Assembly: GCA_000934665.2 (NCBI GenBank)
Contig: JYFJ02001418.1
Location: 1 to 64,000 of the forward strand
Reading direction: 5' to 3'
Source of the DNA: Catajapyx aquilonaris
Lineage: Eukaryota
DNA length: 64,000 nucleotides
The notes under the pieces are model-generated. The model had not been told where the DNA came from. It saw nothing but the letters and a program-made list of their open reading frames with translations, and did not search any database. The number at the start of each line of letters is the position of its first letter. Position 1 is the stretch's first letter. Positions 1 through 64,000 of this stretch are shown here, piece by piece. Position numbers and translations under genes: made by a program.

Positions 1-1
1 A

Positions 2-1480
2 CTGGTCACCACACCAACGACAGATGATGATGTGAAGGGATCATCTCTCCAAATGAGCAAAGTCTGCTTCTTCTGCGGGGAAGGAGGGGATCACCTGGTT
101 CAAGAAATGGGATCGTTCAGTCCAGCGGGTCGGAAGAAAGGCTTCGAACACTTACACCAGCTCTTCAGAGACGAGACCAAGCACGTGAACGGGAAGGTGT
201 TGAGGCTGCGATTCTACGTGGATATCGAGGTAGAAGAAGCAAGAGAGAAGAAGAAGAAGGAAGGAGAGATCTCTATCGGGGTCTATGACAGGGCCACACT
301 CGTCACTGAAGAACTGTTGGGTGCCAGGGTGGAGACAAGTCTACAACCAATTAAAAGTATGGACTTTGAATTCCAGCATCCTAACGGAACATGGGATGGC
401 ATTACTGGATGTCTCATCTATAACAAATCAGACTTCACTCCACTTGCATATCTCACTGAAGAAACCTTCGCAATTTTAATTCCCACGTATGTTCACTTTT
501 ATGGGTATGCGACAAGCCTGACCAGAATACCTAAAGGCGTCGTGTCATGGCGGGTGATGTACAGACCTTATCCTCTCCTGTTTTGGATGTTATTCTTAGC
601 AAGCCTCATTTTGTTGTCGATCGTCACTCATTGTCTCTCTCGTTGTAATCGCACAGACAAGAACCACCTGTCCCTTCCTAGATCGGCTGGATTTATTCTC
701 CGGTTTATATTAGAACAGCCAATAGATTTCACCTCAACACATTTTTTTATTTTTCACACTGCCTTTTTCTTCTTATTTGCGACAGTGGTTGTTGTTGGAT
801 ACAAGGCAAAGTTGGTTTCCTTTCTCACGTACCCTCCGAGGGAATTCGTACCTTCCACAATGCAGGATCTTTTTGATTCCGATTGGAAAATCGAAGCCGA
901 CATGTTAAATTATATCACGATCAAAAAATTTACTGAATTAGCTAATTTCACATTAACCAACGAATTGGTGAAGAGAGTGAAACTAGGAGGCAGCATCTCC
1001 GAGTGCTTAGATAGAGTGGACCATGAGAATCTCGTTTGTGTTGGACTGAACGTGCTGCTGGAACGTGAAGTGTATCGATACACCAGCAGTTCGGGTGAAC
1101 TTAAGGTAAAATACGGCGAAGACAAGTTATTTCCTGGGTTCACTTCAGGAGCAGTACCCAGAGGACAGGTTGCACTGTTTCGTCTCTACAACAATGTCAT
1201 ACGAGTCTTTATTGAGAGCGACCTTACTAACCGATTCCTGGAGCAAGAGCTGTACATGAACCTCCTCCGAAGTCTGAAGGACATTCGGGCTGAAGAAGAG
1301 AGATACGCAGCATCGCACGTGCCAGAAGAGGTTCTGACTGTCAAGAAACTCTCTGGTATGTTTAACATGTGGCTGATTGGATTGGGCTGCGATATGCTCA
1401 TATTCATAATGGAATTTGTGAAGCGTCCCTCAAAGAAAGGCAAAATAACTATCCACATACAGGAGCCTACATCAGACTGA
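2..1480 (+). CDS. Divergent ionotropic receptor (IR / variant iGluR), 5' end runs off the window
   Basis: The frame is open from base 2 to TGA at 1480. Motifs: S1 NGTWDGITGCLIYNKSDF, M1 YRPYPLLFWMLFLASLILL, pore ILRFILEQP, M2 FATVVVVGYKAKLVSFLTYP, and last TM VLTVKKLSGMFNMWLIGL. Confidence 0.85.
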   Translation: MVTTPTTDDDVKGSSLQMSKVCFFCGEGGDHLVQEMGSFSPAGRKKGFEHLHQLFRDETKHVNGKVLRLRFYVDIEVEEAREKKKKEGEISIGVYDRATLVTEELLGARVETSLQPIKSMDFEFQHPNGTWDGITGCLIYNKSDFTPLAYLTEETFAILIPTYVHFYGYATSLTRIPKGVVSWRVMYRPYPLLFWMLFLASLILLSIVTHCLSRCNRTDKNHLSLPRSAGFILRFILEQPIDFTSTHFFIFHTAFFFLFATVVVVGYKAKLVSFLTYPPREFVPSTMQDLFDSDWKIEADMLNYITIKKFTELANFTLTNELVKRVKLGGSISECLDRVDHENLVCVGLNVLLEREVYRYTSSSGELKVKYGEDKLFPGFTSGAVPRGQVALFRLYNNVIRVFIESDLTNRFLEQELYMNLLRSLKDIRAEEERYAASHVPEEVLTVKKLSGMFNMWLIGLGCDMLIFIMEFVKRPSKKGKITIHIQEPTSD

Positions 1481-2583
1481 TCTGTTTGCCGCTCTTCTTT
1501 GTTCTTTCAAGTGTAATCAACTTGTGTTAGGATTACTCGTCATTGCTCCTATCCACTTCATGATTCACATTTATAGCACGGTGACTCATCACCAACGTGC
1601 ATGTAGTACTCTTTCCCCCCTAAGCACGACAACAGTGTACATAGGAGATAGGACCAGTATTGTAAATTATTGTGTCTCTGCATATTAGTTAATTATAATC
1701 TCATACGTGTCATGTACTTTTCTGTTTAAATGAAGTAAATAAAAATGTGCTGTTGCTGCATTGTAATGATACACATACTTTTCACCAATTGTCATTATAA
1801 TGGTCAAAATGCGTGCACTCCACCACAATTAGTAGGTTAATTCACTAGTGACTTATTTTGTCAGGGACGCACCAATTTGAAATATTATTTATGTTACATT
1901 AAGCACAGACAGTGTAAGCGTGTATTGCAACAATTATTATTACTTTATTACCCAGATTGTGAGCACTATAAATACGACAACCGACCATTTCTTTAGTGTT
2001 AAAACACCCTTCAAGCACAATCGTTTTTCGCAACATTCATTCTTTCCAAAATGGTTCCAGCAGCATGGTAGTACTTTTCACTTTATGAATAGTTGTTTAT
2101 TGTATTTCTGCTTGTGTGTTAGTTATAATGTCCTGTACTGTTTGGTTCAAACCAGTTCAAATGAAGTTAATAAATGCTGTGCTGTTGAGATATGATAATA
2201 AATTATTTCCCTTGATATTTGTATGGTCAAATGGACACATCAACGGATATGTAGTATGCTTCATAATATATTTCGTCCCTTCCTGTTTTTGTCATGAACA
2301 AGGACAGGTAAGGCCTGGATTTGCCAATATAAAAAGCAGAGATGGCATAGAATTTGGTCCAAAAGAGTATATGATGTACTGTACGTACAACGACTGATTA
2401 ATCTCTCCTTCATACATGCTCAAATCATGCGGCAATGCTCTTTTATCAGTCTGGCGCAGTCTGGTGCTTGAGGCCGGAAGATCTACATATATATAACTAT
2501 TTTTAGTGTACTCAGTACAGTGTGATACTACAGTGCCGCAAATAAGTCGGATCGAAAGGTCCAGTGCTTTGCATTGCTAATGT

Positions 2584-5500
2584 ATGATTAGTGACCCCAA
2601 CATCATGTTTCTTGTAGCTTTGCTGGTAGCCCTGGAGATTTCATGCACAGGAGGTAAGTGTGAATTCCACTGCTCGTATAACACGTAGTCCAATAGTTTT
2701 TGTTGTTACTATTTATTCCTGAATTTTAAACTAGTGTTAACTGCAGACATCACTCATAAGACAAAACTAATCGATGTTGTGAACGTGATCCAGGAAAGGA
2801 GCCAGAATTATTTAGCACCTACACAAAGACTGGCAAAAATTTGGTGAGAATGAATATTTGATAATTTTGAATTTAGATAATTAAATTTTAATTGCGATTA
2901 ATGCAAGTGTCACTCGAGTCGTGACTAATAATACCACACACAGGGCAAACTCAAGAAGAAAACGACAACTTCCCTCTAACGAGCCAGGTAAGGTTGCTTC
3001 ATTATTGAAGGAGATTAATTATTGAACTAATTACACTATATTTTAATACTGTAGTTTGTAAGTGCTTCTCACACCTATAGATGTTGATGTCAAAAAATTT
3101 AACGTGATAGTAATTGCAATTTATGTCAGTGCTTGAAAATATTATGTCTTCCATCCAGCCACAGTGATTCATTGTCACTGGATCAGTGTAATGTTTTCAT
3201 ACAGTAAGAGAAGTACCACAGTAGTTTGAGCATATTTGCTTCATCAAAAACAGCCATTGTGTAGAATTATTATTAATAAAACTTAATCCTACAATTATTA
3301 TTTTACAGAAGACTGTGAGGTGATTGGAAAAAGTGATGTGTTCAGGCTACCAACAATTGGACTAGGAGAGAGAGAAGGATACTTGGCCATTATGTCAGCA
3401 AACATTATCTGCATTCGAAACCGACAAACGGATGCTGAAAGGGCAACAACCTCGTCGACCGCAACCAGGTCGCAATATACACCTACGACTGGTAATAAGA
3501 AAAATGTGCACTTTAATTTACAGTACAGTACTATAAAAATGTATGTAAAAAAATGTGATCACCTTCTTGAGTGAGAAAATCGAGCAATATAAGTAAGAAC
3601 TTACTGTGTAATGTACTATCGCAGAATAAATCTGACATATAATTTTTGCGCACATATTCTTGATAAGATTTCAGTACTCTACTTTCACTTGAACATGAAA
3701 ATAATGGTCAAACCTTTCTTATTTAATTTTATTGACATCAGCATCAAGTGGAAATTCTGTCAGCAACTACTGGAAAGAAAGAGTTTGCGGTACAGGAAGC
3801 ATTATCAATCCAATGATTGCAGTGCAAGAAAATGCAGATGAAGTCCTGGAACTTGTACGGTATCGGTAAGAATATTTCTTCTGTACTCTCATTTGTATTG
3901 TCTTGAGCTTAGGGACGCATACTGAATAATTGACAATAAAGTGTGTTCCACGGTTCCGATTCATCATACTAATGGCAATCGGTATTTTCAAAATCAGATG
4001 CCAAGGATTACAACACTGTCAGTTGGACTTGAGCGAATACAAAGAAGTAGCCAACCCTTGCGAGGTCGACGATCATGACCTGAATGCGCAAGAGTGGTTG
4101 TACAAAGTGCAGTACAAGTTCGTCAAAGAAGAAGACCTGGAGTGTCGTCAGCCTGGATCACGTCTCTTGCCAGATTCTCCAGAAGCACTGACCTGCTTCC
4201 AGTCCTCCAGTGTCAACAGTTCTTACAACCAAGCCAGAGATGTGTGTCGCAAAGATGGCGGAGACATACCCTGTGCTAACGACTACTTATTAGCTGCAGT
4301 GGGTCAAATAGGGCTGGACACTGGCCTGGTTTGGGTTGACGGTCGTGGAAGCATCACCAGATCGCAGCTTACTCCAGGCCGAGATGGTGACGCCTTCGAA
4401 ATATCCCCTGGAATTGATGATTCAAGTAGATACAACTTTGGATACGACAAACGACGAAAAAAAGTTCAGCCCATCACAGTGTGCGTCTACCCTCCGTACC
4501 ATCCATCAGAAATAACCAACGAAAATACCACATGTCCTCAGACATATTTCCAGGGACAGATGTGGGGTCCTGCTCATCCGGGCTGGGTGACAAAACCTTG
4601 TCCTGGTGATTGGGTGACCTTCTGGAATTGTGACCAGAACGGCCAGTGGGATACTAACTATCCGGACACCACGTGAGTATACTGTGAATCCATCCAGTTG
4701 CAATTATTATACCAATAGGTGTTGATTTGCAGAGCATGCCACACACAAAACTGGGAGACAGTTCTGAGAGAGCTTAGCAATAACCAGTCAGATGTGAATG
4801 TTCTGGGAACATTATTTGAAGGACACACATGGGACAAGTTGATGGCCGGTGACATGGCAAAAGCTATCAATGTGTTACGAACATCGCTTCAGATCCAGCA
4901 AGAGAGACATAGGAAATGCGTCAATGAAGATATTTTATCGTAAAAGCAATGGCTCAATGTCTGAAATCTGCATTTTTCTGGATTAGTTAATTTCATTGTA
5001 CCGTCTGTTATTGCAGCTCCTGTGATGCACAAGTAGCTAATTACGCTTCAAAAGCTTTTTATGTCAGCAACATTGTCCTGACTACACCTTACTCGTGGCT
5101 GACACATGGGAAAAGACCAGAAGCAGTGTCTGATTTCTTCCAAGTGATCAATCAAATCGGATTTGAAGCCTCTAAGGCAGCTGGCAGCCAGGAATTTACA
5201 TACGATCACCTAGGTGCATTGCATCAATAATTTTTAACTCTCTCGAACATACAATCATAATAACAATATTTTAAATTCATTCAGTCGTTACAACAACGTC
5301 AGTGCCTGAAGGAACCGACTTAGATCTGTACCATGTGTATCCGAGTGGTTCGGCCATTTTGCTGCCAGAGGAAGCTAAAACCTTGGGGATATCGAATGGA
5401 ATGTGGACTGCGACTCATACGTATTACAGCACCATGCATGACATACTAGGAAATAATTTAATATTGTAAGTCAAACACGTGCGATAATGACATACACTGT

Positions 5501-7110
5501 TTTTATATGTGAAATGCGCATTTTCAGCAACAAGAGTGTTGTGGGTCGGACCAAGTTGCAGGACATCGTCAACAGCGAAGTTGTGGGTGCCACCTTGGGA
5601 AATCCGGACATACCGACCAAATTCGGACAAGGCACGATTCGAGTGGTACTGAAGCACCTGTACTCACCAGAAGAGTACAACCTGACCAACCCCAGATGCG
5701 TCTTTTGGGACCAGACGAATCACATCTGGAGCAGGGAGGGATGCTGGGAAGAATCTTCGGGAGAGGAAGAGACCGTCTGCATCTGCGACCACCTCACCAA
5801 CCTGGCGGTCATCGTCGACTACGGAGGGGTCATCCACAAGGAAAGCGAGGTCATTATCCATACACAGGAAACCAGACCAGTTCCGGAACCGGTTCCGTTG
5901 ACCTTTTCTTTCATTCTGCCCAGATACACCTGGTGGTGAACATCATAAGCGGTGTTGGTTGCAGCCTGTCCGTTATCTGCCTCCTCCTGTCCCTTGTGAC
6001 CTTTCTATGGGTCAGTAGGTCACTGGGCAGTCCCCCTCGAATATTCGTCCACTGCAACCTCTGCCTGACCCTTGGCCTCGCTAAGATGACCCTTCTCCTG
6101 GGTCTGGATGCCACCCAGCAGCACCAGGCCTGCAAGGCTGTGGCTGTCCTGCTGCACTTCTTCTTCCTCTCTGCCTTCTTCTGGACACTGGTCGAGGCCA
6201 TCCTCCTCTACCTCATGGTCATCGTGGTCAGTACTTTACACTAGTGTGTCTATTTACAAGTTAAAGATTCCTCCACTTATAGGTGTTCGATGCCAAGAGA
6301 ATGCGCAAATGGCAAATGATGCTCGTAGGTTACGTCACTCCTTCAATAATTGTACTCATCTCTGCTGTACTTCGTTGGGACGGATATGGAACTAACGAGT
6401 AGTAAGTTGTTGCTAAACTCAGTTTAATAATTCAGCTGCTGGATAACACCTGATTTTCATACCAGCTGCTGGTTGAGCAAGGAGAAGGGACTCATTCTGT
6501 CTTTCATGGTGCCATTGGGAATCATTTTGCTCGTAAGTGTATCGTACACTTTGGTATACTTATTGAGACATAAATGGCCGATTTGTTTCAGTTGAACGCA
6601 GTGGTGCTGACTGTAGCACTGATCAAAGCCAGACGAGCTGCCAGAGAAAGAGCTCAGTACGTAGGGACACAACAGAGTACAACGGCATGGATACGAGGCT
6701 GTGTGTCACTAGTGATTGTGCTTGGCCTCACCTGGAGCATTGGATTTCTCCTCTTCCAGCATGGTAGCGAACAATCATTATCAATAAAATTTTGAAAACA
6801 TTAATAACTAATCAAATATTGTTTTAGACAATCATCACGCGGCAGGAGCATTGGAAATAATGTTCGTGATATGCAATTCCTTACAAGGTGTCTTCATCTT
6901 CGTGTTTCACTGCCTCCTTCAAAAGGATGTGAGAATAGCTGCCCTTAAGAACATAAGACGAATCTGCATAATGTCATCAGACCGGGTGAATTACAAAATC
7001 ACACGGTTATTAATTACACATGTAATTAATAAATTATTATTTTGTTTCAGGAAAATCAAACTTATACAGGAACAGCCTTGACTCGCTATACTCTCACAGC
7101 AGAAAAATGA
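2584..7110 (+). CDS. Latrophilin/Cirl-like adhesion GPCR, copy 1 (multi-exon, apparently intact)
   Basis: Signal-peptide exon MFLVALLVALEISCTG (donor 2654) and RRKR-Q exon from 2944. Then a SUEL-like region (IMSANIIC...CQGLQHC...NPC...KVQYKF), C-type-lectin-like and HormR-like segments (CPQ...WGP...CPG...WNC...GQW...PDTT), and GAIN/GPS CVFWD...WSREGC...CICDHL/TNLA. The secretin-family 7TM (IFVHCNLC; LLHFFFLSAFFWTLVEA; NSLQGVFIFVFHC) ends at TGA 7108-7110. Confidence 0.85.
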
Positions 7111-7532
7111 TAAACTGTTTGACGAGCAGACCACAAATTTACTTCCACTTCTCTCTCTGTATACATTACAGTAGGCTACAGTTATATATGTAGAAATAAA
7201 AACACAATGTCCCTTATGGATGCAGACTACTTTTTAAATAAAAAATTGCTTGCAGTATAATACCTCTCAGTTAACGGGACTTACTCATTCTATAGGATAA
7301 GACATAAACTTCGGTATTTTACAAAGATGAGTAGCCTCGTTCCTATCCGCCCCTTCTTACTTACATTATGCATTAACCGCCAACCACAGCAATTCAGAAA
7401 ATAGCTTCTCCTAAGAGTGCGGAGGAAGTGTGAGGCTTTTTTTTTATCAAACTTCCGCCTATTTCCCTGTAGGAAGTGAATAAACAAACCAAATCCAAAT
7501 ATGTTCAGTGAGCGTGAAGGTTGAGCCAAAAG

Positions 7533-10500
7533 ATGGGTGCAAATGTTCTGGCTCTCACTTGTCGGTTATGTCGATTTATGTACACAATGAGCACGTTGTT
7601 CCTTGCAATTGTGGTGGTCATCGCAACGTCAGATTCAGGTAAGTGTTGTACAGAGTGTGTCAAAAATATTAAGACAAACCCTTTCTGAGCACTATAGAAG
7701 TGGCAATCGCAGACTGGTTTAACGATTTCAGAGAAAACGAACTTGTATGTATGTGGACTGATTTAAAAGGTTTAATGTAATATGTAATTATGATAATTAT
7801 AGATGGTGAAGCTATCCAAGAAACATGCTTTTTCGCTAACAGTGGGCCGCTAGTTTTGAAGGGAAACTTTTCATGTTCAGATGTCACTTCGGCTAAAATT
7901 ATCTGCATTCAAGGTGAGATTTTTGCCAACGATAAATGCAATATATTTTTTCTCCGCAACTCACCTATACCCATCAATTATGTGCTTTTGGTTTTATTTC
8001 ATTTCATCAAATAATTTAGCGAACGTTTCGCAAGGTGAGATTGAAAAGCCAGGGAAAGGAGAAGAGTGTCCAGATTCAATTAGAAGTCTGGCTGAGAATG
8101 AATCTGCTATTAACATAACCGATATTTTTAGGAATCAACCGTGAGTATAATCTACAATAATTTATTAGCTTCGCAAGTACGAAATTATTGTTAAATGCAA
8201 TTTTTGCCATGCCTTTTATTTCAGCTAACTCATTAGTCGCAAAAAGGATTTATAAAAAGTGACAGTGTGCAGCAGGTCTTGATCATAAATAACACAAGGT
8301 TTACTTTTAGGTTCGTTGAATCATCAGGCACGTGCTCAGCTAATGTGACGCATGTTACTGCTAAAAATGGATTCAGTTGCTCCGAAACGAACAGGAAAAC
8401 AGCAGTAATTATCCAGCACAAAAGTCAGAGGAGGGAAATGTAAGAGATATTGTTCATGAGAATGATTCAGATCCTGCAGGATAAGCACAAAATTCATATC
8501 ACTATTTTATGTGATTCACATTTTTGTGACTCTTTGCTAAGATAATAATCCACAGTGTTTGAAGGATAACTATGGGCGGAAAATTATTTATTACTTTCCA
8601 TGCATCATGTGTTTTTCGTTGCCTATTTGCACGAAAATTTTGTGATCATTTTCAGAAAGATGAAAAGAAACAAGCGACAAATCGGTTTTGACAGAGGGAA
8701 TTTTACAGAGCCACAACATTGCCTAGTGTTTGGAAGAAATGTGCCCATTGTTATACCACCAGTTAGGGAATTAACAGAGGAAGAGGAAGACTTCGCAGGA
8801 TCCGGTGGACCGCCCACAACAATAGGATACATCCACATTGTTTCAGCAAGGGCAATCTGCCTCAATCCAAATAGTCGAGGTATAGAAAAACAATCTACTT
8901 ACTACTAGTAGTAAAATCCAATTTATTGGAAAAATGTTGATTAATGAAAAATTAATCTCGGTAACAATAATGCTGCAGTCGCGATGAATCATTAACGCCA
9001 TATTATCCAACAACACTTACTTACTTTACATTATTTTACAGACAATACCAGCAGTTTCAGCGAGCATTGGCAAGAAGGAATTTGCGATGCCAACACTTTT
9101 TATCCGGATCTTCATCCTACATACGGAGTCCAAGTAGATTTCCGATCACTTCTGAAGGTTTTGCAGTTAACGTAAGTCTGTACTCGAGTAAAATCTGAGT
9201 ATACTTGAACTGTGCGCTATGTCTCATATCCATACACAGCTGCGGAGGAGCAGAAAGATGCCAACTGGATCCCACATTTCTTAGGACAGAAAGGTTCTGC
9301 TCTAATGTTGGAACAATCGAAGTTCCCGATTTCGTTAACATACAGTACAAGCTGATCGGCAGAAGAGATCTGACGTGCAGATCACCAGAAGCAAATCTGA
9401 TGAGGGAAGTCAACACGACCATCTTCACTTGCTTCGATCACAAAAATGGCACTAGTGAGAGCGGGATTATAGAGTATGACTTTATTGAAGTCGACCCGAG
9501 TCCACCACCTGTGGACGTCACACACACTGCTTGTGATGAGTATGATGGACACATTCCCTTCGCTTATCTCAACATGTCTGACACCATGAGACAACTGGGG
9601 TTGACCCGAGGTTATGTCAGGGTCAGAGGTAACGGATCGTCAACCAGAATGTCAACTCAGGGACACTTCTTTAGACGTGACGACGCCTTGGAGCTTCCAA
9701 CACAATTCAATGATCAGAGATACATTCCGGATTTTAGTGGACTGCAAGAATTAGACCCGGAAAGGTACCCGGAACAACCTGAGATTGTTTGTGTGTACCC
9801 GCCGTATCCAACTGATTACAAGGTCGAGGAAACGGCAGAAAAATTGTGTCCACGTAGAGTCATTCGGCGCCAAGTATGGGGACCGTCTCCTCCAGGTTGG
9901 GTCACTCGGGCATGTACAGGTCCAGGAGACTGGGTCAGATACTGGAAGTGCAATCCCCAAGGAGAATGGGAACCTGATTATCCTGACACGACGTAAGAAA
10001 TGGCAACATCATTTCAATTACACGTTTAACTCAATAATGCTACAACAATACTGTGTAATTTGCAGGTTATGTCACTCTGCATTGTACGGATGGAATGAAG
10101 CACTTCGAGAGCTCAACAGGAACGTGACAGTACTGGATGTGTTGGAAAAACTGGCGAAAGAACTTGAGCATTATGACTATGACTTAGAAGCAGGAGACGT
10201 GAACAAAGCCATCGAAGTGCTCAACACAACAGTGCGACTACAGACACAGAAACATAAAGAATGCATTCGTTCCGACCTGTCTAACTTGTAAGGTTTGCAT
10301 GTATGACTTTACATTTTTTTTGTAAAATTAAATATGGTTTAGTGACAGGTGCAGTGCAAATCTGACGACGTATGGCACACGTGCTTTTGATATAAGCAGT
10401 CGTGTGCTGAAGAGTCCGTACACTTGGCTGACCCACGATAGAAGACCAGAGGTCGTCTCTAAGTTCTTCCAAGTGGTCAATGATGTAGGATTTACAACAG

Positions 10501-12803
10501 CAAACGCAACTACAAGTCACGATTTTAATAATACATATTTAGGTAAGCACAGACTTACATAGCATAAAATTTCAGATTGATCCGAATCTTGAAATATTTT
10601 TCGAGACAATTTGAAAATTGAGCAGAGCGTGTTCGTTGGGTTGTATCACAGCAGGATGAAACAAATCGCATCATTGAATTACCATTCAGAGATCTTCATA
10701 TTAATTTGTCAAAATGTGACTTTAAAAAAATATCCTAAACTATTGTAACGAAAAACAGGCTTAGTCATTAACAAAATTGCTAGAAATTGCATTCATTTTA
10801 ATTCAACAAAATTATTTATATTCCAAATTAATTCCACTCCGCGATTTAAACGAACTGAACTAAATTGCACAAGTTTTTATTTATATTTTTATAAAAATTA
10901 TGGCCAATTTTTCAGCGGTTTCAACCCGATCATTTCGGAACTTGAGCGACGTGACCCTGTACCACGTGTATCCTAGTGGGTCCAGCATCCTTTTGCCTGA
11001 AGAGGCCAAAAACCTAGGAATATTTCAAGGAGCATGGGTCGCAACTCACGTGCATTACACAACAATGCACGATATTCTCGGAAATAATCTGAAGCTGTGA
11101 GTTGGACATGCACTGTGTAACAATGTATAATTAACACCATTGTTAAATGAGACACCACTCGTTCTTTTCGCCAGGAACGAGAGCATCGTCAACAATGCAA
11201 ATCTGACCTACATTGTCAACAGTAAAGTTGTGGGCACCACCTTGGGACATCCGGACATTCAGACCAAATTCGGACAAGGCACGATTCGAGTGGTTCTGAA
11301 GCACCTGTACGCACCAGAAGAGTACAACCTGACCAACCCCAGATGCGTCTTTTGGGACCAGACCAATCACATCTGGAGCAGGGAGGGATGCTGGGAAGAA
11401 TCTTCGGGAGAGGAAGAGACCGTCTGCATCTGCGACCATCTCACCAACCTGGCGGTCATCGTCGACTACGGAGGGGTCATCCAGAAGGAAAGCAAGGTCA
11501 CTATTCACACACAGAAAACCGGACCCGTTCCGGAACCGGCTCGGTTGATCTTTTCCGTTCTTCTGACCAGATAAACCTGGTGGCGAGCATCATAAGCGCT
11601 GTTGGTTGCAGCCTGTCCGTGACCTGCCTCCTCCTGTCCCTTGTGACCTTTCTAGTGGTGAGTAGGTCACTGGGCAGTCCCCCTCGCATATTCGTCCACT
11701 GCAACCTCTGCCTGACCCTTGGCCTGGCCCAGATGACCCTTCTCCTGGGTCTGGATGCCACCCAGCAGCACCAGGCCTGCAAGGCTGTGGCTGTCCTGCT
11801 GCACTTCCTCTTCCTCTCTGCCTTCTTCTGGACACTGGTCGAGGCCATCCTGCTCTACCTCATGGTCATCGTGGTCAGTACTTTCATTATTATGATTGGC
11901 CAACACTGAAAGGTGCATTTGCAGGTGTTTGATCCAAAGAGAATGAGCAGGTGGCAGATGATGGTGGTGGGCTACATCGTTCCAGCCACAATCGTCCTCA
12001 TATCTGCCATGCTTCGTTGGCAATATTACGGAACCGAAGATTAGTGAGTTGTACACATGGATTGTCTCATTGCAATGTAATAATGGGTGTGTTTTTCAGC
12101 TGCTGGCTGAGCAGAGAAAGTGGGCTAATATTTGCCTTCATTGGGCCACTGGGAATCATTTTGTGTGTAAGGTGTTGGCTTATTTGTACCGATTTGTACT
12201 TGAACTGTACCTTCTGCAGTTACACCAACGCTGGTTTATTTCAGGTAAATGCAGTAATATTGACCAGAGCACTGGTCAAAGTGAATAGAGCTGCCAAGCA
12301 AAGAGCTCAGCACACGAAACAACAGAGCACAAACTCTTGGATACGAGGCTGTGCATCGCTTGTGGTCATACTCGGCTTGACTTGGGTCGTTGACTTCTTC
12401 TTATTTGCACAAGGTGAGCGACTGCGCAAAAAATACACTGAGGATATCTGAACTAATTGCAGTAATGTTTAACCGACTCAAAACCTAGCTAAATGAAACG
12501 TTTCAGACAATCAAGATGCTGCGGGGGCATTGGTAATAATCTTCGTGACATGCAACTCCTTGCAAGGAGTCTTCATCTTCGTTTTTCACTGCCTTCTTCA
12601 ACACGATGTGAGAAACGCAGCAGTTAAAAAGATGCGACATATCTGCAAGCGATCGTACACCTTGAACCAGGTAATTAATCAGAACAAAAATAGCATGTAA
12701 AAATTGTAACAATTAACTTTTTGTGTTTATCCAATAGGCAAGTGGAACGTCTTCAGGAATGGCAATGACTCGCACTACCAGAGAAACTCAAGTTTCTAAG
12801 TAG
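7533..12803 (+). CDS. Latrophilin/Cirl-like adhesion GPCR, copy 2 (multi-exon, apparently intact, extended N-terminus)
   Basis: Signal exon MGANVLAL...LFLAIVVVIATSDS, extra Cys-containing exons, RNKR-Q at ~8665, lectin/HormR exon ~9240-9992, GPS exon ~11175-11497, then 7TM exons. The last exon ASGTSSGMAMTRTTRETQVSK ends at TAG 12801-12803. The splice phases checked by eye are consistent. Confidence 0.85.
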
Positions 12804-13204
12804 AATTCCAGTGGTAAAAATAATGAAGGAAATCACTTGAGTTTGAATATTGTTATCGCAAATGTATTCTCAACTGGTATGTACTTGAACCACCTTGCGT
12901 AGATTATGCAATATTATTATGAATAAAACAAGTCCAATTTTTGTTTGCCCTTATTCTTTGTGCGCAGGAAGCAAAGAGAGGTATTTATACTATACATATG
13001 TACGATGTACAGTACGCATTTAAATGTAAATATTATGTAAATTATCCGCTAACCACATCTCTTCAGAAAATAGCTTCTCCCAACGAGTCGGGAGGAAATT
13101 TGTGGGTATCTTTTTTAAATATATTTTCCGCCTCTTTTCCGGTAGGAAGTGAATAAACAAACCAAATCCAAATATGTTCAGTGGCGTGAAGGTTGAGCCA
13201 AAAG

Positions 13205-16200
13205 ATGGGCGCAGAGGTTCCGCCTCTCACTTGTCGATTTATGCAAATTTTCAGCACGTTGTTCCTTGCAATTATGGTGGTCACCGCAACCCCAGATTCA
13301 GGTAGGTACTGTGAAGGATGTTTAAAAAATTATTACTACAAACCATTGGGCACCATAGAGGTGTCCCCACAGCCTTGTTGAGACCTATACTGCAGAGCAA
13401 ATTGGCTTAAAAATGCATGAAATTACGAAGGTCAAAATAATGACATCAGCTATAACTTAATCGATTTATTGAAAAGTCTAAGTTTAATATTATAACATGG
13501 CATTATTATATTACAGATGGCGAAGCTATCCAAGAAAGTGTCTTTTTCGTTAACAGCGGCCTAGTTCTGAAGGGAAACTTTTCATGTTCAGATGTCACTT
13601 CGGCCAAAATTATCTGCATCTATGGTGAGATTTTGCCAATTATTATGAATATGCACAATATTTTCTTCTTCGTAACTCATCTACCTTTCGGTTTCATCAT
13701 AATATATTATGCTATTGGTTTTATCTCATTCCATCAATACAATTTAGCAAACGTTTCGCAAGGAGAAGAGTGCCCAGAGACTGTTATAAGTCTGGCTGAA
13801 AATGGACCTGCTATTAACATAACCGAAATTTTTAGGAACCAGTCGTGAGTGTAAAATACATTATTACTCTTGCGAAAGTACTGAATTGTTAATTGTCATT
13901 TTGGGGTTAATTTTACTGTAAATATAATCGTTTAATGACATTAGGATGGATTTCAGAGAAGCCATAGTAGGCTACTGTATCATTATTATTCACAAAAATA
14001 GCACATGCATAGAGTGATACTCTGCAGGGCTTGATCATAAATAATGTATGGTTTACTTTTATAGGTCTAACGAAACATCGGGCACGTGTTCAGCTGATGT
14101 GACGGATGTTGCCGCTAAAAATGGATTTAGCTGTAACGAAACGAGCATGAAAATAACAGTAGTTATCCATCACAAAAGGAGCAAAGTTCCAGAACTGTAA
14201 GAGATAATAACTTATTATGTTGCTTGAAATCTTGTTCAATAACGATTCAGATGCATAATAATTTATTATAATTTTTTTTTGCATTTGTGACACATTGCTA
14301 TAGGATGCTCCACAATATACGAATGCATAATTATTATTCTAAAGCAGTGTGGGGGAAATGATTTATTATTTTAAAACGTTATTCGTGTCACATGATTTAC
14401 AATGTGATGATAGTTTTTCCGTGCTTCAATTTGCGTTTAATTATATTGTTACAATAATTTTCAGCGTGGTTAAAAGAAGCAAGCGACAAACAGGTTTTAG
14501 AGGTGGAAGAGGTGGTTACTTTACAGAGGAAGATCATTGCATTTTGCATCGTGCTTAAACCACGTCAGCCTCTTATTATACCTCCCGATGGGAGTCTTAA
14601 TGATTTCCTAGATGATAAAAACTTCACATCAAGACGCAACTTTTGGCGGGAACCCACCGGTTGCATCCACATTGTTTCGGCAAGCGCAGTCTGCCTCAAT
14701 CCAAGGCGTCGAGGTAGTAAAACAAATAAGCTTATTAGTGCAATAGTTTTAAAATTCATTTTTCCTCAGGACAAGAATATGAGCAATGGAAAGCAGGAAT
14801 TTGCGATTACAACACTTTTAATCCGGATATTCATCCTGCATACGGAATCCAAGTAGATTCCCAGGGACTTCTCAAGGATCTGAAATCCAGGTACAGTAAG
14901 TCTAAAAAGTTAAATACGTACTTGCTGAGGACATAGGCAGTGTGCTACATCTTGGATAATATAATGTACACAGTTGCGAAGGCGGCACATATACTTGTTA
15001 CTTCTACGTGGATTCAACAATAAGAAGAGGAGGATTGTCTTGCGATAAATATGGAGGCTTAGGAGATGCCGATTTCATTAACGTACGGTACAAACTGGTC
15101 GACAGCCGAGATCTTAGTGAATTCCAAGAATTAGACAGGTACCCGAAACAAACTGAGATCGTTTGCCTGTATACCCACCGTTTCCAAAAAAAAAATTGCA
15201 GGGTAGAAGAAAGGGGAGAAAAAATGTGTCCACGTAAAGTTCTTTGGGATAAAGACGTGTGGGGGCCGTCTCCTCCAGGTTGGGCCACTCGAATATGTCC
15301 AGGTCAAGTGAGATGGATGGCCTACTGGAAATGCAATCCCCAAGGAGAATGGGAATCTGATTATCCTGACACAACGTAAGTGCACATTCAAACGTCAAGC
15401 ATTGGTGATAATTATATTTGAATATTTGAGTTTGCTTTTATTTAGTGTATAGTTATAACACTTTACAATTCATAATGAAGCGTAAGATTGATAAAATATT
15501 AATTTTTCATGCTCATCTGCAACACTTGATGAGCTAGGTCATGTGGCTTATACAGCTGGCAAAATACGCTTCGAGAACTACAGTACGGGAGCAAGTCAGT
15601 ATTGGACGTTCTAGGAAAACTGGCTATAGAAATTTACAATGAAGTCGGGCGGGACAGATACTACAAATACTTACAAGCAGGGGACATTGAAGACGCCATC
15701 AGAGTAATCAACGAATCACTGCGACTCCAGAGAGAGAAACACAGGGAATGCATCCAGTCTGACCTGTCTAAGTAAGGTGTGCGTGTATGGGTTAGTTGCA
15801 TTAATGAAATTAAATCTTGTTAGTGACAGGTGCAGCGCAAATCTGACGACGTATGGCACACGTGCGTTTGAAATAAGCAGTCGTGTGCTGAAGAGTCCGT
15901 ACACTTGGCTGACCCACGACAGAAGACCAGAGGTGGTCACTGACTTTTTCCAAATGGTCAACGAGATCGGATTTACAACTGCAAACGCAACTACCAGTCA
16001 AGAATTTAATAATACCTATTTAGGTAAGCACAGAGATGAGCAACGTTCATTCCCTCTACTGAAGAGATACATTTTTATAAAAATTATTATGGCCAATTTT
16101 TCAGCGGTTTCAACCCGATCATTTCGGAACTTGAGCGACGTGACCCTGTACCATGTGTACCCGAGTGGGTCAAGCATCCTTTTGCCAGAAGAGGCCAAAA

Positions 16201-19200
16201 ACCTAGGAGTATTCCAAGGAGCATGGGTCGCAACTCACGTGCATTACACAACAATGCACGACATACTGGGAAATAATCTGAAGCTGTGAGTTGAACAACT
16301 GCATAATTACCAGAATTAAAACTTTTTTTTTTTTAATTTGCCAGGAACGAGAGCATCGTCAACAATGCAAATCTGACCTACATTGTCAACAGCGAGGTTG
16401 TGGGCACCACCTTGGGAAGTCCGGACATACCGACCAAGTTCGGACAAGGCAGCACGATTCGAGTGGTACTGAAGCACCTGTACTCACCAGAAGAGTACAA
16501 CCTGACCAACTCCAGATGCGTCTTTTGGGACCAGACCAATCACAACTGGAGCAGGGAGGGATGCTGGGAAGAATCTTCGGGAGAGGAAGAGACCGTCTTC
16601 ATCTGCGACCATCTCACCAATCTGGCGGTCATCGTCGACTACGGAGGGGTCATCCAGAAGGAAAGCGAGGTCAGTTCCTCTACACTCTACAGCAACGAGG
16701 AAGCCGGACCAGTTCTGGAATCGGTTCGGTTGACCTTTTCCATTCTTCTGACCAGATAAACCTGGTGGAGAGCATATCAAGAGGCAATTCGACAGAGACA
16801 CAACATTGCCTCGTGTTTGGTAGAAATAGACCCATTGTTATCCCTCTAGATCCACCTAGAGAATTAATCGAGGAAGAAGAAGACTCTGGTGGTCCTCCCA
16901 CAACAATAGGCTACATCCACATTGTTTCGGCAAGCGCAGTCTGCCTCAATCCAAATGGCCAAGGTAGTAAACAATATGCTAACTAGTGCAATAGTTCTAA
17001 AAATCAAAGAGGATCATGTGGGATTGACAATATAATACACAGTATTATAATTGCTACATACTGTATATAAATTATATAATGTACTTGATTTTCCATTTTC
17101 CTCATGAACAGAAGATGCGAATTTCAGCGAGCACTGGCAAGGAGGAATCATTTGCGACGCCAATACTTTTCTGCCGGATCTTCATCCTACATACGGAGTC
17201 CAAGTAGATTCCCGAGCACTTCTTGAGCTTTTGCAGTTCACGTAAGTCTAAAAACTTGTACTCTATAGTAAGAGCTGAGAACTTTACGGCTTACGCGTAA
17301 CACTGTGCGATATATCTCACGTAATATCTATACACAGCTGCGGAGGAGCAGAAAGATGCCAACTGGATTCAAGATTTCTTAGGACAGAAAGGTTATGCTC
17401 TAACCTTGGAACATACCAAAGTCCCCATTTTGTTAATATACAATACAAGCTGATCGGCAGAAGAGATCTGACGTGCAGATCACCAGAAGCAAATCTGATG
17501 AGGGAAGTCAACACGACCATCTTCACTTGCTTCGATCACAAAAATGGCACCAGTGAGACCGGGATTATAGAGTATGATTATGAAGATGAAGAGTATCGTC
17601 ATGTGTCCATCACCCATAACATTTGTGATGAGTATGACGGACACATTCCCTTTGCTTATCCCAACATATCTGACACCATGAGACAACTGGGCTTGACCGA
17701 AGGTTATGTCAGGATCAGAGGTAACGGATCGTCAACCAGAATGTCAACTCAGGGACACTTCTTTAGACGTGACGACGCCTTGAAGCTTCCAACACAATTC
17801 AATGATCAGAGATACATTCCGGATTTTAGTGGACAGCAAGAATTAGACCCGGAAAGGTACCCGGAACATCCTGAGATTGTTTGTGTGTACCCGCCGTATC
17901 CAACTGATTACAAGGTCGAGGAAACGGCAGAAAAATTGTGTCCACGCAAAGTTATTCGGCGCCAAGTGTGGGGACCGTCTCCTCCAGGTTGGGTCACCCG
18001 GGCATGTCGAGGTCCAGGAAACTGGGTCAGATACTGGAAGTGCAATCCCCAAGGGGAATGGGAACCTAATTATCCTGACACGACGTAAGAAAAGGGCAAC
18101 ATCATTATTTTCAATTACACGTTCAATTGCAACTCAGTAATGCCACAACAATACTGTGTAATTTGCACAGGTTATGTCACGCTGCCTGGTACAGATGGAA
18201 TGAAGCACTTCAAGACCTCAACGGGAATGCGACAGTACAGGACGTGCTGGAAGAACTGGCGAAAAGTCTTGAGTATTACGATTTAGAAGCAGGAGACGTG
18301 AACAAAGCCATCGAAGTGCTCAACAAATCACTACGACTCCAGAGAGAGAAACACGAAGAATGCATTCAATCCGACCTGTCTGACTTGTAAGGAAAGTGTG
18401 CATGGGCAATTCCACGTGAACGCGGCCACCTTTTTCACGAAAAAATTTGCCCGTCGATGAGTGGGAGATATGTTTGAGTCCATCTCAAGTTATGACCTTT
18501 CCCATAAGGATTTGGTCCGCCGATGCGTGGTTGCCTATCTGCAGGCGCTAATTGCACTTGGATCACAGTTAGAGGCGCCCCCTATTACATTTACATGACA
18601 ACGTAAATGCAGATGTAATACATCTTTCATGTGTGAAATTGTCTCCTCTTTCCGACAAAAATAGTCACTTTCCGCTAGCTGTGCAAATTCATGTCACAAA
18701 TCGACATTTTTGCAAACAAATTACTTTTTCAAAAAAGTGCCAAAATCAAATGTCATCGCATTGATATCAAAATGCACCTTGAAGTGTCCTCTATCAGTGG
18801 TACAAACGGAATTTTGGAATACGAAATGGTTACGGAGCTATAGGCACTGACGTGGAGCGCTGCGCTAGTGGCCACGCCGCTGAATGAAAATGAGCGGCCC
18901 ACCTAGGTCCGTCTTCATGTCTCACATAGTGTACGCTTGTCCTTTGTGTTTAATTCACTTAATAATATAGTTAATGTAGTTATAGTTTTAATATATCTAG
19001 AAAGCGTTCCAAATAAATTCGGTCCGCTACTGGGCAATTCCACGTGAACGTGATCACCTTTTGCACAAAAAAATCTGGCCATCGATAAGTGTCAAAGTGT
19101 GAGGAGATATGTTTAGGTCCATGTTAGAACCTTTCGCATAAGAACTTGGTCCGCTGAAGCGTGGTTGCCTCTCTACAGGCGTAAATTGTACTTTGGTCAC

Positions 19201-22200
19201 ATTTACACGACAATGTAGTAAATGCTTGATATGATACAAGTTACATGTGTGAAATTGTCTCCTCTTTTCGACAAAAATGCTAACTTCCTGACAGATGTGC
19301 AAATTCATGGCAAAAAGCGAGAATTTTGCAAACAAATGAAATTTTCGAAACGAGAGCCAAAGTTAAATACCATCAGTCATCACATTGATATCAAAAAATT
19401 CCTCATAGTGTCCTCTATCAGCCATATACAAACGGAATTTTGGCATACGCAAGGGTTACGGAGCTATAATCACTGACGTGGAGGGGTGCAGGAGTGCAAT
19501 ATATTCCATTATAGTGAAAGCAAGGGGCCCGTATGGATCCGCAAGGAATTCCGTACAGGCCTCAACAGTGAACATTCATTTGGACTGTGACTAGGAACGA
19601 ATAGAGGAATGAATATAAAAATAAAAAGTAGGCTACATGTTTCTCTATTGTAAATAATCAAGCATATTTTAACACACACTTGAACTTGTGAAAATTGAAA
19701 CTGTGTTGAACATGACAAGGGAATTTTCATTTATTCTTACTATTCTATGGTAATTTTTTAAACTATATTATTAAGTGAATTAAACACAAAGGACAAGCGT
19801 ACACTACCTGAGACATGAAGACGGACCTAGGTGGGCCGCTCATTTTCATTCAGCGGCGTGGCCACTAGCGCAGCGCTCCACGTCAGTGCCTATAGCTCCG
19901 TAACCATTTCGTATTCCAAAATTCCGTTTGTACCACTGATAGAGGACACTTCAAGGTGCATTTTGATATCAATGCGATGACATTTGATTATGTCACTTTT
20001 TTGAAAAAGTAATTTGTTTGCAAAAATGTCGATTTGTGACATGAATTTGCACAGCTAGCGGAAAGCGACTATTTTTGTCGGAAAGAGGAGACAATTTCAC
20101 ACATGAAACATGTATTACATCATGCATTTACATTGTCATGTAAATGTAATAGGGGGGCGCCTCTAACTGTGATCCAAGTGCAATTAGCGCCTGCAGATAG
20201 GCAACCACGCATATCGGCGGACCAAATCCTTATGGGAAAGGTCATAACTTGAGATGGACTAAAACATATCTCACACTCATCGACGGGCAAATTTTTTCGT
20301 GAAAAAGGTGGCCGCGTTCACGTGGAATTGCCCGCATGTGTATGACTTAAGTACATTATTTTGTAAAATGAAATTCGTATGATCAGTGACAGGTGCAGCT
20401 CGGATCGATCTGAAGACATATGGCACATTTGCGTTTGATATATGCAGTAGTGTGCTGAAGAATCCGTACACTTGGCTGACCCACGACAGAAGACCAGAGG
20501 TCGTCTCTAAGTTCTTCCAACTGGTCAATGACATCGCATTTACAACGGCAAACGCAACTACACGTCACGATTTTAATAATACTTACATAGGTAAGCACAG
20601 AGACAAACAAAGTTCATTTCAGTATAACATTCTGATTGATCCGAATCTTGAAATGATTTCGACATGATTGTGACAGTTTGAAAATTAAGCAGAGCGTGTT
20701 CGTTGGGTTGCAACATGTCAGGATGAAACATATAGGAGATGTAAGGGTAAATGTTGCATCACCATTAAGAGAACTCCAAATTTTTTCAAACGTGATTTAA
20801 TAAATAAATAAATTCCACACCGATTTGAGCGGTGAGCTGAACTGCCGGAGAAGTGGCTTTTTTATGTTTATAAAAAGATTGCCAATTTCAGCCGTTTCCA
20901 CTAGATCATTTGGGAACTTGAGCGACGTGACCCTGTACCACGTGTACCCGAGTGGGTCCAGCATCCTTTTGCCAGAAGAGGCCAAAACGAAGGGAATATT
21001 CCAAGGAGCATGGATCGCAACTCACGTGCATTACAACACAATGCACGACATCCTAGGAAATAATCTGAAGCTGTGAGTTGGACATAAAAGTGCATATTTA
21101 ACAGGGTTGACACTAAGCGATATGCAATGATTGAATGTGGCCAGGAACGAGAGCATCGACACCAATGCAAAGCTGACCTACATTGTCAACAGCGAGGTCG
21201 TGGGCACCACTTTAGGTCATCCGGACATACAGACCAAATTCGGACAAGGCACGATTCGAGTGGTACTGAAGCACCTGCACTCACCAGGAGAGTACAACCT
21301 GACCAACCCCAGATGCGTCTTTTGGGACCAGACCAATCACATCTGGAGCAGGGAGGGATGCTGGGAAGAATCTTCGGGAGAGGAAGAGACCGTCTGCATC
21401 TGCGACCACCTCACCAACCTGGCGGTCATCGTCGACTACGGAGGGGTCATCCAGAAGGGAAGCAAGGTCACTATATTCACACACAGCAAACCAGACCAGT
21501 TCTGGAGCCGGCTCGGTTGATCTTTTCCGTTCTTCTGACCAGATAAACCTGGTGGCGAGCATCATAAGCGCTGTTGGATGCAGCCTGTCCGTGACCTGCC
21601 TCCTCCTGTCCCTTGTGACCTTTCTAGTGGTCAGCAGGTCACTGGGCAGTCCCCCTCGGATATTCGTCCACTGCAACCTCTGCCTGACCCTTTCCCTGGC
21701 CCAGATGACCCTTCTCCTGGGTCTGGATGCCACCCAGCAGCACCAGGCCTGCAAGGCTGTGGCTGTCCTGCTGCACTTCTTCTTCCTCTCTGCCTTCTTC
21801 TGGACACTGGTCGAGGCCATCCTCCTCTACCTCATGATCATCGTGGTCAGTACTTTAATTATTATGATTGGCCAACACTGAAAGGTGCATTTGCAGGTGT
21901 TTGATCCAAAGAGAATGAGCAGGTGGCAGATGATGGTGGTGGGCTACATCGTTCCAGCCACAATCGTCCTCATATCTGCCATGCTTCGTTGGCAATATTA
22001 CGGAACCGAAGATTAGTGAGTTGTTGTACTGTACACAGTGGTTGTAACCATTCAATTACTTTTCACTCTAAACGTATGACATTTCAGTTGCTGGTTGAGC
22101 AGAGAAAGTGGACTGATATATGCCTTCATTGCGCCATTGGGAACCATCTTGTGCGTATGTATTGGTTTACTTGCACTAAAACTGTGCCTGCAGCATTTAC

Positions 22201-22632
22201 ACCGATGTTGATTTCTCTCAGGTAAATGCAGTAATATTGACTGCAGCTCTGGTGAAAGTGAGAAGGGCTGCCAAGCAGAGAGCTCAGCACACGAAGCAAC
22301 AGATCACAAGCTCTTGGATACAAGGCTGTGCATCACTTGTTGTCATACTCGGCTTGACTTGGGTCGTTGGCTTCTTCTTATTTGCACAAGGTGAGCTATT
22401 GCGTAAAGAATATACGTGCTGTAATGTTTCATAATGCGCATAACGAGCAAATAAATAAAACATTTCAGACAATCAAGATGCTGTGGGGGCACTGGGAATA
22501 ATCTTCGTGACATGCAACTCCTTGCAAGGAGTCTTCATCTTCGTTTTTCACTGCCTGCTTCAACACGATGTGAGAAACGCAGTAGTTAAAAAGATACAAC
22601 ATATCTGCAAGCGATCATCCGCCTCGGAATAG
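13205..22632 (+). pseudogene. Fused adhesion GPCR copies 3+4 (two ectodomains and two GPS, one 7TM), probably pseudogenised
   Basis: Signal exon from ATG 13205. Lesions: a frameshift near 14540 (TAA at 14556-14558), an in-frame deletion near 15112, GPS Cys->Phe (ETVFICDHL), and a junction from the TM1 exon into an N-terminal exon at ~16776. Further lesions: a transposon in an intron (18404-20333), a 4-nt GATC duplication frameshift at 20403-20410, and an early TAG at 22630-22632. Confidence 0.7.
18404..20333. mobile_element. Non-autonomous DNA transposon with ~570-bp terminal inverted repeats and a 4-bp TSD (GCAT); possibly Sola2-type
   Basis: It starts GGGCAATTCCACGTGAACGCGGCCACC and ends GGTGGCCGCGTTCACGTGGAATTGCCC. 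The inverted repeat spans 18404-18972 vs 19761-20333. GCAT sits at 18400-18403 and 20334-20337. The homologous intron in copies 2, 3 and 5 is short and empty. No transposase ORF. The superfamily is inferred only from the GRG terminus and 4-bp TSD. Confidence 0.9.
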
Positions 22633-23054
22633 GTAATTAATCCAAACAAAAATGGCACGTAAAAATTATAGCAATTAATTTTTTTGTCTCTCTTATCCAA
22701 TACGCAAGTCAGGAATCGCAATGACTCGCACTACCAAAGTGTCTAAGTAGATTTGCAAAAAGTGTGTAATTGAGGAAATCACTTGAGCACAATTTGCATC
22801 AACCAGTGTGTATTTTAGTTCTTACTTATTGTACCACCCTGCGTATGGATTACGCAATTATGAATAAATGAGTCAAATATTTTGTTTGCTCTTATTCTGC
22901 CAACCACATCGTTTCGTGCGAAGGAAGTTTGAGGCTTTTCTTATCACCCCTTGCTGATGACTCTTTTTTATGCTGAGAACTGGCCACTCTGACTTCATGC
23001 AGCGGTATGTACACACATAGGTGACTAGTGCGGATCACTGTGACCATCGCAGGC

Positions 23055-26000
23055 ATGTTATATCTGGCTCTTCTGTTGATCACAACTCTCTCCTACTCAG
23101 AAGGTGAGTTATATAGTCAGAGGTTTCCACCATGGTAAAGAGCTAAAAAAAATATTCTGTCACACAGAGAGTGAGTATTGCAACGTGCTTGGAAATCATG
23201 GTCTCATTACATTTCCACCACGAGAATCTGCAGGATTCGGCGAGATTTCAATGAAAAAAGACGTTTACTTACACATCACTTCAGCCAGTGCACTTTGCCT
23301 TAACCCGCAATACAGAGGTATTTTTAAAAAAAGTCATAACTTGTCAAATCCCATCAATTTAACAAAATTAAAATATAATTTACTCCCATACAGAAAATGT
23401 AACATCATCCTGGACAGAAGGAGATTGCCTTTCCAGTGATTTCCAGCCAGAGATTCATCCCATATATGGCGTACAAGTAGATCCCCAGCATCTTCTTAAG
23501 ATTTTGCGATTCAGGTAATTAAGTTGTGTTTATTGCCGAGTACAAATCATTATTTTTGTGCATCTCTTCTGCAGCTGTGATGGAACACAAACTTGCCATT
23601 TGGATTTGAGTAGAGAACAACTATGCAGACACGTTAGAAGCGAATTAGGACCTGATCTGATCACCATCAAGTACAAACTTATTAACAAAAGTGACCTCAA
23701 ATGTCACGATCCAGAATCACAGCTAATCAGAGAGTCCAACAGGACCTACACTTGCTTCCACCACGAAATGGACAGCTATTTCGACTACTCCGGCTCTGGA
23801 TTTGACGACGTTGAAATTCCGAATAATCCTAACATCGCAAATTGTGATGCAATTGGCGGTGAAATACCTTTGGCTTATCCCAACATTTCAAAGGCCATGA
23901 GTCAACTGGATCTGAACGAAGGTTTGGTATGGGTCAGAGGCAATGGAACATTTACGAGAGATGTACCGGAAACAAATTTTCGTTACGATGACGCCATTTC
24001 GCTTCCGGATGAGAGATACATTAGGCATGTTAGTGACGAAGAAGATGCTCACACTGTTTGCGTTTATCCGCCCCAACCATACGATTTGATTGTTGTGGAT
24101 AATAAAGATCAAAAATTATGCAGGAGAAAAATAGTTGGCAATAAAGTATGGGGACCGTCTCCTCCAGGTTGGGTCACTCAAAGGTGTCCAGGTCAAGGTA
24201 ACTGGGTCACCTACTGGAAATGCAACCTCCAAGGAAAATGGGAACCTGATTATCCTGACACAACGTAAGTGCAAATGTACTTATTTGAACAAATGTTATT
24301 TTGAATTCATATAATTTTTGCAGATTATGTACAGCCGTTTCACACACTTGGAATAGAGCGCTTCAGGCTCTGAATAGAAACGAGACAGTAGTGGACGTCC
24401 TAGGAACATTGTCTAGAGAACTTGATTATGAAGACAAACACTTACAAGCAGGAGATGCGGACAAAGCTATTGAAGTGCTCAACACATCATTGCAACTTCA
24501 GCATAGAAAATGCATCCTGTCTGAGTATGACGTGCAATGTATGATTTTTGTTTATATTATACAATATGATTAAATATGATTTAGTGACAGGTGCGATGCA
24601 AATCTGATGGCGTATGGCACACGTGCTTTTGATATAAGCAGTCGTGTGCTGAAGAGTCCGTACACTTGGCTGACCCACGACAGAAGACCAGAGGTCGTCT
24701 CTAAGTTCTTCCAATTGGTCAATGATGTAGGATTTACAACAGCAAATGCAACTACTAATCACGATTTTAATAGTCCATATTTAGGTAACGTGGTGTAATT
24801 GATGGTAATATAATATTTTTATACACATATGTTATTTTAGGTGTTACCACCGGATCATTGCTGAACGTGAGTGAGATCAACCTGTACCACGTGTACCCGA
24901 GTGGGTCCAGCATCCTTTTGCCAGAAGAAGCAAAAACGAAAGGAATATTCCAAGGAGTATGGGTCGCAATTCATGTGCATTACACCACAATGCACGACAT
25001 TCTTGGAAATAATATCAAGTTGTATGTGTTCGCAATTTGTTACACTGATTCGGATGTGACACTCTGACACTTGGTATATAATTTGACAGGAATGACAGTA
25101 TTATGAATGAGATGAATCTGTCCAACATTGTCAACAGCGAAGTTGTGGGCACCACCTTGGGACATCCGGACATACCGACCAAATTCGGACAAGGCACGAT
25201 TCGAGTGGTACTGAAGCACCTGTACTCACCAGAAGAGTACAACCTGACCAACCCCAGATGCGTCTTTTGGGACCAGACCAATCACATCTGGAGCAGGGAG
25301 GGATGCTGGGAAGAATCTTCGGGAGAGGAAGAGACCGTCTGCATCTGCAACCATCTCACCAACCTGGCGGTCATCGTCGACTACGGAGGGGTCATCCAGA
25401 AGGGAAGCAAGGTCACTATTCACGCACAGAAAACCGGACCAGTTCAGGAACCGGCTCGGTTTATATTTTCCGTTCTTCTGACCAGATAAACCTGGTGGCG
25501 AGCATCATAAGCGCTGTTGGATGCAGCCTGTCCGTGACCTGCCTCCTCCTGTCCCTTGTGACCTTTCTAGTGGTCAGCAGGTCACTGGGCAGTCCCCCTC
25601 GGATATTCGTCCACTGCAACCTCTGCCTGACCCTTGCCCTGGCCCAGATGACCCTTCTCCTGGGTCTGGATGCCACCCAGCAGCACCAGGCCTGCAAGGC
25701 TGTGGCTGTCCTGCTGCACTTCTTCTTCCTCTCTGCCTTCTTCTGGACACTGGTCGAGGCCATCCTCCTCTACCTCATGATCATCGTGGTCAGTACTTTC
25801 ATTATGATGATTGATCAACACTGAAAGGTGCATTTGCAGGTGTTTGATTCAAAGAGAATGAGCAGGTGGCAGATGATGGTGGTGGGCTACATCGTTCCAG
25901 CCACAATCGTCCTCATATCTGCCATGCTTCGTTGGCAATATTACGGAACCGAAGATTAGTGAGTTGTACACATGGTTTGTCTCATTGCAATGTAATAACT

Positions 26001-26733
26001 CTGTGTTTTTCAGCTGCTGGTTGAGCAGAGAAACAGGGCTAATATTTGCCTTCATTGGGCCGCTGGGAATCATCTTGTGTGTATGTAATGGTTAATATGA
26101 ATGTGACAATATGCATTTTACACTAATGTTGGTTTCTTTCAGGTAAATGCAGTAATATTGACTGCAGCACTGGTGAAAGTGAGAAGGGCTGCAAAGCAAA
26201 GAGCTCAACATGCGAGGAATCAACAAAGAACAAACTCTTGGCTACGAGGCTGTGTATCACTTGTGATCATATTAGGACTCACTTGGGTTGCAGGCTTTTT
26301 CTTATTTGCACAAGGTATAGGTTATATGTTGCGAAACTAATGATCAATACACTATGTGCAAAGTGTTAGTATGCTCTATATACTGTGTGCAGTATGGTGC
26401 ATTTGCCATGATTAACCACGTAAATTATTTCAGACAATCAAGATGCAGCTGCTGCAATGGTAATAATCTTCGTGACATGCAACTCCTTGCAAGGAGTATT
26501 CATCTTCGTTTTTCACTGTCTGCTTCAAAACGACGTGAGAACTGCAGCAGTTAAAAAGATGCAACATATCTGCAAGCGATCTTACGCCTTGAACCAGGTA
26601 AGTAACTTAAAACATAACCAAAAAATGGTATTGACATTAATAATTTTCCATCATTTATCCCCAGGAAAGTGGAACATCCGGAATCGCAATGACCCGCACT
26701 ACAAAAATATCTCATGTGTCAAGCCATTCTTAA
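23055..26733 (+). CDS. Latrophilin/Cirl-like adhesion GPCR, copy 5 (multi-exon, apparently intact, no propeptide)
   Basis: Signal exon MLYLALLLITTLSYSE is spliced directly to the SUEL-like exon. Lectin/HormR exon ~23575-24265, GPS CICNHL/TNLA, full 7TM. The last exon ESGTSGIAMTRTTKISHVSSHS ends at TAA 26731-26733. Confidence 0.85.
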
Positions 26734-27760
26734 AAAATGCATATTTCCAAACTAATTACCAATAAGTGTGTGGCCAACATTTAACTGCCAATCATCCTGT
26801 AAATAAGTGGAGCAATAAATACATTTTTCGCATGCGAAACTGTGTCGTGCTCTTATTACAAAACAAAGGGAATCCATTTGCGTGACTGGATATTCTTCAT
26901 TTTCGGTGTCTCATAAAAACGTTATAGTGTTTAATTATTTAAGAGATAACGAAGCTACATCGGTCATTGAGTGTTGGAACAAAATATCCATCAATTTATC
27001 TTCCGCAATCAATCATTTGCTGGGAGAAAAAAAAATGGTGCCAAACAAATCGTGCAGACACGAAACAACCATTTCTCACAATTAACTAAGATGATAATTA
27101 TGCCACCCAATGTCATATCCATGTAAATTAGCATTTACATAACATATACACCATGTCGTGAGCATAAGTTAAACCAATATTTTAAGCAGGTTTTTGCCAT
27201 CGATTATCTTGGTAGTTTATTGGTCTCAGTGGGGGCGTTACACGCGTGTATATCGACTGTACTGTATGATCTGTACAGGTGTTGAAGGAATCATTAGATG
27301 ACCTTGACAGTGTCCCAGGTCAATTTAGCAATAATTCTCCAGTTACCTTGTATATCTTAACAATGATGGTTGGTTCTACTACTGGTCCATGAATTTTTCA
27401 GGCGCTAATGAATGGGAACGGAGAACAAAATAATTAATGTACGTCCCATTTTGGCGTCATATGACATGTCTCTCGGGACAATATTTTCGAGCAGTACATT
27501 TCTTCCTCTTGCAGAACACACATTATGGTGTAATTCATGGTGACAAATTATTATCGTCAATAATTGTGGCGACAGGTAAGTGAATTTAATTAGCTAATGA
27601 GATCATAATTGTGGTGCGAACAAGATTGTTCTATAAAATCATGAGACACTTCATGAGAGCTCAATATTTTACAAGTAAATTACTAGTAATGTAAATAATA
27701 TTTTCTTTCCAGTGTATGTGGAACAAATGTTGGGATATTAGTGGTTATTAATTATGTAAA

Positions 27761-29804
27761 ATGAGAGCAATGAGAGGCCTTCTACTTACATATTTCTCTG
27801 TCATATTGACGGTACTTCAAGCTGACTTATTACCCAAGCTTAACTTGCATACGTTGTCGCTTCTGATTAATGAGACACACGGTACCGAAGCTGCAAACTG
27901 TGCTGTGGTTGTGACAACAGACATGTCGCACATACCACCGCAGGTACATCTCCTTTTGTCTCAAGTGTCCAGTAGGTACGTACCATCGATGCTTATCAAG
28001 ATGAACAAGTTCACATTCGATTATCGGAAGTACCACGGACTAGTGTCGGAACACCAGCTGTTTTCATTCAACACAATGCCTCCGGACCTTAAATCCACGT
28101 TGTCGCCAGGTACCTGCACTTTCGTTGTAATCGCTGCATCATCTCCGGACAAACTGAAGGAACTTGTTGTACACCTTGTGTCACGTGTCAAAGTTCGGAA
28201 TGTGCACGACAAGTTCTTCGTATGGACATCCGGTACACCTACAACGGTACTTCAGCATCCTCCGTTCGACGGCATCAGATTCAAGCTTCTGGCAACAACC
28301 ACCAACAATGCGGTTCATCTATCTAATGCCGTACTTACACTCGGTACGTACCCCAACAATGCATTACCACCATTGTATCCGGACATGTACAGATCACTAA
28401 CCGGACAGCACATCCGGATGGTCACATTCGAGGACATACCGGACATTAACGCTGCACGCGAAGTCAAACGGAAGTACGGACACTCGTACATTACAACAGG
28501 ACAGAACGTTGCTTTGTACTTCGAAGAACTGTTAAATGTACGTGTCAGTTTGCACAATGCCCAACTGGACGGTGAAGACCTCGAGAGACGACTGGACAAC
28601 GGATCGTGGACCGGTACACTCAGCAGCATCCTCTCAGGACATGCACAGTTCTCCTTATTCTCATTCTTTACTGACCAGTCGATGAAGTACGTGGACTTTG
28701 CATACCCTGCTGTGTATTTGCACTTTTTGTTTGTAACACGCGCAAGTAGATCGGTACTTACATGGCAAGTGATGGTGTATCCGTATGACCTGGTGACCTG
28801 GTGTGTGATTTTAACATCGGTAGTGACCGCCGCGTTGGTCATACATGCTATTCAGAGGTTGCATGGTGTACGGTCTATGCGCAGTAACAGTGCGCAGCCC
28901 ATGCGCAGTGATCGTGCGCGGTACATCCACGGTATCAATCTGATGCTTCGGATGCTAGTGGAACAACCGATGTCTTCGATCGAGCTGCCATCGCTTCGTT
29001 GTTGTGTCTCGTTTCTATGGACCTTCGCACTTGTTGTGTCCTGTGGGTACAAGTCTAAGCTGACCTCCTTTCTGACCTCGCCCTCTAAGGAGGTCATGCC
29101 AGACACCTTGGCTGACCTGGCACAATCCGGGTTCACATGGGGCATGCCGCCTGTCTCATACTTCCTATTGCAAATGGCCATCAGGAACTCGACATCAGGA
29201 CTGTTCAGACTCATTGGCCTCAAGTCTGAACTCCTAGGCACATCCGACGCATGCTTTCAGGTAAAAAGCCCAACCGAGTGCGCACCACAGTTCGCGCAAC
29301 TGGCAGGGTTGGAATTAATAAACTAAAACTTTTTGCCTCTTACAGGCAGCTCTTGACCACGACTTTTCCTGCATCCTCCTGAACATTGTTGCAGACAAGG
29401 AGAGGAAGATGTTCGTCACAGATTATGGACGTCCACTTCACACTTACTCGGCTGCAACTTTCTTCCATACTTACTACTCAGTGGCTGTCGGAAAAGGTCT
29501 TCCTTATTCCGACACAATGATCAGAGGGTACAAGACCTGCTTCGAGTCTGGAATACTCCACAAGTGGTTCGAGTGCGACAACTTCAGACACCAGCTGCAT
29601 AAGAGGACAATAATGGATGACAAATCGTCAGAAGACAATAAGGGAACAGACAACCAAATTTTAGTTGTGACGGTCATTTTATGGGGTGCTGGAATACTGA
29701 TGTCGTGCTGCACTTTTTTGTTAGAGTTGTGTATAAATAGGATGGATAACTTCGTAGTGAGACGTACCAGTAGGCCAACACATGTGTCGCAATTCTTATT
29801 ATAA
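27761..29804 (+). CDS. Divergent ionotropic receptor (IR), two coding exons (intron 29261-29345)
   Basis: Signal peptide, S1 LDNGSWTGTLSSIL...VDFAYP, M1 YPYDLVTWCVIL, pore MLVEQP, M2 CGYKSKLTSFLTSP. A phase-0 GT-AG intron joins ORF 27761 to the ORF 29409 frame, which carries FESGILHKW and the last TM. Confidence 0.88.
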
Positions 29805-29870
29805 AATGTCACCTTCAGGCTTCCAATTTAATAAAAAAAATGACAACAATGCAACCACTCAGAGGCCAAT

Positions 29871-29941
29871 AAACCGATTGCGCACCCACATTCACGCAGC
29901 CAGCCGTGCGAGCTGCGCGAATGTGGGTGCGCACTCGGTTT
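29871..29941. repeat. Near-perfect 30-bp inverted repeat with an 11-nt loop
   Basis: AAACCGATTGCGCACCCACATTCACGCAGC (29871-29900) is the reverse complement of GCTGCGCGAATGTGGGTGCGCACTCGGTTT (29912-29941), with 2 mismatches. Confidence 0.9.
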
Positions 29942-30150
29942 CGTTCCTTAAAAATTCATGTAAGTGTGCTGAACACACACAAAAATGACCAGTGATGTAA
30001 TAAAACTACAACATTCACAGTTTTTGTACCATCTTTTAAATTGTTCACATTAATTTAGCACAAGATCTTCTTTTTTTTAAAAAAAAAAATCTTCAATTTG
30101 GATAAATCTCACGTTAAAAATTTGTTTGACAAGTCTCCATCTTTCCAGGT

Positions 30151-31130
30151 TCATTTTTCCGACAGTATGTCGTCCAGGCGGTTTTTCTCTGCAGTGGTCA
30201 TCTTGACTTCCGGGAGATCCTATAAAATATGAATAATATTAATAATTGAGTCTATAAGTGAGCCTATCTGAGCATATTATACCTTAGCACGTTCACATTT
30301 GGTACAGTCTAGGAGCATCCACCTGATATAGGTGGCCTCTAGTGCAGACCTCTGCATGGACATCACGAATTCTATGTCCTTCAGGACCTCTCGGCGGTAT
30401 CTGCCTACGTCGTACGGGTCACCTGGTATGGGCATCTGAGGCGGTTTCATCGGAGCAGAGCCACATTTTGACACTGGAGTTCTATAAAAAAAAATAATTA
30501 AGGAAATCAATCGATCGATGGATCGATGGATCAATCAATATAATACCTAGACCGACTGCCACTGCCACCAGAGCCTGAACTACTTTTTGACTTGTCCACT
30601 CCCTTCTTCGCATCACTGATCTTCTTATCACTGCTCTTCATATCACTGCTCTTCGTATCATTGATCTTCATGTCACTCTTCTTCACATCACTACTGCTCT
30701 TCACATCACTACTGCTCTTCACATCACTACTGCTCTTCACATCACTGCTCTTCACATCACTACTCCTCTTCACATCACTACTGCTCTTCACATCACTGCT
30801 TTTCTTCACATCACTGCTTTTCTTCACATCACTACTCCTCTTCACATCACTACTGCTCTTCACATCACTACTGCTCTTCACATCACTACTGCTCTTCACA
30901 TCACTGCTCTTCTTCACATCACTGCTCTTCTTCACATCACCACTGCTTTTCTTCGTGTCCTTGTCCCTCTCTTGCGTTGTGCTGCTCTTCTTCTTCCTGT
31001 CCACTTTAGGGTCTGGCGTGATCCTCCCACGGGGTTTGACCACGTCTCCTTCTTCTTGGATGACGTTCAGCTTGTTGGGGGGACGCCAGGCAGCAGATTT
31101 TATGGACATTGTTGAACCACCCTCTGCCAT
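30151..31130 (-). CDS. Uncharacterised Lys/Ser/Asp-repeat protein, 3 exons (31130-30547, 30481-30283, 30219-30151)
   Basis: ATG 31130 MAEGGSTMSIK, then (K/S)SSDVK repeats. GT-AG introns with compatible phases lead to RTPVSKCGSAPMKPP...CTKCERAK-DLPEVKMTTAEKNRLDDILSEK*. No recognisable homologue. Confidence 0.65.
30620..30950 (-). repeat. Coding 18-bp minisatellite (plus-strand unit CTTCACATCACTACTGCT)
   Basis: Tandem units are directly visible and encode SSDVK(K/S/R) on the minus strand. Confidence 0.95.
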
Positions 31131-31260
31131 CGTGGTCGGTGAGCAGAGGAACTCTCTCTCTCTCTCTATATGCAGTGAAGGGGGTGGAAAGTATAAATAT
31201 ATCGACCTGGAAGTTGGAACCAATATGTGGAGTGTGCTGTTTATCTTGAGGGGACGACGA

Positions 31261-31274
31261 GTTGCCTTGGTTAC
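31261..31274. promoter_or_regulatory. RFX X-box candidate upstream of the orphan repeat gene
   Basis: GTTGCCTTGGTTAC closely matches the X-box palindrome GTTGCCATGGCAAC and lies ~130 bp upstream of ATG 31130. Confidence 0.55.
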
Positions 31275-31710
31275 GTGCATGGACGGTCAACAACCACTGT
31301 TTCAATCAAGATGCCAATAATTAGGAAATATATAGCCATATGACTGTAGAACTTTCAGTGTTTTATTTTGTCCCTTTTCGAAAGTCCCTTTCATCTGGCG
31401 AATATCCGATGATAATCAAAAATCTTAAAAATAAAAATTGACTCCCAAATTTTTTAATATTTTTATCATCAATCGACCTATTATACGATTTATTTTGAAT
31501 GCCAAGTTAATTTATTGCCAACAAACGAGCACAGTCTCACGCAATAAATGCATCATTTCTAAAACACCCTGTAGTTTTTTTTTGCAAACACGCGTCGCAG
31601 ATACAAGCAAATAAAGCAAGCAAGAAAACAATCCAACAAAGACACTAACTATAACTAAGCTAACTAACTCACTAGCTAGCTAAGAGACAAACAAGCTAGC
31701 TAACTATATG

Positions 31711-32094
31711 CAGGGTGGTCCAACTTCAAGTGTCGTTTTATAACGGCGATTAATAGCAGTGATTTTGCGATGACGTAGCAGCGACGTGTAAAATGTCCCA
31801 CTTCGGCGCCATCGAAAATATTCGCTGCCAATAGCAGCACACATGTAATCAACCCTGCTTCTGGGTTGACCTGGAAAAAAGTAGGTGCACACATGACCTG
31901 CGATGCGCCTGGGTGAAATGGGTGACGCCCAAGGCACCAGATGGACCATGGACCTGTAATGCAAGGGGGAAGCCTGCAAACGAAACACAGCTAATATTTT
32001 CGATGGCGCCATTTTACACGTCGCTGCTACGATAATCGTAAAGCGCTTCTATTAATAGCCGTTATAAAACGACACTTGAAGTTGGACCACCCAG
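31711..32094. mobile_element. MITE with Tc1/mariner-like termini
   Basis: Left end CAGGGTGGTCCAACTTCAAGTGTCGTTTTATAACGGC; right end GCCGTTATAAAACGACACTTGAAGTTGGACCACCCAG followed by TA. The imperfect inverted repeat continues inward for ~120 bp. The left flank is TG rather than TA. Confidence 0.8.
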
Positions 32095-32099
32095 TATAA

Positions 32100-32760
32100 T
32101 AAGCCTACTAACTAACTCTAGCTAATTATAACTAACGAACAAAGAGAGGAAGAGACAAACTAACATAACTGGACTAAAGAGACAAAAAGACAAACTATAG
32201 CTAGCTAACTAACTCTCTGATTAACTAACTATCTGACTGACAGACTAAGCAACATACAGACAAACTAGCTAGTTAACTAACTATAACTATCTGATTAACT
32301 AACTATTTGACTGACAGACTAAGAAACAAACAATAACTATAACTAACTAACTATATATTAATATCTGATTAACTAACTGACTGTCTGACTGTAAGAGACA
32401 AAAAGACAAACTAGCTAGCTAGCTAACTCACTATACATATTAATATCTGATTAACTAACTGACTGACTGATTGTAAGAGACAAAAAGACAAACTATAGCT
32501 AGCTAAGCTAACTATAACTAATAACTATCTGATTAACTGACTGACATGACTGACTAAGAGACAACCTAGCTAACTACCTCACTACCTTTCTAACTAACTA
32601 ACTATAATTATATCTAACTAGCTAATAACTAACTAACTATATCCAAGAGCTCTCTTGCTATATCTAACTAACTAACTATAACTATCTGATAAACTAACTA
32701 TCTGACTAACAGACTAAGAAACAAACTAGCTCGCATACTGTTATTAGCTAACGAACAAAG
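32100..32760. repeat. (TAAC/CTAG/GACT)-rich simple-sequence tract with longer repeated units; also present at 31640-31708, left of the MITE
   Basis: Repeated blocks such as AAGAGACAAAAAGACAAACTATAGCTAGCTAAC and ATCTGATTAACTAACT. Confidence 0.9.
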
Positions 32761-33154
32761 AGAGAGACAGGCAAACAAATTAAAAAAAAAAAAAAAACAC
32801 TTTTAATAACTTTGCTTATTACAGAGACCCATATGTATATGGGGAGTGCAGATTCGAACAAGGTCAAAATCGGCCCGGATATGTACATTAGGCAACAGTG
32901 AAATTACATGCAATTAGTCTAATAATCAGCAATTACAAAGTGTATACAGTACCGTATCGAACAACTGCGCCTGCAAGCTTCCCTAAAAAAAACACGCATG
33001 CGCCGATCGCCATCTTGGATTCCAATTGGTTCGCACTCGTCCAATCAGCAACGCCTTTCCAATCGATACCGAACACCCCCTCCGCAGTGACGATCCCGGA
33101 TAAAATCGACTCGATGGTATCGGGCGTGTCATTAAGTGTTCGATTGTTTGTCGC

Positions 33155-33168
33155 GTAACCCAGGCGAC
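33155..33168. promoter_or_regulatory. RFX X-box candidate upstream of CFAP20
   Basis: GTAACCCAGGCGAC (reverse complement GTCGCCTGGGTTAC) lies ~180 bp upstream of the CFAP20 ATG, where an X-box is expected for a core ciliary gene. Confidence 0.5.
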
Positions 33169-33345
33169 CGGGTTTCATTGTGCGGCCGAATGTTAAGCCG
33201 GATTATTATTATTCGTGGAGCTGTGTCCGCGGTGTCCAGGGCCGAACGTCGTCGCACCTGAGCATCCTGTCCTCTTAGGGCGGAAAAAAAGAAAGACTTT
33301 TCAACAACCCCCCCAACCACACACACAGAAAGAAAAGAAAGAAGG

Positions 33346-34051
33346 ATGTTCAAGAACACCTTCCAGAGCGGGTTCCTCTCCATCCTCTACAGCCTGGGAA
33401 GCAAGCCCCTGCAGATCTGGGACAAGAAGGTAACACCGCCCCCACGCTAATTACATATCAAAATTAACGAGACACGATTTCAGGTGCGCAATGGGCACAT
33501 CAAGCGCATAACGGACAACGACATCCAGTCCCTGGTGCTTGAGGTGGTCGGAACAAACGTCTCGACCACCTTCATCACCTGCCCTGCTGACCCGCAGAAG
33601 ACCCTAGGGATCAAGCTGCCCTTCCTGGTCATGATTATAAAGAACCTCAAAAAGTACTTCACGTTTGAAGTGCAGGTGAAGTCACCGTGGCAATCAAACA
33701 ACAAATGTTTTTTTTTTATTAATCATTTTTCAATCCGGATTTCAGGTGTTGGATGACAAGAACGTGCGCAGGCGCTTCCGTGCTTCTAACTACCAGTCGA
33801 CTACCCGAGTGAAGCCGTTCATCTGCACCATGCCGATGCGCCTGGACGACGGCTGGAACCAGATCCAGTTCAACCTGGCTGACTTCACCCGTCGGGCGTA
33901 CGGGACCAACTACATCGAGACCCTGCGAGTGCAGATACATGCCAACTGCCGGATCCGCAGGGTGTACTTCTCGGACAGGCTGTACTCGGAGGACGAGCTG
34001 CCAGCCGAGTTCAAGCTGTACCTGCCCGTCCAGAACAAGCCCGGAAAGTAG
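33346..34051 (+). CDS. CFAP20: Cilia- and flagella-associated protein 20 (Bug22); exons 33346-33429, 33484-33675, 33746-34051; 193 aa
   Basis: [44 protein letters not shown]...[36 protein letters not shown]...[15 protein letters not shown] is the near-invariant CFAP20 sequence. Confidence 0.98.
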
Positions 34052-37000
34052 ATCTCTCCGGGATACATGGGAGGTCGACACTACAGACGACGCAAACTTA
34101 ATGCACAACATACCCTCTCACTGGATTTTAAAACAAAAAAAAACAACCAAAAAATGGCACATCAAATTTGTTTCGTGCTTGTGTATTTATACCGGAATTC
34201 TTTTTCTTCAACTGGACGTACTCCCAACATCCTCTTTGAAAAAAAAAAAAAAAAAAGAGGGGGCGCCTTTTTGCGGCGTACCCCCACCCCCCCTTTTTTT
34301 TTCTTTTAGAATAAAGGCAAGTTGCGTGCTATTAAAAAAAGAGTGCCTTAAATTTTCACAGGTTGATCTCATTGTCCACCGAATGTGCAACAAAAAAAAA
34401 AAAACAGTGTAGATTTGTATGGACAATAACATCGTTTTGTCGCAATTAGACTTTTTCTTGTACCTAAAACCAATCCTATTCACTAATTTGTTAAGATTGG
34501 GAAGGAGCTATGGCTATCTGAAGATGGTACGCGAATCGGCAATTGTGCGAACGAACATTGTGGCGTTGGCAAGCTCATTTGCTCATTAATAGTGCCGAAG
34601 AACATTATTGTGGCTTTGGCAAGCTCATTAATAGTCCCAACGAACGTCATTGTAATAGGCAAAAGCTACGATAATAGGCAAAAGCGAGCTGGGGTGCTTC
34701 TCCGGGAGAGGACAAAGTGAAAGAGTCAAACGTCAGAACAGTCATTTTATTTGACTTGTTGTTCAATAAACAAAAAAAAAAAAAATCCAATTCTTGTACG
34801 ATATAAATGTCACATTGGGGGATGGGGGGCGTGGGGGGGAATGGGGAGGGGGGATTACAATAACTGGCGATAAAAGTGGGAACGGAAAAAAAAAAAAACA
34901 TACATTTTAATTGCAGACTTCAACTACATTATTATTTCAAACAGCCAAATCAAAGGAGAACAAATAACAAATGATGAAGTGACCATTTGAAATGCTTGGA
35001 AAAAACGCTGTTATTATGAATTTTTTTTTTACGGTTCTTAAATCCCTCGCCTTCACTTCAGGTTTTAAAAATTCTCTTTCAACATTTTTTTATTCGCGAC
35101 GCTGGATGTGCACGCCTTCTCTTTTTTTTTTGCAAAATTCATCCGCGTTATACTTTCTTTTTATTTATTTTTTAAATACTTTGCATATAAGTCTCCCGGT
35201 CTCGAAATTTTTCATTTAACGCACTGCTGTGTCTACTTTTCATAAAGAAAATTTTTCTCCCTGGGCCACACAACAACAACAACGGGGGGAAAAAAAACCG
35301 AACAAAGACATACATGACAAGCAAATAACATACTCCGCATTTTCTTTTTTCTTCTTCTTCTTCACATAATCGGGGGGGTTTTCTCGTGTACGTGTGTGAC
35401 GAGGAGACTTAGACGCAGCCCATCATACGTACACGCATACGAACACACATGCATTCGAAAAAGGATTTTTTTCAGGGGAAGGAAAATTGGCAGGGGTTTA
35501 TAAAAATTTGAGGGGTTTTTTTTTAATGAGGTCACAGCTCAAAGTACTCAATTTTTTTTTCTCTTTTTTGCACATGCAATAAAGAAACTGAACACTCCAT
35601 TGCCACTTGCATAAAATATCGGTGAGTGTGTGTAGAGGAAGAAACTAACATTTTTTTAATATTTTTCCCACAACATTTGATCAGTACGAGTGAAGGTTTA
35701 AAAAAAAAAAGTGGTCAAATGGTATGGAAACGGGGGGAAAAAAAAGCGGCCGCCTTTTTAAATATAATTAGTCGCTATCTCGCAACAGTTACGGATATTT
35801 ATCTCGGCAATGTTTCTCGGTCGATTCAAGTACCTGCGGAGATACTAAAGCCAGACTTCCGAAAACACTTGACATTGCACGAAAAGGATTCGTTAAAACA
35901 TTCCCAAAGAAAAAGACTGTGACCTCGATTGACACTTTTAAAATAAAAGACGTTAAGGGGGGGGTGACCTCTAAGTTTTATCGACTTCCTAAACTTTTAC
36001 ACAGCAATTCGGAAGGGGGGGAAGATTAAGTTTACAAGTCGTATGCTCTGCCGGGGCAACAATGAAACGGGGTGGGATGAGAAGGGGGGGAAAAAATGAA
36101 TCGCACCCCATGTTCGTTGCCAGGTAAAACATATGGGAGCTCACCTCCCGCTTAAAAAGCTGCCGTTACGCTAATTATCTCGTGTGAAGTACACTTTTTT
36201 TAAAAAAAAACATTACTTGCTGATTACATCAGTCGACACAATATTGGTGTAACGGCAGATTAACTGTCCCGAGTCGCGATTTTTTTTAAAACAAAATTCC
36301 CACTCCTACACACACACACACTTGTGCACTTCATGTAGTGTACACTCATTCACATACGGGGCACACACACACTTGACATTTAGTGTGGCGGACATGCATT
36401 AGACAAAATTTTAAAAATCGGTTGCGTTTAAAAAAAAAATCTTGTCCAGGATGCCTCGTTTTTTTTCTTCTTCTTCAATAATTTGCATATTTTAATTTTG
36501 TCTCGTGCATGCCGCTACACGGTTTTTTTTATAAACAATTTTTATTTTTAAAAAAATTGCGGCTAACACTTGCAAATCGGCCCCCATCGTGCATTTTGGA
36601 TGCGTTGCGGGGGGGCAGTTTTAAAAAGACATGGAGGAAAAATTGACAGGGAAAACGGAAACGGAAAAATAATAAAAAAAACGGATTTGGCTTATTACCA
36701 GATACAAGAGGTTACCAGATAAAACACAGTTAAAGAGAAGTACGTGTACTATGTATATTATATATTTTTTATGCATTTTTTTTCTCTCTCTCATTTGTCT
36801 AATCATGCGTGTGCCACAATAAAAAAGGCAGCATACACTACAGGCCACAAAAAAAACGCATTTTTTTTTCATTCTCAACACATTACCATTCCAGACGGGG
36901 AACCCTTTCAAAGAAAAAAAAAATAGTCCATGACAGTTTCCGAAGCTGTCGAGAAACTGTCATGGAAGTTGACACTACAATTGGTATTTTAAAAAATGGC

Positions 37001-37378
37001 TAACGAAAAAACAACATGTAATCATCAAAAGGGATTCCCTCTGGTTGTCATTAAATTAAATAAATTACAAGGGTTTTTAAATGGGGGGGGGCGGGAGGAA
37101 AAAGGGGATCTAAGGGAAGGGAAAAAAGGGTGAAAAATTTTACTTGCTGCTTGCCATCCATTGTCAATTCTGTGTGTAAAAAAAAAAAGATGAAAAGGCG
37201 GCTCCCAAAAAGCGCAACCACATAATTCTATGCCACGCCGAATATTTCGATACGCCAAGCAATGCCACTGTACGTAACAACTGAAATTGTTTGCAGTGGC
37301 ATTGCTTTGCTTCGGGGGGCCAATAGGCGATGGCATAGAAAAAAGTGGCACGTTTGTTAGTCGAAGCCTCCTTTTTTT

Positions 37379-40300
37379 TTACTTCCCCACCGCATTGGTT
37401 GACGCCTTCTGCCCGTTGGTTAGATGCAACCTACAGAAATTATGTTTTGTAATTTATTGTACGCACTAATTGCGATCGGGGACTTACCCGTCTCCACCAG
37501 CGAGATTGCCCGCTTCTTTCTTGATCGCATTTCCGGGAGTCACCGAGTCAAGTCCGAACTCAGCAAGCGATCGCAATGCATTGAACGCCGCCTGGAAAGT
37601 ACCGGACACGTTACTTACCCAGCCTTCGAACTAGTACGAAAAGCGGCTTACCCTGTCATGAGAAGCGTCGGTGGTGGGTCCGGACCCATGCGACACCTGA
37701 GGAGGATCAGTCGACAGCGATACCAAGCTTAGGTACTCGCTCCGGTTACCCTGTCGAAATCAGGAACATTAGCGTCGCATGTCCTGGAAATATCTTTCCT
37801 GCTCACCTTTGGGAAGTCCGTGAACTGCACCTCGAAGTTGAGCAGCTGTGCGAGGTAGAGCAGCTGGTCTTTCGGCCCCACAAACTGACTCTCGCCCTTT
37901 TGCGAAGGGGCGGACGTTCCGTTTCCGGTCGGTTGCGGAGCTTGGATTGGAGCCGAGTGTGACGGGGATGCGGTGGGAGTCGGAGGCTGCGCTGGGGTCG
38001 GTATGGGCGTCGGAGCGGAGGACGTTGGAGGAGACGAAGCCGATTGGATCTGCCCCGATTTGAGAAGTGCATCTGCTGTGGGCGAGGTGCCTCCGTTCAG
38101 AAGCTCCTTTGCAATAGTGGCTGTCGTCTGGAGGCTGACCAGTGGGGCCGACCCGATGTTCATGGCTGACGGAGGCTGGATAGATCCGCCACCGGGAGGC
38201 TGGTAGGACTGGATGGATGCGGAAGAAGAGTGACCCTCCGGCATCAAGAGGAGGCCAGGGACTAGCTGGCGGCCACCACTGCTGCTGCCTCCGACGCTCG
38301 TGCTTCCGACTGAAATGTCAGATTTGTCCTTCCCCGGAGCTTCCTCCATGAACGTCACCTGGAGGAATAAACAGTCGTCAAAATAACCAGTACTGATTAG
38401 GAAGGAGGACGAAAAACGACCTCCAACCTGGCTATGGCATACCCGGTGAAGCAATTGGCATCGTTGCTTCAACAAATGTATGCAAACGACACTTTCACTT
38501 CGAAACATTAATCGCATCAAACAGACATCGCTACTTTCCAGATATGCGCTAACTTTGTACAAAATGAGCTCTTCGTAAACCAGATTCGATAACTTCGTAC
38601 GAATCGCAACTCTTCGTAAAGTGACCCATATAAGAGTCGTAACACGTTGAATTGCAATGCCTGTACATTCATTGTAAATTACAATACAATTACTAACATT
38701 GAGGCTGATTACTACAATATTTGACGGCTAACAATCCTTCACTAACTACAAAAAGTGTCGGCTAGTACAACATACATAAAATTTGGTTGTTAGTTGGCGG
38801 CTTCCTTACCCATTATAAATCGAGCGGCTCGGTGAAAATTTTTGAATACATTTTTGCACTCGATGCACAATTGTTCTCAGTTGCGCTTTTAATAATTACT
38901 GTTTCGAATGGTAAGCGACATTATCCGCTTCGTTGCACCAAGCCACTCGCAAGTAACGACTTAAAAAGGCGACCATTTACCTTCCTGGCTTTGTCTACAT
39001 CTGGCCCCCCTTCGTTTCCCTTCATGGCCGTTTTCCCCGGCTGTGAAGTAGTGTGGGAATACCCCATCATTTGCAGGAGGGCCTCGGCCGCAGACCTCTT
39101 TGCCAGCTTTTTGTTCGGACCTGTTCCTGTTGTGCAATGTGCTCCAACCGTGACCTAATCAAACAGCAAATGGTCACAGGTCTTACACTTAACGTACTTA
39201 TTGCATAAAAATACGGGACACAAAAATTCACCTGCATCACAAACTCCCTACGCCGAGGCATTCCCCTCTCGGCCAATAGCGAGTACACAGGCTCCTTTTC
39301 CTTCTTTGCCTGCTGGATCTGGATGAGTCGTGAAATTGGATTGATCCCTTGGGGGAACTCGGCAGTCGGTGTTTGCTCCTGCGCAACAAGGAACAAACTC
39401 GACTTTAGGGCTCGGAATTACAAAAGAGACCTGCCAACTCACGTACAAACTACTCGTAAATTAAACCACACAATGTGAATCCGCACGCTTTAAAGTAAAA
39501 GGCCAGATAATTTTTAATTAGCTGTACGTACGATGATTAAAACGTAAAACCTAATCGCAATTTAGAAAATTATTAAGCGATAAAACCAATCAGCTTACTA
39601 CAATAATCGCTAAAATGAAAACATTCCAATTTAATTCCCATAAAAATTAAAACAACATTAAAAAATGTGAATCTGCAGGCTTTTTTTAAAAAAAATTGCG
39701 CATAGTTTGAACCAAGTGCATTCGATAAAACCTTACTAATTAAAACCATTTTAAAAAACTTAACGACCTGTCATGCTAATGAGCTCTTGAAAAATATGGT
39801 GCTGGGTAGGGAGCCAAAAAAAAAACGCTATTTAACTACAATACGTTTAAAACCTCTGCCCCATGCCATACTAATTGTTTGTTTAAAAAATTGGAGCACA
39901 CACACATAAAAAAAAGAAACCAACCAACTAACAAACAAACAAAAATTTTCCACTCTTTAAATGTCGCTCGATATGTAATTTTAATGAAACAAATAAGATG
40001 GGGGAAAAATATGAGGCGGATCGAACCTTAATGAGATTTCGTGACTTCTTTTTCGTCGTGCTGGGTTTCCTCTTAATCTTAGTGACCGGCGGAGGTGGAA
40101 GTTGCGGAAGCTTCTTCAGTTCCTCCAGCATCTTCTCGGCTGCCCGCTTTTTCGACACTTTCTTCCCGTTTCCTTCCCCTTCGGTTATAAAGTCTCCTAC
40201 AGTGCACTGGGTTACAAAAGTACGCATGTGTGGCGGTCCACTCTCACGAACCACTTCGAAATTCACTGAAAAGTTGCGTTTCAGGGCCACTTCGTGAACC

Positions 40301-42686
40301 AAAGATATGGGAGACTTGAGGTCCGAATTGGCATCGATATCGCTGTCGTCACCTGATAAAAAAGAAAATGTCTGTGAGCCTCTCTCGAGTAATTTTAATA
40401 GGTGCTGGATTGTACCTTGATAATCACAGTCTCCGTTCTCAACCGAGTCGGCTTTTCCGTTCGGAACTGGCATGTCCCTGAGGCATCTCAGTGCTTGGGA
40501 TGCTGCGCTGTGTCGCGCCGCTTGAGGCGTAGGGCCCTCTCCTACAAATTCCTTCTGGCCGACTCGCAAAGTCACTCGGAACATCGGAGGATATCCACCC
40601 TGCTTCCCGTATGCATAGCGCTGGAAATAGTAACAAAGACGGTCAGCATTGCAAATCATACATCGTGAAAAAAATGGCCATCATCCGAGAACCAAACAAG
40701 CCACATTCACAAGTACACGTTAGGCAAAACAAGCGACCACTCGCACTAGAAGAAGAAGTAATGAAGTTTTAGTGAAAGCATCGGAAGGGTCGGAAGAAAA
40801 AAAAGAAGTCCTCTCCTTACCTGTTGGGTAGAGAAGTCCCCAAGGCGATTTGGAGGCCGATGAGGGGCAGGAAAGTCGTAAGAGAACATGGGAGGAATGC
40901 TTCGAATCTACACGTCCAAACGTCAACAAAAAGTAAAAGAGGCAAGGAGCAGAGGAATGAAACGAAATAAATGAATTTAAATAATATAAAGAAACATAAG
41001 CAATAATATTAAAGATCGCAATTGGAAAATTGTGTCGCATCACCAATTGTGCCGGACAATTTTCCCGCGCTTTTTTGTGCCGAACCCCATTAAATGCAAC
41101 TTTGCGCCGAACATAATTGCGCCGCATTTTCTTGCAAAATGTTTGGCTGCAACTTTCCAATCGGATCTTCAATTTTTTTTTTAAACAAGTGCCGATACTC
41201 GAGAGAATATATTACATTCAACTGAACTGATCGGAACAGAGGAAGCAAAGAGTACACTAATTACATGCACTCATTCGTAATGTATCGCAAAATTGTGCAA
41301 AATGGCGTTCTTTTTATTGAATCATAACATGCAGAAAATATTTTAACAGCGACTCAAACGTACACTGAAAAAGCAGGTATTCTTCAACAATTTGTGTACG
41401 ACATTGCCCAAGTACATATCCCCGAAGCGACCTTCTTACCTGATTGTACATTCCACGGAAGTTGAAGTTTGGTGCAAAGTACGGCCCGGGACGAGGCGGC
41501 TCGATAAAAGTGTACACAGCCAGCTCTCCTCGCTTCATCGCAAGAGCGTTAAGTTCAACAGTCGGCGTGATGTTACCTTGAAACCCGCAAATAATTAGTT
41601 GAGTTCAACGACCAAATCGGCATGACTTACTTCGACCTCCAGGTCTGTTTTGCGCTTGCATTTTCGGCGGCGGATGTTTGTATGTCGTCTTTTCAAGAGC
41701 GATTGCCGCTGCTGCATGTTGTGCTTTCTTAATGCTGGGTCCCGACGCTGTGTACTCTTCTTCGCCTAATTTCAGCGTGACGGTGAAGGTTCGCTTGTGG
41801 GCCGGACCCGACTCCTGAGTTAAACGATACTGATGTTGCACCTGTCGGAAGAATCAGTTTGAGTTTGTCCAATCGCATGTTGTGTGTAACGTGTACCTTG
41901 TTGTATCGTGCCAGCTCGTTGATTAGGCACATGGGCGTCTTCTCCTTCGCACTTCCGATGCTGGGACTGAGTATCTGAGAATCAGACGAGTTGGATGAGG
42001 AGATAGCACCGGCGGTGGAAGAAGACGGCCCGTTTTGAGTGCCAGGCAGTGTAGGAGAGACTGCTTGAGGCGGCTGAGACGAGGCTGCGGCAGTGGGTTG
42101 CGTCTGCGGCTGCGGGGAAGCCTGAACATGCTGACTCGACTGTTGCGCTGAATATGACTGTGAATACTGCGACTGCTGGTACCCGCCTGACTGGTACCCT
42201 TGACTCGAGTACTGCCCGTACTGTTGCTGCTGGGACGAGTGGTATTGCGGCTGCTGGTGGTGCTGTTGGTGCTGGTGGTGGTGGAAGGAAGACTGCGGCT
42301 GCTGTTGGAACTGCTGTTGCTGCTGTCTGGGCTGCGACACCTGCGACGTCTGCTGCTGGTAGTGGTACGGTTGCGGATGCTGAGTGTGGGATGGGTACTG
42401 GGAGTGCTGCTGATGTTGCTGGTGTTGGTGGTGGTGGTGGTGAGGCGCGTGGTGGTGGTACTGCTGCTGCTGGTAGGACGTGGCGGTGGGCTGGCCGTGC
42501 TGGGACACCCCGTCCACACCATCGGCTGGTGAAGAAATTGTTTAAAAGTTAAGCAATCGAAGTGGCGGCAAATTGTAACGAACCTGTCGCAGCCTGCAGT
42601 CCCATCATACGCGGTGTCCCTGGAGGCGGACGTTGCTGGCTGACCAGCCCGGGCTGCGGCACTCTCGGCATGGGGACCTGGGCCAT
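37379..42686 (-). CDS. stau: Double-stranded RNA-binding protein Staufen (multi-exon)
   Basis: dsRBD1 [33 protein letters not shown]; split dsRBD2 [15 protein letters not shown]...[13 protein letters not shown]; dsRBD3 [15 protein letters not shown]...[16 protein letters not shown]; dsRBD4 [40 protein letters not shown]; dsRBD5 [23 protein letters not shown]. The start ATG at 42686 is inferred; stop at 37379-37381. Confidence 0.95.
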
Positions 42687-44309
42687 CCTGTAACCACAAG
42701 TGTTAGCCATAATTAAAATACACTTCGCCATAAATACCTGTCATAACCCCAAAAAAATTGCACCATGCGGAAATACACTAAGAGCTCTTTTTCCTGAAAA
42801 TGACCGTTGTACATCTGACTTGACCCTGACACTTCAGATCAACGTACGAATCTGTGCGCACGAACAGAAAATGACAGTCGCACTGTACCTGAAGGAATAG
42901 CGTCCATTCCACATGGAGAACATTCTAAGCTAAGTTCGGCTTGCAATTGCGTCTGGCGTTCAACAACTGTGCAGCTCCAACGGCACTATGAAGAGGCGTG
43001 CTCTCCGCACAAGTGCAACTGCGGTAACCATAGCTACGTCTTCCTCTCTCATGTCGTGAAAGGCTATATCGTTCGACCTATGTCTTTTGAAGACTTCTGG
43101 GAAAAACTGCCCACATGTCAAAAAATGTCAAAAGCAGCTTCTGAAAGGATTCGTCTGCAGCGCTTTTGAAACACATTTTATTCTTTAGCCAAGCTGCAAT
43201 GAATGGAGATCTTCTTGAATGGTTATTTTTGGTAACACGTAAACAGCATGCAGTGTTATTAATAGTCAATAGTGCAATCAGATAACTACCGGGATTGAAT
43301 AGGCTGACCTGAGATGAACTCCCAACTCCCACAAATGAACCCAATTGCGACAGATTTTGGGTGGCCAGGATTTTGGGTGTCCTGTCTATTCCGGTACTGA
43401 ACGAATTATTCATTACGATGAAGCTAAGGGAACACGCACTGTTCGTTAGCACCTGTTTTTATCCGCACGAATAAAACAAAGGCAAAACGAGACCAATCAA
43501 CCTGACCTTGACGTAACTGCAGTATTTGTTGCTGGTACATTTTTAGCACCTGCGCAAGTGGAGATGTATCCTGCGCTTAAACCAAAATTATCAACAGATC
43601 ATGTACACAATGCAACAAATAAGTCGTAACCTTGGTATGTGCTGCAATGGGGAGAAACACCAAATAAACTAGTCTGTACCCAAGATCTCATAATAGTCGG
43701 TGTAGGACTGTAGGTCACGTGTGAAACTTTGCAGCTTCCTACACATTCAAAGGATTTCCGTACGCCCAAGTTGAATGAAACTGTACAGTAAATAGGGCTC
43801 TAAAAATGTCGTTAATACCCCCTTCACACAAAAGGCAACATGACATTAACCCACTTTCTTACAATGGGGATTATATCATTCTTTTTTTTTTTAAAGATGT
43901 GACAAACGGTTAAGCCACTTGCAATGGTACGTCTTTAAGTTTGCAAGAGAAGCATTTGTACATGAACACGCATTACAACTACTGTTACAATATGATCTAT
44001 CAGGTGAAACAACCCCGCAGGCCCGACAGTCTTATTTACACTCCTGTTTACAGATCACACGAGAAACTGGGCCGGTAACTGGTCCAATTGGACATAAACG
44101 ATGGATTTTTAACCAACAGCTCCTCCTCTCCCGGTCAGCTACACTCTGCAACTGAAGCGGACTGGTTCTGGAACCGGAAAGGGGTAAATCTCTCGGCAAT
44201 TGTTCATACAACGGACCTGGGAAAAGCCGGACTTGGCGCCTTATACTGTGAAACGGACTTGATGAGTGATTTACCCCTTGGGAACAGGCCCATTTCAATC
44301 GCTTAATGT

Positions 44310-46275
44310 CCGCGTGGCAACGGAACATAACATAAAAGAGTACCAACTGCCTTCACATTGTTCTTACTCTCTCTCAAGTTGGCTACACTCTACGAAGTGG
44401 ACCGGTTCTAGAACCGGCCCACTTTGATAACTTCAGTGTCCACATGGCAACGGAACACAGTAGTGCCAATTCGCCAATGTTCTTGGTCTTTCCGGGTTGG
44501 CTACACTCTACAATGTGGACCGGTTCCGGAACTGGCCCAAATGTTCATGTCCACATGGCAATGGAACACAATCGCACCAAGTGCAGTAATAACAGTCCTT
44601 GGTTGGCTGCAGTGTCTGTCCCCCCCCAGCAACCAAAGTGGACCAGTTCTGAAACCGGCTCACTTCTATAGTTTATGTCTGCACAACAACAGAACCACAA
44701 TTATAGTGCCAACAGCCTTCGCCACTGTTCTTACTCTCCCTGGTTGGCCCCAGTGTCCTCTCTAGAGCCAAACTAGATCAGTCCTGGAACCAGCTCACTT
44801 CTATCGTTTGTCTGCACGACAACAAGAACACAGTATAGCGCCAACCGCCTTCACAGTTGTTCTTTCTCTCTCCGGGTTCTACAACGTTGACCAGTTCTGA
44901 AACCGGCCTAATTATTTGAATGGCAATGAAACGGAACGCAATAGTACCAATACAGTGATAACAGTGCTTGGTTGACTACAGTCTTCCGCAGCAACCAAAG
45001 TGGACTGGTTCTGAAACCAGCTCACTTTGATCGCTTATGTCTGCACGACAATGGAACACAGTAGTGCCAACCATCACTGTCCTTACTCTCACCGTGTTGG
45101 CTACACTCAGCAAAGTGGACCAGTTCGGGAACCAGCATACTTCGAAAGCTATGTCTGCATGACAACGGAATGCAGCAGTGCCAACCACATTAACTGTTGT
45201 CCTTACTCTCTCCGGATTGGCCACACTCAGCAAATTGGTCCGGTTCTGGAACTGGCTCACTTCTATCGTTTATGTCTGCATGACAACGGAACGCAGCAGT
45301 GCCAATGTCTGCATGGCAATGGAACGCAGCAGTGCCAACCACATTCACCGTTGTTCTTAGTCTCTCCGGGTTGGATACACTCAGCAAAGTGGACCGGTTC
45401 TGAAACCAGCTCACTTCGATCGCTTATGTCTGCACGACAATGGAACACAGTTGTAGTGCCAACCATCACTGTCCTGTCCTTACTCTCACCGGGTTGGCTA
45501 CACTCAGCAAAGTGGACCAGTTCGGGAACCAGCTCACTTTGAACGCCATGTCTTCATGGCAACGAAAAGCAGCAGTGCCAACACCATTCACCGTTGTTCT
45601 TACTCCCTCCGGGTTGGCTACACTCAGCAAAGTAGACTGGTTCTGGAACCAGCTCACTTCCATCATTTATGTCTGCACGGCAATGGAATGCATCAGTGCC
45701 AACCGCATTCACCGTTATTCTTAATCTCTCAGGGTTGGCTACACACAGCAAAAGTGGACCGGTTCTGGAACTGGCTCACTTTTATCGTTAATGTCGGCAC
45801 GGCAACATAATGCAGCAGTGCCAACCGCATTCACTGTTGATCTTGATTTCTCAGGGTTGGCTACACTCAGCGAAGTGGACTGGTTCTGGAACCGGCTCAC
45901 TTCCATCGTTTATGTCTGCACGGCAACGGAATGCAGAAGTGCCAACACCATTCACCATTGTTCCTACTCTCTCCGGGTTGGCTACACTCAGCAAAGCGGT
46001 CCGGTTCTGGAACCGGCTCACTTCCATCGTTTATGTCGGCACGGCAGCGGAATGCACCAGTGCCAACCGCATTCACCGTTGTTCTTACTCTCTCCGGGTT
46101 GGCTACACTCAGCACAGTGAGCCGGTACGGGAACTGGTTCACTTTGAACATTTATGTCTGCAGCATGACAACGGAACGCAGTAATGCGAACCTTCTTCCC
46201 CAGTGTTCTTACTCTCCCTGGTTGGCTCTCCAGTGTCCCTCAGAACCAAACTGGACCGGTTCTGGAGCCAGCCCG
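44310..46275. repeat. ~120-bp tandem satellite (roughly 16 degenerate units), each with a palindromic core, probably in a staufen 5'-UTR intron
   Basis: Unit approx. GGAACGCAGCAGTGCCAACCGCATTCACCGTTGTTCTTACTCTCTCCGGGTTGGCTACACTCAGCAAAGTGGACCGGTTCTGGAACCGGCTCACTTCCATCGTTTATGTCTGCACGGCAAC. A minus-strand donor CAG|GTGAGT lies at ~46330, just beyond it. Confidence 0.92.
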
Positions 46276-47858
46276 GTATGCATGCGGGGAGGGGGCCCCA
46301 CCCCAACTAAACAACCAAACGCAACTCACCTGACTCAGCGTCTCCTGAAGTGGGGGTTCACCTCAACCGAGAAAACCTGGACAATTCTTTATCGGTTGAG
46401 GCGACGAACGTGTGTTTGTATGAACGATGAAGTGACCCTCCCTTTTTCTTTCCCCGAATAAAAAAACGAGGGGGTCCCCTCCACAACTTCCTTCGACCGC
46501 AAAAACTTGGGTTCTTGTGGAAGTCGTGTTGTTGTAGTAAAAAGAGGGTCCGTTTGGAAAGAGGGGGAAACGGACAGTCAGGTTGTGGAGTTATGTTAGG
46601 ACAAAACTGGATGGCAAACAGCAAAGGAAAATAATTTTTTTTTTTTTTCTTCTTGGTTCCAGAACTAACTTGCGGCCATGTTGGTCTTGGAATCAAGTCA
46701 CATGACCCTTCCCTCCCTTCCCTCCCTCGACCAGAAGAGAAGAACACCGAAAATTTTGGAGAGGGGGAGGGGGGGAGGGGAAGGGGGGGAGGAACAGCGA
46801 AATAAATAGCATAGCTGCTGAACTACAAGGTGAACCGATAGTCCCGAACCATGGGTAATTTCGGGCATTGTTGTGGGTTCCCAGCTGTCCCAACAATAGC
46901 CAAAAATCGATGCGCGGAGGATGAGTACGGTGTTCGTGAAGGACAAGGTGTTTTAGTTACATCTGATAAGTCTGATAACCAACAAATTTCATTGACAATG
47001 TGTCGCGACGTTTTGGTCACCCTGTAGTTTAGCAGCTAAGTAGCGGCTCAAGTAGCAGCTTCATTTGATAGCAGGCTATCCACCGGGAAAATGCCGATTA
47101 GTTCATTTAAAATTTAGTTAATTAAAACAAAATCATTGATACGTACTACAGTGTATAGACGAGAATAATTACAAATTCGTTAATAGCGACACTTTTCAAC
47201 CGATTTAATGTACTTAAGCGGCGATGTGGCAATATGGCATTGACTGCAAGCGGCAACATTGTACAACATTTTTTTAAATACAAAAACTGGCTAATTTTAT
47301 TGTATACCAATTACGACCATATTTATGCACACTGTAATTATGTTAAATAATTAATATTCGTATTTAGAGCGAGTGCAGTCTGGCAACTGTGTTTCCAGAT
47401 GGCTGCCTCCATGGCCCAGATCCGGTTACGTTTAACCCTGGTTTAAGCCTGTTTTTTTTTTTGTGGCTCCAGTTGCTGGAGCTGGAGTCCTCCCTGGAAG
47501 GGTCAAGGGTCAAGAGGTGACCCAGCAGAGCAGAGGCCAGGGAGCTGGACTGGTGTGACCTTTTGACACATGAAGTTTGAATGAAGCGAAGCATATGGTG
47601 CGTGTGATATTATATGCACTGAATTATTAATAATAATTTTGCATTGTAAGTCATGCCTGGAGGAATACATGTAGAGATGGGGGTACACCTGATGAAGGGT
47701 AAGGTAATAAATAAGGGCTTCAATATTGCCCAGTAGGTGAAGAAGCCAGTCCTTCTCTCGTACAACAGGTATTATCGCTTCTACGTACGCGACGGTAATT
47801 CAAACACATTTTCTAATTTTTACAGTCCTGAACCGGCTGCAAAAGCGATGAGATCAGG

Positions 47859-49467
47859 ATGCCCAGAAAAGCGGAGCAGTTCTTGTCAGACCCTGTGTAC
47901 ACCAAGCATGAAGGATCGAACGTCAACGGGAAGGAGTTCATATGCGGATGGGGAGCCGCGTTTGTCAACATCACCCTCACATTTCCAATCAACAAAATCA
48001 TGTTTAGACAGGTATAACTCAGACAGTCTCTCGTAATCACATAATATAGAATTGGCTACGTGTGACTCGATCCCTACATTTCAACATGTGGCAATGCCAC
48101 AATAATGTTCGTTGCCCTGTGGAAATGCCACAGTAATGTTCGTTGGCCAGTGGAAATACCTTAATAATGTTTGTTGGCCTGTGGCAATGCCACAATAATG
48201 ATCATTGGCCCATGGCAATGCCACAATAATGTTCGCTGGCCTGTGGAAATGCCACAATTATGTTCGTTGTCCTGTGGAAATGCCACAGTAATGTTCATTG
48301 CCCTGTGGAAATGCCACAGTAATGTTTGTTGGCCCATGGCAATGCCACATTAATGTTTGCTGGCCTGTGGCAATGCCACAATAATGATCGTTGGCCCATG
48401 GCAATGCCACAATAATGTTCGCTGGCCTGGGGAAATGCCACAATAATGTTTTCTGGCCTGTGGAAATGCCACAATAATGTTCGTTGTCCTGTGGAAATGC
48501 CACAGTAATGTTCATTGCCCTGTGGAAATGCCACAGTAATGTTTGTTGGCCCATGGCAATGCCACAGTAATGTTTGTTGGCCTGTGGCAATGCCACAATA
48601 ATGTTCGCTGGCCTGTGGAAATGCCACATTAATGTTCGCTGGCCTGTGGCAACACAAATGGAGCCCAACAATACTGTCCGTTTGTGCCACTGCATATGAG
48701 AACCTGATTGTAACCATCTTGCCTTACAGATGCTGCATGGAATTCACTCCCAGAAGGCCATAAGCCAGCTGCGACATGAGGGTCTCCGCTTCCTGTACCG
48801 TGGGATCCTCCCGCCTTTATGCCAAAAGACGGCATCGGTCTCATTGATGTTCGGAATGTACGAGCAGTACCGAATTGCCTTTGCGACGCTGGTGCCTGTG
48901 ACTCGCTTGCATCCGAACGCCAACCGGACAGCCGCTGCATTCCTCGCTGGATGTACCGAAGCGCTATTGACTCCGTTCGAACGTGTGCAGACACTAATGC
49001 AAGACAGACATTACCACGGACGTTTCCGCAACACTGTTCATGCCTTTGGAGAACTGCGGAGATTTGGATTCCGCGAATATTACAGAGGGTTCCTACCGGT
49101 GCTGGTCAGAAACGGGTTCTCAAACGTTGTGTTCTTTACGGTGCGGGAGGAAACGATGCGCCGTGTCGGACACCCGGACGGTACATCCAACTGGTGGGAA
49201 GGTGTTGTTCGAGACTTTCTGTGCGGCGGTGCAATCGGGGCTGTAATCAGCACCATATTCTATCCGCTCAATGTTGTGAAGACTCACATGCAGAGTAAAC
49301 TCGGAGGAAGGTTCGAAGACATGGGGGAGACATACAGGGCGGTTGTTAAAGAGCGAGGCGGTAAGCCAATGAGTCTGATGCGAGGCGTGCACGTTAATTA
49401 CACTCGTGCGCTAATTAGTTGGGGCGTGATCAACGCATCATACGAGATGCTAAAAAGGGTGCTTTAA
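47859..49467 (+). CDS. SLC25A51: Mitochondrial NAD+ carrier SLC25A51/MCART1 homologue (intron 48012-48729; apparent 1-nt deletion at ~47950)
   Basis: EFICGW[G]AAFVNITLTFPINKIMFRQ|MLHG...LYRGILPPLCQKT..SLMFGMY...AGCTEALLTPFERVQTLMQD...EYYRGFLPVLVRNG...FYPLNVVKTHMQS...RGVHVNYTRALISWGVINASYE. Confidence 0.9.
48087..48652. repeat. 31-bp minisatellite (~18 units) in the SLC25A51 intron
   Basis: Unit TGTGG(A/C)AATGCCACA(A/G)TAATGTTCG(C/T)TGGCC. Confidence 0.95.
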
Positions 49468-50758
49468 TTTCATGAAAATGTACGCCCGGGAAATAAATGA
49501 GCTTCCAAAACTTATGATCAATGCGCGCGACTCGCAGTTCAAAACTTCCTCCTCTTAAAACATATTAATTAAATTCTATGATAATGATATATCCCCATTT
49601 TTCTTCCTGCATGAAATTGTAGGTCGTACTTTTGACGCCATTCTTACGATTATCTTGAAAAGTAGGGCTGTAATAATTGACATTCACGCCTGACAATAAT
49701 TACATGATTCGTAATTTCATTAATGAACGCAATCATGATTTAAAAGCCATAACGAGCTGATAAGGTTCGTGCTCATTTCCTTAATTAGACAATTGCAGAT
49801 TCCAAACCGTTATCTTGCGACTATTGCTTTCGTTTGTATGACATGTCGATTAATTTATGTAGCGTTTGGGTTTTTGATTGTTTGTGAAAAAGTGGGTAGC
49901 TTCAGTGGGAAATCTTTAGACATGTTTTTTTCTCCCATACGGACGGATATGTTCTGCGATTCTGTAGCGTACACATGACATTTCGTTCATTGTTTTGATG
50001 TCAAAAAAAGTGCCATTGGCTGTGCCAATCCCGCATTTTGCTTGGGTCAGTCTGTTTAACGATGACCTAATGCGTTTTCAAGTTACCAAAAGAGCTACAT
50101 TTTGTTAGCTCTTTCAAAATGCATGAAAGGGGACAAGTCCTGTAGTCATAAATCCTCTTGTGATGTAATTATTTTAATGGTGATTTCCCCCCTCCCCCTG
50201 AAAGTGTAATTATGACCCATGCGAACGGAGCAGCCATATTGGTTGCATTTACGTAGCGTTATTTGTTGTGTACAGAGAAGCCAAAGTAGCGGTTGTGATT
50301 TGCTTGTCGACTCTTTGGTGTTTAGCTGCGAATTAATTTTCCGTGCCTTGTTTACAATAAGCATCGGACCGCAAGTTGTTGAATTATGTTGTGACGAAAT
50401 ACATATGGGCATATTGCACTCTGTTTGTTATTAATATCCTGAGTTCACGTGTCGTTAAGGAGCTGAAAAAGCAGTTTAAAAAAAACATGCAAATTAGCGA
50501 AAGTTCCATATATATTTTTTTAAACATGTCATCCTTGAATAATTTGCCATAAATGGTTACGTACACTTTGGATGGATCTTGGGGTAAAAAAATTCCGTTT
50601 TTTTTGCTCTATGCTGAGGCGAAAATTGCGGATAAAAAAATACGGCGGAGTTGTTCATACCTTATTTGGTCAAGGTTAATGATTGTCTAAAGATCGTCAG
50701 ACATGTAACTTTATTAATTAATAATTACAGAGCGACATATTTTTTTTGATGTACTGAT

Positions 50759-53021
50759 TCAGTTGCAATTGCATGCGCAGGTGCATCTTTTTGGCTCGAC
50801 GCTCGGTCGACGAGCGGAAATCGGTGGTTTCGATAATACTGTTATCCGTTCAGTATGTTTGGTACAGTTTTCGTGATATTTGCTCGGCATTCCCGGATGT
50901 GGTACGTAATTCCTCAATCGCTTTCCCTCGTTATCGAACTCGCAACCGCAACATTTGTTCAGGAAATTAGTGAGCCCCTTCGAATACGCATTCATGGACA
51001 GTTGGAAAAGCGACGTTTGTACCTCCTTGTGTTCATGGTGAGGAGCCGAGTTGGGTCGCACTTTGTGGTCTCCGCTCAGTTCTTGTTTACTTGGGTAGCT
51101 CCGGAGAGTCTTCGGATACATATGGACCGGCACTTCCTTATCTCCTGATCGTCCGGGACAGCTTTTGCAGCAAGTGCATTTGCCTCCAACCAAGTCCTTC
51201 CTTGCACGGACCTGCATCTCGGAATTTGTTGGGACCGACACTTGGATCCCTTTATTGTGATGTTCCACCTTTCGCTGCGATGAGTGACACATGCAGCACG
51301 GATGGACATGTGCGAAAGGACACGTCATGTGTCCAAAGTCCATTGGGTAACCCGCAGGTTCCCCATTGTTGTGAGAGTTTTCCATAGTCTGATACGCACT
51401 CGTTTTGTGTGCAGGTTCATCGTAGTTGACGACTTTATACACTTTCGATTCTCTCATGGCAAGTTCGGCGCTTCTAATGCTTTCTTGCAGCTGTAACATT
51501 AGAAATTAAGCGTCTCGTAATGTTACGTACGGCCTCATTAACTGCTCAAACCTCTTTCAGTCTGGCTGTGTTTGCCTCCGATATGTCTGCGTACACAACG
51601 GCCGCCTCTGCTGCGGAACTGGCCGACACTTTGTCTCGCCAGTCGGTATTCACCTTTCTCGATATCGCCTTAAACGCACGTCGCTTCAGATTGTCCTCGT
51701 ACATCTTCTTAGCAAAAGCCATCAGAACCTGCAATTTTTCAACGTACTGTAAAACTGTTTGAGAGTTTAATGCGACAATTACGGACTTTTTCCTCCCACT
51801 CTTCGTCCTGTCCGGCGCTGGCGGACCTTTCCTTCCAGATACGTTTCCATGAACGGACGACCGTACCGAGCGACTTTGTTTCCGAGTTTTCCAGCAGCTT
51901 GTTTGCTAATTGCTCTTTGTTCCGCAACGTCTTCAGTTTCCCCGCGAGCACTTTCGCCTGGTTTTTATACGAACCCAGCATCACCTGCGAATTGTCCTCA
52001 TACAGGTTCTTCATAGCGACTTTCCACTCTTCCACTTGCGCCTGTCCATTGCAAATTAGACAAATAATATGCTGCTATTGTACCGAATGTATCGACTAAT
52101 CATGTCTTTTTTATACCAAAAGCTGCGCCATCACATTAGATTTAGTTTTGTCAAACTTGTCCGTCGTTTGAATCACTTTTTCTTGCAGGATGTCCAATTG
52201 TGTGTCTGAATCCGTTTTTGGCTGCGGTTGAGTTGCGACTTCCTGGTCTTCCTGGTCTTCCTGGGTTACAACCTGTACTTTTATAGGTGCCGACGGATAC
52301 AACGGAAGACCGTAGGACGAAACGGTTGGCTTTTGGAGCATGGAAGGAGTTGGAGACAATGCGTTTGGAGGACCAGTCACCGCATCGTCCAAATCATCAA
52401 GACTGCACGAACCTGTCTGCAATAATGCACATTATTTTTAACGCATAATTTACAGCGAATATTTGCTTACCGTTGTCGTACTCCATGTTTCCGCAGGAAT
52501 TAATGGACCTTGAAACGCCGGGATTGGAACCTCGCATATTTTGACACTTCTGTCGCTTAGTTTTTTCTGTTCGTCCGATACTTTCTTCCTGAGTTTCCTT
52601 CGTCGTGGCTTCTCCTCTTTCCTAGCATCATAGTCGCTAGAGGATGAAGAACTTGGAGTCGTTGGAGGCATCTCTATTTTCTCAGAGCTCGTCAGATTCG
52701 GACTGTTGCCCTGCTTATAACCGATACGTGTGTGTTACAAATATGCCGTACCGAACGGTGCAATAAGTACAACTTGCGTTTATGATTGTTGCACTTGATG
52801 TGTTACTTTCAATGTCTGAACTACTCGTGTTGTACAATCTCGCTCTGGCTTCAAGGTAACCTGTCACAAAAAATAATAATTACAGATTAATTATTTAATT
52901 ACACTGTGTTTAATAGTGTCAGTGGATTCAAACACTGAGGCTAAAATAATATAATAATAAAATTGCATAATTTAATTTTTTGGCTGTCCTTACCTTCTGA
53001 TGCGACAGGATCTGTCGCCAT
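50759..53021 (-). CDS. Coiled-coil protein resembling centriolar POC5 (multi-exon)
   Basis: Exons can be chained from ATG 53021 through the ORFs at 52450, 52111, 51739, 51546 and 50759. The segment FAKKMYEDNLKRRAFKAISRKVNTDWRDKVSASSAAEAAVVYADISEANTARL recalls the POC5 centrin-binding region. The family call is from memory only. Confidence 0.55.
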
Positions 53022-53767
53022 CTGTCACCAAATCATGGCTAAATTGTTTTTTTTTTAAATCATATCTAATGCTAAAAATTATCACTACAATTTTGACATA
53101 AAATTAAAGACAATTATTGTAAGTTGATAACCAGCTCATGTTGTGTTGCTTAGTAAACAACATTTTATTTCAATTGTTCGACTCAAAAATATTTAAAAAA
53201 ATAAACAGCCCGAAATTTTTTTTATGTAAAATTATGTCATTTAAAGTGGTATCTAATTAAGCAGATGGATATCCAACCGATAATTATTTTGGAAGCAGTT
53301 ACATGTTGACCTATATATTTTTTCTAATCTCACTTTCTCCTGGCCACATCTTTATCCTTGAACTTGCCAAGATTTCACTACTCAAATAAAACCCACGCGC
53401 TTTTGAACAAGTCATTTTCAGCCCCAAAAAAAAAAAATACGCAAAATGTATGTCCAAAATATGCTTCACAGATAAGAAAAAAAATTATGACATATATATT
53501 AGATTCTGTCATAATATTTTGAAGCGGCTTTACCAAAGTATGATTTCACCTCTCTGTTTTTTTTCTTCTTCTTATTCTTGGTAACATTTTTTTTTTAAAG
53601 GCAAAAGAGTGAGAGAGATAAAAAAGAGTCGCAATATATATAATTTTTTTTTTTACTATAGTTGAAGTAGTTAGAAAACCTGTTGGGTGAAGTGAGAGCG
53701 ACCCGAGGAGTTAAAAAGGAAGGAAAAGTTGGCTATTACAACATTCGTTTGTGTTACATGAGAAGCC

Positions 53768-56700
53768 ATGGGCCTCCTCCTCCTCGTGATCCTCTACGTG
53801 GCCGTGCCGGGTATTATGGCACAGTACAATCTAGGTATGTATACAGACAATTACTTCTTTATATGGTTCGATAGGTTTGAACCAATAGATCATTTTGTGT
53901 AGAGGTGACATTTGTTCTTAGAAGTCGCGATAACAAGATAATTGGCTTCAAAAATTAAAAAGTAGTTCGCTCTCCCAACTGCGCATGCGCAGAACGAGAG
54001 CCAATCGGAAGTGTGGCGGTAACAAAATTTGGCGGGCTTAGGTCAAACAAACGAAGGATTTTTTAAAATATATTTAATTTATTCCCTTGATATTAAAATA
54101 TAACTATATTCTACATATACTGTCACATTGTTGGCTTTTTAAAAAAAATTGTTTTGCGATGCATTATTTAATTGTGCAGCATTTAACTATGATAATAAAT
54201 TATTGCATAAGTTGACATAATTATTTCTGGCTGTATCCACAATAAACATTTGTAGTGTGATAATTAAGAAATGCAATTAATTAAAATGTTAATTATCGCT
54301 GTGTAATGATTAAGAAATTGCATTAAACAACGCCAACCACAATATCTATAATAATGATAATAATAATAATAAATAAAGTTAATAAAATGTTAATGAAGTA
54401 TAGCAGTGTAATGATTGAGAAATGCATTTAATAATAATGTTAATAAATTTTAATTGTCGCAGTATAATGATTAAGAAAATTAAAATGAAATTTTTTGAAA
54501 GTGTGAAATCTCACTCGATATGACTCGTCAATACTTATAATAATTAATAAACTAATATTGTTGCTACTACTACACTTGGAAAAAGAATATTGTTAAGAAA
54601 TGAAATTAATAAAATGTTAATTACAGCGGTATAATAATTGAGAAATGTCATTAATAATTATTTCAATTGTTTTAATAAAATATCTTTGTATGTACTGTTG
54701 ATTGTACTCCGTAAGTTCCTTCACTTATATTTAATTTTATTTCCAACACCCAATAAGGTCATGCATCATGTAAGCCATGCAAATGACAATTAGCATAACC
54801 TAATTATGTAGATGTGAATATAGAGATGAGTCACTAACCAAACACGACCATCACGTGATGAGTTTCAAAGCCTTTTGCAAATTTTCTTTCTGCCCACTAT
54901 TATCTTGGTGTAATTATCTGATAGTGTGTAATGCAGCAAGTAACGTGACTGCTTGGTTGAAGTACTTAGCACCGGATTTCACAGTAGGAAGAAAAAAAAC
55001 TCCCATCAAGATTACAATATGCTAAGTAGGCTGGAATATAACAAAACAATTATTTCCCACGTGCCCCATCTTTGCATTTCGCAAAAAAAAACAGTAATTG
55101 TCATTTCTGTGACATTAATATTGCAAAAAAGTCGTGCGAATTTCACGTCACACTTTACAGAGAGAGAGAAAAAAATGGCAATTAAATAATTGCGCATTGC
55201 AATTATTATCACTTGCTTCGAGTCTGTAAAAGGTGCAATATTGCACTATTGAAATATTATGACATATATATTTCTCTTTCACATGTCGGCCTCCTTTCAT
55301 TACCTTTCTCTTTAAGAGTGAAGCAATAAGAATTTCTTGGAGAAAAAGCTACGTAAAAGTTAAATACCAAAGTACGTCACTTGGCTTATCAGGAAATATC
55401 CGGAATTATTAAATATCAATTCATCAGAATAAAGCAAATGAAAACACATGAGAAAAAATATGCATATGACTTTCTTCTTAATGAATTAAATGAATTATGT
55501 GTAATTATTGCGCATAATTCGCCAATTTAATATTAAGAAAACATTCACATTAACAATACTTTCAGAAAATTAATGTAATTTATGCACTCAACATATTAAA
55601 ATTAGGATAAAGAGAAATTACATAAAATTTTAGCCAATTTTTCAACAAAAAAATATAAGCACATGATTTCAATTGATTTTTTCTACACACTTTTCATCTG
55701 AATAATATTTTGCATTGTTTTAATATTTTAAAAACGTTAATGCCGTTCGATTCTCAAACATTAATAATATTTTAAAGTAAATGTAATTTAAGCACTGAAC
55801 ATGTTAAAATTAGGATAAAAAGAAATTGTGTAATATTTAGCCAATTTGTCAAAAAATAATTAGCACATGATTTCAAGTGATTTTTTTCCACAATATTTTC
55901 ATCAGAATTATATTATTTTGCACAATTAAAATTAAAATTAATTGCACTGAACATGCTAAAAATATTAGGATATAATGAGCCCATTATGTAATATTGTAGC
56001 CAATTTTCGAAACAAATTGTGCATATGTTTTCTACACATTTTTCATATGAATTGTTAGTGTTGGACACAATATTTTTGCAAACATGTGTAGCAACAAATT
56101 AATATTGTGCAACGTTGTACCTGCACATATTATTGTGTCATAGCACATGAGATTTCACATGTTTAAAAAAAAAATCTTTTTGATTTTTTTCCTTTCCATG
56201 CTGCCTGTCATCTTCCAGATGAAAGTTGGCGTAAATAATATACAGGCACACTTGGCAACTTAAACTAAATAGTTAGCTAAACTGGCCAAATATAATTATT
56301 TATATGTTGCTTAAATATACCCTTAACTTTCTCTCTTGCTGGACAGTGAGTGTGGTGCAGCATAATTTCTGTCTGTGTGTGTGTACGTGTGTGTGGAATT
56401 GTGGTGAAAGGCTTGATGATGATGATGGCAGGTATATACAACAGAGTAAGTTGTGTAAACCGGGTCCCCCCNCCCCCCCCCACACACACACAACATCTCA
56501 ATTCCGGGTTTCACTCTACACAATCCTCTGTTGCCAACCTTTCATCTCTCCTTCATTATAAGAACTGCTCGGATTGTCAATAATTATTCTCTCTTTCTTT
56601 TTTTTGCCAAAAAAAGTATTACACGACGAATTGCAGTGTCCTCCATTCTGCAAATTGCGTCAATAAAATGCAGCTTTTGCTCTCTTTTTTTTCTTCTTAA

Positions 56701-58128
56701 TTACAACTTTTGTAAAGACTAATAAATTCCTGTACAATTCACTCCAAGCAGACACACTTATTAATTGGAGCAACAATGCACAAATTCGTCATTTTGAAAA
56801 GCAAACTAACAAACTAATTAATAATTTGTCTATTTTTGCACAGTGTAAGTTTGTCTGTTAGTATACAATACAGCGTACTAACAATGTGTCTTTCACACCC
56901 CCCAAACAGAAAAGGCGTACAAGATATGCCAAGACATTCCTCGACAGGACCTTGAACCTTGCCTCATCAACTTGGTCAACTCGATGCAACCTCTGTTCGA
57001 AGAAGGTATAATAGCCAAATTTGCAACACTGCAGGTTATAAATACATAATTTGCATTTTTTATTATTATTTCGTAATCAGGGGCTCCAGAGATAGATTTG
57101 GAACCACTGGATTCATTGCCTGTAGGAGAACTAACAATCCAGGAAGGGACTGGAAACACTTTTCTAAAGGGACGATTCAGAGACTTGAAAATCAAAGGAC
57201 TCCACGAATTTAAGCTGACTCAGCTCAAGTAAGATTGCAAAAGAGATTCTGGGTTTTGAACTTATTGTTAAATATTTTTTTGCAACAATTTATTATTGCA
57301 GAATTAATTATGACGAACGTACTGTGAACGCCTCTGTGATTATCCCTGGAGCCTTCATTACAGGTCGGTACGAACTGGAAGCAATGCTTTTGTTCGTGCC
57401 TCTCAATGGAAACGGAACTTTCTGGTTCAGACTTGGTTAGTACCTTATTGCAATGTATTTAATTTACAAAAATAAATAAAAATTGGACAAACATATCAGC
57501 ATCAGCAGGCGAAAGTGATTGGAAGGGGAAAGGCCCATCCTGCTGTGTTTGTCCTAGAAATATTTTCTGGGGCATATTGTACATGTTTTTTTTTGATTAA
57601 TTTTTTAAAAAAATATACCCCCATAAGGTTAACATCTTTTAGATGGAAGTTGCTCATACAATTATTGAATATTGCATACATTTGCAGAAAATATTGTCGG
57701 AAGTGGTGGTACAGACTTAAGTATCTCTCACTATGATGGAGAACCTCACTTGGACATTGGAGATATATTTTTGGATTTTGAGCTGGGAAACGTAACTGCT
57801 CGATTGAACAACCTGTACCAAAAGAATCCGATTCTGAGTAAGTACTTGAGCACAATAAAATAATGTTTATTAAATATTTTTTGGGGGGGCGTAATGGAGC
57901 GCTGACTTTTTTTTCCATTGTTATATACTTTCAGAGGAAACGGCCAATGCTTTTGTGAACGACAATGCCAAGCTGATAGTTGAAGAGCTGAAACCAACAC
58001 TGGTTAAAAAGATCCTGGTCGAAGGAGAGGTCAGGACCAAAAGAGTCTTCAAGAAAATCAAGCTTGAGAATCTAGCCGGAGCCGAATACATGTTCATTAA
58101 CAGCAACGACACTATCAACAATGCCTGA
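53768..58128 (+). CDS. Takeout / juvenile-hormone-binding-protein (JHBP) family secreted protein
   Basis: Signal exon MGLLLLVILYVAVPGIMAQYNL (donor 53835) and a ~3-kb intron. Then KICQDIPRQDLEPCLINLVNSMQPLFEEG-APEIDLEPLDSL...LKGRFRDLKIKGLHEF, ITGRYELEAMLLFVPLNGNGTF, RLNNLYQKNPIL and ANAFVNDNAKLIVEELKP; TGA at 58126-58128. Confidence 0.85.
55565..56050. repeat. Three degenerate AT-rich tandem copies (~170-210 bp) in takeout intron 1
   Basis: GCACT(C/G)AACAT...ATTAGGATA...TAGCCAATTT recurs at ~55585, ~55792 and ~55943. Confidence 0.7.
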
Positions 58129-59879
58129 AAATAGCGATGTGAATTTAAAAAAAATGAAACTATCCCACTGTTCAGAAGAAAAAAAAAGCGAAGAAGTCAT
58201 GAAAAAAAACGCAAATTTCATGGTCGAATTTTTACCAAAGCAGCCAATTACTACCCTACTTTACTGTATGTGCACACTGTAATTGTAGGACAGTTGGTGA
58301 CAATAAAATTAAAAAAACTGAGTTTCTAGTAATAACTAGTACGTACAGAGAGTGTTTCTTTTTTTCAGAGAATCCTGACGATAGTTGATAAACTACATTT
58401 TATCTTCTGTTTTTAAATTACTTATACGTTAGTGTTTATGATTTCTTCTTATCAACAGATAAAAAATGACTTACAGTTTTTTTTCAGGGTATTTCTGACT
58501 CCTGATATTATTTCTGAGAAACCCGATTACAAAATGTCAATTGGTCGCAATTGGAAGCTCAACTAGGGCAGACCAATCACCAGATTTTTTTTTTTTCCTG
58601 TCCTTCCGCTAGTGTCATCCGTACTATTTTAAGCACAGTGTTGCAAAAAAAACCGATTCAAATAAACTTTGATGAGTTCATGGTCGACCTGATATCTAAT
58701 ATAAAATAAAATAATATTACAAAATAATAGGCTAAGGAAAAAAATGAACAAATAATTATCCGAAACAAAAAAAATCTGTACTTGCCAGCAAAATCTTGAT
58801 AGTGTTGAAGCTCAAAAAAGTGAGAGGAGTTTCCTGCAATTGTAATTACATTACATTATTGTCTATGTACGAGTAAAGTTCCCTTTTCCATGTAGTTTCT
58901 CAGAGTGTATGGGGGCCCTTGGAGGCCATGTCCTCTGATGATGATCAGTCCTTGACCCCTCCTCGAGAGCTTGTTTGTAATATTGCAGCTGTAATCATTC
59001 CCGATAGCCTCTTACTTCGACACCCTCCCCCCCAACCACTTGCTCCCCAGTCTCTGCATGCGATTAGTCTCACACCCTCCTACTCATGTGACACTCCGAC
59101 AGAACAAACATCAACTGAAGTGTCACGCTTGATTTCGACTCCGCTTTGGTGAAAATTATCTCCAAAAACTGTAAGCACTTTCACTTTTCATATTTTGGGG
59201 ATTACGCTCAGTACGTTCAGGTTTGAACGCCTAAACAATCAAATAATTGTTGAGTGTCACTGATTAGTGACGTCACTAATATAAGGCAGTGTATCATATA
59301 TCCCTATCATATATACTTATTATTATATCCTCTTTGCGAATGGAAGACTTGCACCACAGTGATATTAAAATGTGCTTGCTGCACCAAATGGCTGTCATTT
59401 TTTTTTTAAACGAAAGGTCAAAGACGTCACCTGAGTGCCTAGAATATCTGGAGGTATTGCAGCATCTATAGTTATGTCGTAGTGGAGAGTAACCAGCTTG
59501 AGTACTGCTGCAAGAAACTTTAAAAACCTATAATTGTTGCTAAAGGTGCCAGCACAACCAAAGTATCAACAATTTTTTTGCAATGAAAACTAAACAAATT
59601 GGCCATCAAAAGCTTCAAGAACTGCGTGGAAAAATAATTATACTAACTACTGTAATTTCGACCATAATGTGACTGCCCATAGTTCTCATTAAAAGTCAAA
59701 TCTTAATTTAAAGATGCCCAACATGCTCAGTGTAATTACTGCCGCAAAAAAAACTGATGCATTTTTTTTTTATTGCTGCTGCCCTACCAACCGTTCAATT
59801 GAGGTCACGGTTGGGATAGGTCACTAATCGAGACCGTGCGAATCCTCTGTAATAATACTTCCAGATAACCACTCAATGC

Positions 59880-59948
<69 letters not shown>

Positions 59949-59960
59949 GAATAATAATAA
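59880..59960. repeat. (AAT)n microsatellite
   Basis: More than 20 AAT units lie just upstream of the acceptor that precedes the first innexin ATG. Confidence 0.98.
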
Positions 59961-59987
59961 TGTACTTACAGGGATAGCTAGAGGAGG

Positions 59988-61047
59988 ATGGCCTTGCTCC
60001 AATGGTCATTTGAGGGTATAAGGCCTGTCTTATGTGGAAGCGTGTTTCGGCTTCACTCTTGCGCGACCACCTTCGTCTTCTTCCTGTGTGCGACCATCAC
60101 CTTCGTGGTGTACCTGGTGGTGGATCCGGCCATCGAGTGTATCGTCGGAGGAGACAGCCAGAGGATCACCAGAGAGTATGTGCACAGCTACTGTTGGGGT
60201 GCTGCTGTGACCGGAAGTGAGAAGTCAGAAGGAGGGACGTTTCACCACACTTATTACCAGTGGATACCATTCTTCCTAGTCACTCACGGCATACTGTTTT
60301 ACGTGCCTGGTTACATCTGGAACCTACTGGAAAACGGTAGGATCAGCAGCATCCTCTCGTGTAATACCAAGGTGCACAGTCTGACCAAGTACCTGCTGGA
60401 GTCACGTACCGGACATGCGACATACGCTGCTTCCTACGTCGCTTGCCAGTTGCTCAACTTTGCCAACGCGATCGGAAACTTCTTTTGGATCAACCTGTAC
60501 TTGGCCGGTACATTCGTCAGCTTCGGTCGTCGTCTGATGTACCACGTAGACACCCCGGTCTTCTCCGGAAGGGTCAACTGCAACGTCGAGAGGTACAATC
60601 GTGTGGGTCAACTAGAAGAGCACAGTTTGCTCTGTCACATGAGGATCAGCTCATTTTGTCAGAAGATGTACGCCTTCCTGTACTGTTGGCTTGTGGTACT
60701 GTTGGTCCTCACAGCCTTTAACTTGGTGTGGTACGCTGCTCTGTCCGCATCCAGGTCAGTACTTGACTTAATTAAACTAATTTAATTAATCTATTAAATG
60801 ACGATTTGTACTACATCCAAGGTCGCTTCGTAAATGTGTCCTGATGCATCGATCTGGTCTGTCGCACAAGGTGTTGAACTACGAGCAGCTAATGCACCAA
60901 CTGAGAGTGTCCGACTTCTTCGTACTGTACCTCCTGGGAAACAACGTGGACACCATAAGCTTCCAGGAAGTTCTGATCTCATTATCAAGCCAGTCCATAA
61001 GTAGTGCAAATGAGCACGAGATGAGTCCACTGGCTAAATCTGATTAA
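59988..61047 (+). CDS. Divergent innexin, copy A (intron 60755-60821; 330 aa)
   Basis: VFRLH, DPAIEC...SYCW, YYQWIPFFL...LFYVPGYIWNLLENGRI, YVACQLLNFAN, two EL2 Cys, and C-terminal SDFFVLYLLGNNVD. Confidence 0.9.
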
Positions 61048-62294
61048 CTTTTGTGAAGAAAAAAAATGTGCAGCTCATCAACTATGATTTGTTTGTTATT
61101 ATTAAAATAATTTGATAGAGCCCCCATTTTGTACGCAAAATAATTTTGTGCGTTGGCGTGACCATGCTCCGTATGGTAATGATGTCCATAATTAATTTTG
61201 GGCGTGAGACGAAAGATATAAGCGAGGAAGAAGACCATGAGCTGTGGCGTCATATAAAAAAAAGAAGTATTCAGCAGACTCAGTCACGTAGTTTTTGCCT
61301 TGGAAACCGCAGGCCTGGCAACATGTGTATATAGCCTCTGGGGATGTGGGGAGTGGCAGTGAATGTGTCAGTAGGACCTGACCACTCATCCGAACAAGGT
61401 AGGCCATTTGGACCAGTCCCAGATGATGAAAGCAGATAGTCTGACAAAAAGGTATAACGAATTTTATTTTATTAAACTATGCAAAAAAATTAACTTGTAC
61501 TGAAGCGTTTATGCAGTGTACCACCCTGTGCTTAATTAATAATTAAACTGTCATTCTAGGAAAGTGTGCGGTTATGGTGTGAATATAGCGGAAATGGCGC
61601 AATTTCCTGTTATGTTTATCTGAATCGTCGTCTTTGCTAACGTCTCAAGAGTCACATCCCTTTTGTTGTTGAAGGAGCTGACTTTCCAACCCAAGTAAGT
61701 GACCCGTTATTACGTTACTTGGTATGTAGGGCTGTGCACAAAGTGATCAAGATTAAGTTTTTTCAAACCGTCAACACTGCGGTCAACACCATCTGCTGTA
61801 GTGTGGTTGGGAAGAACCTTTTTTTCCCCTTCTTTTTCTAAATAACAAAAAAAAAGGTTCTTTGACCATATTTGGCCTTGAATGTCACGTAAGTTTTGTA
61901 AACGAAAGAGTCTTGACGCCAAGAGGGCTGGACCCCTGGTACACATTTTTCTGAGAGAGTGAGGGGGACCTTCACAACATTCAGAGCCTCTGAGCTGTGA
62001 AGACAGCCACATTTTTTAAACAGGTAAAGTTGAAGAAGCGTCTGTTTATATTTTTTTACCCCACATGTTGCTTTTTTTGCGAATTTAATGCGTGACTGGC
62101 CTGTAATAATAGGGTCAAGGTTGGATGAGCAGTCGTTTTCGCAATTGTTTGGTTATTTATAGTACTTTACTTTACACCAACTGTTTAGTAAACTATCAGC
62201 ACATGCTGCGTACGTAATTATTTTTTTGCTTGCACTGCAAATGTGTGCAGAATGAGTCATTTGTGCTTCTCATTTCAGATAGTGACCTGCAACA

Positions 62295-63425
62295 ATGGGT
62301 GTTCTGCAGCTTCCAACTGTGCAGCCCAGAAGGCCTGTTGTGACTGGAAACGTGTTTCAGCTCCATTCGTGTGTGACCACTGCCATATTTTTGGTATGTG
62401 CCCTTTTGACCTTCCTGGTCTACATGGTGGTTGACCCTTCAGTCGAGTGTGTTGGAGGCGAAGGAGGCGGATACACCAGAGAGTTTGCCAACAGCTATTG
62501 TTGGGAAGTAGCATCAACCAGAAGCAACAATGCGTATGCTCAGGAAGGAGTGTTTGTCCACGCCTATTACCATCTAATACCATTCTTCCTGGTCGTGCAT
62601 GGTAAGCATTGTCTTGTATACATTAATATTTAATAAAATTAATATGTGATATTTCAGGCATACTTTTCTATGTGCCACGTTACCTTTGGGGACTTTTGGA
62701 GAGAGGAAGGATCAGCAGTATCGTACCTGCTTTTCATCAGGATTCGAACCTGAAGCCTCGTGTCCATCGTTTGACCAAGTACCTGCTGGACTCTAGGTCA
62801 AACCATATGTTCTACGCAGCATCGTACGTGGTCTGCGAGTTCCTCAACTTCGTCAATGCCATAGGAAACTTCTTGCTCATCAACTTCTATCTGGCTGGAA
62901 CTTTCGTTACACTCGGTGGTAACCTATCTGGAAGTCCAACGCAACTTGTGTTCACCCACCAGGTATATGTTACATTCTAACTAATTAACTAATTATTGAT
63001 CGATTCTCTGGTGCACACAGGTGTCCTGCAACATCGATAAGATTGCCGAGAGTGGTCACATCGACAGTCACCATTTTCTGTGTCACGTCCGGATATCTTC
63101 CTTCTGCGAGATGATGTACCTCTTCCTGTACTGCTGGCTCGTGGTCCTGATGGTGGCCACTGCCTTGAACCTCCTGTGGTACGGAGCCCTTTGTGTCCTT
63201 CGTCCCTTGAGGAAGTACCATCTGATGTGCCGTACAGGACTGCCCAACACTGTGTTGAACTACGACCAGCTGTCATACGAGCTTGGAATCGACGATTTCT
63301 TTGTCCTTCTTTTGTTGGGGAAGAATCTGGACACCATCAGCTTCCAGGAGGTGTTGGCCTCCATGACTGATTACTCCAACAATGCGGCTGAACTAGAAAT
63401 GAGCCCATTGTCGAAATCGGATTGA
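62295..63425 (+). CDS. Divergent innexin, copy B (introns 62602-62657, 62963-63020; 338 aa)
   Basis: VFQLH, DPSVEC...NSYCW, YYHLIPFFL, LFYVPRYLWGLLERGRI, YVVCEFLNFVN, DDFFVLLLLGKNLD. It ends EMSPLSKSD, like copy A (EMSPLAKSD). Confidence 0.9.
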
Positions 63426-64000
63426 GTTGTACCAATGTGAGTGATGTGGGAAAAACAGTCATTATCTGTACGATAAAGAGTGAAGGATACGTACTGTTTT
63501 ATTACGGTTATTAATTGAATGTACTTGGAATAATTTAAACAGCAGCCAAAATGAGGAAAGAGAATCAATTATCATTGTACTTTAGACACAAATTGCGGTA
63601 GTTATTTAACTTGAGCAGAATATCAGAGTAATTTATATCCTAAATATTTTTATCTCTAAAACAATGGGACTTAATTATTTCAAAGACAAGCAAAAGAAGG
63701 CATTTAAGACATTTGTTTGTTAATTTACAGTGTATGCCATAGTTGTGGCATGAATGTGAATGATTTGTGTTTAGTTGCGATTTGGTATAGTTGAAGGCCT
63801 TACACTGCATAATTATGTACCCAGCATACTGCCAACATACTAGAGGACCAAAGTTTATTTGAATAACTATAATATTATTAATTCAGCCTTGACTTATTTG
63901 AGGTCTGTTGGACAATAAAATATGCCGGTGTCTCTCTGAATGTAGGAAATGTCTCAGTACATTGCTAATATATTGTCTATCAGGCATACTTGGATGTGCT

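Follow-up and report, generated by a model that had tools for sequence, protein, structure and literature searches.

Are the repeated units at positions 2584-26733 of the window (the whole stretch of 64,000 nucleotides that we analysed) latrophilin-like receptors that carry variable lectin ectodomains on a constant signalling module, as a sequence-only reading had proposed? Five units (c1-c5) lie head-to-tail on the + strand with an exon plan common to the array, and 7TM exons are present in four of them; the ends of the array match the gene models, with 2584 opening the ATG of the c1 signal exon and 26731-26733 being the c5 stop codon (Table 1). A repeat search returned five-copy direct-repeat families over the GPS region (spacings of 5647, 5173, 4797 and 3945 nt, 78-95% DNA identity) and four-copy families over the TM exons. 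The c2 exons, mapped one by one onto the other units, have AG/GT-flanked counterparts for nearly all; these results, with the Pfam matches to GPS and 7tm_2, confirm the count of five ectodomain and four 7TM units in tandem. The exon architecture, described earlier as the same throughout, is indeed shared by most exons but not at the 5' ends: two additional exons (A and B) are present in c2 and c3, c1 has one possible small additional exon and c5 has none, and a signal exon is found in four of the five units, c4 being the exception. We put at about three in four the probability that the locus is a lineage-specific tandem cluster of adhesion GPCRs (aGPCRs) in a protostome, with three intact genes, two decaying units welded to each other and a core homogenised mainly by conversion. 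Taken as a whole, what had been observed from the sequence alone holds for the array and its invariant core, and it is unconfirmed or goes too far in the lectin and HormR labels, the uniform architecture and the anchor-only alignment; of the interpretation, the tandem aGPCR array and birth-and-death are supported, and the lectins, latrophilin membership, designed coupling and excess divergence are not.

Table 1. Coordinates of the genes, decayed units, homogenised block and inserted repeat (window positions)
Feature	Position	Strand	Basis or remark
c1, apparently intact aGPCR, 965 aa	2584-7110	+	splice-junction search by coordinates; open spliced frame; 7 hydrophobic segments
c1 5' exons	signal 2584-2653; possible small exon 2919-2987; 3309-3491	+	2919-2987 with basic RRKRQ motif; donor of 3309-3491 uncertain
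c1 ectodomain-side exons	3742-3865, 3998-4672, 4733-4939, 5017-5213, 5285-5465	+	
c1 GPS exon; TM1-3 exon	5528-5849; 5924-6226	+	
c1 later exons	6283-6401, 6466-6532, 6592-6763, 6828-6985, 7051-7110	+	stop codon 7108-7110
c2, intact aGPCR, 1071 aa, 16 exons	7587-12803	+	open spliced frame; 7 hydrophobic segments; 4 joints in X5
c2 exons signal, A-D	7587-7638, 8020-8140, 8311-8439, 8656-8879, 9042-9171	+	
c2 exons E-I	9240-9992, 10066-10287, 10349-10542, 10916-11096, 11175-11496	+	
c2 exons J-O	11571-11873, 11925-12043, 12100-12166, 12245-12413, 12507-12670, 12738-12803	+	stop codon 12801-12803
c3, decayed ectodomain + GAIN, no 7TM	13241-16775	+	signal exon 13241-13301, exons A-I
c4, decayed, deletion-joined to c3	16780-22632	+	begins mid exon C; no signal exon of its own
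c5, intact aGPCR, 933 aa, 14 exons	23055-26733	+	exon mapping; open frame; 7 hydrophobic segments; X5 contig
c5 exons signal, C-F	23055-23103, 23168-23317, 23394-23514, 23575-24264, 24324-24524	+	
c5 exons G-K	24591-24784, 24841-25021, 25090-25411, 25486-25788, 25840-25958	+	
c5 exons L-O	26014-26080, 26143-26314, 26434-26597, 26665-26733	+	
Homogenised block in c2	11175-11873	+	exon I (GAIN-B/GPS), I-J intron, exon J (stalk + TM1-3)
Block counterparts	c1 5528-6226, c3 16345-16775, c4 21145-21845, c5 25090-25788	+	cut short in c3
High-copy repeat in c4 F-G intron	18400-20380		contig depth; direct repeat; mirrored ORFs on both strands

The array consists of tandem adhesion (class B2) GPCR genes. 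A GPS and, directly after it, a secretin-type 7TM, the hallmarks of class B2, are both present: single exons match Pfam GPS above its cut-off (E=1.2e-13 in c1, 6.1e-14 in c2) and Pfam 7tm_2 at E=9.2e-20 for the TM1-3 exon and E=2.5e-4 for the TM6 exon. The motif C-x-C-x-H-L-T is found in c1, c2, c4 and c5, with Phe in place of the first Cys of the pair in c3; in c2, HL/T falls at 11442/11443 in exon I and a hydrophobic stalk follows. Against the PDB, all 18 matches listed for the GPS exon are aGPCRs, as are the 27 of the 31 matches listed for the TM1-3 exon that have E<0.005; four calcitonin-receptor chains come next, at E ~0.007. Each intact protein runs from a signal peptide through a Cys-rich N-terminal region of ~130-230 aa, a stretch of ~150 aa with no detectable relatives and a weakly HormR-like Cys/Trp module to a GAIN domain, the GPS of which is canonical (C-x-C-x-H-L/T), seven TM segments and a short tail. 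By analogy with other aGPCRs, and as far as motifs can tell, the GAIN domain probably cleaves itself at HL/T, and the ectodomain may remain attached until ligand or force bares the tethered agonist (starting TNLAVIV), which would then activate the 7TM region.

Three units, c1, c2 and c5, give open spliced genes with seven hydrophobic helices each. Spliced contigs of run X5 join c2 at 9992>10066, 11096>11175, 12413>12507 and 12670>12738, and another reads across the last c5 intron (26597>26665) to the end of that gene with 0 mismatches. All five of these GT..AG joints lie on exon boundaries, three of them predicted beforehand and two having exposed the last intron, and none of the five occurs in three DNA runs. 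Thus c2 and c5 are shown to be spliced and transcribed, by a run that carries no RNA record and whose RNA nature is inferred from its spliced contigs, at a depth of only 2-6. The 5' exons of c1 are uncertain, and c1 lies outside the stretch covered by the read check. All three genes look functional.

As members of the family whose name they had been given, the units would be true latrophilins (ADGRL/Cirl), that is, strongly diverged, lineage-specific co-orthologues of Cirl. Like ADGRL1-3, Drosophila Cirl and C. elegans LAT-1, they have a Cys-rich N-terminal module, a weakly HormR-like module just before GAIN/GPS and a 7TM region, an order that resembles the RBL-HRM-GAIN-7TM described for dCIRL in PMC6900090, and HL/T is followed by a hydrophobic stalk in both. 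ADGRL3 or ADGRL2 is among the best PDB matches of all three TM exons tested (ADGRL3 with 61.7 bits for TM1-3 and 31.4 bits for TM7, ADGRL2 best for TM6 with 16.3 bits), and HRM (PF02793) matches at the homologous place in 4/4 copies scanned, scoring 11.7-13.9 bits (E=0.075-0.37) where the cut-off is 26.2; an exon end cuts through this domain. However, ADGRD1 is the top PDB match for both TM1-3 and TM7 (64.7 and 33.0 bits) and ADGRE1 also scores higher for TM1-3 (64.2 bits); the best database proteins are bivalve ADGRE3-like and ADGRD1-like receptors and then vertebrate ADGRD1, and none of the 59 database matches is a latrophilin or an arthropod protein. Moreover, no Gal_Lectin was detected, a profile of the HormR part retrieved no HormR-bearing PDB entry, and the recurrent HRM matches are all sub-threshold. 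Unlike the single latrophilin gene with its long cytoplasmic tail, the array comprises several tandem paralogues with a post-TM7 tail of ~45-50 aa, and the c2 and c5 stop codons lie in or just after exons joined in the spliced contigs. With 7TM exons about equally close to ADGRD1, ADGRE1 and ADGRL3 and so short a tail, membership of the latrophilins is not borne out, and we regard a latrophilin origin as unlikely.

In sequence, the GPS-7TM part is matched best by ADGRD1 (GPR133) and the bivalve ADGRD1-like and ADGRE3-like receptors: identity over TM1-3 is 51% with a Mya arenaria protein and 48% with a Dreissena protein, and blastp of the spliced models against bivalve/ADGRD1-type receptors gives ~35-38% over 310-350 aa. 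This homology covers only the GAIN end and the 7TM region, however, and ends at the GAIN/GPS boundary; no ectodomain exon has a Pfam match to the pentraxin or laminin-G-like domain, unlike ADGRD1, and the Lectin_C of the Dreissena receptor does not align with the array ectodomain. According to PMC6900090, invertebrates have aGPCR subfamilies with no close vertebrate relatives, and PMC2246102 gives 37 adhesion GPCRs for amphioxus. The array is lineage-specific like such expansions, but it is small, no Pfam domain is recognisable in its ectodomain and one of its blocks is visibly homogenised by conversion. Searched against 1.84 billion representatives, a profile of exon E retrieved no genuine relative, its single match being a spurious bacterial repeat protein, in keeping with the earlier suggestion of an undescribed family. 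We read the array as a putative new aGPCR subfamily, with an ectodomain that lacks detectable relatives.

A further proposal was a repertoire of recognition receptors for chemosensation or innate immunity, in which varied lectin domains (SUEL/RBL-like and C-type-lectin-like) evolve under diversifying selection and all act through a single fixed tethered agonist and output. The paralogues are indeed in tandem, and their ectodomains differ far more than the GPS-TM3 block does; pseudogenes adjoin intact genes, and the ectodomains carry many N-glycosylation sequons (7, 19 and 12). The central region keeps four invariant Cys and the N-terminal region a conserved Cys spacing, one that we take to be compatible with RBL-like and CTLD-like scaffolds; in addition, the Dreissena 7TM relative has a Pfam Lectin_C. 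Yet neither Gal_Lectin (PF02140) nor Lectin_C (PF00059) matched at E<=10 on the 12 exon translations scanned, which were unspliced, a candidate Gal_Lectin domain being split over three exons (C, D and E). In profile searches of the PDB, neither exon C nor the first part of exon E retrieved a lectin entry, and hhalign of exon E against the Lectin_C-bearing Dreissena protein gave a probability of 0.2, so that the SUEL-like and C-type-lectin-like labels find no support in these searches; two AlphaFold2 models (mean pLDDT 37.6 and 33.4) were too poor for fold comparison. Nor do the ectodomains align only at Cys/Trp anchors, as had been stated, since identity in the large ectodomain exon amounts to 39% between c1 and c2, 50% between c2 and c5 and 88% between c2 and c4. 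An excess of ectodomain divergence over neutral sites, on which the proposal had staked itself in advance, was not found: dN/dS is <1 in every region and pair with estimable dS (0.25-0.94 in the ectodomain), and the contrast between ectodomain and core stems from the drop of dS in the core. A lectin repertoire under diversifying selection seems, on balance, distinctly improbable.

Both c3 and c4 are in decay, and a deletion has fused the two units. Exon mapping from c2 shows that c3 breaks off ~20 nt into the TM1 exon (remnant at 16756-16775); its exon C, read from the conserved acceptor, reaches a premature stop after 10 codons, and its exon E has an in-frame deletion of 363 nt (121 codons, the counterpart of c2 9371-9733). 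In c4, 4 nt inserted where exon G begins cause a frameshift with a stop 14 codons on, and past them there is no in-frame F-to-G junction; exon N ends in the codon TAG (22630-22632), and the acceptor of the last intron has changed from AG to AC. The TM exons of c4 are all open, with DNA 85-100% identical to c2 and c5. The frameshifts are read from one assembly, which may itself have been built from the DNA runs that agree with it. Conceivably, the two units together make up a single working gene, either for a receptor in which one ectodomain/GAIN module follows another or with the c3 signal exon spliced to c4 exon C. The fusion junction is in frame, an ORF (16282-16986) running from the start of the c3 TM1 exon into c4 exon C; an alternative acceptor 2 nt downstream keeps the frame of c3 and leaves all its exons open into c4, and there are four signal exons for four 7TM units. 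Signal-exon donors and exon-C acceptors are all of phase 1, which permits signal-to-C splicing; this join scores highest of the predictions for c5 and is one of the options for c1, predicted in both and RNA-confirmed in neither. Against a working c3-c4 gene stand the missing F-to-G junction, the stop in exon C and the loss of one GPS cysteine and of the 121 exon E codons, which make it very unlikely. Three intact genes alongside two decayed units fit the birth-and-death process suggested earlier. The F-G intron of c4 also contains a high-copy repeat, with a summed contig depth in three DNA runs of 160-8058, compared with ~14-72 in most other bins and a maximum of 131 where the conserved GPS-TM block lies; its mirrored ORFs lie at 18679-18843 (+) and 19890-20054 (-).

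The near-invariance of the GPS-TM3 part is confirmed, amino-acid identity between units being 85-92.5% in exon I and 91-99% in exon J. It extends to silent positions: between c1 and the others, dS is 0.08-0.24 in the block, and in the flanks it runs from 1.1 up to saturation. For c1 and c2, exon E is saturated, and dS is 1.93 for F-H, 0.237 for I, 0.080 for J and 1.147 for K-N; such values are noisy for exons of ~100 codons. The enclosed I-J intron is 77-93% identical between units; c1 matches c2 and c5 at 77-81% there and at 24-59% in other introns, and in the comparison with c2 the figures are 60/74 (81%) and, for five other introns, 26-59% (Fisher test for c1 and c2, p=1.8e-28 for exons and p=1.8e-11 for introns). 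The J-K intron is >90% identical among c2, c4 and c5, as is the K-L intron between c2 and c5. Moreover, c4 is a mosaic, with exon E nearest c2 (88%), exon J equal to c5 at 302/303 positions and exon K equal to c2 at 119/119, and this pseudogene has the block at 97-100% identity. Because synonymous sites and the intron are also little diverged, the near-identity points to repeated gene conversion (concerted evolution) as its main cause, beyond selection only, and conversion explains the invariance that had been ascribed to designed coupling. Purifying selection alone is scarcely credible: the block encodes the tethered agonist and its receiving helices, plausibly the most constrained part, and its dN/dS is <1, but synonymous divergence falls 5- to 20-fold inside it, the enclosed intron is conserved where most others barely align, the decayed c4 carries it and adjacent exons show different relationships. 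Strong selection at the nucleotide level may also help to keep divergence low in the I-J block. Outside the block, the genes would diverge under purifying selection, weaker in the ectodomain.

Beyond a cluster homogenised by conversion, it is tempting, if rather doubtful, to see here a crustacean-lineage aGPCR subfamily with a new, fast-evolving recognition module, possibly a degenerate RBL-like/CTLD-like one, in which conversion keeps the agonist and the TM1-3 half of the pocket co-adapted. If so, new ectodomains would be tried on an unchanged switch through recurrent conversion, and the array would amount to a small set of receptors, sensory or immune, of a type undescribed in arthropods; the accessible parts of the literature searched hold no report of such an aGPCR array in crustaceans. 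Two minor observations may be added. The Gal_Lectin family occurs in 0/401 bacterial genomes, and the gene adjoining the array has its best named relatives in crustaceans.

The array at 2584-26733 is a real, partly expressed and partly decayed tandem cluster of a new adhesion GPCR (aGPCR) subfamily, and its ends coincide exactly with the ATG of the first unit and the stop codon of the fifth. A repeat search returned direct-repeat families of five copies over the GPS region of the forward strand, with 78-95% identity and start-to-start spacings of 5647, 5173, 4797 and 3945 nt, and of four copies over the transmembrane exons. Single-exon translations matched Pfam GPS (E = 1.2e-13 and 6.1e-14) and 7tm_2 (E = 9.2e-20 and 2.5e-4) above the curated cut-off. 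On the strength of these repeats and matches, the five ectodomain units and four 7TM units counted in the sequence-only reading are correct, far beyond chance. The window is of eukaryotic type, its GT..AG introns measuring about 50-160 nt; splice junctions were placed by coordinates, from frame-consistent GT/AG pairs and a simple consensus score, and the exons of unit 2 were then mapped onto the other units. From exon C onwards, all units agree in exon plan and intron phases through to their final exon; the single exon architecture proposed earlier stands for this part, but not for the 5' ends. Four units begin with a signal-peptide exon ending in a phase-1 donor, and none was found in unit 4 (c4); two additional small exons, A and B, occur in c2 and c3 and can be aligned between these units, c1 has a possible small exon with a basic RRKRQ motif, and in the model of c5 the signal exon is spliced straight to exon C. 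Spliced models of c1, c2 and c5 give open frames, in each of which the GPS is followed by seven hydrophobic segments and a tail of about 45-50 aa. A dibasic R/K-x-K-R-Q motif precedes the first ectodomain cysteine, conserved in c1, c2 and c3 and absent from c5; it is a putative furin-type processing site, which could serve to remove the part encoded by exons A and B.

Features of the array and its surroundings in the window
Feature	Positions	Strand	Details
Unit c1	2584-7110	+	signal-peptide exon at 2584; 965 aa
Unit c2	7587-12803	+	signal-peptide exon at 7587; 1071 aa
Unit c3	13241-16775	+	signal-peptide exon at 13241
Unit c4	16780-22632	+	
Unit c5	23055-26733	+	signal-peptide exon at 23055; 933 aa
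Dibasic motif, c1	2958-2972	+	RRKRQ
Dibasic motif, c2	8662-8679	+	KRNKRQ
Dibasic motif, c3	14474-14491	+	KRSKRQ
c2 counterpart of c3 deletion	9371-9733	+	363 nt (121 codons)
GPS cleavage motif, c2	11442/11443	+	HL|T
X5 joints, c2	9992>10066, 11096>11175, 12413>12507, 12670>12738	+	GT..AG
X5 joint, c5	26597>26665	+	GT..AG
X4 contig joint	16319>21141		4821 nt skipped
Repeat in c4 F-G intron	18400-20380		about 2 kb, high-copy
Mirrored ORF	18679-18843	+	
Mirrored ORF	19890-20054	-	
Lig_chan open frames	27752-29804	+	524-aa and 160-aa frames; Pfam E = 1.3e-9
SSDVK-like repeat frame	30531-31286	-	no Pfam match
CFA20-domain exon	33680-34051	+	E = 5.3e-48
Staufen-like gene	37729-40680	-	dsrm E = 2.2e-21; Staufen_C E = 1.9e-14
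Repeat-unit ORFs	44336-46461	+	
Repeat-unit ORFs	48258-48743	-	
SLC25A51-like carrier	48700-49467	+	single exon
Innexin gene 1	59982-60785	+	Pfam E = 1.1e-43
Innexin gene 2	62286-63425	+	Pfam E = 5.4e-8 and 1.5e-19 (two exons)

The near-invariance of the signalling module is best explained, on sequence comparison, by gene conversion. We estimated dN and dS by the Nei-Gojobori method with Jukes-Cantor correction, using our own script on per-exon codon alignments from which gapped codons and exons S, A, B, X and O had been removed. Between c1 and c2, dN is 0.58 with dS saturated in exon E (the large ectodomain exon), 0.41 with dS 1.93 in exons F-H, 0.079 with dS 0.237 in exon I (GAIN-B/GPS), 0.041 with dS 0.080 in exon J (stalk and TM1-3) and 0.229 with dS 1.147 in exons K-N. 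The dip in dS at exons I-J recurs in c1 versus c5 and c1 versus c4, and it extends to non-coding sequence: the I-J intron of c1 and c2 is identical at 60/74 positions (81%), against 26-59% in the other five introns compared (Fisher p for the contrast, 1.8e-28 for exons and 1.8e-11 for introns). Among c2, c4 and c5 the tract runs from exon I through exon K, introns included, at 88-100% identity, and c4 is a mosaic, nearest to c2 in exon E (88%), identical to c5 at 302/303 positions of exon J and to c2 at 119/119 of exon K. The pattern bears the signature of gene conversion, in which even the pseudogene c4 participates. The ectodomains had also been expected to diverge in excess of neutral sites. 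This was not borne out, since dN/dS stays under 1 for all regions and pairs with estimable dS (ectodomain, 0.25-0.94; TM4-7, 0.14-0.31). Variable heads on a constant module can arise by gene conversion, and selection should be invoked only after a look at divergence in synonymous sites and introns. The cluster is a natural experiment, in which a block comprising the agonist and TM1-3 is homogenised across paralogues and the remainder of each gene diverges, and which could reveal the parts of an aGPCR that must co-evolve. Self-cleavage and activation by a stalk peptide are established for the aGPCR family. On the model of solved aGPCRs, the GAIN domain would cut itself between the Leu and Thr of the HL|T motif, the ectodomain would remain bound after the cut, and ligand binding or pulling would free a stalk peptide beginning TNLAVIV, which would then activate the 7TM.

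Misassembly or haplotig duplication can be rejected as the cause of the array, because the large ectodomain exon diverges by 12-61% between units and because three DNA runs cover 30/30 bins. A contig of depth 14 from X4, one of these runs, joins the intron before exon I of c3 to the same place in c4, with 30 letters on the shorter side and 18 other letters between; it may represent a structural haplotype one unit shorter or a contig artefact at paralogous sequence. The three DNA runs and X5, a run of another study that is not on record as RNA, were compared with 7200-27100, a stretch outside which c1 lies. Contigs of X5 carry GT..AG joints at modelled exon boundaries, which we take as direct, though shallow (depth 2-6), evidence for transcription of c2 and c5 and for their splicing as modelled. 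Three of the five joints are junctions predicted beforehand and the other two exposed the last intron; none (0/5) was seen in the three DNA runs. Cover by X5 is absent over c3 and over c4-specific sequence, which is uninformative either way as to their transcription.

Three working genes (c1, c2 and c5) stand alongside two dying ones (c3 and c4), a picture that fits the birth-and-death evolution suggested from the sequence. In c3, exon C read from the conserved phase-1 acceptor meets a stop after 10 codons, exon E is shortened by a deletion, and the first Cys of the GPS C-x-C is replaced by Phe. The unit breaks off about 20 nt into the TM1 exon and the sequence resumes in mid exon C of c4, which consequently lacks its own 5' exons. 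Exon G of c4 opens with a 4-nt insertion, which leaves no in-frame F-to-G junction and brings a stop 14 codons further on; exon N of c4 ends in a TAG codon, and the acceptor of its last intron is changed from AG to AC. A read-through transcript of c3 and c4 may exist, as the fusion preserves the frame and c3 would stay open into c4 if an acceptor 2 nt downstream were used, although the exon-G frameshift would still be met. The F-G intron of c4 holds a repeat whose summed contig depth reaches 8058, with thousands in the three DNA runs, and whose near-identical mirrored ORFs suggest a foldback or inverted-repeat transposon.

The identity of the ectodomain is less readily assigned. In its alignments the cysteine skeleton is conserved, and numerous Trp, Gly and Pro positions are invariant. 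Twelve exon translations, covering c2 from exon A to exon I and exon E in c1, c4 and c5, were scanned with Pfam at E<=10, and neither Gal_Lectin nor Lectin_C was matched. The sole match was HRM, which lies at the homologous place in 4/4 copies of exon E, as the HormR-like label would have it, but below the cut-off (E = 0.075-0.37; 11.7-13.9 bits versus 26.2). Profiles of the HormR-like part, of exon C and of the beginning of exon E, searched against PDB sequences, yielded either chance matches (GlnRS and TMEM147 among them) or none at all. An exon-E profile of four rows, c3 being left out for its deletion, found no true relative among 1.84 billion representative proteins; its one match, the bacterial repeat protein P0180, was rejected as spurious, as it carries no related domain. 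PF02140 was absent from the genome encoding P0180 and from the genomes of its phylum (0/401), and control genomes likewise gave nothing. A word-based search with exon E among longer proteins produced 545 candidates, none of which scored, the ESM Atlas held no usable match, and hhalign of exon E against P0002, a Dreissena aGPCR bearing Lectin_C, gave a probability of 0.2. Two AlphaFold2 runs on exon E, with four-row alignments headed by c2 or c1, reached mean pLDDT values of only 37.6 and 33.4, too low for comparing folds. The SUEL-like and C-type-lectin-like labels are thus unconfirmed by Pfam, PDB profiles or hhalign. Because three exons (C, D and the beginning of E) share the candidate SUEL-like region, and unspliced translations were searched, a lectin domain may still have escaped these searches; the lectin label is unproven.

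Adhesion GPCRs are generally considered few in arthropods, and a small family in tandem, with an ectodomain that lacks detectable relatives, would be a further, undescribed subfamily. The TM1-3 exon had 59 matches among longer proteins, headed by those of Mya arenaria ('ADGRE3-like', 51% identity) and Dreissena ('ADGRD1-like', 48%) and followed by vertebrate ADGRD1; none was a latrophilin or an arthropod protein. In local blastp of the spliced models, homology was confined to the GAIN end and the 7TM (about 35-38%). Scores against PDB sequences are practically tied for TM1-3 (ADGRD1, 64.7; ADGRE1, 64.2; ADGRL3, 61.7 bits) and close for TM7 (ADGRD1, 33.0 versus ADGRL3, 31.4 bits), while TM6 is best matched by ADGRL2 and the GPS exon matches ADGRG3, ADGRG6 and ADGRL3. 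Sequence similarity places the family no more finely than as aGPCRs of the ADGRL/E/D type, and the latrophilin label is unproven. Metagenome scans with the TM1-3 and GPS alignments found no relatives. A review describes invertebrate aGPCR subfamilies that lack vertebrate relatives, and RBL and HRM domains in dCIRL (PMC6900090); 37 adhesion GPCRs are reported from amphioxus (PMC2246102). The literature searched gave no account of an array of this type in crustaceans.

Directly 3' of the array lies what looks, from its Pfam match, like an ionotropic glutamate-receptor-like or variant IR-type gene. Farther along are a CFA20-domain exon, a Staufen-like gene, two adjacent innexin genes and an SLC25A51-like mitochondrial carrier, whose best named relatives are from crustaceans and insects (51-57% identity). 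The carrier, the ionotropic-receptor-like gene and the innexins together suggest a protostome, probably of a crustacean lineage that has no close annotated kin. One open frame contains a long Ser/Asp/Lys-rich run, and several overlapping long ORFs, in which a unit of some 30-40 aa recurs, resemble tandem-repeat DNA more than genes.
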